Source: Squalus acanthias (taxonomy: Eukaryota). Taken from it: DNA of 64,000 bases. Location of the stretch: the NCBI GenBank assembly GCA_030390025.1, contig CM059432.1, positions 60,328,001 through 60,392,000 on the forward strand, in the 5' to 3' direction. Positions 1-64,000 of the stretch are shown one piece after another (position 1 is the first letter of the stretch; the number at the start of each line of letters is the position of its first letter). A program made the translations under genes and the position numbers. The notes below the pieces were generated by a model. The model did no database searches. It was not told the DNA's origin and worked only from the letters and a program-made list of their open reading frames with translations.

Positions 1-560
1 AATGGATGTTGTGTATATGAATTTTCAAAAAGGCATTTGATACGGTACCACGTAGAAGGCCTGTTGATAAAATTAAGATACATGGGAGTGAATTTTCATA
101 GGGATTCTCCCACTTGTCCACGATAACTTTGGTGGCAGAGCTGTGAAAACTCCAAAGAAAGTATTTTGCCAATTTTGGCTCTTTCACCGAAGTTACAGCA
201 GATGAACAAGAGAATTCCCTCAGAAATTCACCCAATAGTATTAAAGGGGGGGTGGCAGCATGGATAGGAAGTTGGTTTAAGCATCTTGGAACGCTTTACT
301 ACATTAAAAGCACTATATAAATGCAAGTTGTTGTTGGTTGAATAACAGAAAACAGTGAGTAGTGGTTAATAGATGTTTTGTAGACTGGAGAGATATAAAC
401 AGGGATCATTGTTGAGACCATTGCTCTTTTCTCTCCAAATTATATAAAATATAGGGGACATGGTTAAACATGAAGATGAACTGAAGCAACTTCAGGGGGG
501 GGGACAGTTGATTGTGCAGATAGATATCAGATGAAAATTAATGCAGAGAAATGTGACATG
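1..560 (+). mobile_element. Degenerate CR1 LINE RT fragment, interrupted by a MITE and an L2-type tail
   Basis: Begins ATGGATGTTGTGTATATGAATTTTCAAAAAGGCATTTGAT (MDVVY..FQKAFD-like), similar to other CR1 copies in the window; frameshifted. Confidence 0.7.
84..233. mobile_element. About 150-bp MITE-like element with imperfect terminal inverted repeats
   Basis: GGAGTGAATTTTCATAGGGATTCTC ... GAGAATTCCCTCAGAAATTCACCC; interrupts CR1 sequence. Confidence 0.55.
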
Positions 561-562
561 AT

Positions 563-1030
563 GTCAGCTGTGGCTCAATTGGTAGCACACTCGCCTTCTG
601 AGTCAGAAGGTTGTGGGTTCAAGTCCCACTCCAGGGATTTGAGCACATAAAGCTAGGCTGACACTCCAGTGCGGTGCTGAGGGAGTGCTGTACTGTTGGA
701 GGTGCCGTCTTTTGGATGAGACGTTAAACCGAGGCCCCGTCTGCCCTCTCAGGTGGACATAAAAGATCCCATGGCACTATTTCGAAGAAGAGCAGGGGAG
801 TTATCCCCGGTGTCCTGGCCAATATTTATCCCTCAACCAACGTAACAAAAACAGATTATCTGGTCATTATCACATTGCTGTTTGTGGGACCTTGCTGTGC
901 GCAACTTGGCTGCCGTATTTCCCACATTACAACAGTGACTCCACTTCAAAAGTACTTCATTGGCTGTAAAGCGCTTTGAGACGTCCGGTGGTTGTGAAAA
1001 GGCGCTATATAAATGCAAGTTTTATTATTT
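563..1030 (+). mobile_element. tRNA-headed DeuSINE (SacSINE1-like)
   Basis: A-box TGGCTCAATTGG, B-box GGTTCAAGTCC, recognised Deu-domain body (AAAGATCCCATGGCACTATTT...CCTGGCCAATATTTATCCCTC), L2-type tail GGCGCTATATAAATGCAAG. Confidence 0.85.
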
Positions 1031-1065
1031 ATGATAGATTTTGGCAGAAAGAATAAGGAGAGGAC

Positions 1066-1330
1066 ATATACATAGGAACATAGGAACTGGAGTAGGCCAT
1101 TCAGCCCCTCGAGCCTGTTCCACCATTCAATGAGATCATGGCTGATCTGCGATCTAACTCCACATACCCGCCTTTGGCCCATATCCCTTAATACTGTTGG
1201 TTAACAAAAAGCTATCAATCTGCAATTTAAAATTAACAATTGATCTAGCATCAATTGCTGTTTGCGGAAGAGAGTTCTAAACTTCTTCCACCCTTTATGT
1301 GTAGAAGTGTTTCCTAATTTCACTCCTAAA
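1066..1330 (-). mobile_element. CR1 3' end fragment
   Basis: CATAGGAA tail repeats and GGCCATTCAGCCCCTCGAGCCTG 3' UTR motif shared with other CR1 copies. Confidence 0.75.
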
Positions 1331-1334
1331 TAAC

Positions 1335-1882
1335 AAAACTTTAATACGAGTGAAGACGCACAGAGAGACTTAGGGGTTCAGATACACAAATCTGAATCTC
1401 AAAAGAGTTTTTGGAAGGAGGCCAAGGCCATGGAAAAGATGCAGAGCAATTTAGTAAGATACTATCGATGCGAGGTTTCAGTTATTAGGAGACTGAAGAA
1501 CTGGGACTCTTTTCATTAGAGCAGTGAAGGATAAAAGATCTTATAGAGGTGTTCAAAATGATGAAGAGTTTTCATAAATTAAATTGGGAAAAACTATTTA
1601 TACTGGTCAGTGAATCATTAATTAGAACACATAAATTTAAGATGATCACCAAAAGAATGAAGGGAAAGCTTAGAGATTTTTTTTTACACAGGTGCTAGTT
1701 AAGACATGGAATTAGAATCAATAATAGCTTTTTAAAGGAAAATGTATGAACATTTGAAAAAGAAAAAAAATAAGAGGAAATGTGGAAAGAGATGGGGAAT
1801 AGGATTAAGTGTATCGCTCTTTCACAGAGCTGGCACTGGCATGATGAGCCAAATGACCTCCTTTTGTGTTGTAAAATTTTAT
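1335..1882 (+). mobile_element. Old CR1 3' fragment; its tail is the target of Harbinger H1
   Basis: Decayed C-terminal ORF2 and 3' UTR; tail appears to resume at 8985. Confidence 0.65.
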
Positions 1883-2280
1883 GGAGGAAAAATTCGGTAC
1901 CTTAGCGCCTCCTGTTAGCATCAGCCGCTAACAGTTATCTCCAGGAGCCTCAACATCAGACGGATCGTGGCATCAGTGAGTGTGCAACGCTCACTGGCTG
2001 CCCTATCTGCGAAATTGATTGTCGCCACCTACATTAGCGCCTGGAGTAAACAGCGACAGGGAGAGCTGGCATGAAGCAGCAGGAAGCCGGCTCCAGGGAC
2101 ATTATTTAAAGGGATCATCAGTAATGAGTCGCAGCTGTAGGTTAGTGGTATTTCAGTGCTTACTTGTCAGTTTCACATAGTCCAACAGCCTCATTCCGTA
2201 ATTTCAAGGTTATTTAGTATCAGGAGTGTTGTGGCAACTAAAAAGTAGCTACATTTATTTATTATAGTAGCCACACAGCC

Positions 2281-3143
2281 GATCCTTCCAGTTTGCAACA
2301 GGAGACATAGCAAACATCTCGCAGTTCGCCATCCATCGCTGCATCTGGGATGTCACAGAGGCTCTCTACAGTAGGAGAAGGGACTACATTTCCTTCCCCA
2401 TCACCAGAGAGAAGCAGGATGAACGCACATGTGGCTTAACCAGGATAGCAGAATTCCCCATGGTGCAGGGTACCACTGACTGCACCCACGTGGCTTTGCG
2501 GGCACCGCATAACAATCCTGAGATTTTCTGTAACCGCAAAGGCTACCACTCACTTAATGTCCAGTTGGTGTGTGACCACAGACAGCTAATCATCAATGTG
2601 AATGGCCGCTATCATGGTAGCAGCCACAATGCCTTTATCCTGTGCCAGACCGGTATGCCAGCACTCTTCTAACCACCACGACCAGCTCGTGGCTGGCTGC
2701 TCGGAGACAAGGGCTATCCGCTCTCCACCTGGCTCATGACTCCCTTCCGCAACCCCAACACTCCTGCCCAGCACTCATATAATGAGAGCCATGCTGCCAC
2801 CAGGAACATCATTGAACAGACCATCGGGGTGCGCAAGCAATGGTTCCACTGCCTTGACCGCTCAGGCGGAGCCTTCCAGTACTCGGCTGAGCGGGTGTCC
2901 CATTTCGTGGTGGTCTGCTGCATGTTCCACAAATTGGCCATCATGAGGGCCCAGCCCTTGCCAGCAGGGATTACGGGACCACCTCAGGAGGAGGAAGAGG
3001 GAGAGGAGGAGGAGGATGAGAAGGAAGAGGAGGATGAGGAGGACAACGAGGAGGAGGCACAGGAGCGAGGGAGGAGGCAGCCACTCAGTCGGCCTTCCAG
3101 AAGGGCGGTCCGTGACTGCCTCATCAGACTGCGGTTCGAATGA
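2281..3143 (+). pseudogene. H1 Harbinger DDE transposase (5'-deleted, internal stop)
   Basis: [37 protein letters not shown] motifs; acidic tail; TAA at 2670-2672. Confidence 0.9.
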
Positions 3144-3665
3144 ATTAAACCCCAGATCCCTGTTGCTCACCACATTCCCATCATTCCATCCCTGTCGCAG
3201 GCCATACCACAGCGCAAAGCTGAAATGAGACACACCACAAAAGAATCCAAACTGAATTAATAAATTTATCAACAATCAGTGAACACATATTTACAACAAC
3301 AAAATTAACTATTCACCCTTGTGCAATCCCTTAGTGCCTGTCGTTACTCTGCCTTTGCCTACTCTAGTGCTCCTACGAAGTGTTGGCCCAGTGGCTGCAG
3401 CACTGCTTGTGGAAGGCTGCTGAGTGTCCATGTGGGAGACTTCAGATGGCCTTGCAGGATGCCCTTGACCAGCTCTGGGCCTGGAAGGCCCGGCTGTAGA
3501 TTGCATCACCTCAGCATGGGCGGCAGCAGTCTGGGCTGGCTGGATGACAGGCAGCAACAAGAGCAATGGTGGAGTGGCAGTGGAGGGAGCAGGAATGCTG
3601 TCATCCTGAGAGAGTTATAGAGGTCATGATGTGGAGATGCCGGCGTTGGACTGGGGTGGACAAAA

Positions 3666-4060
3666 ATGAGAAGTCGCACAACACCAGGTTATAGTCCAAC
3701 AGATTTATTTAATTTTACAAGCTTTCGGAGCAGTTCGCTCCTTCGTCAGGTAAGTTTAGCAGTGAGAGAATCTCCCAGAATTCACAATTTAAACACAGAC
3801 AAAATATATTCAAATCTTTCCCACATCAAAGAGCATAGCCAAGACAATGAGATGTGTCCCAGGGGGTCCAACGTGTCAAACCACCTGCTGGCTGCATATC
3901 CTGTCAATCTGTGTAGGTTCTTGTGTTAGCCTTTTTTAAAAAAAAACACCTGGGAAGACCGGCCATGATGTCAAGTCACGTTCTGTATCGTGACATGAAC
4001 CCGATATCGCGATTGAGGCCCTCCTCATGAGTGCGGAACTTGGCTATCAGTTTCTGCTCT
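3666..4060 (-). repeat. Left inverted pLTR arm (395 bp)
   Basis: Reverse complement of 6634-7028; one difference noticed (T/A run). Confidence 0.95.
3715..3753 (-). ncRNA. Minimal hammerhead ribozyme motif (inverted copy)
   Basis: Reverse complement of 6941-6979. Confidence 0.85.
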
Positions 4061-6718
4061 CTTGACACCGCAAACTGCCGGCTCAAAGTGGAGAGAATCG
4101 CCAAGAAGATCGCGCATATTGACACAGACATCAAGTACCCGCAGAGATGCAAGAAAGCAGACAAGATTCCGAAAGGACTACAGATCACGAACCCACTCAA
4201 GTCGACATACAACACAGACTACGCTGAGAGACTTTGCCGTCGTACCTCTCGCACACTCCTCAACCATCTCGTACACCAGCTCTACAGCAGACGTCGCAAC
4301 CTCGAAACCAAGATAGAGTCCATGCTCTCAGCCTGTGCTCAGGACACAGCAGACCAGCTACGAGACACCGCCAAACAGACGAGGCAACGGAACTACGCTG
4401 CCTACATGCGCATCAAGAACAGGAAGCTTGAGAAACTCGGCGTAACCACCAGCTACAACCAAGCCTCCCCCGGTACCACGGTTGCAACCACAGGGAAGTC
4501 CATCGTCAACCTGTCGGACCACACCCTTCAACCAGACGAAATCGAAGTTCTCGCCCTAGGGCTCACGTTCTGCCCCACCACCAAAATGGACCCCATCGGT
4601 CTCGCGGCGGACACAGAGGAATTCATCAGGAGAATGAGGATCCGGGAATACTACCACAAATCCCAAGATGTCAGCAACATTCCTAATGGGACAATCAATG
4701 ATCCGGAACAGCAGGCAGTGCTACAACCGAGGAAGAAAGAGTCAAATTGGACCCCTCCGGAGGGTCGCAACCCTAAGCTTGACATGTATGCTCAAGCTGT
4801 CAGGAAATGCATCAACGCCAGATTCATCAGCCGTACTCACAAGACAGTCCAGAATGTCACCCGAGCACAACGCAACGCCATCCACGCACTCAAGACCAAC
4901 CGCAACATCGTCATCAAACCAGCGGACAAAGGAGGAGCCATCGTCATACAGAACAGAATGGACTATTGCAAAGAAGCATACCGACAACTGGACAACCAGG
5001 AACACTACAGACAGCTACCCGCAGATCCGACCAAAGAACACACCCACCAACTCAATAGACTGATCAAGACCTTCGATCCAGACCTTCAAAACATCCTACG
5101 CGCTCTCATCCCACGTACTCCCCGCGTAGGAGACTTTTACTGCCTCCCAAAGATACACAAAGCCAACACACCTGGACGTCCTATCGTATCAGGCAACGGA
5201 ACCCTGTGTGAGAACCTCTCTGGGTACGTCGAGGGCATCCTGAAACCCATCGTACAGGGAACCCCCAGCTTCTGTCGCGACACTACAGACTTCTTGCAGA
5301 AACTCAGCACCCATGGACCAGTTGAACCAGGAACACTCCTCGTCACAATGGACGTATCGACACTCTACACCAATATCCCCCACAATGACGGCATCGCTGC
5401 GACAGCCTTAGTACTCAACACCAACAACAGCCAATCTCCGGACGCCATCCTACAACTCATCCGCTTCATCCTTGACCACAATGTCTTCACCTTCGACAAC
5501 CATTTTTTTACCCAAACACACGGAACAGCCATGGGGACCAAATTCGCACCCCAATATGCCAATATCTTCATGCACAAGTTCGAGCAAGACTTCTTCGCTG
5601 CACAGGACCTCCAACCAACGCTGTACACCAGATACATCGACGACATCTTCTTCCTTTGGACCCACGGCGAAGGATCACTGAAAGGACTACACGATAGCAT
5701 CAACAGGTTCCATCCCACCATCAAACTCACCATGGACTACTCCTCAGAATCGGTTTCATTCTTGGACACACGAATCTCCATCAAAGACGGACGCCTCAGC
5801 ACTTCACTCTACCGCAAGCCCACGGACAACCTCACGATGCTCCACTTCTCCAGCTTCCACCCTAACCACGTTAAAGAAGCCATCCCCTATGGACAAGCCC
5901 TGCGAATACACAGGATCTGCTCAGACGAGGAGGAACGCGATGGACACCTACGGACACTGAAAGACGCCCTCGTAAGAACGGGATATGACGCTCGACTCGT
6001 CGATCGACAGTTCCGACGGGCCACAGCGAAAAACCGCATAGACCTCCTCAGAAGACGAACACGGGACACAACCAACAGAGTACCCTACGTCGTCCAGTAC
6101 TTCCCCGGAGCGGAAAAACTACGCCATGTTCTTTGCAGCCTTCAACATGTCATCGATGACGACGAACACCTTGCTAAGGCCATCCCCACGCCTCCACTAC
6201 TCGCCTTCAAGCAGCCGCCTAACCTCAAAAGTACCATCGTTCGCAGCAGATTACCCATCTTTCAGGCGAACAGCAACCAAGACACCACACAACCCTGCCA
6301 CGGCAACCTCTGCAAGACATGCCAAATCATGGACACAGATACCATCATCACACGTGAGGACACTACCCACCAGGTACACGGTACATACTCATGTGACTCG
6401 GCCAACGTTGTCTACCTGATACGTTGCAGTAAAGGATGCTCCAGAGCATGGTACATCGGCGAGACCATGCAGACACTGAGACAACGTATAAACGGACACC
6501 ACGCAACAATCGCCAGGCAGGAGGGTTGCCTCCCAGTCGGGGAACACTTCAGCAGCCAGGGGCATTCAGCCTCGGATATGCGGGTAAGCGTTCTCCAAGG
6601 CGGCCTTCGAAATACACGACAGCGCAAAATCATAGAGCAGAAACTGATAGCCAAGTTCCGCACTCATGAGGAGGGCCTCAATCGCGATATCGGGTTCATG
6701 TCACGATACAGAACGTGA
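4058..6718 (+). CDS. PLE reverse transcriptase + GIY-YIG endonuclease (open frame; native ATG displaced by inversion)
   Basis: IKPADKGG, YCLPKIHK, GRPIVS, DVSTLYTNIP, GTAMG, RYIDDIF, FLD, YRKPT; Cys-rich linker PCHGNLCKTC; NVVYLIRC...WYIGET; no stops. Confidence 0.93.
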   Translation, partial: SLDTANCRLKVERIAKKIAHIDTDIKYPQRCKKADKIPKGLQITNPLKSTYNTDYAERLCRRTSRTLLNHLVHQLYSRRRNLETKIESMLSACAQDTADQLRDTAKQTRQRNYAAYMRIKNRKLEKLGVTTSYNQASPGTTVATTGKSIVNLSDHTLQPDEIEVLALGLTFCPTTKMDPIGLAADTEEFIRRMRIREYYHKSQDVSNIPNGTINDPEQQAVLQPRKKESNWTPPEGRNPKLDMYAQAVRKCINARFISRTHKTVQNVTRAQRNAIHALKTNRNIVIKPADKGGAIVIQNRMDYCKEAYRQLDNQEHYRQLPADPTKEHTHQLNRLIKTFDPDLQNILRALIPRTPRVGDFYCLPKIHKANTPGRPIVSGNGTLCENLSGYVEGILKPIVQGTPSFCRDTTDFLQKLSTHGPVEPGTLLVTMDVSTLYTNIPHNDGIAATALVLNTNNSQSPDAILQLIRFILDHNVFTFDNHFFTQTHGTAMGTKFAPQYANIFMHKFEQDFFAAQDLQPTLYTRYIDDIFFLWTHGEGSLKGLHDSINRFHPTIKLTMDYSSESVSFLDTRISIKDGRLSTSLYRKPTDNLTMLHFSSFHPNHVKEAIPYGQALRIHRICSDEEERDGHLRTLKDALVRTGYDARLVDRQFRRATAKNRIDLLRRRTRDTTNRVPYVVQYFPGAEKLRHVLCSLQHVIDDDEHLAKAIPTPPLLAFKQPPNLKSTIVRSRLPIFQANSNQDTTQPCHGNLCKTCQIMDTDTIITREDTTHQVHGTYSCDSANVVYLIRCSKGCSRAWYIGETMQTLRQRINGHHATIARQEGCLPVGEHFSSQGHSASDMRVSVLQGGLRNTRQRKIIEQKLIAKFRTHEEGLNRDIGFMSRYRT

Positions 6719-7028
6719 CTTGACATCATGGCCGGTCTTCCCAGGTGTTTTTTTTTTAAAAAGGCTAACACAAGAACCTACACAGATTGACAGGATATGC
6801 AGCCAGCAGGTGGTTTGACACGTTGGACCCCCTGGGACACATCTCATTGTCTTGGCTATGCTCTTTGATGTGGGAAAGATTTGAATATATTTTGTCTGTG
6901 TTTAAATTGTGAATTCTGGGAGATTCTCTCACTGCTAAACTTACCTGACGAAGGAGCGAACTGCTCCGAAAGCTTGTAAAATTAAATAAATCTGTTGGAC
7001 TATAACCTGGTGTTGTGCGACTTCTCAT
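6634..7028 (+). repeat. Right pLTR arm (395 bp), AATAAA at 6985-6990
   Basis: Overlaps the ORF end, as is typical for PLE pLTRs; inverted copy at 3666-4060. Confidence 0.95.
6941..6979 (+). ncRNA. Minimal type I hammerhead ribozyme motif
   Basis: TTAC-CTGACGA-A-GGAGC-gaact-GCTCC-GAAA-GCTT-GTAA: stem I TTAC/GTAA, stem II GGAGC/GCTCC, palindromic loopless stem III. Confidence 0.85.
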
Positions 7029-8994
7029 CCTGAGAGAGGACAGCAGGTTCCTGCTCCACTGACCCACTGCCACTCTCCCGGGGCAGTACCTCAGCATCTC
7101 TATCAATCTGTTGGAGCACAGATTGCTGGCCTGCTGCGACACCATGAAGGCCCCAGTCGACAGTGGTAGACCCAGCCACGATGGCAGCAGTCAGAGCTTG
7201 CGTGGCATCAAGCTGAGACTGCATGAGAGCAGTCTGAGATTGAATGGCACCAACCATAGACTGCATTACAACACTAAGATGTTGCGTTGCTTCTGCCTAT
7301 GCTGCAATGGAAGCTGCCAGATCATCTATTACACGTGGTCTCTCTGGGAGTCTATCATCCTTTGCAGACTGTAAATGATGGGCTCCATGGTGTGTGCAGA
7401 GCCTTGTACAATGTTGAAGACGGACTCCTCCACGCACCTTATCATTGCCGAGAGGCTATCGGGGACCCTTGCCATTGCAGCTATCATCTCCACGTGCATG
7501 CCCATCACCCTTCTTCTAAACGCCACCCTATCGAGGTCCTCATCTGAGCCCTGTGCAGCAGAACTCACACGTGAACTCGCCCTCCGGGGAGCTGAACCCC
7601 GAGCTACCCTTTCCCCCTGGCCTTGCTGCAGCCCACTCGTCCCCAGTGCCTCACCCTGTGCAGATCCCGCTACTATACTAGCCTCTAAAGAATGAGTAGT
7701 GCCAGTATCTGAGTGGGTGCCTGCGGGTGAGACATGCAGTGACGTGGTGTGTTCTTCCTCCCCCTCTTCTCCCGCCTCGCTCTCTGCAGTGCCCTCAGGG
7801 ACAGGCTGCTCAGGTGCTTGCTCATTATCTGAAAGCATAAAGGCACAAGAGTCGAGTTAAGGTGAGGGGAGGGGACAGGAAGGGAGAAATGCATGCAAAG
7901 AGCATGATTAGCTGGAAAGTGCGAAACACTTGTGGGGTGAGGGGGAAGTGGGATGTGAGAAGGAGTAGGGATGAACGTACCGTTGTTGTCCCCAAGGGGG
8001 TCAATGTCGCCAGTGGCTACGGCACCCGCCATCTGGCACCCAATGATCTCCAGCACTCTATTTTCCAGTGCAGACAGTGGTTGGGTGTCGACTTGTTACC
8101 CCCCCACCCCCTCTTTATGCTCCTGCTCCCTCCTGTTGTGAGCCACCTTGGCCTGCAAGAGAAAGGAAAGTGTGTGAGTGAGTGTGGAGCAATATGTTTG
8201 GGTGATGTGCCTGCCATAGTTGAATAGCTGTCATTGTGTGCAAGGTGTGAGATGTGGGTGTGAGTGTTGGCTGGTAGAGATTGTTGGTGGGTGAGTGCTG
8301 GGGGTGTGGTGCTTTGGTCAGTGTGTGCAGACTGAGGTTCAGATGGTGGTATGTAGCATTTGTTGAAGCATTCACTCACCCTGACCAACTGAGTGAGGTC
8401 GTTAAATTTCTTCCTGCAATGTGTGTGGGTGCTGGGGACCACAGTGCTGCCCCAGATGTCCTCCGCTACCTCCCTCCACATGGTGCGGAAGACTTGCGGC
8501 GAGGGCCTCCTGCCACTTGCCAGGTAGAGCACCGCCCTCCGTCTCTCGACAGCGAACACCAATGCCTCCAATGCTTGATCGCTGAATCTGCGGGCTCTCG
8601 CCCTGGGGCGTGGATCTGCCATGAGCACAGCTGCTTCAGTCCTCCGGCTCCTTTTCCTTGACCTGCTGCTGCTTGCTGAGGAAGCTGCACAGCCAGCAAT
8701 GCTGAGAATGAGGGTCTGTAGCATCAATGAACTTTCCCGTTAAGAACTGGAAAAAGCCTGTGGCAATCATGACTTGCGATTAGAATGCACCTGATATTGG
8801 TCCACCCTTTGAGTGTAATGCCAATGAGCTTGGGCTTAAAGACTTGAATTAGTGCTCCAATCATTTCTTTGAGCAGTGAGCATGAATTTTGCGTGCAGTC
8901 TAAAGCATTAGCGCCTAGCGTTAATTCTCCAACTTTTCTAATTTTAGCACCCATTCCTGGGCTATAATGAATTTCTAGCCCTATGTTTTTATGC

Positions 8995-10730
8995 TCTGAG
9001 GGTCCTAAAAGAAGCTAGGGATGAATGAGTAAAAGTTTTGACTAAAATTTTCCAAATCTCTTTTGAAAAGAAAAATTGTGCCGCTGGATTGGGGAGTGGG
9101 AAATGTGGCATCCCTCTTCAAAAAAAGCTAGGAAATTGTAGACTAGTTATTTTTGCTTCAGTTATTTGTAAAGTACTTGAGCCAATAATGCAGAATGAAA
9201 TTACTAAGCACTTGGAGAAACATGTGTTAATCGTGGCCAGTGAACATTGAGGTATTGCTATAGAAACCATTCCTTCAGATTGGAAAATTGCGCATGTCAC
9301 TCCACTATTTAAGAATGGTGAGAGAGGGAAACCAGGGAATTATAGACCAGTTAGCCTAACCTGTTGTCGGGAAATTGCAAGAGTGTATAATTAAAGATAG
9401 AGTGACTGAACACCTTGAAAATTTTCAGCTGATCAGAGAGAGCCAGCATGAAATTGTAAAAGGAAGGTCATGCCTGACGAACCTGATTGAATTTTTTGAA
9501 GATGTAACTTAAGTAGTGGACAGGGGAATGTCTATGGATGTTATTTATATAGACTTCCAGAAGGCATTTGACAAAGTCCCTCAAAGGAGACTGTTAACTA
9601 AGGTTGAAGCCACTGGAATTGAAGGCAAATTATTGACCTGATTAGGAAATTGGCTGAGCGACAGGAGACAGAGAGTAGGGATAATAGGCAGGTACTCCAA
9701 TTAGCAGGATGTGACTAGTGGTATCCCGCAGGGATCTGTGTTGGGGCCTCAACTATTCACTGTATTTATTAATGACTTAGATGATGGGATAGAAAGCCAC
9801 ATATCCAAATTTGCCGATGACACAAAGATAGGCGGCACTGTAGACAGTGTAGATGAAAGCATAAAATTACAAAGTGGTATTGATAGATTAAGCGAATGGG
9901 CAAAACTTTAGCAAATGGATTTCAATGTAGGCAAATGTGAGGTCAACCACTTTGGACCTAAAAAGGATAGAACAGGGTACTTTCTAAATGGTGAAAAAGC
10001 TACAAACAGTGGAGGTCCAAAGAGACTTGGGGGTCCAGGTACATAGATCATTAAAATGTCATGAACAGGTACAGAAAATAATCAAAAGGGCAAATCGAAT
10101 GCTGGCCTTTATGTCTAGAGGACTAGAATACAAGGGGGCAGAAGTTATTCTGCAGCTATACAAAACCCTGGTTAGACCACACCTGGAGTACTGTGAGCAG
10201 TTCTGGGCACCACACCTTAGGAAGGATATTTTGGCCTTGGAGGGAGTGCAGCGTAGGTTTACCAGAATGATACCCAGACTCCTGGGGTTAAATTACGAGG
10301 AGAGATTACGCAAACTAGGGTTGTATTGCCTGGAATTTAGAAGGTTAAGGGGTGACTTGATCGAAGTTTTCAAGATATTAAGGGGAACAGATAGGGTAGA
10401 TAGAGAGAAACTATTTCCACTGGTTGGGGAGTCTAGGACAAGGGGGCATAGTCTAAAAATTAGAGACAGGCCTTTCAGGAGTGAAATTAGGAAACACTTC
10501 TACATACAAAGGGTGATAGAAGTCTGGAACTCTCTTCCACAAACAGCAATTGATGCTAGACCAATTGTTAATTTTAAATTTGAGATTCATAGATTTTTGT
10601 TAACCAAAGGTATTAAGGGGTAAGGGGCAAAGGCGGGTATATGGAGTTATGTCGCAGATCAGCTATGATCTGATTGACTGGCAGAACAGACTCGAGTGGC
10701 TAAATGGCCTAATCCTATTCCAATGTTCCA
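8995..10730 (+). mobile_element. CR1 LINE, 5'-truncated RT region and 3' UTR (older fragment about 8995-9250 precedes it)
   Basis: GIPQGSVLGP, FADDTK, LVRPHLEYC, RTRGHSLK; several stops. Confidence 0.9.
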
Positions 10731-10847
10731 AACAGCATGTAAAGCATTAAAACATAAAAACGCACAAAGTGTGAGTTGATAAGGAAACATAATGGGATGT
10801 TTCAGGTTTTGATTGTTAAAATAGCCAGAGCCATCATATTTAATTCA

Positions 10848-10995
10848 AAAGCAAATACTGTGGATGCTGGAAATCTGAAATAAAAACAGAAAATGCTGGA
10901 AATACTCAGCAGGTCAGGCAGCATCTGGCAGTATTTCTCTCGCCACAGATGCTGCCTGACCTGCTAAGTATTTCCAGCATTTTTTGTTTCTACAT
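10848..10995. mobile_element. Fold-back fragment of the second PLE family's pLTR
   Basis: 44-bp inverted arms 10884-10927 / 10946-10989; same sequence family as 22010-22081 and 47990-48150. Confidence 0.75.
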
Positions 10996-11189
10996 CACAG
11001 TTCATTACTTGACTTCCTTACCATTATCAAATATTGGCTATCTATTCAATATTGATAATAGAAATGCAGCCTTCTGCAGATGGCTTTTGATCGAATGTAA
11101 TTACAAGAGATATGGTCGTCTATTGCCTTTTCTGTCTGTTTAACATTAAAGAGTTTGGGACTGTATTTCCGTGGAATTGGATTTCTGTG

Positions 11190-14100
11190 GGAGAGTAAAT
11201 TTTAGCTTTTCAGCTAACAGATGTGCTCTGTATTTATATTTGTGCCAATCTAGCAGGAGATTTAGGCCATACTGAAGCTGTAGCAAGTAAACTGCTGTTT
11301 TAATGTCGATCGGTTATAAATTGGTTAGCCCCCGAAAATGGACGCCAACTTCGTGCTGCCTGTTAATTATAATGATTCCTGCATGCAGCCAGCGCTCCCA
11401 GTGCTGTCCAGTGGCTGCACGCATTAGCATGGGCCCAATATCATTAGTAACTTGCACTACTTAAAGCCAGTCTGCACCTCTTAAAGGGGAGGAGTACTGT
11501 GGCTAGAGCAGGTGCGGGGAGTCATTCTTCAACTGATTCTGATGTGGGACAGAGAGAAGACTGGCTGACCATGGGAGAACGCGGGCCCCCAGCTTTTTGG
11601 ACGCTGCACTGAAGGTCTTGGTGGAGGAGTTGCAAAGGAGGACAGATGTCCTGTATCCTCAGGGGGGTAGGAGGCCCTCGAGACACACGATGAGAAGACA
11701 GTGGGAACAGATAGCCGCAGAGATTAATGCCTGGAGTGTAGTACCAAGGACCTGGATGCAGTGCTGGAAGAAGTTTAATGCCCTCACACGAGTGGTCAAG
11801 GTCACTGAATGCATCTTCAATTGCCATATCCCACCAACTGCACCATTAGCATCAGCCACTGGTCAATTCACCACACCTCCATCACTCACCTACCTACAAT
11901 CTCTGTCAATCAGGACTCATAACTACATTATATGCTTCACCTCCCCCTCACACATTTAGCATTGTTGCAGGTGTCATCGACAGTGCTATCAAGCGGCACT
12001 TACTCACCAATAACCTGCTCACTGATGCCCAGTTTGGGTTCCGCCAAGACCACTCAGCTCCCGGCCTCATAACAGCCTTGGTACAAACATGGACAAAGGA
12101 GCTGAATTCCAGAGGTGAGGTGAGAGTGACTGCCCTTGACATTAAGGCGGCATTTGACTGAGTGTGGCATCAAGGAGCCCTGGTAAAACTGAAGTCAATG
12201 GGAATCAGGGGGAAAACTCTCCACTGGCTGAAGTCATACCTAGCACAAAGGAAGATGGTTGTGGTGGTTGGAGGTCAATCATCACAGCCCCAGGACATCG
12301 CTGTAGGAGTTCCTCAGGGCAGTGACCTAGGCCCAACCATTTTCAGCTGCTTCATCAATGACCTTCCCTCCAACATAAGGTCAGAAATGGGGATGTTCGC
12401 TGATGATTGCAGAGCGCTCAGCGCCACTCATAACTTCTCAGATAATGAAGCAGTCCATGCCTGCATGCAGCAACAAGACCTGGATGACGTTCAGGCTTGG
12501 GCTGATAAGTGGCAGGTAACATTCGTGCCACACAAGTGCCAGGCAATGACTATCTCCAACAAGCGAGAGTCTAACCACCGCCCCTTGACATTCAGCGGCA
12601 TTACCATTGCCGAATCCCCCACAATCAACATCCTAGGGGTCACCATTGACCAGAAACTTAACTGGACCAGCCACATAAATACTGTGGAAACAAGAGCCAG
12701 ACAGAGGCTAGGTATTCTGCGGCGAGTGTCTCACCTCCTGACTCCCCAAAGCCTTTCCACCATCTACAAGGCACAAGTAAGGAGTGTGATGGAATACTCT
12801 CCACTTGCCTGGATGAGTGCAGCTCCAACAACACTCAAGAAGCTCGACACCATCCAAGACAAAGCAGCCCACTTGATTGGCACCACATCCACCACCTTAA
12901 ACATTCACTCCCTCCATCACCAGCATACCTTGGCTGCAGTGTACACCATCTGCAAGATGCACTGCAGCAACTCGCCAAGGCTTCTTCGGCAGCACCTCCC
13001 AAACCCGCGACCTCTTCCACTTCGAAGGACAAGGGCAGCAGGCGCAAGGGAACACCACCATCTCCAAGTTCCCCTCCAAGTCACATACCATCCTGACTTG
13101 GAAGTATATCGCCGTTCCTTCATCGTCGCTGGGTCAAAATCCTGGAACTCCCTCCCTAACAGCACTGTGGGAGTACCTTTACCACACGGACTGCAGCGGT
13201 TCAAGAAGGCAGCTCACCAGCACCTTCTCAAGGGCAATTAGAGATGGCCAATAATAGCTGGCCTTGCCAGCGACGCCCACATCCCATGAACAAATTAAAA
13301 AAAGCCTCACACCCACATCTCACAGCTTGCACACACTGCCAGCTATTCATCTATGACAGCCACATCATCCAAACAGATTGCACAACATTTACTGTCACAT
13401 TTCACTCTTTCTTGCAGAAGGTGGAGCACAATTGGAGGTAGCAGGAACTAACTGGAAACAGTGCTGGCCATTGTGGGAAGGGTTATTGCTAAGGCCGAAC
13501 CCAATGAAGATGATGGTCATACCTAATCCTCCTTTTCACATCCCACTTCTCCCTCATCCCTAACTCTCTTCTGACTTAAAAGCTGCAGATGACGTGAGTG
13601 TGCAGTTCTTATTTTCTCCCCTTCCCTCACCACAACCCAACCCTTGTCCCTTTTTCATTTCAGGTACCCAAGAACTGCAACCTGCCCAGGCAGTGGTGGA
13701 AGAGCAGGAAGACAGTGAAGATGAAGACACACCGTCATTCGATTTCACAGTCGCAGCCACCAGCTCAGATACTGACACTGCGTGTAATTTAGAGGATAGC
13801 ACAGAGGCGGGATCTGCACATGGTGAGACACTGGGCAGAAGTGTGTTGCAGCCAGGGCAGGTGCCAGCTTGCCGGAGAACGAGGTCGCACATTAGTTCTG
13901 CTGCAGAGGTCTCAGATGAGGACTTCGATGGGCTAGGCTACAGAAAAAGGTTGATGGGTGTACACACCAAAATGCTTGATTCATTGGGAAGTCTGCCAGA
14001 AAGCCTGTGTGCAATGTCAAGGAGCATGGAGGAGTCTGGCACCAACTTGGCACAGGGCTTTGCGCAGAGCTTGGAGCCCATCCTTTCCAGCAGAATGGGT

Positions 14101-16010
14101 GGCCAACTCCATCAACACACTTGTAGACGCAACCATGATGCAGCATCCGATGGCCGATGTCTCAGCTTCCATTGCAGCAGAAGTAGCAGCCACCCAATGT
14201 CTGAGTGCTGCAGTGGAAGCTCAGACTGCTGCCATCATAACTCTGGATACCAGTGTTCAAAGGGGCTTCCAAGGTGTCACAACAGTCCAGTAATCTGTTC
14301 TCCAACAGGCTACAAGGAGTGCTGAGGTGCTGCACTGGGAGAGTGGCAGTGGCTTCATGGAGCACGAACCTGCTATCCTCTGTCCGGAGGACAGCATTCG
14401 TGCTCGCACCCCTGCCACTCCGCCAGTGCCCTTGCTATCAGCCAGCCAGCCCAGACTGCTGCTGCCCATGCTCAGATGTTGCAGTCTGAAGCTGGGCCTC
14501 TAGGCCCAGAGCTGCGCGAGGTCATCCTCTGCAGTCTCCTCCACTGAAATTCAACAGCCTTTCACCAGCCATGCTGCAGCCACTGGGGAAGCACCTCATA
14601 GGAGCACTAGGACAGGCAAAGGCACATGGAAGACAGGAACTAAGTGAATGCACAAGGGTAATTAGTTTATTTTTTTTATGCAATATGGTATGATTTAATT
14701 TATAAATTTGCATTGGAATGTCTATTTTGTGTTAGCAATTATTTTTCCATAGTGGCCAAGAGGATGATGTGATGGTCAGTGACTGAGGGAAGGTAAGGAG
14801 TGTGGGATTGTTGGTGAATGGGGAATTGGGGTTTAGGTTACTGGTATCACTATTGAATTAGTTGTTCACGTACAGCCCAGGCAGAAATAGGCTGTCTAGT
14901 TTGCAGCCTCCCTTCCTCTTCCTCTCTTCCATCTCGTCCTCTTCCTCTGCCTTCTCCTCCTCTGCCTCCTTCTCTTCCTCCTCCTCATGCTCCTCAGCTT
15001 CTCATCTGATAGGTGGTGGCAAGGGCTGTTCCCTCATGATGGCAAGGCTGTGCAGCATGTAGCATACCACCACAAATCTTGAGACCTGCTCAGCCGAGTT
15101 CTGCAGGGCTCCTCCAGAGCAGTCCAGGCAGCGGCATCATTATTTCAGGATGCCAATGGTCTGCTCTATTAGATTTATTGTGGCAGCGTGGCTCTCGTTG
15201 TATGCCTGCTGCGCGTATGTGCATGGGTTATGAACAGGAGCCATGTTGTCAACTGATAGTCCTTGTCACGGTTGAAATACAGCAGGCACAGAGGCCTGCC
15301 ACAGAATTAATGCATTGTGACTGCTGCCAGGATACCGGACATTGACCTGCATGATGCGCTGTCTGTGGTCACACACCAGCTGCACGTTGAAGGAGTGGAA
15401 TCCCTTTTGGTTCAGGTACGTGGCAGAGTTGACATGCGGCACATGCAAAGCAATGTTCATGCAGTTAATGGCACCCCGCACCATGCGGAAGTTGGCAATC
15501 CTTGCAAACCCTCGTGCTTGCCCCACCTGCTTCTCTCTGGCAAGAGGGAATGAAATGAAGTTATCTCTCTTTGCATAGAGAGCCTCAGTGACCTCCCTTA
15601 TGCAGAACTGCACTGCAAACTGCGAGATGTTGCTAATATCACCAGCACCAGCCTGGAAGGAGCCAGACTCATAAAGGTTCATAGCCACAGTCACCTTCAC
15701 AGCAACTGGCAATGCGATCCTTGCCCTGCTGTGAGGTTGGAGTTGTGGTGTAGCAGTTGGCAGATTTCAGTGAAAACCTCCTTAGTGAAGTGCAGACATC
15801 TCAAACATTGGTTGCCGCTGAAGTTCAGGTAAGAGAATTGTGCCCTGATCACCTTGGGGCGGATATGGCCTCCTGCTGAGAGTCCTTCTCTATCTTATCC
15901 TCGTCTAACTTCTAGCAGGTTGCGTGGTCGCTGCTCATTCTCCCAGTCATGCTCAATTCCAACAGCAAGGCCTACCAGGCCACAAATATCATAAAGCAAT
16001 TGGTTTGAAT
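11190..16010. mobile_element. Degenerate Harbinger H2 (Myb on +, 11571-14643; transposase on -, about 14860-15990); ends approximate
   Basis: DAALKVLVEELQRRTDVLYP...WEQIA...[40 protein letters not shown]; TIRs not resolved. Confidence 0.8.
11970..13303 (+). mobile_element. CR1-group LINE (family B), 5'-truncated, inside H2 Myb intron 1
   Basis: 359-aa ORF with GVPQGSDLGP and FADD; ends ...LLKGN* + CCCACATCCCATG + A-rich tail. Confidence 0.88.
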
Positions 16011-16367
16011 ATACGAACTAGGAGAAAGAGTAGGCCATTCAGCCCTTCTAGCTTGCTCCGCCGATCAATAAGAAAATGGCTGATCTTCTACCTCAACTCC
16101 ACCTTCTCGCACTATCCCCATATCCCTTGGTTCCCTTAGTAGCCAAAAATCTATCGATCTCTGTCTTGAATATACTCAACCACTGAGTATATTCAGGACA
16201 GTGCCCTCTGGGGTAGAGAAATCCAAAGATTCACAACTATCTGAGTGAAGAAAATTCTCCTTATCTCAGTCCTAAATTGCCGACCCCTTATTCTGTGACT
16301 AACCCCGAGTTCCAGACTCTCCAGCCAGAGAAAACATCCTCCCAGCATCTACCCTGTCAAGTCCCTT
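16010..16367 (-). mobile_element. CR1 3' fragment
   Basis: 3' UTR and C-terminal ORF2 similar to 26606-27083. Confidence 0.75.
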
Positions 16368-18101
16368 GGGCTAGAAATTCGTTATAGCCAAAAAAAGGGC
16401 AATGTTTAGACTAAAAATGGTTAAGTAGCGCCACCTGAAAATCATCTAAGCTGCAAGCAAAATTTGTCCTCACTCCTCATTAAAATGATTGCAGTCATGA
16501 TTCTTGACGTAAGAAAACTACTAGGCACTTGGTCTAAGCGTTAAACAAAGCTTTAATCAACTGTTTTTCAACATGGAGATCTGGTTGTGTCCTTCACTAG
16601 TTCCTGTTAAAGAATGTCCTGAGCAAGCTGGGCCCATGCCCGAGTATTTATACTCTCCCTGGACAGCGCCACCAGCAGGCCGCCCAGTATTATTTCCTAA
16701 GTCATTTCCACATGAATGACAAGATTCATGTCAATTCTCATCTAAAAATTCAAGCTCATTGGCATTCACTGAAAAGATCGACCAATATTGGGGGCAGTCT
16801 AAATGCAAGTAATGATTGCCACAGGCTATTTTCACTACTTAAAGGGGAGGTTCATTGATGCTGCAGAACCTCATTCTCAGCATTGTTGGTTGTGCGGCTG
16901 CCTCAACAACCATAAGAAGAAGGACAAGGAGAAGGAGCACTTATTTACAAATCCTGATGGTAGATCGCTGCCCCAGGGAGAGGTTTTCCGATGAAGCTTT
17001 GGAGGCATTGGTTTTAGCGGTGGAGAGAAGGCGGGTGGTCCTGCATCCGTCAACTGGCAGGAGGCCCTTGCCACACTCTGCCAGACTATGTGGAGGGAGG
17101 TGGCACACCACGTCGCGGGCAGCACTGTGGTCCCCAGGACCCACACACAGTGCATGAAGAAGTTTAACAAGCTCACACGAGTGGTCAGGGTGAGTGAAGG
17201 CTTCAACAAATGCAACATACCACTATCTGTACCACAAGCTTCAAACAATACTCAATGCACCACACCCACAGCATTCACCCACCAACAATCTCTACCTAAC
17301 AACACTCACACCTACATCTCACACCTTGCACACAATGACAGCTATTCAACTATGGCAGGCACAAGGGTCATTAGTTATTAGAGTTCAAGTGCTATGTGTG
17401 ATATGTTTATAAATAAATGTATTAATTGTGTTTGGAATATTTTGTGGTCTCTCTCATTTCACATTTGCACCCAGGAGGATGCTGTGATATGGTGTGAGAC
17501 AGGGACTGTATGATGGGGATGTGGTGAGTTACGGGGATCTGGGGTTTCATTCATGTGAATCAGACTCTGCTGAGCCAGTCACGGACAGCCCATCCAGAAG
17601 GCTGACTGTCTCGCTGCGTCCGCCCTCCCTCCTGTTCCTCCTCCTCCTCCTCGTCCTCCTCCTCCTCTGCCTCGTCGTCCTCCTGCGGTGGTCCCACAAT
17701 CCCTGCTGGCAAGGGCTGCGCCCTCATGATGGCCAAGTTGTGGAGCATGCAGCAGACCACCACAAAATGGGACACCCACTCCGGCGAGTCCTGGAGGGTT
17801 CCTCCTGAGCAGTCAAGGCCACATGCATGTTTGTCCTGCTTCTCTCTGGTGATCGGGAAGCCAATGTAGTCCCTTCTCCTGCTGTAGAGAGCTTCAGTGA
17901 CCTCCTGGATGCAGCGATGGATGGCAAATTGTGAGATGTTAGATATGTCTCCTGCTGCAGACTGGAAAGATCTGCTGGTGAAGAAATTGAGGGCTACGCT
18001 AACCTTGACTGCCACTGGGAGAGGCGTGGTCACCCTGGACTGAGGCTGGAAGTCTGGTTGCAGGAGGTGGCAGAGTTCTGTGACCACCACCTTGGTGAAG
18101 C
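16368..18101. mobile_element. Internally deleted Harbinger of the H1 family, opposite orientation, right end lost
   Basis: GGGCTAGAAATTCGTTATAGCC matches the reverse complement of the H1 right end; Myb exon 1 on + from 16957; transposase remnant on - 17530-18100. Confidence 0.8.
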
Positions 18102-18473
18102 TACAGAATGTGACTCGACATCGTTGTCTGTCTTTCCAGTTTAAAAAAAAACAACAACCAAAAAAAAAGTTAAAAGCTCAACTGCAGACGGCAACATTTG
18201 ACACGTTGGACCCCCTGTGACCCACCTCATTGTCTTAGCTGTACTCTGAGGTGTCTTTGATGTAATGCCTTCCTAACAGATGGTATCTCTGCAGACAAAT
18301 TGCTCTCTGTGTATATATACTGCCGATTTGTATTCCCTCACTGTACTTGTACCTGAAGAAGGAGCAGCGCTCCGAAAGCTCGTAATTTTAAATAAAACTG
18401 TTGGACTATAACCTGGTGTTGTGCGACTTCTCATTTTTGTCCACCCCAGTCCAACACCGGCAACTCCGCATCA
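18102..18473 (+). mobile_element. Solo pLTR related to the 3615-7024 Penelope
   Basis: Shares TTTGACACGTTGGACCCCCTG, GTTGGACTATAACCTGGTGTTGTGCGACTTCTCAT and CCACCCCAGTCCAAC. Confidence 0.85.
18350..18384 (+). ncRNA. Minimal hammerhead ribozyme motif
   Basis: TAC-CTGAAGA-A-GGAGC-agc-GCTCC-GAAA-GCTC-GTA. Confidence 0.8.
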
Positions 18474-18775
18474 AATAAACGGTGTCGCTACTGCAACCCC
18501 TATGGGTCCTGGCTATGCCTGTCTTTTTGTGGGATACGTGAAACATTTTTTGTTCCAGTCTTACTCAGGTCCCATCCCTCACCTTTTTTTCCGGTACATT
18601 GATGACTGTATCGGTTCTGCTTCTGCCCTCACCCTGAACTAGAAAATGTCATCAACTTTGCTTCCAATTTCCACCCCTCCCTCGCCTTCACATGGTCCAT
18701 CGCTGATTCTTCCTTTCCTTCCTCAACTACACTATCTCCATTTCTGGGGATAGGCTGTCAACCAATGTCTACTAC
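18474..18775 (+). mobile_element. RT fragment of a second PLE family
   Basis: QINGVATATPMGPGYACLFVG...FFRYIDDCIG (RT motifs B and C). Confidence 0.75.
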
Positions 18776-19668
18776 AATGGTTCCATGAGGAGTGCAGAAA
18801 GAGCATGCCAGGAGCAGCACCAGGTGTACCTAAAAATGAGGTGCCAACCTGGGGAAGCTGCAACACAGGATTACATGCATGCTAAACCATGAAAGCAGCA
18901 TTCTATAGACAGAGCTATGCGATCCCACAATCAATGGATCAGATCAAAGCTCTGCAGTCCTGCCACATCCAGTCTTGAATGGTGGTGGACAATTAAACGA
19001 CTAACGGGAGGAGGAGGCTCCATCAATATCCCCATCCTCAATGATGGCAGAGCCCAATACGTGAGTGCAAAAGACTAGGTGAAGCGTTTGCAACAATCTT
19101 CAGCCAGAAGTGCCGAGGGATGATCCGTCTCGGCCTCCTCTTGAAGTCTCCATCATCACAGAAGCCAGTCTTCAGCCAAATCGATTCACTCCACGTGATA
19201 TCAAGAAATGGCTGAGCGCACTGGACACATCAAAGGCTATGGACCCTGACAACATCCCGGCTGTCGTGCTGAAGACTTGCACTCCAGAATTAGCCACGCC
19301 TCTAGCCATGCTGTTCCAGTACAGCTACAACACTGGCATCTACCCGACAATGTGGAAAACTGCCCACGTATGTTCCCGTCCACAAAAGCAGGGCAAATCC
19401 AATCCGGCCAGTTACCGCCCCATCAGTCTACTGTCAATCATCAGCAAAGTGATGGAAGGTGTCATCGACAGTGCCATCAAGCGACACTTACTCACCAATA
19501 ACCTGCTCACCGATGCTCAGTTTGGGTTCCGCCAGGACCACTCGGCTCCAGACCTCATTACAGCCTTGGTCCAAACATGGACAAAAGAGCTGAATTCCAG
19601 AGGTGAGGTAAGAGTGACTGCCCTTGACATCAAGGCAGCACTTGACCGAATGTGGCATCAAGGAGCCC
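18776..19668 (+). mobile_element. CR1-group LINE family B internal fragment
   Basis: KAMDPDNIP, YRPISLLS, QFGFR, LDIKAALD. Confidence 0.85.
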
Positions 19669-21835
19669 TGTCAAGGACCCTATGTTCCCCGACATCTCTG
19701 GGAGTTTATTTGTGTCCTCCTTTATGAAGACAGAACCAAAGTATGTATTTAATTGGTCTGCCATTTCTTTGTTCCCCATTATAAATTCCCCTGATTCTGA
19801 CTGCAAGGGACCTACGCTTGACTTCACCAATCTTTTTCTCTTCACATATCTATAGAAGCTTGTACAGTCAGTTTTTATGTTCCCTACAAGCTTACTCTCA
19901 TATTCTATTTCCCCCCTCTTTTTTTAAGACCTTAGGATCCAGGGGACTTGTCAGCCTTTAGTTCCATTAATCCCATTAGTTTGCCTAGTACTTTTTCTCT
20001 AGTGATAGTGATTGTTTTAAGTTCCTCCCTCCCTTTTGCCCCTTCATTATCTACTATTATTGGGATGGTTTTAGTGTCTTCTACTGTAAAGACAGATAAA
20101 AAATATTTGTTCAAAGTCTCTGCCAATTCCTTATTTCCCATTATTAATTCCCCAGTCTCATCCTCTAAGGGACCAACGTTTACTTTAGCTACTCTCTTAC
20201 TTTTTATATACTTGTACAAGCTCTTACTGTCTGCTTTTATATTTCTTGCTAGTTTACTCTCATAATCCATTTTCTCCCTCATTATTTTTTTAGTTATCCT
20301 TTGCTGGTTTTTAAAAATGTCCCAATCTTTTGGCCTACCACTAATGTTCACAACATTGTATGCCTTATCTTTCAATTTGATACCCTCCTTAACTTCTGTA
20401 GTTAGCCACAGATGGTTCATCTTCTCATAGAGTCTTTCTTTCTCACTGGAATATGTCTTTGTTGAGAGTTATGAAGTATCTCCTTAAATGTTTGCCACTG
20501 CTTATCTACTGTCTTACCTTTTAATCTATTTTCCCAGTCCACTTTATCCAACTCTGTCGTTATACCTTTGTAATTGCCTTTATTTAAGTTAAGACACTAG
20601 TTTCAGACCCAAGTTTCTCACCCTTAAACTGAATGTGAAATTCTATCATGTTATGATCACTCTTCCTCAGATGATCCTTTACTATGAGATTATTAATTAA
20701 TCCTGTCTCATTACACATTACCAGATCTAAAAGAGCCTATTCCCTGGTTGGTTCCACAGCGTATTGTTCTAAGAAACCGTCCCGAATACACTCTATGAAC
20801 TCGTCCTCAAGGCTAACTTTGCCAATTTGATTTGTCCAATCTATATGAAGATTAAAATCGTCCATGATTATCACAGTACCTTTCTTACAAGCCCCTATTA
20901 TTTCTTGATTTATACTCTGTCCTACAGTGTAGCTACTGTTAGGGGGCCTATAGACTACTCCCACCAGTGACTTCTTTCCCTTACTATTCTTATCTCCACC
21001 CAAACTGATCCTACATCTTGATCTTCCAACCAAGATCATTTCTCACCACTGTACTGATCTCATTCTTTATTAACAGAGCTACCCCACCTCCTTTTCCTTT
21101 CTGCCTATCCTTCCAAAATGTCAAATACCCCTGAATATTCAGTTCCCATCCCTGGTCACCTTGCAACCACGTCTCTGTAATGGCTATCAGATCATACCCA
21201 TTTATTTCTATTTGTGCCATCAATTCATCTATCTTGTTATGAATGCTGCGTGCATTCAGATAAAGAGCCTTTAATTTTGTCTTTTTACCATTTTTCCCTA
21301 CTCTGACCCTATTTACTGGTGCACTCTTATGCTCTGTCCCTTCCTGTCACACTCTGGTTATCATTACCCCTATCGCTACCCTGCACTATTACCTTGTCCT
21401 TTCTCTTTAACCTTCTAAATTTCCTCTCACCTGAACCCTCCCCCCAACTATTTAGTTTGAAGCCCTATCTACAGTCCTAGTTATTCGATTCACCAGGACA
21501 CTGGTCCCAGCATGGTTCAAGTGAAGCCCGTCCCAACAGAACAGCTCCCTCTTTCCCCAGTACTGGTGCCAGTGTCCCATGAATTGAAATCCATTTCTCC
21601 CACACCAATCTTTGAGCCACGCATTCAACTCTCTGATCTTATTGACCCTATGCCCATTTGCTCATGGCTCAGGTAGTAATCCAAAGATTGTTACCTTTGT
21701 GGTTCTGCTTTTTAATTTAGCCCCTAGCTGCTCATACTCCCTCAGCAGAACCTCTTTCTTAGTCTTACCTATGTCGTTGGTACCTACGTGGACCACGACA
21801 ATTGGATCTTCCTCTTCCCACTCTAAGTTCCTCTC
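19669..21835 (-). mobile_element. CR1 fragments with ORF1 esterase end and ORF2 endonuclease
   Basis: VVVHVGTNDIG (SGNH esterase-like), DLIAITETWL, GGGVALLI, GVVYRPP, MDDFN. Confidence 0.85.
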
Positions 21836-22084
21836 TATTCTGCTTCTGTTATTCATGAAATCACTCCTGTCTTCGACCTTATCACAGAACTTCCCTTTTG
21901 TTCTTTCCTCCACTCCCCCCTTTCCCTGCACCTGTACTTGCATAAAACCTGTTACCATCTGTAACGTTTTCCAATTCTGATGAAATGTCACAGACCTGAA
22001 ATGTTAACTCTGTTTTTATCTCCACAGATGCTGCCTGGCCTGCTGAGTATTTTCAGCATTTTATGTTTATGTTTCAGATTTCAA
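21836..22084 (+). mobile_element. pLTR of the second PLE family with decayed hammerhead (21974-22008); resumes at 26325-26352
   Basis: ATT-CTGATGA-A-ATGTC-aca-GACCT-GAAA-TGTT-AAC, then CAGATGCTGCCTGGCCTGCTGAGT; continues CCAGCATCCGCAGTA after H3. Confidence 0.75.
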
Positions 22085-22602
22085 AGGTTGGATTTTACCA
22101 GCCCTGAGGAGGCAGGTCTGGAGGCGGGACTGGTGAGAAAATTGGAAAAAATGACGGCGGGTTCCGATCCCGCCGTCAACCAGCCTCCGCGCAACTTTGC
22201 CAGAGGCGGGCTTGCAGAGTCAGTTTCGGTCAGGTGGCGGGATAGGCCCTTAAGGCACTTAACTACCACTTAAGTACTGCTATAATCCCATTTTGAGAGG
22301 CCTTTCAAATTTTGCCACATTTCCAGCGTGCTGCACATCTCTTCTGAAACACGCCAGCTAATCATGTCGGGTTGACAAGTGGCTGGCTTCCTAAGAGCTG
22401 CAGCTCCACCATAAAAACGGAGCTCTCAACAAGGATCAGTTGCAGGTGGCAGAACTTTGTTTTTCCAGGTCTAGGAGAACTTTTTGCAGGTCCACTGATC
22501 TTGGAAGTGGTGAAGCTGAGATCCATCTCCACTGTGACCTCTTGGGAAAACCCTCTCCCCACATTGACTGAGCGCTTCCTCAACTTGATATCTACCAGCA
22601 GC

Positions 22603-23822
22603 ATGGGAACCATTTATTCCTTTCATCCTGGTCCTTAGATTCGGAGGACGTGCAGCCGCTGCAGCAGCAGAACCAGGCACAACAGCAGCACCAACAGGAA
22701 GGCGAACCTGCTGCTCACCCACATGATTGTGCAAAGGGCAGAAGGCACCAGCGCAGGGAAGCACGTCGCCGCAGGAGATATCCCCAAAACAGGGTTTACA
22801 GGATGAGGATGAGCTTCCTGGACATGAGTGAGCAGCAGTGCCAAAGGAGGCTGAGACTTTCGCGTGAGGTAGTCGGTGACATCTGCGCAATGCTGCACCA
22901 GCACCTGGAGCCCAGAGGAGCGGGTGGACACCCCTTACCAGTGGCTGTCAAAGTGACCACTGCACTCAACTTTTTTGCTTCAGGCTCCTTCCAGGGATCA
23001 TCAGCAGACATCAGCAGCATCTCCCAGTCGGCCGCACACACTTGCATCACGCAGGTTACTGATGCCCTCTTTCCAAAGGCGCCCAATTACATACATTTCT
23101 CCACGGATCAAGCAAGTATAACCGCGCGTGCGGTTGGCTTTGCAAATATGGCAGGCTTGCCAAGGGTGCAGGGCATCGTAGACTGCATACATGTGGCCCT
23201 TAAGGCACCCCATCACAACCCAACTCTTTTTGTCAACCGCAAGGGTTTCCACTCCCTCAACGCGCAGCTGGTGTGTAACCACAAGAAGGACATTTTGCAT
23301 GTTTGCGCCAAGTACCCTGGTAGTTGCCATGACTCGTTCATCCTGCGGCAGTCTAGTGTGCCTCCGCTCTTCAGTCCGCCAAACCAACTTTGCGGATGGC
23401 TACTTGGAGACAAGGGCTATCCCCTGAAGACGTGGCTAATGACACGGTTCAGGAGGCCATCCAATGAAGCTGAGGAGCGCTACAACTCGAGCCACCTTTC
23501 GACCAGATCCATCATCGAGCAAACCATCGGCTTGCTGAAGATGCGATTCAGGTGCCTTGACAGATCAGGTGGAGCCCTGCAGTACTCAGCAGCCAGTGTC
23601 TCCAGAATCATCGTGGTCTGCTGTGCACTGCACAACATTGTACAGTATCGTGGCTTGCAGTTGCCTGAGGAACAAGTGGCTTAGCGCATAGCCTCCTCAG
23701 ATGAGGAGGAGGAGAACCAGAATGAAGACCTCGCGGATGCGCATCAACCAGCTGCAGCAGCACGCGAGCACACTGCTGCCTGGGATGCAAGGGATACACT
23801 CATCTTGGCCAGATTTGCTTAA
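22603..23822 (+). pseudogene. H3 transposase with open 344-codon core (22650-23684)
   Basis: VDCIHV, HDS, LGDKGY, IEQTIG, CCALHN; frameshift just after the ATG and TAG at 23682 before the acidic tail. Confidence 0.9.
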
Positions 23823-24079
23823 GTTGCCCATTCAAACACGTGTGCCTGGCACCTTCTTACTACACCATAGACAATGGACAAGAACCTGTGGCTTCCTATC
23901 ACTCTGACCACCATCATGACAAATACAATTCGCCATGAGCCCTCAATGTGGAACTTCCATTTCCGAAATGACAGAGTCCAGAACTTCAACAATTTGCCAT
24001 CACTTCATTTTAATACATTGACCACAGGATGGCATATAACAATTAACCACAACAGAACACCCAAGTGACTACCCTTGTG

Positions 24080-26052
24080 ACTACTTGTGCATTATCTTCC
24101 TCTTACGAGTGCTCTATGTGGTGCTTCCCCTGTGGCTTCAGCAGATGTGAAGGCTTCTTGCTCACTCTCATGCTGCTCCTGCTTCGACACCTTTGGCGGG
24201 CGTCCTCTGGGGTTGCGAGGGCTCACCAACAGTCTGCTGCACCTGCGGCTGTGCAGGGGCTGAGAAGCCCATCTCAGTTGGGTGAGGACTCTGGTGGGGC
24301 TCTGACCGAGGGCTCCGCAGTGGCATGGGAGTGTGAGTGCTTGGAGAGGAGCCCCCACTTCCTTGTTCTCTGCCACCAACATCCATCTCATGGGTCAGCC
24401 CCACTTCAGAGCTAGCAAGTAGCTTGACAGCACCTTGCGGCACATCAGGGGGGCCATGAGGACCCATTTCTGCACTGGCAGTCCTACTCCAGAGGACTTC
24501 CATGAAGGTCTGGTTTCTCTGATCAATAGCTGTCCATCGCTCCTCCAGAGATGTCAGTCTATTCTGAACATTCACCATGTTTTCCACACTCTGGCAACTG
24601 AGCTCTTCCATGGCCGTAGCCATCCTCTCCTCCACCGTAGCCATCCTTTCCACGGAGGTAGCCATCATTTCCACGGAGGTTGCCATTCTTTCCGCGGTGA
24701 TGTGTTGATTCGCCAATGCCTCCACAAAGGCTCTGCTCATGTTCGCGTTGGACTCCTCCATCCGCTCCACACTCGCAGTGACCCTGGAGACAAAACCTGC
24801 CAGAGACTCCTGCACCTGTTCCTGGAGTTCCAGCACCGCTCTCCTTCTGGTTGGACCCGGAGGCACAGGGTCCACATGCAGCTGAGCCGAGCTGGCAGAG
24901 TCCTGCGGCCTCCGATGAGGACTCTCCGCTGCTGTCCCTGTCTCCACCATCTGCTGATGCTCACTTGTGAGCTGTGATACACCAGGTGACAACACTACTC
25001 TATGTTGCAAAGGTCCCACTGAGGTGTGCGTATCTGCACTGGTGCTGGGTGCGCTTAATTCTGCTGACGCTGCGCCGTCAGAAGTTGCAGGCTCCTCTGA
25101 GGAGTCTTCCGGCTCAGCCTCTTCCTCCTGGACAGTGGGGAGGGGGGTTGTTGATGGTCCTGTGGGGGAGTAAAGGCATGAGTTAGACATGTGATATAAA
25201 CATAGCATGCACATGGAATAGTGCAGATAATCATAAGTGAATCTGTTTGAGCATCAGAAGCCATATCAGTCACTCATGCAATGTCAATGAAAAAGATGCA
25301 AAACTATTCTGTCACCAGCTTGTTCTGATGTGCCCGTCTGTCCGTCCCCCACTTCCACATCCTCCCTGGCACCAACGATCTCTAGGGCCGCGTCCTCTGC
25401 GCTGGTAAGATGGGCTATTGAGGCTGGCCCTCCTCTGGTCTTCGCCCATTCCCTCTTATTGTGGGCTCTCTTTTCCTGCAATGAGGGACACAAGTGGAGT
25501 TTGAGTGAGAATGATGGAGTGAGTGTAGATAATCCATAGCATAGATGCTTAGAAGGACACAAAGATGGAGTGAGGTCCCAATACTAAGGGCCCTCCCTGT
25601 GTGTTGTTAGTTGTTGTCATAACATAACAGTGATAGGGAGTGTGAGGGCAGCATAGTCGAATAGTTAAGTGATTGTGCACATAGAGAGGGAATGATTAAG
25701 GGTGCAAGGGATGTAAGGCTAAAGTGGGATGTGTAGGAGTAGGTTGACAATGCAGAGTGATGGTGCTGAGAGGAGATGGGGAGCAGAATGAGGGTAAAGG
25801 TGATGCTATACTCACTTTGCCTGTTCGGACAAGGTCATTGAACCTCTTTCGGCACTGCAGCCAGGTTCTGCTGCACATCGATCTGGCACTCACCTCCTGG
25901 GCAACTTGCAGCCACACAGCTTTGGTCTGCTGGGGAGGTTTTTTCCTCCCAGACGATGGAAAGAGCACCTCATTTTGTGCTCTGGCTCCCTCCACCAGAG
26001 CATGGAGGGAGTCATCATTAAAGCGAGGTGAGGCCTTGGGCACTAGCTCCAA
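24080..26052 (-). pseudogene. H3 Myb/SANT gene, 3 exons (about 26052-25816, 25475-25316, 25159-24080)
   Basis: SPRFNDDSLHALV...WLQVA...CRKRFNDL; exon 2 EKRAHNKRE..TRGG; no ATG found; frameshift near the C-terminus. Confidence 0.8.
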
Positions 26053-26605
26053 AAACTATTTTCAACAGAAGCTAACACAAGCGTTTAGGCACAAAATGAG
26101 CCAAGGCTGCTTGGAGCCCTTAAATGCAGCTGGAGAAATGATGTCATCGGAGGCGAGTTTCAGGCCCAAAAAACTAATTGGGCCAGGGGTTCGCACACAC
26201 TGGGAATCAATTGCCCAATTAGGGCAAAATCGCAATTTTTTCTAGCCCGACAGTGGAGGCGGGATCGGGACCCGCCGACCACCTGACCCACACCCAACCC
26301 GCCACCAATGGCAAAATCAAGCCCCCAGCATCCGCAGTACTTTGCCTTTTGTAGAAAGACCCATGTTCAGTTTTCCACTCTGCTAAATGGCCAATCTGAG
26401 CCACACCCATTGAGGGGATGCTGAGCAAAAAGTGTGCCATCTCCCATCAGAGGTGTGGAAAAAATTGGACAGGTTAATCCATCTTGGGTGTTAAATCATA
26501 TCGCTCAGAGCCAAAGGGGGATTATCAGAGATTTGAAAGCAGATCATTTACCACTTTGGCAGTACTGAGATGAATCCAGGCAAAATGAAGAACAAAAATA
26601 CTTTA

Positions 26606-27083
26606 TAAGAACATAAGAAATAAGAGCAGGAGTAGGCCATATGGCTCCTCGAGCCTGCTCCGCCATTCAATAAGATCATGGCTGATCTTCAACGTCAACG
26701 CCACTTTCCCGCCCGATCTCCATATCCCTTGATTACCCGAGAGTCCAAAAATCTATCGATCTCAGCCTTGAATATACTTAACGATTCAGCATCCACAGCC
26801 CTCTGGGGCAGAGAATTCCAAAGATTCACAACCCTCTGAGTGAAGAAATTCCTCCTCATCTCAGTTTTAAATGGCCGGCCCCTTATCCTGAGACTATGCC
26901 CCCTAGTTCTGGACTCTCCAGCCAGGGGAAACAACCTCTCAACATCTACCATGTCAATCCCCCTCAGAATCTTATATGTTTCAATGAGATCACCTCTCAT
27001 TCTTCTAAATTCTAGCGAGTATAGACCCAATCTACTCAATCTCTCCTCATAGGACAACCTTCTCATCCCTGGAATCAATCTAG
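26606..27083 (-). mobile_element. CR1 3' fragment
   Basis: LSYEERLSRLGLYSLEFRRMRGDLIETYK, RTRGHSLRI; CATAAGAA tail. Confidence 0.9.
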
Positions 27084-27482
27084 TGTTATTATCTTGGAAA
27101 AATCACCAATGCAAATAAAAAGATAAAACTGGAGCAGGATCTCAGTACCTGCAGGTCTGTTCCTATGTGTTGCAGACTTCAATGTTGCTAGTTTTTTATA
27201 TAAATTAGTTGAATTGTACACTTGCATGTTGTGAGCTCTTTTCTTTAATGATTACCATTGACCCAAAATTCATAAAGGTAAAATATCACAAATAGGTTAA
27301 TTGAGTTGCAAAGCTGTAACCTAAAATTAAAAGCATTGTCAAGCCGAGTTTTATTTTAATCATAGTCAATTTTTTGATGTATTTGATCATTCAACACCAA
27401 ACGTTTGGATTATAAAGGATGTTAGAACTAATCCACTGAAACCACAATGTTCTGAGGTTTGCATACTGTATCAATGACTAAC

Positions 27483-27666
27483 CTTCAATTGATCTTCCTG
27501 ATCGATCAATGTCCTTGTCATCATCACCAGCTTTGCTCTCACTGCATTTTGAGTCCTCTCCACATGGGTGAGCTGTTTCTTCACGATGCTTAGCTTGCCA
27601 TTATTAAATTTTACAGCTTCTTGTATTTGCCGGATCTCTTTCTTCATTGTATTTCTTTCCTGACGA
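27483..27666 (-). CDS. CCDC178: Host coiled-coil gene exon (184 nt, phase 2 to 0): RQERNTMKKEIRQIQEAVK...DQEDQLK
   Basis: AG...GTTAGT boundaries, open frame, phase matches previous exon; gapless resemblance to human CCDC178 as I recall it (needs BLAST). Confidence 0.75.
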
Positions 27667-27741
27667 CTTTAACAGATATGCTTTTTAAATTTAAAATTTA
27701 AAATACTGATGGTTGAATAAAAATCAATTTATATCACATAC

Positions 27742-27878
27742 CTTTCTTTAATGTCTTGGTTAAAAATGTCAATCTCCAATTCAAGTTCTTTGTTTTTGTT
27801 CTCCAAACGCTTAAGCTCATACAGTTTTCTGTCAAGTTCTTTTTGTTGTTTTGATAACTCAGAGTTGCCAATTCTTGT
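27742..27878 (-). CDS. CCDC178: Host exon (137 nt, phase 0 to 2): TRIGNSELSKQQKELDRK...NKELELEIDIFNQDIKE
   Basis: TAG...GTATGT boundaries; ELS / NK.LE..I / ES pattern resembles recalled CCDC178. Confidence 0.75.
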
Positions 27879-28924
27879 CTACATAAAAATAAAATAGATA
27901 AAATCACCCCAATTAAAAGTCACAGCAAAGCATACTACCAGCAAGAAATCCATTAAAGAATATTAATGCAATACATTTATCTCAAAGTATATAAGGTACA
28001 AGAAAATAAGCATTTTTATAAACCAAATTCCAAGTTCTCATCTGGAGCATTTCAAATTTTAACATACTCACAAAGAAATTGTCCAATTTTCAATTTTCTC
28101 TTGGCCAAAATACTGGTCAGCAGTGAAGAAAAAAGTTGTTTTGAGCTATAAAAGTTAATTACATTCATGTGGCACAGTATATTGCCACTCTAATGGACTG
28201 TGCCAAGAAGTGGTAAGGAGTGGGTTTACAGTCTTCATTTGCAATGCTATGAATTACTAACTTTGACTGTGTGGTCAGAAGGAAGCCAAGCATTGGAGAT
28301 CTACAGGTGAGGGGGAGAAACGTATTAGTGGACAAGTCACCACAGTCAACTCTTAAGAACCTTTTAGTAATCGGCTCAATTCATTAGCGGAGAACTGGAG
28401 TCAGGTTACCGTCTTAGGCAGGGAATGGTTAGTAACCCAGGTAGGTTCTACAAGGGAGATTAAAATAATAGAATAAAAAAAACAATAATAAAGCTAATGA
28501 CATCAAACACACAACATGGGTTCCTGCCTGTGATTCCTCAAAGTGTCAGTTCCCAATATTGGCTGTGCTGTTGGGGCAAGGCAATGAAAAAAAGACAGAC
28601 AATTCTCCATAAACAAGACAAAAGCCCCACTTCCTCAAAAGAATCAGTGGTCAAGAATGACAAAAGTCGAGGTAGGAAATCAGGTTAACTGGCTACTTTC
28701 TCAGTCAGGGAATGATGCTCAGTAGACTAAAGAAAGTAGGAGAAAAAGTGGCAGGAGCTGAAAGTAATAAGATAAAAATATTGTAAGAGAATATTGCTGT
28801 AGGGAAAGTACATTCTATTTTTTTCCTTTCCTCACTAGTTTTCTCCATGTTTGGAGGCATTGATTTCAATGGAATGAAAATTGGTCAGATTCTACAACGA
28901 GCAGGTCATCCACTCTGCCAGATT

Positions 28925-29100
28925 ACAACAATTTGCATTTATATAGCGCCCTTAATGTAGTAAAACATCCCAAGGCACTTCACAGGAGCGTTATCAAATA
29001 AGGTTTGACACCAAACCAAAGAAGGTGATATTAGGACAGATGACCAAAAGCTTGCTCAAAGAGGTAGGTTTTAAGGAGCGTCTTAAAGGAGAGAGCGATA
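28925..29100 (-). mobile_element. L2-type LINE 3' end fragment
   Basis: TTGCATTTATATAGCGCC is the same tail as the DeuSINE; upstream sequence differs from the SINE body. Confidence 0.6.
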
Positions 29101-29107
29101 GAGATGC

Positions 29108-30591
29108 AAAGTTTGTAGGAACATAGGAAGGAATATAGAAACAGGGTTAGGGCATTTACCCCCTGGAGCCTGTTCCAACATTCATAGCTGATCTGTATCT
29201 TAACTCCATCTACCAGGCTTGGTCTGTAACCCGCAATACCTTACGTAACAAAAATCTATCAATCTCAGTTTTTAAATTTTCAATTGACCTAGCTTCAACA
29301 ACTTTTTGGGGGGACAAAGTTTCAGATTTGCACTACCCTTTGTGTGAAGAACTGCTTCCTGACATCACCCATGAACGGCTTACCTCTAATTTTAAGGTTA
29401 TGCCCCCTTTGTTCTGGACACGTCCAGCAGACAAAATAGTTTTCTCTCTATCTACCTTATCAAATCCTTTAATCATCTTTAACACTTCAATTAGATAGCC
29501 CATTAATCTTCTATATTCAAGGAAATACAAGCCTAGTCTATGCAACCTGTCCTCATAATTTAACACTTTTCGCCCCGGTATCATTCTAATGAATCTGTGC
29601 TGCACCCCCTCCAAGGCCAATATATCCTTCCTGAGATGTGGTACCCAGAACTGAATGCAATACTCCAAATGGGGCTCTTTTTTTATTATTCGTTTGTGGG
29701 ATGTGGGCGTCGCTGGCAAGGCCAGCATTTATTGCTCATCCCTAATTGCCCTTGAGAAGGTGGTGGTAACCAGCACCTTAACATAACTTCCACCCCTTTG
29801 TATTCCAGCTCCCTTGTGATAAAGGCCAACATTCCATTAGCCTTTTCATTTATTTTTTGCACATGTCCATTAGCTTTTAGTGTTTTCTAAACATGGACCA
29901 CTAAATCTCTCTGCTCATCCACTGTTCCGAGCTTCTCGCCATTTAGAAAATACACTGATCTAGAAACATAGGAACAGGAGTTGGCCATTTAGCTCCTTGA
30001 GCCTGTTCCGCTATTCAATGAGTTCATGGCTGATCTGTGACCTAACTCTACATACTTGCCTTTGCCCCATACCCTTTAATACCTTTGGTTATTACCACAG
30101 TTTTGCCCATTCGCTTAATCTTTTAATATCTCTTTGTAATTTGATGATTCCATCTACACTGCTTACAGTGCCGCCAATCTTATGTCATCGGCAAACTGGG
30201 ATATGTGGCTTTCTATCCCATCATCTAAGTCGTTAATAAATACGGCGAATAGTTGAGGCCCCAACACAGATTATTGCAGGATACCACAATCGCATCCTGC
30301 CAATTAGAGTAGCTGCCCATTATCCCTACTCTCTGTCTCCTGCCACTCAGACAATTTCCTAACCAGGTCAATAATATGCCTTCGATTCCATTGGCTTCAA
30401 CCTTAGTTAATAATCTCTTACGAGGGACTTTATCAAATGCATTCTGGAAGTCCATATAAATAACATCCATAAAGACATTCCCCTGTCCACTACTTTAGTC
30501 ACCTCTTCAAAAAATTCAATCAGGTTCATCAGGCATGAATCCAGAGAACTTTGGAAGATTATAGTTAGGGCATCTGCATTGTTCTCACCTA
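29108..30591 (-). mobile_element. Outer CR1 copy with small nested LINE tails; appears to resume near 39350
   Basis: PHLEYCIQFW, MDFQNAFDKVP, LIEFFEEVT. Confidence 0.8.
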
Positions 30592-31229
30592 AAAACATAA
30601 GAGCACACAAATGGGAGCAGGAGTAGGCCATACGGCCCCTCAAGCCTGTTCCGCCATTTAATAAGATCATGGCTGATAGTCGAGCTCAACTCCACTTTCC
30701 CGCGCGAATCCTATATCTCCCGATTTCCTTAGAGACCAAAAATCTAACAATCTCAGCCTTGAATATACTCAACGACTGAGCATCCACAGCCCTCTGGGGT
30801 AGAGAATTCCAAAGCTTCAACCCTCTGAGTGAAGAAATTTCTCCTCATCTCAGTCCTAAATGGCTGACCCCTTATCCTGAGACCATGCCCCCCAATTCTA
30901 GACTCTCCAGCCAGGGGAAACAGCCTCTCAGCAGCTACCCTGTCAAGCCCCCTCAGAATCTTATATGTTTCGATGAGATCACCTCTCATTCTTCTAAACT
31001 TCACAGAGTATAGGCCCAGTCTACTTAATCTCTCCTCATAGGATAACCCTGTCGTCCCAGGAATAAATCTAGTGAACCTTTGTTGCATCCACTCTAGTAG
31101 ACCAAAACTGTGCACAGTACTCCAGGTGTGGTCTCACCTAAGCCTTGTACAATTGCAGCAAGAATTCCTTACTCTTGTACTCCAATCCACTTGCAATAAA
31201 GGCCAAAATACCATTTGCCTTGCTGTACC

Positions 31230-34200
31230 TTTTTCTTTATTTCATTCATGAGATGTGAGCGTCGCTGGCAAAGCCAGCATTTATTGCCCATCCCTAATTG
31301 CCCTTGAGAAGGTGGTGGTGAGCTACCTTCTTGAACCGCTACAGTCTGTGTAGTGAATGTACTCCAACAGTGCTGTTAGGTAGGGAGTTCTAGGATTTTG
31401 ATCCAGCGACAATGAAGGAACGGTGATACATTTCCAAGTCAGGATGGTGTGTGACTTCGAGGGGAACTTGGAGGTGGTAGTGTTCCCATGCACCTGCTGC
31501 CCTTGTCCTTCTAAATGGTAGAGGTCGCAGGTTTAGGAGGTGCTGTCAAATAAGCCTTGGCGGGTTTCTGCAGTGCATCTTGTAGATGATACACACTGTA
31601 GCCATGGCACGCTGGTGGTGGAGTGAATGTTTACAGTGGTGGATGGGGTGCCAATCAAGCGGGCTGCTTTGTCCTGGATGGTGTCGAGTATCTTGAGTGG
31701 TGTTGGAGCTGCAATCATCCAGGCAAGTGGAGAGTATTTCATCACACTCCTGACTTGTACCTTGTAGATGGTAGAAAGGCTTTGGGGAGTCAGGAGGTGA
31801 GTCACTCGCTGCAGAATACCCAGCCTCCAACAGTATTTACGTGGCTGGTCCAGTTAGGTTTCTGGCCAATGGTGACACCCCAGGATGTTGATGGTGGGGG
31901 ATTTGACGATGGTAATGCCGTTGAATATCAAGGGGAGGTGGTTAGACTCTCTCTTGTTGGAGATGGTCATTGCTCAGCACTTGTGTGGCATGATTGTTAC
32001 TTGCCACACAGCCCAAGCCTGAATGTTGTCCAGGTCTTGATGCATGTGGGCACAGACTGCTTCATTATCTGAGGAGTTGTGAATGGAATTGAACACTGTG
32101 CAATCATCAGCAAACATCCCCACTTCTGACCTTATGATGGAGGGAAGGTCATTGATGAAGCAGCTGAAGATGGTTGGGACTAAAATACTGCCTTGAGGAA
32201 CTCCTGCAGCGATGTCCTGGGGCTGAGGTGATTGACCTCCAACAACCATAACCATCTTCCTTTGAGAGCTAGGTATGACTCCAGCCAGTGGAGAGTTTTC
32301 CCCCTGATTCCCATTGAAATCAATTTTACTAGGGCTCCTTGATGTTACTAGGCCACACTCGGTCAAATGCTGCCTTGATGTCAAGGGCAGTCACTCTCAC
32401 CTCACCTCCGGAATTCAGCTCTTTTGTCCATGTTTGGATCAAGGTTGTAATGAGGTCTGGAGCCGAGTGGTCCTGGCGGAACCCAAACTAAGCATCGGTG
32501 AGCAGGTTATTGGTGAGTAAGTGCCGCTTGATAGCACTGTCAACAACCCTTCCATCACTTTGCTGATGGTTGAGAGTAGACTGATGGGGTGGTAATTGGC
32601 CGGATTGGATTTGTCCTGCTTTTGGTTGACAGACTATGGGCAACACGGTGGCATAGTGGTTAGCACTGTTGCCTCACAGCGCCAGGGACCCGGGTTCGAA
32701 TCTGACCTCGGATGACTGTCTGTGTGGAGTTTGCACATTCTCCCCGTGTCTGCGTGGGTTTCCTCCGGGTGCTCCGGTTTCCTTCCACAGTCCAAAGATG
32801 TGCGGGTTAGGTTGATTTGGCTATGATAAATTCACCCTTAGTGTTAGGGGGATTAAATACGTGGGGTTACGGGGATAGGGTGGGATATGTGTCGATGGGC
32901 TGAAATGGCCTCTATCTGCACTGTGGGGATTCTGTGATTCTGTGAGGACATACCTGGGCAATTTCCCACTTTGTTGGGTAGATGCCAGTGTTGTAGCTGT
33001 ACTGGAACCGCTTGGCTAGAGGTGCAGCTATTTCTGGAGCACAAGTCTTCAGCACTACAGCTGGGATGCTGTCGGAGCCCACAGCCTTTGCTGTATCCAG
33101 TGCGCTCAGCCATTTCTTGATATCATGTGGAGTGAATCGAATTGGCTGAAGACTGGCTTCTCGCGGAGCAGGCTCGAAGGGCTGAATGGCCTACTCCTGT
33201 TCCTATTTTTCTATGGTGGGGACCTCAGGAAGAGGCCGAGACGGATCATCCATGCGGCACTTCTGGCTGAAGATGGTTGCAAACACTTCAGCCTTGTCTT
33301 TTGCGCTCGCGTGCTGGGCTCCGCCATCATTGAAGATGGGAATGTTCATAAAGTCTCCTCCTCGCATTAGTTGTTTAATTGTTCACCACCATTCATGACT
33401 GGATGTGGCAGGACTTCAGAGCTTTGATCTGATCTGTTGGCTGTAGGATTGCTTAGCTCGGTCTATAGCATGCTGCTTTCGCTGTTTAGTATGCATGTAG
33501 TCCTGTGTTGTAGCTTCACCAGGTTGGTATCTCATTTTTAGGTATGCCTGGTGCTGCTCCAGGCATGCTCTTCTACATTCCTCATTGAACCCCTGGCTTG
33601 ATGGTAATGGTAGAGTGAGGGATATGCCGGACCATGAGGTTACAGATGGTGGAATACAATTCTGCTGCTAATGGCCCACGGCGCCTCATGGATGCCCATT
33701 TTTGAGCTGCTATATCTGTTCTGAATCTATCTCATCTATCACGGTGGTAGTGCCACACAATATGATGGAGGGTATCCTCAGTGTGAAGACAAGAACTGTG
33801 TGGTGGTCACTGCTACCAATACTTTCATCTGCGACTGGTAGCTTTGTGAGGACGAGGTCAAGTGGGTTTTTCCCTCATATTGTTTCTCTTGCTATCTGCC
33901 ACAGGCCCATTCTGGCAGCTATGTCCTTCAGGATGTGGGCTGCTTGGTCAGTAGTGGTGCTACCAAGCCACTCTTGCTGATGGACATTGAAGTCCCCCAC
34001 CCAGAGTACATTCTATGCCCTTCCAAGTGGCGTTCAACAGTGGAAGAGTACTGATTCATCAGCTGAGGGAGAACGCTAGGTGGTAATCATCAGAAGGTTT
34101 CCTTGCCCATGAGATTTCATGGGGTCCAGAGTCAATTTTGAGAACTCCAAGGGCCACTCCCTCCCGACTGTATACCACTGTGTCGCCACCTCTGGTGGGT

Positions 34201-34638
34201 CTGCCTGGTGGGACAGGACATGATGGTGCTGGAGGAGTCTGGGACATTGGCTGAAAGGTATGATTCTGTGAGTATGACTGTATCAGGCTGGTGCGTAACT
34301 AGTCTGTGGGGCAGCTCTCTCAATTTTGGCACAAGTCCCACGATGTTCGTGAGGAGGACTTTGCAGGGTTGACTGAGCTGGATGTGCCAAGGTCAATGCC
34401 GGGTGGTCCATCCGGTTTTATTCTTATTATTGTTTAATGTAGAAGTTTGATTCAACGGAGTGGCTTCCAAGGCCATTTCAGAAGGCAGTTAAGAGTCAAC
34501 CACATTCCAGCTTTATTGAACTAACTGAATTTAAATTCCCCAGCTGCCATGGGATTTGAACTCACGTCTCCGGATCATTAGTCATCCAGGTCTCTGGATT
34601 ACTAGTCTATTAACATAACCACAATGCTACCTTACCCC
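31230..34638 (-). mobile_element. Near full-length CR1-group LINE family B (endonuclease + RT, decayed) with tRNA-like 5' head
   Basis: PDTVILTESYL endonuclease start near 34341; GVPQGS and FADD; same 3' end as 11970-13303; A/B boxes at 34629-34552. Confidence 0.8.
32638..32943 (+). mobile_element. V-SINE (HE1-like) inserted in the LINE
   Basis: TGGCATAGTGG A-box, GGTTCGAATC B-box, V-domain TGTGTGGAGTTTGCACATTCTCCCCGTGTCTGCGTGGGTTTCCTCCGG, CR1-type tail. Confidence 0.9.
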
Positions 34639-35160
34639 TGCATGTTAACTTTCTGGGGGAAGAAGTCGGTTGGTTTGCGCCTCCCGTTAGCGCCTTAAGA
34701 GGGCGCTAATGAGGCGCAAAGCAACCAGCGCCCGGGCGCGGCGATCTCTGCGCCGCTCGCGAAATTGACCAGACATTTTGCAGCGGCGCTAAGCACTACC
34801 ACCCCGATCTCCAGCGCCCGCAGATCGTGACGTCAGTCGAGCTTGCAACACCCTTGTGGTGCCCCGGACTGGATATTGAGTGGCGCCCCCCTCCTTTCCG
34901 CCTGGCGCAAGCAACGACAGGGAGACTGGAATGTTTCCCAGTCAGTGAGGGGCTGGGGGGCGCTATTTAAAGGCGGCCTCTTCCTGGCTTTTTCTGTGGT
35001 AGACATTTTTGCACCACTCATTCTGACGGAGAGAGAGATTCGGAGAGAGAGGAGAGACTTCTGCATAGAGTCAACGCTGTCTGAAGTAGTTTTGGCTACT
35101 GAGCATCACTTTGCAGGTACTTTTGGATTTGACCTTCATTACTTCGATTACTAAGAGACT

Positions 35161-36253
35161 ATGGGGGCTGCACTGATTCAGGGCGTCATCCTGCGCCTGC
35201 AGAATCGGAGGCAACAGAGACGCAGAGAGAGAGTGGCAATCATGGCCAGACGGAGGAGGGCCAACAGGCCTCTGTACAGGAGACCTTACCCTCCCAGGGT
35301 ATTTCGACAACAATTTTCCTACATTCATTTGTCTGAGGAGCAGTGACTTGCGCGGGCTGTGCTTCAGCAAGGAGGTGGTCACTGAGCTCTGCCACCTGCT
35401 GCAGCCAGATCTGCAGCCTCTACTGAGGACCAGGACGACTCTGTCAGTGGCAATGAAGGTCACAGTGGCTCTGAACTTTTATGCCACCGGCTCCTTTCAA
35501 GCAGCTACTGGGGACATCGCCAAAATCTCCCAGTTCGCGGTCTATTGCTGTATCCGTCAGGTCACAAATGCCCTCTATAAAAGGAGACGCCAGTATATCT
35601 CTTTCCCGATGACCCGGGCCAAACAGCATGAACGCGCATTGGGCTTTGCGAGGATAGCGGGCTTCCGCATGGTGCAGGGTGCCATTGACTGCATGCATGT
35701 GGCATTGCGGGCACCGCATGAGAATGCAGAGGTTTTCCGAAACCGCAAGGGGTTCCACTCCTTAAACATCCAGTTGGTCTGTGCCCACAGACAGCTGATA
35801 CTCGCTGTCAATGCCCGCTATCCTGGCAGCAGCCACGATGCTTTCATCCTGCGCCAGACTGCTGTGCCAGAACTTTTCCAGGCACCGCATCAGCAAAGTG
35901 GTTGGCTCCTCGGGGACAAGGGTTATCCACTGTGCTCCTGGCTGATGACACTGCTCCGTAACCTCAACACCCCTGCTGAGCTGCGGTACAACGAGAGCCA
36001 TCTCGCCACCAGGAACATCGTTGAGCAGACGATCGGCGTGTTCAAGCAACGGTTCCGCTGTCTGGACCACTCAGGAGGAGCCCTGCAGTACTCACCTGAG
36101 CGAGTCTCCCTCTTCATAGTTGTGTGCTGCATGCTGCATAACCTGGCAATCCTCAGGACCCAGCCAATGCCACCAGGCCTTGGAGCACCACTGGAGGAGG
36201 AGGAGGAAGAGGTGAAGGAAGAGGAGGAGGAAGAGGGAAGAGGAGGAGGATGA
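35161..36253 (+). pseudogene. H4 transposase; a 1-nt insertion near 35346 separates the 61-aa N-terminus from the 301-aa core
   Basis: RRPYPPRVFR, IDCMHV, HDA, LGDKGY, VEQTIG, CCMLHN. Confidence 0.9.
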
Positions 36254-36645
36254 TCAGCAGTCGCACCAAGGCGGGAGGGAGGCCCACAATGTTGAAACTG
36301 CAAGGGACATCCGTCAATGGCTGATAAGAAGCCGCTTCTAGGCCCCTACTGAGGAAATGGCTTCTGGCATGGAGAACAACATGAATGAAAGCAACCCGCA
36401 ACCCCTAAGCCGGCCAAGGCAGCAATGATTCCAAACCTGTACATATTGAATACAAAAACTTTTTTATTTTACAAACTCTGTGTGTGTCATTTCTTCATGA
36501 CAAACTAATAGAAACAAACACAAAAAATAATTCATTAACATAACTGGTTCTCACAACCTGGAGATAATGTCCAAAACACGAAACAAAAGTTTGAACACGA
36601 ACCTCGGCCTTTAATAAAAAATTGACCAACATTTCGTCACACCTC

Positions 36646-38457
36646 CTACTTTTTGCCCTTCGAGGGTGATCTCCTTCCCTTGCGCACTTCCCCCCTTCCC
36701 ACCCTACTGCTCCTCTGTAATGGGGCCCCAGTGGCTGCAGCAAGGCTGGTGGAAGGCTGCTGATTGTCAGAACCTGAGACTACAGATGCCCTTGAAGGAC
36801 GGCCTCGACCAGCTCTGGGCCTGGAGGGCCCGGCTGCAGACTGCACCAACTCTGCATGGGCGGCAGCAGTCTGGGCTACAGGTGGTGGCAAGTGCAATGG
36901 GGAAGTGACAGTGGTGGCAGCAGGAATCGTGAGCGAGGACAGCAACTCACTGCTCGACCAACACACTGGCACTCCCATGGGGCAGCACATCAGCATCCGG
37001 AGCAATCTGCTGGAGCACAGATTGCTGGCCTGCTGCGGCACGGTGAGAGCCCTGGGGAAATGTGTCCGAACCAGCGACAATGGCAGCAGTCAGTGCTTGC
37101 GTGTCCTCAATCTGAGTCTGCATGAGAGCAGTCTGACATGGGATCACGGCAGCCAGTGACTGAATTGCAGCACTAAGCATTAGCGTGGCATCCGCCTGTG
37201 CTACAGCGAAGTGCTCCACACTCCTTGCCAGTGCATCAATGCATTCGGGCACCCTTCCCACTGCACCCATGAGCTGAGTGTGCATGTCCACCGCCTGGGT
37301 GTTCATTTCAGCGATGAGCCGCTCCTCCTCTGCGTCCAGTGCAGCAGGACTCGCTGGCCTACTCTCCTTCCGGGGAGAAGGCCCCTGAGCTTCCCTAGCC
37401 ACATCGCGTTGCTGCTGCCCGCTGGGTCCTGGAGCTTCATCCTCATCAGACCCTTCACCCCTGCTCCCCTCCAGGGAAGACGTGTTCCCAGTGTGGGCAT
37501 GGGCTTCCTCAGGAGAGGGTGGCGCTGATGCTCCGGCTTCATCTTCCTCCTCGCCTGCAGCTTCACTCCCACTGGCAGCTTGAGGGCCCGTCTCCTCAGC
37601 TGGTGAATCACCATCTGAAAGCAGGGAGGTACAAGAGTGGCTTTAGCGTGAGGACAGGGGGGCAGTAAGGGAGGAAGGAGTGCAGCGATTTAGTAAGTTG
37701 GATTGAAAGTGTCAAAGGCTGGTGTTGTGAGGGACAAGTGGAATGAGATAGGAGAGAAAGCTGATGACATTACCATTGCTGTCCCGAATGGGGTCGGCCT
37801 CTCCAGTGGCGACGGGACCGATCACCTGGCTTGCCACAATCCTGTGGACGCGCGCCTCAAGATCGCTGAGGGGTTGCAGCTGAGGCCGCCCTCCACCCGT
37901 CTGTTGCTGCTGTCTCCTATTATGAGATAGCTTGGCCTGCAAGAAAAAGGACGGCGTCTGAGTAAATATTCAGCCATGGTCTTGTCTGATGTGCCTCCCA
38001 TAATTGAATAGCCCTTAATGTATGCAGCCATGGTCTTGCCTGATGTGTCTCCCATAGTTGAATAGCCCTTACTGTATGCAAAGTGTGGAATGTGCATGTG
38101 TGTTTCATGAGAGGGCCATAGGTGTTGGATGAGTGTTGGGCATTGGGGTTTTAAGACCCTCTGGCCATAGAGTGAGGTTGAGATGGAGGGATGGAGAGGT
38201 ATTGAAAAAAAGCCACTCACCCTGACGACCCGAGTGAGGTCGTTGAACGTTTTGCGACATTGAGTATGGGTCCTGGGCACTATGCTCCTGGAGGAGACGT
38301 GCTGAGCCACCTGCCTCCACACTCTTCTGTAGTCGCGCGGCAAAGGCCTCCTGCCACTCTCAGGGTAGAGTATAGATCTTCTGCGCTCCACCGCGCCAAC
38401 CAGAGCCTCCAAGGCCCACTCGCTGAAATGCTGAGCTCGTTCTCTCACCCTCTCCAT
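36646..38457 (-). pseudogene. H4 Myb/SANT gene, 3 exons (38457-38221, 37936-37774, 37614-36646)
   Basis: MERVRERAQHFSEWALEALV; exon 2 AKLSHNRRQQQQTGGG; consistent GT-AG phases; frameshift near 36960. Confidence 0.85.
37971..38078. repeat. Tandem duplication, 2 x 54 bp, in H4 Myb intron 1
   Basis: CAGCCATGGTCTTG...GAATAGCCCTTA.TGTATG twice with few mismatches. Confidence 0.85.
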
Positions 38458-39394
38458 AGTCCTTGGCTGGAAAATGTAGTCACAGGTCTCTCCAGGCCGA
38501 GATTCAAGGCTCCAATGAGCAGGGTGTGGCTGGAGAGCAAGATCGACCCTCCCCTTTAAGAACTGTCCGGCGCCAGTGTGTCTGTGTTCCATCGTTAACT
38601 GACATCACCTGCGCTGCGCCCGCGCTCTGAGTTAGCACCTCGCTCCTCGGCCTTTGCGCCTTAAGACAGGTGTGCAGCGCCTGATTTAGCACTCCAATCA
38701 CCTCCAGGGGCGATAAAAGCCAAGTTTGCAGTCGGAGGCGATAATTAGCGCCAGGCGCTAAACTTTGCGCCCGGCCGATAATCGCACCCCAAACGGGGCG
38801 ATACTGAATTTCTCCCCCTCTGTGTTTTGTGTACAAGGACACCCAAATCCCTCTGAAAACCAACATTTAATAGTTTCTGACCATTTAAAAAATATTCTGT
38901 TTTTCTATTCTTCCTACCAAAGTGAATAATCTCACTTTCCCCCACATTATATTCCATCTGCCACCTTCTTGCACATTCACTTAACCTGTCTATATCCCTT
39001 TGCAGGCTCTTTGTGTCTTCCTCACAGCTTACTTTCCCACCTAGCTTTTTATCGTCAGCAAACTTGGATACTTTACACTCAGTCCCTTCATCTAAGTCAT
39101 CAATATAGATTGTAAATAGCTGAGGCCCCAGCACTCATCCTTGCGGCACCCCACTAGTAAACACCTTGCCAACCTGAAATGACCCGTTTATTCCTACTCT
39201 CTGTTTTCTGTCCTTTAACAAATTCTCTATCCATGCTGACATATTACTCCCAATCCCATGAGCCCTTATCTTGTGTAACAACCTTTCATATGGCACCTTA
39301 TTGAATGCATTTTGAAAATCCAAATATACTACATCTACTGGTTCCCCTTTAATTCCTGGGATGGAAACCATCTGGCCCTGGGGATTTGTCACTC

Positions 39395-40140
39395 ATTAGT
39401 GCTTTCTTATGTCCAAAGAGGATGACTTCACACTTTCCCACATTGAACTCCATCTGCCACAATTTTGCCCAATCACTTGATCAATCAATGTCCCTTTGCA
39501 AGTTATTTACTGTGCCACCTTAAAGTTAGCGCTGTCAGCAAATATAAATATGCAGCTCACTATTCCTTCATCTAAGTCATTTATAAATATAGTGAAAAGT
39601 TGAGGTCCCAGCACAGATCGCTGGGGGAAACCCCTAGTCGCATCCTGCCAATTGGAGTGCATACTCATTATCCCTACTCTCTGTCACCTACCATCTCCTA
39701 ACCAATTCCCTATCCAAGCTAATAGGTTGCCTCCAATTCCATGCGCTTTTATTTTTGTTAACAGGCTCTTATGTGGAACTTTGTCGAATGCCTTCTGGAA
39801 GTCCATGTAAGTAACATCCATAGACACCCCCTATCTAGCATGTTAGTTACCTCCTCAAAGAATTCAACTAGGTTCTTTAGACATGACTTACCCTTTACAA
39901 ATCAGAGCTAGCTCTCTCTGATCAGTTCATATTTGTCCAAATGCTCTGTCACTCTGTCCCTAATAACAGATTCTAGTAACTTCGCCACAATGGATGTTAG
40001 ACTAATAGGTCTATAATTTCCTAGTTTATCTCTCCTACCTTTCTTAAATAATGGAGTGATATTGGCAATTTTCCAATCCAAGGGGACAATTCATGAATCG
40101 ATGATCATGGTAACGCATCAACAATTTCTGCACCTACTTG
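39395..40140 (-). mobile_element. Degenerate CR1 RT fragment
   Basis: Similar to the reverse complement of 9250-9960. Confidence 0.75.
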
Positions 40141-40477
40141 TACTTATGTCCCCCTGCCGCACAGGTGTGGTTTAGATTGATTTCGTGCCTCATTTAAAAA
40201 AGAATATTTTTTAATCCTCTTACGTAATATGGGGGGGAAAGTACCTACCTTGGATATGATCTTCCTCATTCTTTGACTGAAAGTTATCCTGCACATATCT
40301 CAGAATAGATCTATTAAGCAAGCTAAAAAATCAAGGACACAGTACCATGGCAAACTTTGTTTGTATTATTCTCCCTGTAGGTATATGATTTCCCTCCCCT
40401 ACTCTCACATTGCATTAAGCAAACGACTAAATAGCAGAAATGGGTTAAAGAAAGAATGACAGGGCAGAGTACTTCTA

Positions 40478-40968
40478 CGGGAAAAAATTTGTTAGCTCCA
40501 CTTCCTTCTTAGAGCGCTAACCCTGAATATCGGGGTAGTACGTTCTGCAGCGCTAAGCACTGGGCCAAGTAGCACTGCTGCATGGAAGGGCTTTTCCCCT
40601 CATTAAAGGGAAGGGCCCAAGCCCACAACTCCGCGGGGCCCTAGCTGGACCACCGGGGAGCGGGGTGCCGTGCCAGCAACCGGCACACAAGAGGAGTGCC
40701 GGGCTGCCAGATTGCGGCACGGACCCCGCATTCAAAGAGGCAACGGGCCGCCACAAGTAAGTCAGCCGATTTTTTATCCCCGCCCGCGAGCCTCCTGTCG
40801 CTCCATTCCCAACCCCTGAATAGGACGCTGTCATCGCCTGGCGCAAACTCCTGCTGAATTTAGCGGGAGTCGTTAGCGGCGCCCCGCCTGGGTGAAAAGT
40901 CATTTGTGCCCCGTTAGTGCCCCCCTGGGGCCCTAAAGAGAGGCGCAAATGCACCGAATTTATAGCCC
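40478..40968. mobile_element. GC-rich Harbinger-type MITE
   Basis: Ends CGGGAAAAAATTT / GAATTTATAGCCC; TSD CTA; right end resembles H1 and H4 termini. Confidence 0.7.
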
Positions 40969-42249
40969 CTAATCTTTTAAGAGATGCCGGGCCAATTTTT
41001 GTCTTCATAGTGCTCCAAATCGGGGCATTGATTTCTACTGGTTTTGGGCCCTACTTAGTATTCCAGTTGGGCCTGAAACTGGTGTCTGAAGCTCCCAATT
41101 AGGAACTTCATTTGTGTATGTAAAATGGGGTCTGGAAGGACTGTGCACTATTTTCCACCCCACAGGTGTGCTGGACGCCGAGCCCCAACATATCCATGGA
41201 AACCTGGTGGTAAAGAGACTTCGGGTGGACCTGCAGGTGGTGTGAGGGCCTTTAGAAGGTCCACAGATTTTAAAAGTAAATGGATAAGGCCTTTAAAAGG
41301 CCCATCTATTGTTTACCCAACTGGCACTTAGGTTTTCATAAGTTTTTGTGCCAGTTGCTGTTATTTTCTTTGCCCTGAGCTCTGTTTATGGGCACCAGAG
41401 GCTTTACCACTAGAGATCCTCCAAGCTGACATGCTCAGAGGAAGAGGACGAGCTGCAGTGGGATGTAAGGCACATCAGGTTGCCCTTCCGCTGGGACCCG
41501 AACCCCCACATCTGCAGAGAGGTAACATATCTCACTTTGTTGGTGGAGGCTTCTCTTTCCAAAGTCAGCTGTGCTAGCAGACCTCTGGTGGCACCACTAT
41601 GAGTTGTGAATATCTGATCAATCCTTACATTGGAAGGTTCTAAGGAAGCATCCCAGTCACGGTATACCGTGCTTTACATGGTACTGCATGAAAGAAGGCA
41701 TGTCAAGGTGATCAGGAGCCAGGTTTTCTGTTTGGCCGCACCTGTCAAGATGCCACCAACCATTTCTGCGTGCTCTGAAAAACCTAACTGGAAATAACTG
41801 TGGTAACCTGCCTTCTCAAGGTCTGATTCAGCAGAGGGGCAGATACTCAGCTCTGTCACCTCCTGCAAGAACCTGTGGGATCCTGCAGCATAGAACTCGC
41901 ATATATGCAGGGACATTAACAGATGTGGCCTGAAACTTGTCCGCACTTTCTGGGAGGTACATTGCAATGATGACCTATGGGAGCTGCGGTGGAGTAACAC
42001 AGAGGAAAACCCTCCATGCAAGCATAACACGCAGCACCACCTCGAATTCAACAGCCATGAAAGAGATAGGGTTCTGGGCTGCATTGTCACCTGTCTAAAG
42101 ACACATGCTTGCACTTAGGAGTTTGTTTCCCTTCATTCTAGCCTGCCACTTCTTATTCCCCACCCACTCAGCTTTGATAAAGGTTACTGATGGGTTGAGA
42201 TGCTGTCTAACGCTCTCTAGAAACTTTTTACATTTTTGTCCCTCTCCTT

Positions 42250-45200
42250 GTGACACTTTATAGGCCTCCAAACAGTAGTTGTAATGTAGGGCAGAGTATA
42301 AATCAGGAAATTAGAGGCGCATGTAACAAGGGTAATACAGTAATCATGGGGGACTTAAATCTACATAACCAAATTTGCAGTAATAGTGTGGAGGACGAAC
42401 TCATGGAATGTATGCAAGATAGTTTTCCAGATCAGTATGTTGAGGAACCAACGAGGGAGCAGGCTATTTTAGATCTAGTATTGTGCAACGAAAAAGGGTT
42501 AATTAATAACCTTGTAGTAAAGGGGCCTTTAGGGAAGAGTGACCATAATATGATAGAATTTTATATTGCGTTTGAAAGTGATTTAGTTAAATCCGAAACT
42601 AGGGTCTTCAATCTAAACAAAGCAAACTACGTCGGGGCGAATTGGCTACGGTAGATTGGGAAACTACATTAAAAGGTATTACAGTGGACGAGCAATGGCT
42701 AGCATTTAAAGAATTAATACATAATTTATAACAAATATACATTCCTTGAAGGCACAAAAACCCCACAGGAAAAGTGGTCCAACCGTGGCTAACAAGAGAA
42801 GTTAAAGATAGTATTAGATCAAAGGAAGAGGCTTATAATGTTGCCAAAAAGAGCAGTAAGCATGAGGATTGGGAGGATTTTAGAATTTAGCAAAGGAGGA
42901 CCAAGAAATTGATGAAGAAAGGGAAAATAGTAAATGAGAGTAAACTAGCAAGAGACATAAAAACCAACTGTAAAAGCTTCTATAGGTATATAAAAAGAAA
43001 AAGATTAGCAAAAGTAAATGTGGGTCCCTTACAGGCTGAGACCGGAGAAATTATAATGGGAAATAAGGAAATGGCAGAGAAATTAAACAAATACTTTGGC
43101 CGAGATTTTGATTGAGAAGGCGGGTTGACGGCGGGCCTGCTGGTTGACATCTTCCCGACGCGCCCGGTTGCTGTCGCCCCACAGATGAGATTTTACGTTG
43201 ATTGGCCTCGTTACGGCCGACGTGCGGGTCCCTCCAGGCAATTGCTTGGAGCGTGTCAGATGCTTGCGTATGATGACGCGTTGATTCAGTAAAGATTTAA
43301 AGGGGCCATGTCCCCTTTGCAGAAGCATTAACTTTTTTCTCTCAGAAGTGCTGGCTGCTGCAGGAATGGCAGCGCAAAAAAGCTAAGGCTGCACCCAGGT
43401 TCAATGAGGGCATCCTCAATGCTCTTGTGGAGGGAGCTGGAGGACGTCAGGCGGTCCTCTTCCCTGGAAACGGAAGGAGGAGGCCTCCTCAGCAAACCAA
43501 GGCAGCTTGGCTGCAAATTGCTGAGGAGGTGAGTACAAGGTCAGTGTGTCGAAAAAGGTTTAATGCTCTGTTGAGATCAGCTAAAGTGAGTATAACATCA
43601 CACTTACCTTCAATCTGCCTTCCATCTCTTATCATCCCCATCAATCTGCATTGGGAACCTTCCCCTGCACATCCCAACTCACTGTAACATCCCTTGCACC
43701 CTCACCCGTCCCTCTCTTTCTCTGTACAGAATCACATCCCCATCTTGATCTGCAACACTCACACCCTTATGCAATGCCTACAACTTAAAATGCACAGGGA
43801 GGGAAGATGGTTAGTGCACCTCACTCCTTCACAGTCTGCCTCTAAATATCTATGTCATGCATTCTTAACACTCACTCCATCAGTCTCTCTCAAACTCCAC
43901 TTGTGTCCCTCACTACAGGAGAAGAGAGCCCACAATAAAAGGGAGAGGCGGAGGACAGGAGGAGGACCACCATCCCTGGCTCACCTTACGGCCGCTGAGG
44001 AGCCAGCCCTGGAGATCGCTGGAGATGCAGAGGAGTTGGCAGTGGGGGACGGAGAGATGGGCGTAGAACAGCAAGCTGGTGAGAGAATTGATTTCCATCC
44101 CTCTGATTTAGTAATCATGAGTGACTAATATGGGATATGATGTTCATAGAGAATGAGTACTGAGCATCTGCACAATGCCATGTATGTGCAACCTACATTT
44201 CACTTGACTAACGCATGCAGTTACTGCCCCACAGGACCATCGAGAGCCCCGCTCCCCACTGTACAGGAGGAAGAGCAGGAGCACTCCTCAGAGGAGCCCC
44301 CAGCCTCTGAGGGAGCAGTGTCACTAGCACTCAGCGCACCCAGCATCAGCGCAGAGACGCACACCTTGGTGGGTTTTGTGTGAGATAGAGTAGTGTTGTC
44401 ACCTGGTGTATCACAGCTCACAGGTGAGCAGGAGCAGATGTTGGAGGCAGGGACAGCAGTGGAGAGTCCTCGTCGGAGGACGCTGGGCTCTCCAAGCTCT
44501 GCTCAGCTGCATGTAGACGCTGGCCCTCTGGGGCCATCCAGGAGAGCCGTGCTGGAGCTTCAGGAACAAGTGCAGGAGGCTCTGAGTGGGTTTTTTCCAC
44601 GGTAACTGCGAGTGTGCAGAGAAGGGAGGAATCCAAGCTAAGCATGAGCAATGCCGTGGTGAACGCTATGGCCAATATATCTGCTGCAATGGAAAGGATG
44701 GCAACCTCCACGGAGCACATAAATTGACAGACTCAGGAGAGCATGGTAACACTTCTAAATAGATGGTCATCCCTTGCCACTGCCGAGCCCTCGGTCAGAG
44801 CCCCATCTGCCTGAGGGAACAGAAATGGTTGAGTCTGCCCCTGTACAGCCGCAGGAGAAGCAGACTTTGGCGGGGCCCTCGAAGGCTCCCAAAACCAGAG
44901 AACAGCCACCAAAGGTGTCCAAGCAGGAGCAGCAGGGAAGTGAGCACCCTGACGCCATATCTGCTGAAGCCACAGGGGTGTCACAACGTAGAAGCACACG
45001 TAAGAGAAAGATGTCACGTTAGTTATCACATGGGTTCTCACTTCGGTGGTATGATATAATTATTTGAAAAGTTTTTGTTCATAGCGATGTTTGTAATAAA
45101 TTTATGTTGAACCAAGGTTTGGCATCGTTGTGGTGACAACTTGAGGTGGCACAGTTCAGGCTAAGTGCGCCTTTAAATTCCAGCAATGCTGGTTACAGTG

Positions 45201-47430
45201 CATCTATAGTGCCCAACACAGACTCGCAGAATAAAAACAAAATCTGCACCCCAAATGACTCAATCACCAAGCTTAGAGATTTCTAAATGACAAAATTTGA
45301 GAGTGCAGCTTTTACACTTCAGTTGCAGCTCCGAAGTCTGCAGCTTGCTGGTGTTCACGCCACACTTACCTGGTGTGTTGTCCGGACGTCATAAAACCCG
45401 ACCCGGAATTGTAAAATCAAACAAGACCCTGAAAATTGCTCACAAGTACCTGTTAATTGGCAGTTAATTGCCTTTAATCTGTTTCCCGCCGCTAGGTGCC
45501 GGGTCCATTCGCAAATTGGGGACCCGACACTTGGGAAGGTTGTGTGGAGGCGGGATGACGGCAGGTTCCGAACCCGCCATCAATCAAAATGAATTTAACC
45601 TCTGACCCGCATCCAAACCCGCCCTCTGAGCATTGGCAAATTCGCGGCCTTTGTGTCTGTCTTCACGGAAGAAGACACAAAAACTTCTCGGAATTAGTGG
45701 AGAACCAAGGGTCTAGCGAGAATGAGGAACTGAAAGAAGTTAGTATTCGTAAAAAAGTAGTACAGGAGAAAATAATGGGACTGAAAGCCGATAAATCCCC
45801 TGGACCTGATGGCCTACATCCTAGGGTTTTGAAGGAGGTGGCTACAGAGATAGTGGATCCATTGGTTGTCATCTTCCAAAATTCCATAGATTCTAGAATG
45901 GTTCCCGCGGATTGGAAGGTAGCAAATGTAACCCCACTATTTAAGAAAGGAGGGAGAGAGAAAACAGGGAACTACAGACCAGTTAGCCTGACATCAGTAG
46001 TAGGGAAAATGCTAGAATCTATTATTAAGGACGTGGTAACAGGGCACTTAGAAAATAATAAAAGGATTGGGCAGAGTCAACACGGATTTATGAAAGGGAA
46101 ATCATGTTTGGCAAATCTGTTAGAATTTTTTGAGGTTGTAACTAGCAGAATCGATAAGGGAGAACCAGTGGATGTGGTGTATTTGGATTTTCAGAAGGCA
46201 TTCGATAAGGTGCCACACAAGAGGTTATTAAACAAAATTAGGGTTCAAGGGATTGGGGGTAATATACTAGCATGGATTGAGGATTGGTTAACGGACAGAA
46301 AACAGAGAGTAGGAATAAACGGGTCATTTTCAGGTTGGCAGGCTGTAACTAGTGGGGTACCGCAAGGATCAGTGCTTGGGCCTCAGCTATTCACAATCTA
46401 CTTCAATGATTTGGATGAGGGGACCAAATGTAATATATCCAAGTTTGCTGATGATACAAAGCTGAGTGGGAATGTAAGTTGTGAGGAGGATGCAAGGAGG
46501 CTTCAAGGGGATATAGACAGGCTAAGTGAGTGGGCAAGAACATGGCAAATGGAATATAATGTGGAGAAATGTGAAGTTATCCACTTTGGTAGGAAAAATA
46601 GAAAGGCAGAGTATGTTTTAAATGCTGAGAGATTGGGAAATGTTGGTGTTCAGAGGGACCTGGGTGTCCTTGTACACGAATCACTGAAAGTTAACATGCA
46701 GGTACGGCAAGCAATTAGGAAAGCAAATGGTATGTTGGCCTTCATTACAAGAGGATTTGAGTATAAGAGTAAAGACGTCTTACTGCAATTATATAAGGCC
46801 CTGGTGAGACCACACCTGGAGTATTGTGTACAGTTTTGGGCTCCTTACCTAAGGAAGGATATACTTGCCATAGAGGGAGTGCAACGAAGGTGCACCACAC
46901 CAGACTGGTTCCTCAAATGCAACACATTTGCTGTTGTAGGTATGGGATAACATTTTGCACATCTACTGACCTTGTGACTGTCCTGTGAGGAGAGATTGAG
47001 TAGACTAGGCCTATATTCTCTAGAGTTTAGAAGAATGAGAGGTGATCTCATTGAAACATACAAAATTCTTACAGGGCTTGACAGGTAGATGCAGGGAGGA
47101 TGTTGCCCCTGGCTGGGGAATCTAGAACCAGGGGTCATAGTCTCAGAATAAGGGGTTGATCATTTAGGACTGAGATGAGGAAACATTTATTCACTCAGAA
47201 GGTGGTGAATCTTTGGAATTCTGTACCCCAGAGGGCTGTGGAGGCTCAGTCATTGAGTATATTCAAGGTAGAGAGCGATAGATTTTTGAATGTTAAGGGA
47301 ATCAAGGGATATGGGAATAGTGCAGAAAAGTGGAGTTGAGGTAGAAGATTAGCCATGATCTTATTGAATGGCAGAGCAGGCTCGAAGGGCCAAATGGTCT
47401 ACTCCTGCTCTTATTTCTTATGTTCTTATG
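42250..47430 (+). mobile_element. CR1 with most of ORF2 (endonuclease + RT), split by Harbinger H6
   Basis: YRPP, SDHN, KSPGPDG, YRPVSL, LDFQKAFD, GVPQGS, FADD; rejoins LNKYF|VSVFT across H6; TTCTTATG tail. Confidence 0.92.
43098..45649. mobile_element. Harbinger H6, Myb gene only (+, 43366-45022), no transposase
   Basis: Ends GGCCGAGATTTTG / CAAATTCGCGGCC; TSD TTT; PPQQTKAAWLQIAEEV, EKRAHNKRERRRTGGG. Confidence 0.88.
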
Positions 47431-47983
47431 TACTCCCATTTGATTGTCCCTTCCCCTTTACATTTAACTTAAACACCATTTTGCTCTACCAGTGGTGCCA
47501 TCCTTAGATCCACCCAAATTTTCAACTAGAGTTGCGAATAACTATGCAAATGAGGTTAGACTGGAAAATTGCCATTTGAGATTCAGGTAGGCGTTTAAGC
47601 AGTGCAAATAAAATTAGAACTGATTTACACCTAAAAATAAAAATCAGCCCACCATCATTTTTGTATTCTGTTTTTGGGCCACAGAGACTGCCACTTCGCA
47701 TTCAAATTCCCACCCCAAGCTTCAGAAATGATTGAGGTTGCCGACATCACTCATGCATCCTGCAGTGACTCCACTGATTTTGTCAGGAACCATTGGGCTC
47801 GATTTTAATAGCCCTCTGGAGGCAGGTTTGGAGGCTGGTCTGTCGCGAAAATCGGAAAAATATGGCTTCAGACACCTAACCCGCCTCCATCCCGCCACCA
47901 CCCGATTATCGTGAGTGTCTGTTTAGCCGCTCCCAAACTGAGCCGACTGGAACCGGTGGGACAGGTAGTTAAGGCAGTTAACA

Positions 47984-48148
47984 CGATCGCAAAATACTGC
48001 GGATGCTGGAAATCCGAAATAACAACAGAAAACGCTGCAAAAACTCAGCAGGCCAGGCAGCATCCGTGGAGAGAGAAACAGAGTTAACGTTTCAGGTCGA
48101 AGACCTTTCGTCAGAACCGCTGAGTTTTTCCAGCGTTTTCTGTTGTTA
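47984..48148. mobile_element. 165-bp PLE-derived fold-back insertion
   Basis: TSD TTAAGGCAGTTAACA (47969-47983, 48149-48163); 32-bp inverted arms 48018-48049 / 48119-48150. Confidence 0.88.
48083..48117 (-). ncRNA. Minimal hammerhead ribozyme motif
   Basis: GTT-CTGACGA-A-AGGTC-ttc-GACCT-GAAA-CGTT-AAC on the minus strand. Confidence 0.85.
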
Positions 48149-51100
48149 TTAAGGCAGTTAACAGCCTGTTAACTGCCTTGCTAATCCTATTTTTATAGTT
48201 GTTTCCCATTTTCATGCTTCTGGCTCCTGTTTCCTGACTTGTCAGAAATAGACCAGTTTCAAGAAGACGAGTTGCTGAAGGACATGATTTGTATGCATTG
48301 GTGGAGCACTTTAAAAACGCCCCTGAAACATGGCTGACATTCAAATGCAACAAATTTGCTGTTGTCGGTATGGGATAACAATTTGCACATCTACTGAGCT
48401 TGTGACTGTTCAAGCTGACACCCATCTGCAGTGTGACCTGAATGGAATAATTTCAGGCCACTTTGACTGTGCGTTTGCAAGCTTGTTGCCTCAAATGAAA
48501 TCTATAGCAAGGGGATGGGAAAACTTTATGCCTTCTCATCCTGGTCCTCATAATCGGAGAAGTAGCAGCCGCATGGCTCAGCGCAGATCTTCCTGGGAAG
48601 AGGAGGAGGAGGAGGACGAGAGGCAAGGCCTTGCATGCCCTGTTGTGACCAATGCAGCATTCCTCCAGTTCACTGCTGCCCGTCAAGCAGGGTATGCACA
48701 CTGCCATGCCACATTAGTATAAGCTTACTCTTCAACCATAGGTGGCTACCATATGGCTCTGTAATTGCAGCCGACATTTGTCCAACGTCATACATCATCT
48801 CTGCTATACCCTGTTATTTCCTATCACTTTCACCATCAGCTTTACAAAAGCAAGTCGCCCTGAGCCCTCAATGCGCTTTTGCCATTTCCCAGAACACATA
48901 GGCCACACAATCAACTGTTTGCCATAATTTTTCTTTTACACATGACAAAAGGATAATAAACCAACAACAGTCAGAAAAAAAAACAGAACACCCAAGTGAG
49001 TCTCCTTGTGACTATAGGTGCTTAATCTTTCTTTTACCCGTGCTTCTACATTGTGCTTCCCCTGTGGCTTTAGCAGATGTAGAGGCACCTTGCTGAATAG
49101 GATGCTGCGCCTGCTTTGACGCCTTTGGCGGGCGTCCTCTGGGTTTGGGAGCCTGGGAGGGCTCTTCAACTGTCTGCTCTTCCTGCGGCTGTGCAGGGGC
49201 TGAAACGGCTATCTCAGTTGTCTCCGCACAGTGCGTCTCTGACCGAGGGCTCCGCAGTGGCAAGGTCGTGTGAGTGCTTTGAGAGGAGTCCACACTTCTT
49301 TCTGTCCTGCCAACAACATCCCTCTCATGGGTCAGCCGCAGCTCAGTGCTGGCAAGTGGCTGGAGAGCACCTTGCTGCACATCAGGGGGACCATGAGGAC
49401 CCGTATCTGCACTCGCAGTCCTCAGCACAAGGACGTCCATGAAGCTCTGGTCTCTCTGCTCAATAGCTGCCCATCTCTCCTCCAGAGATGACATTCTATT
49501 TTGAACAGTCACCATGTTTTCCTGACTCTGGCGACTTATTTCCTCCAAGGCGGTAGCCATCCTTTCCACTGAGGTAGCCAGCCTTTCCACGGAGGTTGCC
49601 ATCCTATCCATGGTGGTGCCTATGTAGAGATGGACTCCTCCATTCTATCCACACTCGCACTAACCCTGGAGGCAAACCCTTCCAGAGACACCTGCACTTG
49701 TTCCTGTATTTCCCGAGACATTCTTTTTCTGGATGGCCCCAGAGGCACAGCGTCTGCATGCAGCTCAGCAGAGCTAAGAGATTGCTGTGAACTCCATTGA
49801 GGACTCTCCACTGCTGTCGCTGTCTCTTCCATCTGCTGATGCTCACTTGTGCGCTGTGATAGACCAGGTGGCAACACTATGCTAACTCGCGAGGGCCCCA
49901 CCGAGGTGTGCGTTGCTGTGCTGGTGCTGGGTGCGCTGAGTCCTGGTGACGCTGCTCTTTCAGAGGCTTCAGGTTCCTTTGAGGAGCTATCCGGCTCTTC
50001 GTCCTGGATCGTGGGGAGGGGGGCGCTCGATTGTCCTGTGGGAGAGTAAAGGCATGATTTAGACATCTGATATTGATGTGGCAAACACATCCTTTTGAGC
50101 AGATGATACAAAGCAATTCTCTATGAACATCATATGCCATTGCAGTCTGAGAGGCATGCAACTCTATTGTCACCAGCTTCCTCTAGTGTGCCCGTCTCTC
50201 CATTGCCCACTTCCAGGTCCTCGCCACCTCCAACAATCTCGTATGCAGCCTCCTCAGCACTGGTCAATGTGGTTTGGGTAGGTGTTCCTCCTCCAGTCAG
50301 TGCTCTTTCCCTCTTATTGTGGGCTATCTTTTCCTGCAAGGAGGGACACAAGCGGAGTTTCAACCACAGTGATGGAGTGAGTGTGAAGAATCCCTACCAT
50401 AGAAGCTTTGAGGGAGACGAAGATGGGGTAAGGTGCCAAGAGGAAGCTAGCTCCCTGTGTGTTGTTAGTTGTTGTCACTGCACGACAGTGAGAGCGAGTC
50501 TAAGGGGTGCATAGACAGGATGCTGAAGTGATTCAGTGCAGAGACAGAGATGGATAGGTAAGGGTGCAAGGGAAGTAAGGGTAAGGTGGGATTTGAAGGA
50601 GGAGGCTTACAATGCAGAGTGCTGGTGATGAGAAGAGAAGGCAAGCAGATCGGAGGCAAGTGTGATGGGATACTCACTTTTGATGTTCACACAAGATCAT
50701 TAAACCTTTTTCGGCACTGGATCCATGAGTGTGAACATATGGATCTTGCACTGACCTCCTCAGCAATGCGCAGCCAGGCTGCCTTGGTCTGCTGAGGAGG
50801 CTTCCTCCGGCCATCAGGAGGGAAGAGAATCGCCCTGCGCCCTCTGACAGCATCCACAAGAGCATGGAGGGAGTCATCATTAAAACGAGGAGCTGCCTTG
50901 CCTCTGGAAGTAGTCATTGCGTATAAATCAATATCAATGAGTCCAGGAATCCACAAGAGAAAGGCTCAGGCTGAATGGCAGCTTTAAAAGCAGCTGCTAT
51001 GATGACGTCATCAGAGGCGGCCAGCCGACCCGATCGCACTCATTGGACCGGCCAGCGCGTCCCAATGAAATCAACAAGCTCATTGAATCAAAATCGGACA

Positions 51101-51553
51101 TCAGCAGCTGATCCCGCTGGAAGTGACTCCGGAACCCGCCCACCACGCAACCCGACTCCAACCCGCCTCGGGAATTAAAATCGAGCCCATTGCTTCTGAC
51201 TAGTCTGGGAACCAATTCAGAGCCACCAAGCTTGGAAAACTCACTACCATTAATTGTTTGAGATATGCATGCTGAAACACAGCTTTGTGTTCCCTAAAGT
51301 ATCAAGTTTACTTAATTGGATGTGAATCAGGCCATTACCAGCTGCTGTCATTGTGACCAATCAAGGGAAACTATTCCAAGAATTTCCCATGGGAAGAGGA
51401 CTCTGGAAGGGTTATTAAATTGCTCTACATTTCCTTTGGGATGAAGATTCTCCTGACATCCAACTCCATATTAACAAATTCATCATTACTCAGAAACTCA
51501 GAATTAAAAAGATTGACCAATTTGGCCTGCTGATGAATCGACAATGTACATTA

Positions 51554-54330
51554 GGGGCAATCTTCTAACTTTCTGTTCCCACAGGAAACTTTGCCCACCA
51601 GAAGTGCACATCGACATTCAGACATGTGCTGTGCACAATTTTCCAATATTTAAGTTAATGGTTGTAAGATCATGTGCGGATCATGCCCGAATTTCTGATA
51701 TACACTCCCAGTAGGCAAGTCTTCCCACCTGGCGCACAGTTGGGAAATCATTCCTACTGTGCAAATGGAAAGAATCAGGTTGAAAACAGAATTTTGGACA
51801 TCATTGATTTTGAACTTATCTCCAAAGTTAGGTATAGAAAAAAATGGCATACAAGAGAGCAGAGTCTAAAAATCCTACAAAAATTGAGGGGTGGGGGGTG
51901 GTTGGAACCAAGAAATGCCAAAGTCCCATCCATTTTCTGTAGCACTGAAAATTCTAGTGGAAGTGAGGGTAGCATAAGAAGTGCCTGCCTCCCGTGATGA
52001 GAAAATGGATGTCAATGATGGGATGACATCAACTGTCAAAAATCCCATAATTTCCACCAGTACTGCATTCAACTTAACTCACATCTGTAAAAATATAAAC
52101 AGGTGTGATTGTAAGTATCAGTTAATCAAGGAAGAATAATGCTTTGGAATGCTTTAGGTTTCCCAAAACACCCAGCTTTCTCAGCCATTACTGGAGTGAT
52201 TTTCAGTTTTTTTTGTTTTTCAAGCTGTTGGGTAAAATTTATTTAAAAAAAACATTTTTCTGATAGCATTCCTGATTTACAAGAGAGTAAGAGCAGGTGG
52301 AAGAGGATTACAGGGAGGCATATCTTGTCAGGCGCACAGGAGGAGAATCAGACCTACTCCCCTTTCCCCTGCTGGAACACTATACAGAGCCCAGCACGCC
52401 TTGCAGGATGGCACTCAAGAAGTCTGCATAAGAAGGCTAGAATTCACTAAAACACCTTTAAATGAGCTTTGTGCCCGACTACAGCCAGACCTCAAACAAT
52501 TCCACCACAAGGTCAGCACTTAATTTGCCAGTAAATGTAACCATTGCACTGAACATTTTTGCTACTGGTTCATTTCAGCATGCAACTGGGACCTTTACCA
52601 ATATTAGTCAGTTTGCTATCTACTGCTGCATATATCAGGTGACTAATGCCCTGATTAACAAGGCAGCACAATATATCAATTTTGGCATGACCCCAAAACA
52701 GCGTGAAACAGCTTTAAGTTTTTCTAATGTTGCTAACGTCCTTAAGGAATAAGAGGCACTATAAGTACCACCTCTTTATCCTCTGAACTTTCTCAATAAG
52801 AAAGGGTTCCATTCCTTAAATGTTCAGGTGATATGTGACTAGCAGGATAGAATAATTCACGTTAATGTTAAATTTGCTGACAGCTGCCACAACACTTCTG
52901 TTTGAAAGAATTCCAACATCCCAGCTCTCTTCCACCCAGACAGAGACCCAGCTGGCTCCTGGGGGACCAAGGTTATCCCATGCTCTGTGTCTACATGCCC
53001 CCACAGTTGCAGATGAAAGTTATAATGATACCCATGTGAGATTACCCATCACAGAGCACACCACTGGCATATTAAAGGGGTGATTCCATTATCTCCATCA
53101 TTCTGGAGGACCGTAGTCATTTAAATCTGGCAGAGTCTCAAGATTAGTCATGGGTTCCAATGCTCTTCATAATTATATCTTGTAGAAAGGTCTTACAAGT
53201 TATGTCCTTGAGGAGGAAGGCAAGACAGGAGCGAGGCAACATCATCCACAAGGACAGGAACAGCACTGAAAACTGCCCAGGACACTTCTTCCATTACCAC
53301 AACTGTCACCATCATCAGCACAACAATTTTAATGCGCATCAAGATTTTGCATTGTGTCTTTCTTCTGAGTGCTGTGCTTCGCTTTCTTAAACCTATTCTG
53401 GTGCTCTTCCTAGGAACTACTTGAGGGCCAAGGACACCAAACGTGCTTGGCTGCACTCTGGAAACATAAGTCTCTTGGGGCTGATGTAGCACTGGTCTCA
53501 GATATATTGAGTCCCAGGAGTATCCTGCTGCAAGATGTGTCACTACTGCTGGTGGGCAGCCTGGACCTGTCTCCTTCTACCTGGATGAGCAGGCATTTCA
53601 GAGGTTGATTGGAAAGCCCACACGTGATGCCATCAGGACTGAAAGCAGCATCATGAGATAAGATTCCTGCCATGCCACTAATAGGTCTTGGATCTGACTG
53701 CCATTGATCAGTGGGAGGGCAGACCTAAAGATGCCAATTAGATCCTGCAAGCCCTTAGAGATGGTATGTTGGAGATCCTGGAATCTTTGAGATATGGTTC
53801 CAGAAAAAACTGACTTCAGGGATCTCCTGCCATTGATACAAAATAGTGTGTCCCTCCTGCTCTGCATTTCTGTCAATAGGGCATCCAGGACTGATTCTGA
53901 GAAGTTTGCTGCCCTTCTCTTTTCCATTGCTATCATCCTCCTCTCTCAGGTTTTCTGCTTCCTCCAGTAGTGCATTGCCCCTTTAAGCAGCAGAGGATTT
54001 TCTATCCTGCTGTCCTGCTGCACCAGGTCTCCACCCCTCCTGTGAAATGTGTGCCTCCCTCCACCCGCCCTCCTACGCCTGGAGGTTAGCTGCAGACATT
54101 CTTGAAGTCAATGGGACATCTCTGTAACTGCTTCCCTGTTGAACTGAAGGCTGCAGAGGCAGTGGTGTTCAGTTATTGCCAGGTGGCTGTACCTGGACAT
54201 GTAAATACAGTGGGTAGCATATGGGCAGATGAGCTCAGTTCACTTCTATTGCTACCTGATATCTCTGGTGTTCTTTTTTCTTTCTCTTCGACCTCTATCA
54301 TTAAATAAAGGTAGCGGGGAGAATTGAAAC
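51554..54330. mobile_element. Highly decayed Harbinger H8 (transposase on + about 52320-53190; Myb on - from about 53927); ends approximate
   Basis: [49 protein letters not shown]. Confidence 0.7.
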
Positions 54331-54921
54331 AATTCCTATAGCTTACGTGTGTGGCAGCAAAAAGAAATGAATGCAGCAATGTTAAGGGATCAGTTCCTGT
54401 CTTTTGAGAACATGGACCTTTAACACCCATTTGAAATCAGCTAGATTAGCACACTGAATAAGCAGTGTTTAGGAACAGGAATAAATGGAGGATTTCCCCT
54501 GAAATTGCATACATTAACAGATTTGCATCGATAATGTTAATGTACATTGTGTGTGAGAATGTTCACCATCAGCAGGAAAGCATTACAGGAATTTACAGTA
54601 CTGTGCTCAACGACTGGGAGTGCATTAATTCAGGAACTTGTGTAATTGTTGCTCCCACCCACACAATTCCACTATTGTAAATGAGTGTCAACAAGAATTT
54701 AAAAGTTAAAAGTTCTAAACAGAATACACAGAATGTGAAAAAGTAGAGGTAAAAGGGTAAATTCACTAATCCTGCACTCTTGAGCAGGGAGCCACACTTG
54801 ACAGAAACATGGGTTGGAGAACTGCCACACCCTGTTGTAGTCTGATTTCTTCCATTCTGCACTGGAAGCATGGGATTGGTCAATTTTCTTTTAAAAGGAA
54901 ACCATAAATTATGGTAATTTG

Positions 54922-55017
54922 TAATAAAAACAGAAAATGCTGGAAATGCATAGCAGGTTGATCAACATCTGAAAGAGAAAGATTAGCTTGATGTTTCATT
55001 TGCAACTCCATCAGAAC
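54922..55017 (-). mobile_element. Decayed pLTR fragment of the second PLE family
   Basis: AATAAAAACAGAAAATGCTGGAAA...; hammerhead core eroded. Confidence 0.6.
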
Positions 55018-55046
55018 ATTAAAAATGGGGAATAGCAGTCTCTTAC

Positions 55047-55142
55047 CCTATCTTTAAGAGTTTGTATAAGTTCAACACAAGACACTGTCAGGACACTGAT
55101 CTCAGCTTTTTTTTCTGCATATTTAATTTTCAATTGTTTCAC
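55047..55142 (-). CDS. CCDC178: Host exon (96 nt, phase 0 to 0): VKQLKIKYAEKKAEISVLTVSCVELIQTLKDR
   Basis: TTTTTTGTTTACAG acceptor, GTAAG donor, open frame, phases link the flanking exons. Confidence 0.72.
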
Positions 55143-55261
55143 CTGTAAACAAAAAATCAAGGGTAATAAATATTAGTCCAACTTTTAGAACTCTAAGGCT
55201 AAAATGTTTAAAAATTGTTTGCTTTTAATTATTTTCAATAGGCAATTCATAAATTTTGAAA

Positions 55262-56850
55262 TAGATAGAATCATAGAATCATGGAATGATACAGCACAGA
55301 AGGAGGCCATTCAGCCCATCTTCCCTGTGCCAGCCCTTTGAAAGAGCTATCCAATTGGTCCCACTCCCGTGCCCTTTCCCCATAGCCCTGCAAATTTTCC
55401 CCCTTCAAATATTTATCCAATTCCCTTTTGAAAGTTGTTATTGAATCTGCTTTCACCACCCTTTCAGGCAGTGAATTCCAGATTATAACAACTCGCTGTG
55501 CAATTTTTTTTTCCTCATGTCGCCTATGGTTCTTTTACCAATTACCTTAAATCTGTGTCCTCTGGTTACCGATCCTTCTGCCATTGGAAACAGTTTCTCC
55601 TTATTTACTCTATCAAAACCGTTCATAATTTTGAACACCTCTATCAAATCTTCCCTTAACCTTCTCTGCTCTAAGATGAACAACCCCAGCTTCTCTAGTC
55701 TGTCCACATAACTGAAGTCTTGCATTCCTGATACGATTCTAGTAAATTGCCTTTGCACCCTCTCTAAGGCCTTGACATCCTTCCTAAAGTGTGGTGCCCA
55801 GAATTGAACACAATGGCCGGAAATTTTCTGAGATAAGAGCGGGTGGGTTGGAGGTGTGGGGGGAAGTGAAAGTTGCAAAAATGTGAACCTCGACCCCAAC
55901 CCGTCTCCAACCTGCCCACTTTCACCTTTCGCTCAGGTGGGACGGGAGTGGGGTGCAGGCTGCCAACCCACTGCCAGGAGGCGGGTTGGCAATTTACATA
56001 TGATAATGAGGCCTGAAGTCTCTACTTTAACCTGCTTTACAAGTTTTACTGCAGACAGCCGGGGATCCCGGGGCTCGGGACTCCCGGTGGTTGCAACGAG
56101 GCAGCTTCAGCCTCGGGGAGTAATGCTTGTGGGTCAGGAGGAACAGGAGTGCTTCCTCCCGGCCCCCCAAGCTCCCCCACCATCAACCCACACCTCGCGG
56201 AGTTGGGGATCCGACCTCCCAGGGATCAGACCTCCCCCCGCACCACCCCCGGGCCTGGAACACAGCCCCCCCCCCCCACCCCCCCACCCCGTGAATCGCG
56301 ATTCAGCCCAGGGGTCGGGGATCGGGGATCGGACCCCCCCCAGGGATCGCAACTCCTCCTCCACCTCGGGGACAGGGATCGGACCCCTCCCCGGGCTTGG
56401 ATCCCCCCACCCCCACCATCCTGGGCCCAGCACTTACTTGTTACTGCGGCCTCCTCCTCCAAGTTCCCCGCACGACTACAAGCCAGCGAGTCAATCAGGT
56501 TGACATCCGGGAGGGGAACCCACCACTGATGTCGCACGCGGTGGAGTTAAAACTCCACAGCATGCCGGGAAACCCAATATTCCGGGTTTCCTGCCGTCTC
56601 CCAGGTCCCCAAGCACCGTGCAGGTGGGACCCAGGAAAATCGAACCCAATACTTCAGCTGGGATCTAACCCGTGTTTTATAAAGGTTCAGCATGACTTCC
56701 TTGCTTTTGTACCCTATGCCTCTATTTATAAAGCCAAGGATCCCGAATGCTTTTTCAACAACCTGATCAACTTGTCCTGTCACCTTCAAATACTTGTGTA
56801 CGTACACCCCCGGGATCTATGTTCCAGCAGCCCCTTTGAAATTGTACCAT
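55262..56850 (-). mobile_element. CR1 3' fragment split by a MITE
   Basis: CVQFWAPHFRKDV, TRGHRFK; rejoins ACACAAT|ACTTCAG. Confidence 0.85.
55815..56647. mobile_element. 833-bp GC-rich Harbinger-type MITE
   Basis: Ends GGCCGGAAATTTTCTG / CAGGAAAATCGAACCC; TSD AAT; interrupts the CR1 precisely. Confidence 0.8.
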
Positions 56851-57044
56851 TTCTATCAGTATCAATTGCATAACTCTCAGGACATTATTCATTTAATCAT
56901 ACAATATGCAAATACTACATCATAAATGCAACAATCTATTATTCTGTTCTAATGGATGTAACATAGACGTGTTAGTAGGTCAAGTAATTTAGGCCACAAT
57001 AATAAATTGTTGCATTTATGTTAGTAGAACATGAATAATAATAG

Positions 57045-57123
57045 ATAAGCAAAATACTGCAGATGCTGGAAATCTGAAATAAAAACAGAAAATGCTGAAA
57101 TACTCAGCAGGTCAGGCAGCATC
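57045..57123 (-). mobile_element. pLTR arm of the second PLE family; partner arm probably 58605-58636
   Basis: AAATACTGCAGATGCTGGAAATCTGAAATAAAAACAG...GGCAGCATC. Confidence 0.7.
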
Positions 57124-58604
57124 ATTTTTTTTATTTGTTTCTGGGATGTGGGCGTCACTGGCAAGGCCAGCATTTATTGCCCATCCCTAATTGCCCTTGA
57201 GAAGGTGGGGGTGAGCAGCCTTCTTGAACCGCTGCAGTCCATGTGGTGAAGGTACTCCCACAGTGCTGGATTTTGACCCAGCGACGATGAAGGATCGGCG
57301 ATATACTTCTAAGTCAGGATGGTGTGTGACTTGGAGGGGAACTTGGAGGTGGTAGTGTTCCCATGCGACTGTTGCCCTTGTCCTTCTAGGTGGAAGAGGT
57401 CGCGGGTTTGGGAGGTGCTGCCGAAGAAGCCTTGGCGAGTTGCTGCAGTGCATCTTACAGATGGTACACACTGCAGCCACGGTACGCCAGTGGTGGAGGG
57501 AGTGAATGTTTAAGGTGGTGGATGGGGTGCCAATCAAGCGGGCTGCTTTGTACTGGATGGTGTCGAGCTTCTTGAATGTTGTTGGAACTGCACTCATCCA
57601 GGCAATGGAGAGTATTCCATCACAGTCCTTACTTGTGCCTTGTAGATGGTGGAAAGGCTTTGGGGAGTTAGGTGGTGAGACACTCGCTGCAGAATATCTA
57701 GTGTCTGATCTGCTCTTGTTGCCACAGTATTTATGTGGATGGTCCAGTTAAGTTTCTGGTCAATGGTGACCCCCAGGATGTAGATGGTGGGGGATTCGGC
57801 AATGGTTATGCCGTTGTATGTCATGGGGCGGTGGTTAGACACTCGCTTGTTGGAGATAGTCATTGCCTGGCACTTGTGTGGCGTGAATGTTACCTGCCAC
57901 TTATCAGCCCAAGCCTGAATGTCGTCCAGTTCTTGTTGCATGCGGGCATGGTCTGCTTCATTATCTGAGGAGTTGTGAATAGCACTGAACACTGTGCAGT
58001 CATCAGCGAACATCCCCATTTCTGACCTTATGTTGGAGGGAAGGTCATTGATGAAGCAGCTGAAGATGGTTGGGCCTAGGACACTGCCCTGAGGAAGCCC
58101 TGCAGCGATCTCCTGGGGTTGTGATGATTGACCTTCAACCACCACAACCATCTTCCTTTGTGCTAGGTATGACTCCAGCTAGTGGAGAGTTTTCTGCCCC
58201 GATTCTCATTGACTTCAGTTTTACTAGGGCTCCTTGATGCCACACTCGGTCAAATGCTGCCTTGATGTCAAGTGCAGTCACTTTCATCTCACCTCTGGAA
58301 TTCAGTTGCTTTGTCCATGTTTGGACCAAGGCTGTAATGAGGTCGGGAGCCAAGTGGTCTTGGTGGAACCCAAACTGGGCATCAGTGAGCAGGTTATTGG
58401 TGAGTAAGTGCCGCTTGATAGCACTGTCAATGACACCTTCCATCACTTTGCTGATGATTGAGAGTAGACTGATGGGGCGGTAATTGGCAGGATTGGATTT
58501 GTCCTACTTTTTGTGGACAGGACATACCTGGGCAGTTTTCCACATTGTTGGATAGATGCCAGTGTTGTAGCTGTACTGGAACAGCTTGGCTAGAGGCATG
58601 GCTC
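57124..58604 (-). mobile_element. CR1-group LINE family B, 5'-truncated
   Basis: LDIKAAFDRVWH, GLPQGSVLGP, FADD, ...LLKGN*. Confidence 0.88.
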
Positions 58605-58636
58605 GTTCTGACGAAGGGTCATCGACCTGAAATGTT
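58605..58636 (+). ncRNA. Hammerhead remnant cut by Harbinger H9
   Basis: GTT-CTGACGA-A-GGGTC-atc-GACCT-GAAA-TGTT followed directly by the TIR. Confidence 0.65.
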
Positions 58637-61600
58637 GGGCTGGAATTTGATACTGGGGCGGGCTGGGGTTGTGTAATCCGCATTTCGTGTTAGCCACCCG
58701 ATTCTAAATCGATATGGGAGAATAATGCCATTTTAACCTAATTGGCCAATTGAGTTCCAATGTGTGGGAACCCATGGCCAGTGAGTTTTTCCAGTCTGAA
58801 AGTCGCTTCCGATGACGTCATCATTGCTGCTGCATTTAAGGTCTGCAACAAGCCTTCCTTCTTCTGCAGACTGCCAAGCTTTTGCCCTTGCATGTTAGAG
58901 GCACCTGCAGGAAGAATGGCCAGCCAGAGACCTAGGTCTGCACCCCGCTTTGATGACGTTGCCCTGCAGGCTTTAGTAGAGGGAGCAAGAGCAAACAAAG
59001 AGGTGCTCTTCCCTTCTTCAGGGAGGAAGAAGCCTCCCCAGCAAACCAAGGCTGTGTGGATCCAGGTGGCAGAGGTCAACTCTTTGTCAATAACCCGCAG
59101 AACCTGGCTTCAGTGCAGGAAGAGGCTTCATGACCTTCTGTGCACTGGAAAAGTGAGTATGAATTTTCCATCACCCTCAATCTGATCCCCATTGCCTCTC
59201 CTCACCAGCACTCAGCTTTCGCAATCTCTTCCTCCGTATTCCACTTGACACTGACATCCATGCACCCTTACCCATTCCCTCTCTCTCTATGGTCACATTC
59301 ACCTAACTATTCGACTATGCAGCCCTCACACTCCCTATCACTGTGATGCAATTACAACTTACAACACACAGGGAGGGCCCTTGGTCTTGCCACCACACTC
59401 CATCTTTGTCTCCTGCTAAGCATCTATGCTATCGATTCTCTACACTCACTCCTTCATTCTCACTCAAACTCCACTTGTCTCCCTCATTGCAGGAAAAGAG
59501 AGCTCACAATAAGAGGGAAAGAGCGAGGACAGGAGGAGGCCTCAGTAGCCCAGCACACCACCTGGGAGGAGGCGGTCCTGGAGATGGTGGGAGTGGAGGA
59601 AGATTCCCAAGTGGGGGACGGACAGACGGGCGCATCACAGCAAGCTGGTGACAGAATAGTTTACCATCTCTCTCAATGACATTACATGAGTCGCTGATAA
59701 TGATTCTGAAACTCTAACAGATGGACTTATGATCATCTGCAATATGCAATGTGCATGTAACTTTGGCCTCACATCTCTGACTCTTTCCTTTATTCCCCCC
59801 CAGGACCATCGCAAGCACCCATCCCCACTATCCAGGAGGAAGAGCATGAGCCTCAAGACTCCTCAGAGGAAGCTGCAACCTCTGAGGGCGCAGCGTCAGC
59901 AGAATTCAGCGCACCCAGCACCAGCGCAGACACTCACACCTCGGAGGGAACATCGCGAGATAGAGTAGTGTTGTCACCTGGTGTACCACAGCTCACAAGT
60001 GAGCATCAGCAGATAGTGGAGACAGGGACAGCAGTGGAGAGTCCTAGTCAGACGGCGCAGGACTCTCCCAGCTCGGCTCAGCTGCATGTCGACCCTCTGC
60101 CTCTGGGTCCATCCATAAGATCAGCGGTGCTGGAACTCCATGAACAGATGCAGGAGTCTCTGGCAGGTTTTGTCTCCAGGGTCGCTGTGAGTGTGGAGCG
60201 AATGGAGGAGTCCATTGCGAACATGAGCAGAGCCTTTGTGGAGGCACTGGCGCATGAACGCATCACCATGGAAAGGATGGCAACCTCCGTGGAAATGATG
60301 GCACCTCCGTCGAAAGGATGGCTACAGTAGACGAGAGGATGGCTGCGGCCATGAGGAGATAAGTCGCCAGAGTGAAGAAAACATGGTGAGTGTTCGGAAT
60401 AGAATGACATCTCTGGAGGAGCGATGGTCATCTATTGAACACAGAAACCAGACCTTCATGGAAGTCCTTCTGAGTAGAACTTCCAGTGCAGATACGGGTC
60501 CCCATAGCCCCCCTGATGTGCAGCAAGGTGCTCTCAATCCACTTGGAAGCGCTGAGATGGACCTGACCCATGAGAGGGATGTTGTTTGCAGAGAACAAGG
60601 AAGTGGGGGCTCCTCTCCAAGCGTTCATACTTCCATGCCACTGACAAGTCCTCAGTCAAAGCCCCACCAAAGTCCGCGCCCAACTGAGATCAGCGTCTCA
60701 ACCCCTGCACAGCCGCAGGAGCAGCAGACTGTTGGTGAGCCCTCACAGGTTCGCAACCCCAGAGGACGCCCGCCAAAGGTGTCGAGACAGGAGCAGCAAG
60801 AAAGTGAGCAAGGGGCCTCCACATCTGCTGAAGCCACAGGGGAAGCACCACGTAGGAGCACGCGTAAGAGAAAGATAGTGCACAAATAGTCACAAGGGTA
60901 GTCATTTGGGCTGAATTTTTATGATTATGTTAAAAATCCTTCAGATGATTACTGTAATAAAAAATCTGATGGCTACTGCTGAAGTTGTGGCGTGTGTCAT
61001 TTCGCGAATGGGACTTCCAACATTGAGGGCTTAGGATTACTTGCAATTTTCAGTTTATTGTGTTCAAATTACTAGGGAATCCGGCTGGATTTATGGCCAT
61101 TGTCGTTGCTCAGGCTAGGAAGCAGCGAGGCAAAAGTGCTTGGATTAGGCTGATCGGGCACTTCCATGCGCTGTTCTCGCGTACTGCTGCTGCTGGTTGA
61201 TGGGCCTCTGCAAGATGTTTGTTTTCGCTCTCCTCCTCCTCCTCCTCATCTGAGGAGGGTATGTGACGAGCCACTTGGTCCTCAGGAATCTGCAAGCCAC
61301 GAAACTGTGCCATGTTGTGAAGTGCACAGCAAACCACGACGATTCTGGAGACCCTGGCTGCTGAGTACTTCAGGGTTCCACCTGATCTATCCAGGCATCT
61401 GAAGCGCATCTTCAGCAAACCGATGGTTTGCTCGATTATGGCTCTGGTGGACATGTGGCTGGAGTTGTAGCTCTCCTCAGCTTCGTTGGATGGGCTCCTC
61501 AACGGCGTCATTAGCCACGTCTTCAGGGGATAGCCCTTGTCTCCAAGTAGCCATCCGTGAAGTTGGTCTGGCGGACTGAATAGCAGAGGCACACTAGACT

Positions 61601-62870
61601 GGTGCAGTATGAAGGAGTCATGGCAACTGCCAGGGTACTTGGCACAAACATGCAAAATTTCCTTCTTGTGGTCACACACCAGCTGAACGTTAAGGGAGTG
61701 GAAGCCCTTGCGGTTGACAAAAATACCTGGATTGCGACGCCCTGCACCCTTGGAAAGCGTGCCAGATTAGCTAATCCAACCGCACGCGCCGTGACACTTG
61801 CTTGATCCTTGGTGAAATGGATGTGATTGTGCGCGATGGCAAAGAGGGCATCGGTTACCTGCGTGATGCAAGTGTGTGCGGCCGCCTGGGAGATGCCGCT
61901 GATGCCTGCTGCTGATCCCTGGAATGAGCCTGAGGCAAAAAGGTTGAGTGCGGTGGTGACTTTGACGGCCACTGGTAAGGGTTGTCCACCTAGTCCTCTG
62001 GGCTCCAGGTCTTGTTGCAGCATTGCGCAGATGTCACCCACTACCTCTCACGAAAGTCGGAGCCGCCTTTGGCACTGCTGCTCAGACATGTTGAGGTAGC
62101 TGACCCTGTATCTGTAGACCCTGTTTGGGGGGTATCTCCTGCGCCGACGGGCTTCCATGCGCTGGCCCCTTCTGGCCTGTGTAGCTTCAGGTGGGTGAGC
62201 AGCAGCTTGGCGCTCCTGTTGTTGCTGCTGCTGTTGGTGCTGCTGCTGTTGGTGCTGCTGTTGTTCATGGTTCTGCTGGTGCCGCGGCTGGTCTTCGTCT
62301 TCATCTGATGTCCAGAAGGGAAGGAAATAAATGGCTCCCATGCTTCTGGTATATGCCTCAGTTGAGGAAGCGCTCAGTCAAGGTGGCGAGAGGGGTTTCC
62401 CAGGAGGTCGCACTGGAGATGGGTGTCAGGCTCCAAACTTCCACAGCTGTGGTTATGCCTTCTAAAAGTTCCCCCAGACCTGAGACAGCAAAGTCCTGCC
62501 ACCTGCAAATGATGGCTGATCAAATCTCCTATTTAATGGTTGAGCTGCAGCTGATAGTCAGCAATCCAATTGTGCTACCGCCAGGTTTCACCGTCGTGTT
62601 TCAGAACAGGCGTGCTTCACGTGGGAAAAGGGTTAAAATCACAAAGGCCTATCAAAATGGCATTATAGAGGCAATTTAGTGCTTGTTAAGGGCCTTAATG
62701 GCCTATCCCGCCTCTTGGAGGCGGGACGGAGACGGGACCAGTAGACACGATTTAATGAAAATTGCTTGGAGGCGGGATGGAGGCGGGTTGGGCCCGCCCA
62801 CCAGTTTTTGCAATTTTAACCACCCACACGCCTCCAATCCCGCCTCAACGGCCCGATGAAATTCGAGCCC
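58637..62870. mobile_element. Full-length Harbinger H9 (Myb on + 58916-60889; transposase on - 62341 to about 61110), H3-like
   Basis: TIRs GGGCTGGAATTTGAT / ATGAAATTCGAGCCC; TSD GTT/ATT; both genes frameshifted. Confidence 0.9.
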
Positions 62871-63317
62871 ATTGTCTCTTCTAGCTGTTCTCACTTCCCA
62901 AATGATAAAGTATTTACCAAACCCTTTTTTCATGTGAAGATAGTATTTCTTTAAGTAAAAATATGAATATTACAGTCCATCCACAGTTAGACTGTAAATA
63001 ACTTTATACACTCCACCTTTAAACAACAAGATGTACTGTGTGTAATGTTGCATACAGTTCAAAAGACAATGATGCATAGTCTGGACCATTTAGCTCAAGA
63101 TGCTTTAGTAGGTATTTTGGATTTTAAAAGACAGCTATTGCTTACTTTCAAGTCACGTGGCTTTAGAGTTGACTTATTAGATCTGATTTTATGAAATTAT
63201 GCTCCTGGAATGGTTCCTCAGATACCGGGAGCCCATATCAGGAAATCAAGGGTGCGCTACCCACCAGAAGTGCACATTCAGAAAATCAACATGAGTAAAA
63301 TCAAATGAAAAACTTAC

Positions 63318-63471
63318 TTTGTCTACCCTGATACTTTCCTCCTGTTCCATATCAGCAGATTCATTCATAAGTTGGTTGTATAATTTTTCCGCTTCTACAA
63401 GCTGATCCTTAGTTTCTCTCTCCCGAGTAGTATAAGTATTAAAGAGAGCTCTGGCATTGATTATGTCATTT
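63318..63471 (-). CDS. CCDC178: Host exon (154 nt, phase 2 to 0): NDIINARALFNTYTTRERETKDQLVEAEKLYNQLMNESADMEQEESIRVDK
   Basis: TAG acceptor, GTAAGT donor, open frame; LF..Y pattern resembles recalled CCDC178. Confidence 0.72.
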
Positions 63472-64000
63472 CTATTAAATAGAAAGATTGTGTGTTATAA
63501 AGCAGTTATGAAGCTTGTATAAACCTTTTTATCTCTTTCACAGAAACATTTTTGTCCAGAGATTATGCATAGAGTTCAGTGCAAAAATGTATTTATTTTT
63601 AAATATAAATAACCTAACAAATTGAACAATTAATTATCCAAATAATACAGATTATCTTAATATCAAACAATGATCCTCAACTAAATATCTAGGGCTATCA
63701 CAAAAAACAGACATACACATAATTGTATATGTAAAGTTATGTACTGCTTTTTATAATATTTTTGTAATATTATTTTCCCTTTAATACTATTTTCAGTATA
63801 GGTTGCTCTGACTGGCATTGATCAGTTTATAATAGTTAAACAAGTCACTTCCTTCATTAAGAAAATGATTAGCAAACAATTCTTCCTTTGCAACACAAAA
63901 GGCATTAATATTAACCCATCAGTTCATAACTTATATGTTATAACAATAATAAGCCATACTTATTTGGGCTTTTCTGCCCCAAATGAGTGCTGGTGAGTTG

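What the first reader, a model, noticed from the sequence alone, without database searches (positions are those of the whole stretch)
1875..62878. Palindromic target consensus RANNY-NNN-RNNTY shared by nine Harbinger insertions with variable TSDs
Reconstructed empty sites (seen): aattt-TAT-gtttt, gattt-CCA-gcatc, aactt-TCT-gtgtt, tactt-CTA-atctt, gagat-GCC-atcat, aatac-TTT-gtgtc, gaacc-ATT-gcttc, aacac-AAT-acttc, gaaat-GTT-gtctc. Position -4 is A in 9/9, -1 pyrimidine 9/9, +1 purine 9/9, +4 T 8/9, +5 pyrimidine 9/9, -5 purine 8/9, while the duplicated 3 bp vary. PIF/Harbingers are usually described with TWA (or CWG) TSDs; the zebrafish Harbinger3_DR target AAACACCWGGTCTTT fits these flanks. 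Inference: these families read the flanks rather than the TSD. Caveat: three TSDs have one mismatch and ends were set by eye.
Basis: partly seen in the sequence, partly recalled or inferred. Interest (0 to 1): 0.72.

Follow-up and report, generated by a model that had tools for sequence, protein, structure and literature searches.

The report
Shark Harbinger palindromic landing site
Cut-and-paste jumping genes in this likely shark genome sit at a mirror-symmetric DNA motif whose two six-base arms match the landing site known for a zebrafish relative, while the three duplicated middle bases vary and are A/T-rich, so the transposition machinery likely reads mainly the arms: a variant of a known preference.

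Summary
Confirmed. All nine elements have the stated ends. 3-bp TSDs match at 24 of 27 bases and no other register gives a 3-bp TSD. Flanks: A at -4 in 17 of 18 half-sites, pyrimidine at -1 in 18 of 18; 0 of 20,000 random nine-site sets reach this. Other copies of one family, from four public runs (13 consensus rows, 319 contigs), give the fuller arm A-R-A-S-A-C, essentially the arms of the published zebrafish Harbinger3_DR target. The core differs: no TWA or CWG among 10 TSDs. It is not ignored, though: 21 of 26 agreeing bases are A/T (p=0.009). Corrections: the elements are two transposase lineages plus two unassigned, not nine families; E9's empty site is unverified; one unpaired end (16368) misses at -4. 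Extended palindromic targets are known for PIF/Harbinger and for TIR elements generally. What I found in no paper searched is conserved arms around a loose core. The scan noted this at least three times on other DNA of this genome. New variant of a known kind; which protein reads the arms is inferred.

The parts
85..234 (.).
   Evidence: PWM scan; ends and five empty-site homologues; fit
1883..8981 (.). E1, lineage A Harbinger (transposase fragments +, Myb-like ORF -), TSD TAT/TAT, in a LINE tail; holds a nested retroelement at about 3627-7028
16368..18101 (.). Truncated copy of the E1 family with one end only; its flank has G at -4 (the one clear miss); a LINE fragment stops right at this end, so the flank may not be the original target
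22085..26324 (.). E2, lineage B Harbinger, 4240 bp, stop-free 370-aa DDE_Tnp_4 frame at 22572-23684; TSD CAA/CCA
34655..38818 (.). E3, lineage A Harbinger, 4164 bp, DDE_Tnp_4 at 35177-36253 (+), Myb_DNA-bind_5 at 37822-38604 (-); TSD TCT/TCT
40478..40968 (.). E4, 491-bp non-autonomous element with ends like E3; TSD CTA/CTA; misses R at -5
40989..47650 (.). E5, unassigned non-coding element split by a LINE that itself holds E6; TSD GCC/ACC; misses T at +4; pairing rests on TIR likeness only
43098..45649 (.). E6, lineage B deletion derivative with Myb-like remnant; TSD TTT/TTT; inside a LINE
47795..51188 (.). E7, lineage B derivative with perfect 14-bp TIRs; TSD ATT/ATT; its left end was the probe for flanks of other copies
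55815..56647 (.). E8, 833-bp non-autonomous lineage B element; TSD AAT/AAT; inside a LINE
58637..62870 (.). E9, lineage B Harbinger, 4234 bp, 79% identical to E2 over 4084 bp; Myb (+) and frameshifted DDE_Tnp_4 (-); TSD GTT/ATT; empty site not verified

Best explanation
These are PIF/Harbinger cut-and-paste transposons that sit in a palindromic site of about 15 bp, made of two mirrored arms (about A-R-A-S-A-C) around a variable, A/T-rich 3-bp duplication, and the preference likely comes from a symmetric transposase dimer that reads the arms and needs the centre mainly to be bendable. Shown: the ends, the 3-bp duplication, the arm motif in the window and in other copies, the A/T bias of the core, and that the arms are host DNA present before insertion. 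Inferred: that the choice is made at integration, that each half of a two-fold symmetric complex contacts one arm (strongest at -4, -1 and -5), that staggered cuts 3 bp apart make the TSD, and that the transposase rather than the Myb-like protein does the reading (about 60:40). The arms are probably the same code that zebrafish Harbinger3_DR uses; only the core preference (CWG there) differs.
For: Window statistics and nulls: 8 of 10 sites fit a motif found at 0.5% of host positions. A-priori test with the published zebrafish target (sequence as printed in a passage of PMC3016246): arms 62 of 108 vs null 31.4 +/- 4.6; core 2 of 18. Independent copies: of 24 loose-end rows shown, 13 lie at the TIR boundary of E7's left end (319 contigs, four runs, three coded organisms). 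Their majority letters give A at -4 in 13 of 13, R at -5 and -6 in 13 of 13, A at -2 in 12 of 13, C or G at -3 in 13 of 13 (10 C, 3 G), and C at -1 in all 11 rows where that place was free. 156 of those 319 contigs are in rows whose alignment runs into the T next to the TIR, which neither TWA nor CWG allows. Both lineages show the motif: -4 A and -1 Y in 6 of 6 (A) and 10 of 10 (B) half-sites, although their Myb-like domains are only 39-43% identical against 58% for the transposases. The LINE-hosted sites lie at different places of the LINE, so the motif is not one inherited host sequence.
Against: Only 10 paired sites, all old (TIR pairs differ at 0-7 of 14 bases). The unpaired end at 16368 has G at -4. 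E9 may be a composite site; E4, E5 and E7 lack an empty-site homologue. The read-based rows are column majorities, not frequencies; runs share old insertions and are not independent; 130 rows were not shown; only one end of one family was probed; X1-X5 may be the source organism's own samples. In 2 of the 4 rows whose last TSD base cannot be T, the column majority spells TWA, so TWA may be a common TSD even though it is 0 of 10 here. Transposase-versus-Myb is argued only from relative conservation. No solved structure of the family was found by sequence.
Confidence: 0.8

Rival explanations
1. The motif is real but the Myb-like protein, not the transposase, reads the arms.
For: The Myb-like ORF is the known DNA-binding subunit and the transposase lacks an obvious binding domain (passage of PMC2836001); that paper leaves open which protein sets the insertion preference.
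Against: The Myb-like domains of the two lineages are 39-43% identical and their subterminal sequences differ, yet the target arms agree; the documented role of ORF1 is binding the element's ends.
Confidence: 0.3
2. The core was originally fixed (TWA or CWG) and has been scrambled by mutation or by bases carried over from the donor site.
For: 4 of 10 TSD pairs carry a mismatch; column majorities spell TWA in 2 of 4 non-T rows; mPing is proposed to be cut within its TSDs (passages of PMC4561436).
Against: 6 of 10 pairs are identical and none is TWA or CWG; empty-site homologues carry the same or a near core (E2, E8, M10, E6, E3). Two of the four mismatches are G to A right behind the TIR's terminal C, the signature of ordinary CpG decay. 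A CWG core forms no CpG with these ends, so it would not decay that way. For mPing the donor TSD did not steer target choice (45 of 46 insertions in TTA/TAA).
Confidence: 0.08
3. The pattern is an artefact of picking ends by eye or of inserting into a few abundant host repeats.
For: Ends were hand-set; 7 of 10 sites lie in high-copy repeats; the motif was derived from the same nine sites; one unused end misses.
Confidence: 0.04
4. The preference is for DNA shape (a flexible A/T-rich centre with purine runs on both sides) with little base-specific contact.
For: A/T-rich core; purine run at -6..-4; A/T-richness of target motifs is read as a flexibility signal in Drosophila elements (passage of PMC3276498).
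Against: -4 is one specific base (A in 19 of 20 half-sites) and the read consensus has C at -1 and mostly C at -3 in an A/T-rich background; this looks like base readout. Shape probably adds to it in the core.
Confidence: 0.15

Closest known systems
Harbinger3_DR / Harbinger3N_DR of zebrafish (listed as NuwaI-2_DRer, TSD CWG, TIR 12, 4204 bp, in Table S5 of PMC4482050; Sinzelle et al. 2008 seen only as cited)
   Same: DDE_Tnp_4 + Myb_DNA-bind_5, about 4.2 kb, short TIRs, 3-bp TSD, palindromic target of about 15 bp; its arms AAACAC and GTCTTT match the consensus of the E7 family (A-R-A-S-A-C) including the C/G choice at -3.
   Different: Core CWG is absent (0 of 10; C..G matched at 2 of 18); core here is variable and A/T-rich; -5 is mostly G rather than A; -1 tolerates T in the window (9 of 18); read consensus also has a pyrimidine at -7 (13 of 13 rows).
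Plant PIF / mPing-Ping-Pong (passages of PMC2836001, PMC4561436)
   Same: Two-protein system, 3-bp TSD, preference that extends beyond the TSD.
   Different: 9-bp preference built around a nearly fixed TTA/TAA core; here the core is the loose part and the arms reach -6.
NuwaII group of the PHIS scheme (PMC4482050)
   Same: Conserved base on each side of the TSD (C and G there; Y and R here), TIRs starting GG, Myb second ORF.
   Different: TNA core not seen (0 of 10); no longer arm described in the text read.
Palindromic target-site motifs of Drosophila TIR elements (passages of PMC3276498)
   Same: Motif palindromic, extends beyond the TSD, most informative positions not always inside the TSD, A/T-rich.
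   Different: Those extend at most 3 bp beyond the TSD; here 6.

Membership tests
PIF/Harbinger superfamily, broad sense (PHIS) | DDE_Tnp_4 transposase | tested here: met
   E1, E2, E3, E9 and the old copy at 15266 all above Pfam's cut-off (5 of 5 transposase frames tested)
PIF/Harbinger superfamily, broad sense (PHIS) | Second ORF with Myb/SANT domain | tested here: met
   Myb_DNA-bind_5 above cut-off in 3 of 5 frames tested (E3, E9, 11543), just below in E1, no hit in E6 (E6 aligns to the others at 39-49%)
PIF/Harbinger superfamily, broad sense (PHIS) | Short TIRs and a 3-bp TSD | tested here: met
PIF/Harbinger superfamily, broad sense (PHIS) | Target preference extending beyond the TSD | tested here: met
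   feature as stated in PMC2836001
PIF/Harbinger superfamily, broad sense (PHIS) | Both proteins needed for transposition; precise excision | not testable with these tools
   needs a transposition assay
PIF/Harbinger group in the narrow sense of Han et al. 2015 | TWA TSD | tested here: not met
   0 of 9, M10 also not; no shifted boundary restores it; 156 of 319 contigs in rows with T next to the TIR
NuwaI (Harbinger3_DR group) | CWG TSD | tested here: not met
   0 of 9, M10 also not
NuwaI (Harbinger3_DR group) | TIRs usually start GGG; two ORFs; about 4.2-4.5 kb | tested here: met
   12 of 18 ends start GGG, 18 of 18 have G at position 2; E2, E3, E9 are 4164-4240 bp
NuwaI (Harbinger3_DR group) | Transposase falls in the Nuwa clade | not tested
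   no labelled Nuwa or PIF reference transposases came from any call; homologues all carry a generic HARBI1-type name or none
NuwaII | C|TNA|G target | tested here: not met
   TNA 0 of 9
Pangu | ANT TSD and second ORF without known motif | tested here: not met
   ANT in 3 of 9 only; second ORF has a Myb domain

The most novel reading that the evidence does not exclude
Vertebrate Harbingers have kept one six-base target-arm code (A-R-A-S-A-C) from sharks to zebrafish while the duplicated core drifted freely between CWG and loose A/T-rich triplets. Arm reading and core choice would then be separable functions of the transpososome, and the TSD, on which the PHIS groups are defined, would be the wrong character for classifying them.
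Probability: 0.45. Interest if true: 0.55.

Novelty: new variant of a known kind. Interest (0 to 1): 0.35.

Why it matters
The PHIS groups are defined by TSD sequence (TWA, CWG, ANT, TNA; PMC4482050), and annotation that demands such a TSD would miss or misfile these elements. A conserved arm with a loose core gives a better diagnostic and a natural comparison (shark against zebrafish proteins) for the open question of which subunit picks the target. It also explains local hot spots such as LINE tails that happen to spell the motif. Two surveys that looked only at the elephant shark reported Harbingers absent from sharks or cartilaginous fish; here they fill much of a 64-kb window. The motif is loose (1 site per about 200 bp), so its value as a targeting tool is modest.

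Tried and rejected
No whole genome is held, so the genome-wide logo could not be built. First lay of contigs on all of E7: loose-end rows were swamped by internal positions and a nested repeat; no joint across E7 in the related organisms among the 15 of 198 joints shown, and contigs of X8 and X10 run from flank into element at both ends, so E7 seems present there too and gave no empty allele. PWM scan for TIRs: 65 hits at score 8 or more against 41-47 in three shuffles, so low-scoring hits are noise; 16 of the 18 known ends were among them. High-scoring hits at 4556, 5551, 18677, 34866, 55403 and 60908 were set aside as internal to retroelements or to E3/E9. Ends of two old elements (about 11150-16000 and 51550-54330) could not be fixed and were left out of all counts. 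In one search I first used wrong right-end coordinates for M10 (232); corrected to 234. CpG decay as the source of T at -1 was considered: it can explain 3 of the 9 T cases only. PDB sequence search found no Harbinger transposase structure (two hits at E 0.26-0.33 on an acidic run are noise). No fold or complex job was run. Sinzelle et al. 2008 is not held; Kapitonov and Jurka 2004 and Repbase entries were not seen and may already record shark Harbinger targets. Figure logos of Han et al. 2015 were not seen; its supplements were searched by five terms only.

Full report
Setting. The window is repeat-dense vertebrate DNA. The stop-free transposase frame of E2 has 461 relatives at E <= 1e-30, and the first 33 of the 120 listed are named from sharks and rays (best 68% identity), so the host is likely an elasmobranch. 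No whole genome is held. Pfam gives DDE_Tnp_4 for 5 of 5 transposase frames tested and Myb_DNA-bind_5 above cut-off for 3 of 5 second ORFs: these are PIF/Harbinger elements. The labels CR1 and Penelope for the host repeats are recalled from their layout; calls show only an RVT_1 domain.

The observation. All nine elements were located with their ends. TSD copies agree at 24 of 27 bases, 6 of 9 perfectly. In a register test over lengths 2-9 and shifts of -2 to +2, a 3-bp duplication works only at these ends, and no boundary pair within 3 bases gives an identical TWA. Written as 18 half-sites, the flanks have A at -4 in 17, a pyrimidine at -1 in 18, a purine at -5 in 17 and at -6 in 15; positions -8 to -15 carry nothing notable. 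None of 20,000 random nine-site sets reached the observed information, summed or maximal, so deriving the motif after the fact does not explain it.

The flanks are host DNA. Other copies of the host repeats in the window span the junction with a single core for E2 (3 homologues), E3 (1), E6 (2), E8 (3) and E1 (1). The LINE-hosted sites are at different places of the LINE. E4, E5 and E7 have no such control. E9 is doubtful: its left flank is the end of a repeat whose normal continuation matches the right flank for only 4 of the next 6 bases and then stops.

Held-out ends in the window. A TIR weight-matrix scan (65 hits at score 8 or more, 41-47 expected from shuffles) gave a tenth element, M10 at 85-234, with TSD ATG/ATA, five empty-site homologues and a full fit. 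It also gave an unpaired possible end at 47715 that fits, and an unpaired true end at 16368 that has G at -4. A LINE fragment ends right at 16368, so that flank may be secondary, but I count it as a miss: 3 of 4 held-out half-sites fit. Two older elements had no definable ends and were left out.

Copies elsewhere. Four public contig sets (two of the organism that best holds the window's DNA, two of related organisms) were laid on the left end of E7. Of 24 loose-end rows shown (130 not shown), 13 lie at the TIR boundary and stand for 319 contigs (86 in X1 alone). Read by eye, their majority letters give A at -4 in 13 of 13 rows, a purine at -5 (11 G, 2 A) and -6 (12 A, 1 G) in 13 of 13, A at -2 in 12 of 13, C (10) or G (3) at -3, C at -1 in all 11 rows where it was free, and a pyrimidine at -7 in 13 of 13. 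The duplicated bases in these rows are almost all A or T. Rows whose alignment runs into the T next to the TIR hold 156 of the 319 contigs, which a strict TWA or CWG would not allow; in the other four rows the last base is A and two of them spell TWA by column majority. Limits: majorities, not frequencies; runs share old insertions; one end of one family.

Comparison with the zebrafish target. A review passage gives AAACACCWGGTCTTT for Harbinger3_DR (PMC3016246). As an a-priori test, the nine sites match its twelve arm positions at 62 of 108 (best orientation per site; null 31.4 +/- 4.6, maximum 51 in 20,000) and its C..G core at 2 of 18 (null mean 3.9). Its two arms, read from outside in, are AAACAC and AAAGAC, which is the read-based consensus except that -5 is mostly G here.

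The core. TWA 0, CWG 0, TNA 0 and ANT 3 of 9. It is not free: 21 of 26 agreeing positions over ten elements are A/T against 57% in host DNA (p=0.009). Two of the four TSD mismatches are G to A right behind the TIR's terminal C, as CpG decay would give. CpG decay can explain only 3 of 9 T's at -1.

How many families. Pairwise comparison gives two lineages: A (E1, E3, E4 by its ends, two broken copies) and B (E2, E6, E7, E9, and E8 by one end), with E5 and M10 unassigned. Their transposases are 58% identical and their Myb-like domains 39-43%. Both lineages show -4 A and -1 Y in every half-site (6 of 6 and 10 of 10).

Mechanism. Most likely a two-fold symmetric transposase complex contacts one arm per half, cuts the two strands 3 bp apart, and needs the centre mainly to be deformable, hence a loose A/T-rich core. 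Symmetry and spacing are shown; that a dimer produces them follows the general palindromic-target model (passages of PMC3276498); that the transposase and not the Myb-like protein reads the arms is a weak inference from relative conservation. No structure of the family was found in the PDB by sequence.

What is known. PIF/Harbinger elements have an extended preference, 9 bp in plants and 15 bp in vertebrates (passages of PMC2836001). Drosophila TIR and LTR motifs are palindromic, reach beyond the TSD, and their best positions are not always inside it. Han et al. 2015 (PMC4482050; parts 1-3 of 4 read, supplements searched by five terms, figures not seen) define groups by TSD and list Harbinger3_DR as NuwaI with CWG. 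The elements here pass every broad-family test I could run but fail the TSD test of each of the four 3-bp groups; clade placement was not tested. Six literature searches and passages of PMC9179366, PMC4561436 and one 2026 preprint showed no report of Harbinger3-like arms around a variable core, or of shark Harbinger targets. The primary zebrafish papers and Repbase were not seen and could hold this.

Earlier notes of this scan describe the same motif in at least three other windows of this genome. They are unchecked notes and I do not count them as evidence; one pointed me to the NuwaI-2_DRer row, which I confirmed.

Verdict. A real, well-supported target preference; a new variant (loose A/T-rich core, conserved arms) of a known property of vertebrate Harbingers. 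Interest 0.35.

Noticed in passing
window 3627-7028: A retroelement with an unbroken 895-aa reverse-transcriptase frame (4031-6718) and 395-bp inverted ends that are 99.7% alike sits inside E1; it looks very young. Penelope-like by recalled layout.
   Followed up: no
window 40969-40988: E4 and E5 are only 20 bp apart; the right arm of one site and the left arm of the other share this spacer.
   Followed up: no
window 1860-1882 and 8982-9000; row X5 47810: The short tandem tail of a LINE spells the motif: E1 sits in such a tail, and one two-contig row shows another copy in one.
   Followed up: partly
window 47651 and 62871: The TIR's terminal C and a TSD starting with G form a CpG; both such right-hand copies (E5, E9) read A instead, which likely explains two of four TSD mismatches.
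   Followed up: yes
window 52428-53173: A decayed transposase only about 38-52% identical to E3's in three pieces, a third and older Harbinger lineage; ends not resolved.
   Followed up: partly
window 47715 (minus strand): TIR-like end 65 bp beyond E5 whose flank fits the motif; no partner end found.
   Followed up: partly
window 47969-48163: A short fold-back unit nested in E7 with very high depth in all four runs; another note of this scan covers it.
   Followed up: no
window 47795-51188: Contigs of two related organisms (X8, X10) run from flank into element at both ends of E7, so this insertion likely predates their split.
   Followed up: partly

Follow-up and report, generated by a model that had tools for sequence, protein, structure and literature searches.

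A Penelope-like retroelement flipped right after its start codon, and a candidate origin by twin priming

Introduction

By what route does a retroelement come to lie in a genome with its start codon on one strand and the rest of its reading frame on the other? We met this arrangement in 64,000 nucleotides of Squalus acanthias DNA (GCA_030390025.1, contig CM059432.1, forward-strand positions 60,328,001 to 60,392,000). This whole stretch is called the window here, and all coordinates are its own. The typical insertion of a Penelope-like element (PLE) carries an inverted, 5′-truncated copy on its 5′ side and a one-sided tail of 30–40 nt (PMC8557442, PMC3846280, PMC8969392), and the layout of inverted pLTR plus tail is already well known, indeed textbook material. 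How PLEs form their inverted ends and tails is described as an open question (PMC8557442, PMC11167929). Here we describe the insertion, its probable family, its target and its condition, and we weigh the ways in which its front end may have been turned around.

Structure of the insertion

The insertion is bounded by two copies of a 14-bp target-site duplication (TSD), identical at 14 of 14 positions, which enclose 3410 bp. From left to right, its parts are as follows.

3601..3614, plus strand: left TSD copy, whose 3′ end would be the top-strand primer
3615..3618, plus strand: four extra nucleotides (TTAT) between the left TSD and the inverted arm
3619..3627, minus strand: first 9 nt of the ORF, with the ATG at 3627-3625, stranded on the inverted arm
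3628..3665, minus strand: 38-nt "tail", the 5′ leader that separates the start codon from the usual 3′ end
3666..4060, minus strand: inverted pLTR arm, identical to 6634-7028 at 394 of 395 positions
4057..4060: CTCT microhomology where inverted arm and body join (inner junction), at +6 to +9 of the template
4061..6718, plus strand: ORF minus its first three codons, 885 aa (RT, linker, GIY-YIG nuclease)
6634..7028, plus strand: part of the 3′ pLTR common to the inverted arm, including the last 27 codons and the stop
7025..7038, plus strand: right TSD copy, of which 7025-7028 (TCAT) is shared with the 3′ end of the element

The front end is flipped right after the start codon: the ATG lies on the inverted arm, and the body starts at codon 4. 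Thus, no full protein is expected from this copy. The left arm extends 47 nt (3665-3619) beyond the part shared with the right arm. Its 38-nt tail is absent from the right end of the element, and an older relative at 18332-18473 ends at the place matching 3627. A single TSD encloses both arms, the insertion has no direct 5′ pLTR, and the inverted arm reaches 9 nt into the ORF. The body frame (4061-6715) runs for 885 codons with zero stops, and its first in-frame Met is residue 88.

Most of a preliminary description of this locus was borne out. Its coordinates, its TSD, the CTCT and TCAT microhomologies and the four filler nucleotides were all found again, as was a cut-off ATG whose re-inversion restores an RT plus GIY-YIG protein of 888 aa (3 + 885 codons). 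It had also called the arms near-identical and the element free of stops and CpG-rich, which stands; the arms differ at 1 of 395 positions, at a T/A homopolymer boundary (3937/6757).

The repeat reflects a genuine duplication of the target: in the same window, a Harbinger paralogue holds the site once, at 14378-14391, and contigs of two public DNA runs, X1 and X5, cross from one host flank to the other without the insertion (flank-to-flank contigs in these runs: 26 at 3614; 59 and 31 at 7025). One possible objection is that the assembly mis-joined a direct copy. No contig among those listed spans the whole stretch, and the arms are nearly identical, which would invite such an error. However, the TSD around both arms is exact over 14 bp, extra nucleotides are present and the layout is the usual one for the class, which makes a mis-join barely credible.

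The ORF start split here exists in un-inverted form elsewhere. In one X1 contig, found among the 24 of 2055 loose-end rows examined in the search for this junction, the 15 letters before 4057 equal the left-arm leader plus start codon (15/15). Homologue P0002 (60% identity, full length) likewise starts M-x-x-L-D-T, with its Met three residues before L-D-T. The refuting condition set by the preliminary description, that other full copies lack the MTSLDT junction or all share the inversion, is thus contradicted, on one contig and one homologue, which supports the view that inversion has split the start of the family ORF in this copy.

Classification of the element

The protein carries an RT domain (Pfam RVT_1, aa 420-550, E = 4.7e-8) with DKG and YIDD motifs, followed by a C-x4-C-xx-C linker at aa 746-754 that is present in 35 of the 40 top homologues. 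Its nuclease end is marked by VVY at 783 and YIG at 798, with C789 and C793 between them and H813 and H829 completing a CCHH set. Pfam searches of the window protein and of its C-terminal piece gave no GIY-YIG match, and the domain is shown via homologues: the C-terminal 142 aa give a 43% alignment with the Pfam GIY-YIG region of homologue P0026. A search by sequence for a relative of solved structure found none. As in EN+ Penelope-like elements, a single ORF (RT, then GIY-YIG) with CCHH is combined with pLTR, tail and TSD.

The closest named proteins come from sharks, at 79-94% identity among the best 120 of 1226 matches; among the matches listed, a Heptranchias perlo protein reaches 90% and one of Scyliorhinus torazame 84%. 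No named Neptune or Nematis reference was present among the best 120 of the 1226 homologues. According to PMC8557442, a C-x2-5-C-xx-C linker occurs in Neptune and in reduced form in Nematis, and is absent from Penelope/Poseidon. Because the linker motif is present, the Penelope/Poseidon clade is excluded. Judged by this linker motif, we call the element a Neptune-type Penelope-like retroelement. Further likenesses to the Neptune clade are the order of linker and GIY-YIG with CCHH, the DKG motif and a pLTR hammerhead; unlike that clade as described, the element sits at a palindrome tip in a Harbinger gene and not in a microsatellite (PMC8557442). An identity as Poseidon had been considered and was dropped, since the Zn-finger-like linker motif at aa 746-754 is one that Penelope/Poseidon elements lack.

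Each arm holds a predicted minimal type I hammerhead, identified from motif and fold.

3715..3753, minus strand: minimal type I hammerhead motif within the inverted pLTR (motif scan, fold)
6941..6979, plus strand: minimal type I hammerhead motif in the 3′ pLTR (motif scan, fold)

The motif at 6941-6979 would have a 4-bp stem I, CUGANGA at 6945, a 5-bp stem II and a palindromic 15.2-16.2, with the predicted cut after 6975. The fold of 6935-6990 gives z = −3.07, and an Rfam search at E up to 10 matched no hammerhead model. Minimal hammerheads of this kind have been described for metazoan PLEs (PMC4209133).

The layout can be compared with that of the EN+ PLE unit Pen2a_Av of Adineta vaga. The two share an inverted, 5′-truncated pLTR, a one-sided tail, one TSD, and a pLTR plus tail that reaches into the beginning of the ORF (PMC3846280, PMC8557442). 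Unlike units of the Pen2a_Av type as described there, our copy has no direct 5′ pLTR and no palindrome at the inner junction, its arm extends 9 nt into the ORF, and its body begins exactly where its arm begins. This difference matters for one possible origin, self-priming on an antisense template, which has been proposed for rotifer Penelopes and for head-to-head PLE insertions (PMC3846280). That model needs a palindrome at the inverted junction, whereas none of 12 nt or more is listed at 4057, and we regard it as very unlikely here.

The target site

The insertion lies within an older transposon, whose relevant parts are these.

2673..3143, plus strand: C-terminal part of the host Harbinger transposase (DDE_Tnp_4, E = 1.2e-16)
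3309..8598, minus strand: host Harbinger Myb/SANT gene, broken by the insertion in its last part
3566..3600: left arm of a palindrome in the host element, pairing with 7039-7073
7039..7073: right arm of the palindrome, pairing with 3566-3600

The Myb/SANT gene is recognized by a Myb_DNA-bind_5 match at 8380-8598 (E = 1.4e-4), and Harbinger paralogues run continuous across the insertion site. A long imperfect palindrome lies inside this gene, and its tip is the target. The target is G+C-rich, with a short GA run, and the TSD covers the palindrome loop and the nearest pairs, its centre lying 1 nt off the axis. In a test picked after the sequence was seen, with three flank lengths that all gave low values, a 54-nt fold of the site as it was before insertion has −19.1 kcal/mol, which 7 of the 31973 window tiles match. 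The empty paralogue (site 14378-14391) folds alike, at −17.6. The gap-free dyad score is modest, at 9 of 15 pairs, a value reached by 2.6% of positions.

The same site may have been used more than once. At least four joint rows, in five forms and from both DNA runs, link host positions 3612-3614 to the Penelope end at 3662-3667. Among the 15 of 256 joint rows examined, none links the Penelope end to another place in the 660 nt of host flank; the joint sides are 21-27 letters long at 90% likeness, a level flagged as unsafe. As a lead only, this points to repeated insertions at the same Harbinger site. Alternatively, Harbinger copies carrying Penelope scraps may have multiplied, which would give the same joints without repeated insertion.

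Origin of the inverted arm

We propose that the insertion was made by twin priming, as in L1, and we give this reading a probability of roughly 0.6. The original paper on twin priming in L1 reportedly dates from 2001. Twin priming in L1 is described as marked by microhomologies, one at the inversion junction and one at either end (PMC2912911). With L1 5′ inversions our copy shares a TSD, an inverted 5′ segment, a body, microhomologies, and an arm that starts beside the start of the body; unlike L1, it has an RT and nuclease of a different class and no poly(A), and it would have needed a template longer than one unit (PMC2912911). The preliminary description had suggested twin priming or a template switch, and the geometry of the junctions fits such an origin.

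The first line of evidence is the position of the two starts. On the template, the starts of arm and body share no more than 4 nt (CTCT), and the chance of such contiguity is about 0.3% for independent, uniform ends. That figure bears on an ordinary two-armed insertion from two RNA molecules, whose arm would have begun slightly past the usual tail end and whose body would have stopped near the ORF start by coincidence. An inverted, 5′-truncated copy with a tail is standard (PMC8557442), reverse transcription may stall near the start of the ORF, and the arm begins merely 8-9 nt beyond the tail end seen at 18473, all of which would suit two separate templates. The contiguity argues the other way if ends are uniform, and we consider two RNA molecules decidedly unlikely.

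Pairing between target and template provides the second line, in tests that rest on one insertion and were picked after the sequence was seen. Exactly at 4057, the top-strand TSD overhang can form 8 base pairs, 6 Watson-Crick and 2 wobble, a number reached at 4 of 2958 body positions; the preliminary description had not mentioned this pairing. At the 3′ start site (7025), the bottom overhang can form 7 base pairs, 5 of them Watson-Crick, as it would at 3 of 2958 body positions and 2 of 428 left-arm positions.

Under twin priming, the nuclease of the element would nick both strands 14 nt apart at the palindrome tip, and both 3′ overhangs would prime reverse transcription on one RNA holding more than one unit. 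At the usual start site (7025, the tail start), the bottom overhang would anneal and be extended back across the entire ORF. The top overhang would anneal to the pyrimidine patch that spans ORF positions +6 to +13, and its cDNA would take in the start codon, the leader and 395 nt of the pLTR. On reaching the place of the second primer, the first copy would end, and both cDNAs would then be joined through CTCT/AGAG. The template would have to exceed one unit, so that the inverted part repeats the 3′ end.

Biochemical data exist for PAc, the Poseidon element of Anolis carolinensis: in vitro, its protein nicks both strands and extends them, and a dimer is predicted for it (PMC11167929). Both strands would be nicked and extended here as well; further likenesses are two internal start sites that bound the tail and a hammerhead near the ORF start (PMC11167929). 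In the published account, however, PAc prefers AT-rich targets, whereas ours is G+C-rich, and it has its tail within the ORF, with one of the start sites at +111 to +118, whereas ours lies just upstream of the ATG (PMC11167929). The anole element also starts in vitro at sites not homologous to the cut DNA (PMC11167929), whereas both overhangs here pair with the template; this counts against our reading.

Further evidence against twin priming comes from the four extra nucleotides. They separate the top overhang from templated sequence, and because they intervene, the 8-nt pairing is not used cleanly. Moreover, TTAT shares 3 of 4 letters with element positions 6630-6633, immediately upstream of the far end of the arm, which is what a reciprocal inversion predicts and not what twin priming predicts. 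A double template switch while the second strand is being made could give such an inversion. In that case the first cDNA would pass the ATG into an upstream pLTR, and the top strand would start copying it in sense, jump via AGAG/CTCT to the RNA at +6 to +9, copy backward and jump back. The whole structure would then be a reciprocal inversion with two 4-nt inverted repeats as its endpoints, neither losing nor gaining sequence, and a likeness of TTAT to 6630-6633 at this level arises by chance in about 5% of cases. The price is two switches and a mismatch within 4 nt, and the 8-nt overhang pairing at the breakpoint (4 of 2958 places) becomes a coincidence. TTAT also forms part of a 7-nt match to pLTR positions 7000-7006, which accounts for the extra letters about as well and is equally weak. 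We hold the double switch to be unlikely.

The same reciprocal geometry would result if a partial tandem had at first been direct and 434 bp of it had been inverted afterwards, through repair or replication slippage between AGAG and CTCT. Here the homology is just 4 nt, an extra point change is required, and inverted arms are the family norm at the time of insertion; an event after insertion therefore seems highly improbable.

Age and condition of the copy

Several observations suggest that this insertion of a common shark element is likely fairly recent and the copy dead. The observed/expected ratio of CpG is 0.90 in the ORF versus 0.34-0.42 in the flanks. Among 40 of 160 rows of copy-versus-contig differences that were examined, 30 fall in the ORF; in at least 13 of these 30, nearly all contig depth differs from this copy, or at least 0.5%, although the X1 and X5 runs may be of another species and part of the differences may reflect lineage. 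The host flank has 6 copy-specific rows in about 300 nt, and the insertion is therefore younger than its host. The letters of this copy at 4140, 5360 and 5409 have zero depth in X1 contigs, which drop rare variants.

Ten of the 13 copy-specific ORF changes are non-synonymous (neutral expectation 67-77%), versus 6 of the 17 variants that are shared (Fisher p = 0.03), which suggests that this copy or its donor has decayed. Four of the 13 are CpG decay. Residue 434, which we take to lie three positions after a catalytic Asp of the RT, is Thr in this copy and Ala or Ser in 40 of 40 homologues; residue 27 is Pro, and Leu in 11 of 18. Since 1 of the 133 columns conserved at 90% or more differs, the damage is mild. 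Even so, the earlier phrase "otherwise intact" was too strong for an ORF with at least 13 copy-specific substitutions, 10 of them amino-acid-changing, and the idea that the source family could be rebuilt from this copy is likewise not supported. The copy lacks the features of an autonomous active one: the ATG is on the other strand, the first in-frame Met is residue 88, and the body carries copy-specific damage. As a single decayed copy of standard layout, it leaves the classification as it is and has little to offer as the source of an active element.

The identity of the arms can be set against this decay. At 0.5%, 3.9 differences between the arms are expected; the probability of one or none is 0.10, and of none 0.02. 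Either the changes were already in the donor and both arms were copied from one pLTR, as on a circle, or the arms were homogenized by conversion or polishing, or their likeness is due to chance. A circular template has been proposed (PMC4209133).

Implications for inverted ends

The junctions are an unusually clean record of how the flipped layout likely forms. In a near-full-length copy whose second primer would have sat just past the start codon, arm and body meet on one template, a meeting that short stubs cannot show. Two testable rules are offered: start sites follow overhang pairing, and the nuclease favours palindrome tips. Among the papers listed by literature searches, none came up on twin priming by PLEs or on PLE targeting of Harbinger elements or palindromes, and older reviews may hold such a model.

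More broadly, inverted Penelope ends could normally arise by twin priming. An enzyme of Neptune type, acting as a dimer, would nick both flanks of a palindrome or cruciform tip, and two 14-nt purine-rich overhangs would choose their starts by wobble-tolerant pairing to pyrimidine patches in one unit-length RNA, which may be circular. A circular RNA would explain identical arms beside a body with about 0.5% neutral-looking changes. We offer this general scheme tentatively and think it rather doubtful. As a separate observation, a U-run follows the 3′ start site and could accept purine-rich overhangs by wobble pairing.

Neighbouring repeats

The window holds a second pLTR of this general kind. 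At 18102-18473 lies an older relative (70-88% identical) with a hammerhead and a full tail that ends at the start-codon position; it sits in a Harbinger transposase, and next to it, from 18474, comes a broken RT fragment that belongs to a different Penelope-like family. A hammerhead-like core also occurs in a different repeat, at 48009-48116 (minus strand, core at 48114), with a similar one at 21975-22082.

The Harbinger cluster comprises 2276-8832, 13517-15790, 16751-18106, 22866-23636, 35357-38427 and 61308-61734, with copies 64-86% alike, several of them nested or broken. The palindrome (3566-3614 with 7025-7073), in the Myb/SANT coding part, is kept in two copies, the paralogue being at 14343-14426, and a Harbinger copy near 36926 is without about 12 nt at the palindrome tip. 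Strong short DNA hairpins without an insertion are found at 10909-10964, 34667-34728 and 40669-40722. Large dispersed repeats at 22236-26242 and 58718-62712 are 79% alike over 4 kb, and others at 11969-13303, 31232-32632 and 57125-58520 are 86-91% alike over 1.3 kb.

What the first reader, a model, noticed from the sequence alone, without database searches (positions are those of the whole stretch)
3715..6979. Minimal hammerhead ribozymes in both pLTR arms, now on opposite strands
Seen: CUGAcGA-A-stem II-GAAA-GCUU with stem I UUAC/GUAA, 5 nt before AATAAA. Stem III is a loopless palindrome (AGCU), the form known from PLE hammerheads thought to cleave as dimers. Inference: the tandem parent RNA would hold two copies able to dimerise; after inversion each strand has one from this element, and the 3715-3753 copy is sense to the host pre-mRNA.
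Basis: partly seen in the sequence, partly recalled or inferred. Interest (0 to 1): 0.7.

Follow-up and report, generated by a model that had tools for sequence, protein, structure and literature searches.

The report
Passenger ribozymes in shark Penelope insertion
Two identical copies of a tiny hammerhead-ribozyme motif sit in the mirror-image ends of a shark jumping gene, a layout already described for this class; here they likely rode along uncut and are predicted to be silenced by pairing between the two ends, so the finding is ordinary.

Summary
Observation confirmed. Identical 39-nt minimal type-I hammerhead motifs lie at 6941-6979 (+) and 3715-3753 (-), inside 395-nt inverted arms (394 of 395 complementary) of a young Penelope-like retroelement (PLE; Neptune-type motifs) in a shark. 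Such motifs, their palindromic stem III, the dimer idea and opposite-strand pairs were published in 2014 (PMC4209133). It is unlikely to cut that RNA: no same-palindrome partner lies on its strand in the window, and its own antisense arm is transcribed first (predicted duplex -785 kcal/mol). The insert runs unbroken through both predicted cut sites. The tail of the inverted arm ends where the forward ORF begins (codons 3-5), which fits two primings on one uncut tandem RNA. The empty target is a 7-bp palindrome around a 12-nt spacer and seems to be a hotspot. Cleavage was not testable: the one raw RNA run laid no reads. This scan noted the twin-primed layout, passenger ribozymes and symmetric hotspots before on other shark DNA. 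New member of a known kind; interest 0.2.

The parts
6941..6979 (+). Minimal type-I hammerhead motif in the 3' pLTR; predicted cut after U6975
3715..3753 (-). Identical hammerhead motif in the inverted arm; predicted cut after 3719; sense to the host gene
6985..6990 (+). AATAAA hexamer 5 nt after the motif (mirror copy 3704-3709 on the minus strand)
   Evidence: no substitution at 5% share or more
6634..7028 (+). Right arm: last 85 nt of the ORF plus 3' UTR/pLTR
3666..4060 (-). Left (inverted) arm, 394 of 395 complementary to the right arm
3615..3665 (-). One-sided 51-nt tail; ends in the ORF start codon and 2-3 further codons
   Evidence: same tail as loose ends behind 7028 and at 18435-18473
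4057..4063 (.). Inner seam; 4057-4060 fits both the end of the inverted arm and codons 2-3 of the ORF
   Evidence: (X1 loose end before 4057)
4064..6718 (+). PLE ORF without its start codon: 884 codons without a stop; RT domain, DKG motif, CX4CxxC linker, GIY-YIG-type endonuclease motifs
3603..3614 (.). Left target-site duplication (12 nt by symmetry; 10-14 nt allowed by overlap with the element end)
7027..7038 (.). Right target-site duplication
3596..3602 (.). Left half of the 7-bp palindrome of the empty target (right half 7039-7045)
2271..8739 (.). Decayed Harbinger-type DNA transposon that received the insertion: DDE transposase pieces on + (2271-3143), Myb/SANT gene on - (from 8739, interrupted by the PLE)
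27483..63471 (-). Four exons of the host gene, a CCDC178 orthologue (about 63318-63471, 55047-55142, 27742-27878, 27483-27666)

Best explanation
The two motifs are the ordinary minimal hammerhead of a Penelope-like retrotransposon's terminal repeat, present twice because the insertion carries an inverted copy of that repeat, and at this locus they are likely inert passengers. Shown: motif, inverted arms, one-sided tail, target-site duplication, reading frame, and that the DNA runs unbroken through both predicted cut sites. Inferred: the element's endonuclease cut both strands of a palindromic target 12 nt apart; each DNA end primed reverse transcription on one uncut tandem RNA, one at the downstream pLTR end and one at the start of the ORF; the two cDNAs were joined head to head, which put one ribozyme on each strand. 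Inferred: in the CCDC178 pre-mRNA the antisense arm is made first and would pair with the motif-bearing arm over 395 bp, and no partner for stem III lies on that strand in the window, so the intron would not be cut here. In intact tandem copies elsewhere the pair probably cuts slowly, as a dimer and perhaps with help from the element's protein, at a step not needed for insertion.
For: Motif and controls. Across copies: no substitution at 5% share or more in 6941-6979 among contigs of 4 runs from three organisms (5738, 778, 752 and 1008 contigs laid), whereas loop II carries 1-nt deletions and 6980, 6981 and 6991 vary. In 8 aligned motifs (6 distinct) the core columns are invariant except N7, 49 of 54 cells pair and 7 of 9 pairs show a change on both sides. 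Element: RVT_1 E 5e-8, 90% identity to a Heptranchias perlo protein, 60% over 883 residues to P0002, whose residue 5 aligns with position 4064. Empty site seen once in a paralogous Harbinger copy at 14378-14387. Tail ends at codon 3-4, forward unit starts at codon 2-5; one X1 contig joins tail and ORF start directly. Arm-arm duplex -785 kcal/mol against -9.8 for the motif. Papers: minimal hammerheads in pLTRs, also on opposite strands, monomer inactive and dimer weak (PMC4209133); inverted pLTRs with tail and 9-10-bp duplication (PMC3846280); internal priming, protein-assisted cleavage, ribozyme mutants insert normally (PMC11167929).
Against: No cleavage or expression data for this family. Rfam does not recognise the motif. 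The conservation test is biased: only contigs at least 85% alike are laid, depth over the 5' half of the motif is far lower than over the tail, and the tail is just as conserved. The covariation comes largely from comparing two families chosen by their core. The tandem junction rests on one displayed contig. The seam letters 4061-4063 fit two readings. The downstream CCDC178 exons are outside the window, so the intronic position is inferred. Masking is a nearest-neighbour prediction over a 2.6-kb loop; fast co-transcriptional folding, RNA editing or helicases could free the motif. Two separate RNAs, or a circle, would give the same DNA.
Confidence: 0.72

Rival explanations
1. The two hammerheads cut the tandem transcript as a dimer, the unit was ligated into a circle, and both arms were copied from the single pLTR of that circle (the model proposed in PMC4209133).
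For: The insert is about 1.13 units long (3414 nt against about 3015), passes the cut site twice, and its arms are 394 of 395 alike, sharing a 5-nt loop II where many copies have 4 nt. A circle explains both facts without two repeats.
Against: A recently duplicated tandem gives the same picture. In the anole element unprocessed RNA was the dominant template and no read ends were found at the cut site (PMC11167929). The active double-hammerhead fold is not the predicted ground state (-16.9 kcal/mol against -17.8 for two monomers with stems I and II, and -23.3 for a palindrome-paired dimer without stem I).
Confidence: 0.12
2. The two arms were primed on two separate RNA molecules held by a dimeric protein; the abutting ends reflect a fixed initiation site and a fixed block, not one template.
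For: The protein is predicted to be a dimer and extends both strands from fixed internal sites (PMC11167929). Junction variants at the target end at several nearby positions.
Against: It does not by itself explain why the forward unit stops within 0-7 nt of where the other arm starts. It changes nothing about the ribozymes being uncut passengers.
Confidence: 0.1
3. The minus-strand copy is an active intronic ribozyme (or its AATAAA an active polyadenylation signal) that cuts or truncates the CCDC178 pre-mRNA, helped by a second family copy elsewhere in the gene or in trans.
For: It is sense to the host gene, the core is intact, and the family is abundant, so partners may exist outside the window.
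Against: The antisense arm precedes it in the same transcript. The other strict hit on the minus strand (48114) has a different palindrome, and the same-family copy at 18353 is on the opposite strand. Published activity is low even for dimers. The insertion is young, with no sign of orthologous conservation.
Confidence: 0.05
4. The motif is a chance or decayed hairpin without catalytic meaning.
For: No Rfam hit; loose pattern not above chance; U at position 17 is, from my own knowledge, a less favoured cleavage nucleotide than C.
Against: 0 strict hits in 300 shuffles; invariant core with compensatory stems; position in the pLTR as published.
Confidence: 0.01

Closest known systems
Minimal hammerheads (min-HHR) of metazoan PLE pLTRs, including Xena, Poseidon and Neptune elements of fishes (PMC4209133; parts 1-2 of 4 read)
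   Same: Type-I topology, 4-bp helix I, extra nucleotide between 9 and 10.1, G10.1-C11.1 pair, palindromic 15.2-16.2 without loop, position in the pLTR; pairs on opposite strands were also reported.
   Different: The opposite-strand pairs reported there were about 100-700 bp apart; here 3.2 kb, around a nearly whole ORF. Sharks are not named in the parts read; the supplementary alignments were not seen.
PAc (Poseidon of Anolis carolinensis; PMC11167929, parts 1-2 of 4 read)
   Same: Hammerhead near the pLTR-ORF junction, tail between two internal priming sites, both target strands cut and extended.
   Different: In PAc the ORF starts inside the ribozyme and priming lies 111-118 nt into the ORF; here the ribozyme ends about 90 nt before the start codon and the outer priming site lies at codons 3-5. 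This protein has the CX2-5CxxC linker that Penelope/Poseidon lack. The target here is not AT-rich.
Inverted-pLTR insertions of endonuclease-bearing PLEs (Pen2 of Adineta vaga, PMC3846280; Fig. 2 legend of PMC8557442; passages read)
   Same: [quoted passage not shown]
   Different: No direct upstream pLTR here; the tail is 51 nt rather than 30-40; tail end and ORF start abut, which those passages do not describe (they favour self-priming or endonuclease resolution).
Twin priming of LINE-1 (recalled, not read)
   Same: Inverted 5' segment, both target ends used as primers, little loss or gain at the breakpoint.
   Different: Here the inverted segment duplicates the 3' end because the template holds, or passes, the repeat twice.

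Membership tests
PLE minimal type-I hammerhead | Core CUGANGA, GAAA, UH | tested here: met
   6945-6951, 6968-6971, 6974-6975
PLE minimal type-I hammerhead | Helix II with G10.1-C11.1 and an extra nucleotide after A9 | tested here: met
   G6953-C6967, A6952; pair probability 0.99-1.0
PLE minimal type-I hammerhead | Short helix I (4-5 bp) with compensatory changes | tested here: met
   4 bp; all 4 pairs show a change on both sides among 6 distinct motifs, 83% of cells paired; small, motif-selected set
PLE minimal type-I hammerhead | Palindromic 15.2-16.2, no loop III | tested here: met
   6971-6974; cofolding pairs the palindromes of two copies
PLE minimal type-I hammerhead | Lies in the pLTR of a PLE | tested here: met
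   222 nt after the stop codon, inside the repeated arm
PLE minimal type-I hammerhead | Core conserved across copies | tested here: met
   No substitution row in 6941-6979 in 4 of 4 runs, with the 85% filter and low 5' depth as caveats
PLE minimal type-I hammerhead | Self-cleavage after position 17, dependent on a dimer or protein | not testable with these tools
   The only raw-read RNA run laid 0 reads; contigs cannot show ends
Rfam hammerhead families | Covariance-model match | tested here: not met
   0 matches at gathering score; no hammerhead family to E 10
Endonuclease-bearing PLE | Single ORF with RT and DKG motif | tested here: met
   RVT_1 33.4 bits, above cut-off; DKG at residue 288
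Endonuclease-bearing PLE | C-terminal GIY-YIG endonuclease with CCHH motif | tested here: inconclusive
   Motifs present by pattern at residues 783-829 and aligned with P0002; Pfam found no family in 6281-6715 at E 0.01
Endonuclease-bearing PLE | pLTR (direct or inverted), one-sided tail, target duplication | tested here: met
Neptune clade | CX2-5CxxC linker before the endonuclease (shared with Nematis) | tested here: met
   Residues 745-753; definition from PMC8557442
Neptune clade | RT phylogeny with named Neptune elements | not tested
   No named reference elements were fetched; no tree was built
Retrozymes (non-autonomous hammerhead elements) | Short non-coding unit | tested here: not met
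   884 open codons with RT
Domesticated intronic hammerheads (RECK type) | Stable helix III and conservation at an orthologous site | tested here: not met
   No helix III; young insertion in a transposon whose paralogous site is empty; orthologous loci of other sharks were not examined

The most novel reading that the evidence does not exclude
This insertion is a footprint of a circular RNA intermediate: the hammerhead pair cut and rejoined the unit, and a dimeric enzyme that had cut a palindromic target symmetrically primed both DNA ends on that one circle, copying its single ribozyme-bearing repeat twice. That would give PLE hammerheads their first in-vivo role and explain inverted pLTRs and tails in one mechanism.
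Probability: 0.12. Interest if true: 0.7.

Novelty: new member of a known kind. Interest (0 to 1): 0.2.

Why it matters
As a ribozyme finding it adds a shark example to a class known since 2014. Its use is as a specimen: a nearly full-length, young inverted copy shows that the template was continuous across both cut sites, in line with the in-vitro result that PLE hammerheads are dispensable for insertion, and its abutting tail and ORF start make the origin of inverted pLTRs testable (one tandem RNA, two RNAs or a circle). An effect on the host gene would matter more but is unlikely.

Tried and rejected
Rfam scans gave no hammerhead match. The loose core pattern was not above chance. No whole genome was held, so no genome-wide count was possible. 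Pfam on 336 open frames of at least 35 residues from stretches not repeated in the window gave 4 hits, all transposon-type, and missed the host exons; frames in repeated stretches were left out. The exons were found by a rough splice-site scan. A word-index search and an ESM Atlas search with the 63318-63470 exon found nothing. Sequencing runs: no RNA holder listed on record; the one raw RNA run (X21, another organism, about 12% read) laid 0 reads, which is no test; X8 is only guessed to be RNA and was not used as evidence of expression. No junction variants appeared at the right target junction (joints: none), so the hotspot rests on the left junction alone. Literature searches: Penelope + twin priming + inversion gave 3 papers, none on PLEs by title (listing only); Penelope/Neptune/target specific/Harbinger gave 11, none on this target by title (listing only); hammerhead ribozyme + shark + Penelope gave 1, where 'shark' refers to the shape; one search gave nothing relevant by title. 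Lunse et al. on PLE hammerhead dimers is not held; only its title and a review's summary were seen. Supplements of PMC4209133 and PMC11167929 were not opened and may list shark motifs or junction data. Rejected: post-insertion inversion of a tandem copy (the duplication flanks the whole inverted structure, and the breakpoint coincides with the tail end); retrozyme; domesticated ribozyme; a strictly site-specific element (the other family copy at 18102-18473 sits at another site).
Full report
Observation. The motif is as described. On the plus strand: stem I 6941-6944 with 6976-6979, core CUGAcGA 6945-6951, an extra A at 6952, stem II 6953-6957 with 6963-6967, GAAA 6968-6971, palindrome AGCU 6971-6974, U17 at 6975, and AATAAA at 6985-6990. 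The same 39 nt lie at 3715-3753 on the minus strand, because 3666-4060 and 6634-7028 are inverted arms that differ at 1 of 395 positions. The loose core pattern is not above chance (10 matches, 6.0 expected, 12 of 100 shuffles as high). A strict descriptor, written after seeing the motif, finds 4 sites in the window (6945+, 3749-, 18353+, 48114-) and 0 in 300 shuffles. Rfam gives no hammerhead match. Folding supports stems I and II (z -2.44; pair probabilities 0.71-0.87 and 0.99-1.0 in the whole arm).

The element. The arms flank 884 open codons (4064-6718) with an RT domain, a DKG motif, a CX4CxxC linker and GIY-YIG-type motifs; Pfam did not call the endonuclease part. The best relative is a Heptranchias perlo protein at 90% identity, so the host is a shark or close relative. 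The linker marks Neptune or Nematis rather than Penelope/Poseidon (PMC8557442, passages); no tree was built. The insert spans 3615-7028 inside the Myb/SANT gene of a decayed Harbinger-type transposon. The target duplication is 10-14 nt; a paralogous Harbinger copy at 14378-14387 has the site once. The empty site is a perfect 7-bp inverted repeat (3596-3602 and 7039-7045) around a 12-nt spacer, which makes 12 nt the symmetric reading (I looked for this after seeing note e1-9380332).

How the two copies arose. The inverted arm has a 51-nt tail (3615-3665) that ends in a start codon and two or three further codons. The forward unit starts at a residue that aligns with residue 5 of the full-length relative P0002. 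The seam 4057-4063 can be read in two ways, but in both the tail ends where the forward unit begins, with nothing lost and at most 7 nt shared. One displayed contig of run X1 carries the tail and start codon directly before 4057, so the un-inverted junction exists in this organism (1803 further loose-end rows were not shown). This fits two primings on one tandem RNA, one from each cut DNA strand (inference). It also means, directly from the sequence, that the copying ran through both predicted cut sites: neither ribozyme defined an end of the insert. Two RNAs on a dimeric protein, or a rejoined circle, give the same DNA and are kept as rivals.

Conservation across copies. Contigs of four runs (organisms A, B, C) were laid on 6930-7090 at 85% likeness (5738, 778, 752, 1008 contigs). 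The table of substitutions at 5% share or more has 5 rows, none in 6941-6979; the 4 deletion rows all fall in loop II; 6980, 6981 and 6991 vary. This favours a kept core, but the filter removes divergent copies, depth on the 5' half is low, and the tail is equally conserved. A metagenome scan gave 2 loci with a related motif whose stem I has a compensatory change. In an alignment of 8 motifs (6 distinct, two families) 49 of 54 cells pair, 7 of 9 pairs change on both sides, and 0 of 500 shuffles reach the covariation score, while the count of such pairs is reached by 75 of 500; the set is small and was picked by its core.

Dimer. The double-hammerhead fold of two copies is sterically consistent (all 22 pairs standard) but is not the predicted minimum: -16.9 kcal/mol against -17.8 for two monomers with stems I and II and -23.3 for a dimer joined by the 6-nt palindrome without stem I. 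The model ignores tertiary contacts. This agrees with the published low activity: monomer inactive, dimer and trimer weak (PMC4209133); no cleavage without protein, no effect of core mutants on insertion, and no read ends at the cut site (PMC11167929).

Host gene. A splice-site scan found coiled-coil exons on the minus strand. One matched P0123, named CCDC178 of Mobula birostris. Four exons between 63471 and 27483 cover residues 305-493 of 853; no convincing match for later residues lies in the window. But that transcript contains the antisense arm (7028-6634) before the motif; the predicted arm-arm duplex is -785 kcal/mol, and -75.5 over the motif alone, against -9.8 for the motif's own fold. 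The other strict hit on that strand (48114) has a different palindrome, and the same-family copy at 18353 is on the other strand. Cutting of the host RNA is unlikely; it was not testable.

Comparison and novelty. Minimal hammerheads in the pLTRs of fish PLEs, their palindromic stem III, the dimer hypothesis and pairs on opposite strands are all in PMC4209133 (parts 1-2 of 4 read). Inverted pLTRs with a one-sided tail and a 9-10-bp duplication are in PMC3846280 (8 passages) and PMC8557442 (two sets of 12 passages); PMC2377424 (7 passages) describes inverted and tandem Penelope copies; PMC6765202 (7 passages), PMC6155905 (9 passages) and bioRxiv 2026.07.22.740005 (8 passages) review or extend the link. 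My searches found no paper on twin priming in PLEs or on shark PLE hammerheads (listings only, open-licence library only; supplements not seen). Earlier notes of this scan describe the twin-primed layout, passenger ribozymes and symmetric hotspots on other shark DNA; they are leads, not support, and my twin-priming reading was recorded before I opened them.

Verdict. A real, well-formed but ordinary PLE minimal hammerhead, present twice through an inverted insertion. New member of a known kind. Interest 0.2; the circle reading, at about 0.12 probability, would deserve 0.7.

Noticed in passing
window 3612-3615 (Harbinger site) in runs X5 and X1: 5 of the 15 displayed joints link this Harbinger position directly to the PLE 3' end (3662-3667), in at least 6 forms (7 contigs in X5, 10 in X1; 87 further joint rows not shown). 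This suggests repeated independent insertions at the palindromic site. One amplified ancestor, or Tx1 elements carrying a PLE piece (note e1-9924692), are not excluded; no variants were seen at the right junction.
   Followed up: partly
window 6993-6999, table 5c: Three X5 contigs go from the PLE end (7028) back to 6994-6999, as if copies had inserted into, or duplicated, the family's own tail just after the AATAAA.
   Followed up: no
window 18102-18473 (+): A second, older copy of the same PLE family end (about 87% identity in the tail, 70% upstream) with a hammerhead at 18353 that has C at position 17 and a mismatch in stem I; it lies inside another Harbinger transposase remnant.
   Followed up: partly
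window 48090-48114 (-), 21977-22001 (+), 58608-58632 (+): A second family of minimal hammerhead motifs with different stems and a different palindrome; only 48114 passes the strict descriptor. It is sense to CCDC178.
   Followed up: partly
window 3704-3709 (-): The AATAAA of the inverted arm is sense to the CCDC178 pre-mRNA and could act as a cryptic intronic polyadenylation signal.
   Followed up: no
window 10870-11003: A 58-nt inverted repeat (88% complementary, 18-nt spacer), whose arm resembles the sequence that follows the second-family motifs; possibly a short fold-back PLE stub.
   Followed up: no
window 4064-6718: The ORF is free of stops yet differs from nearly all laid contigs at several positions (for example 5046, 5173, 5360, 5409, 6490), and the first in-frame ATG is at codon 87, so this copy is probably not a source element.
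   Followed up: no
whole window: Dense nest of Harbinger-type elements (several DDE and Myb/SANT-like frames, for example 15266-15766, 22572-23684, 35177-36253, 61110-62047) and CR1/L2-type LINE fragments inside CCDC178 introns; one CCDC178 intron is only about 75 nt (27667-27741). Family names beyond the Pfam hits are from recall.
   Followed up: no
L001:601-628 and L002:601-628: Near-identical hammerhead motifs of the same stem II type in two metagenome contigs (one named as marine), with AATAAA further downstream; probably PLE ends of an unidentified animal.
   Followed up: partly
protein P0026: A database gene model from Heptranchias perlo fuses an epsin-2 N-terminus to RT sequence of this PLE family; exon capture or an annotation artefact.
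   Followed up: no
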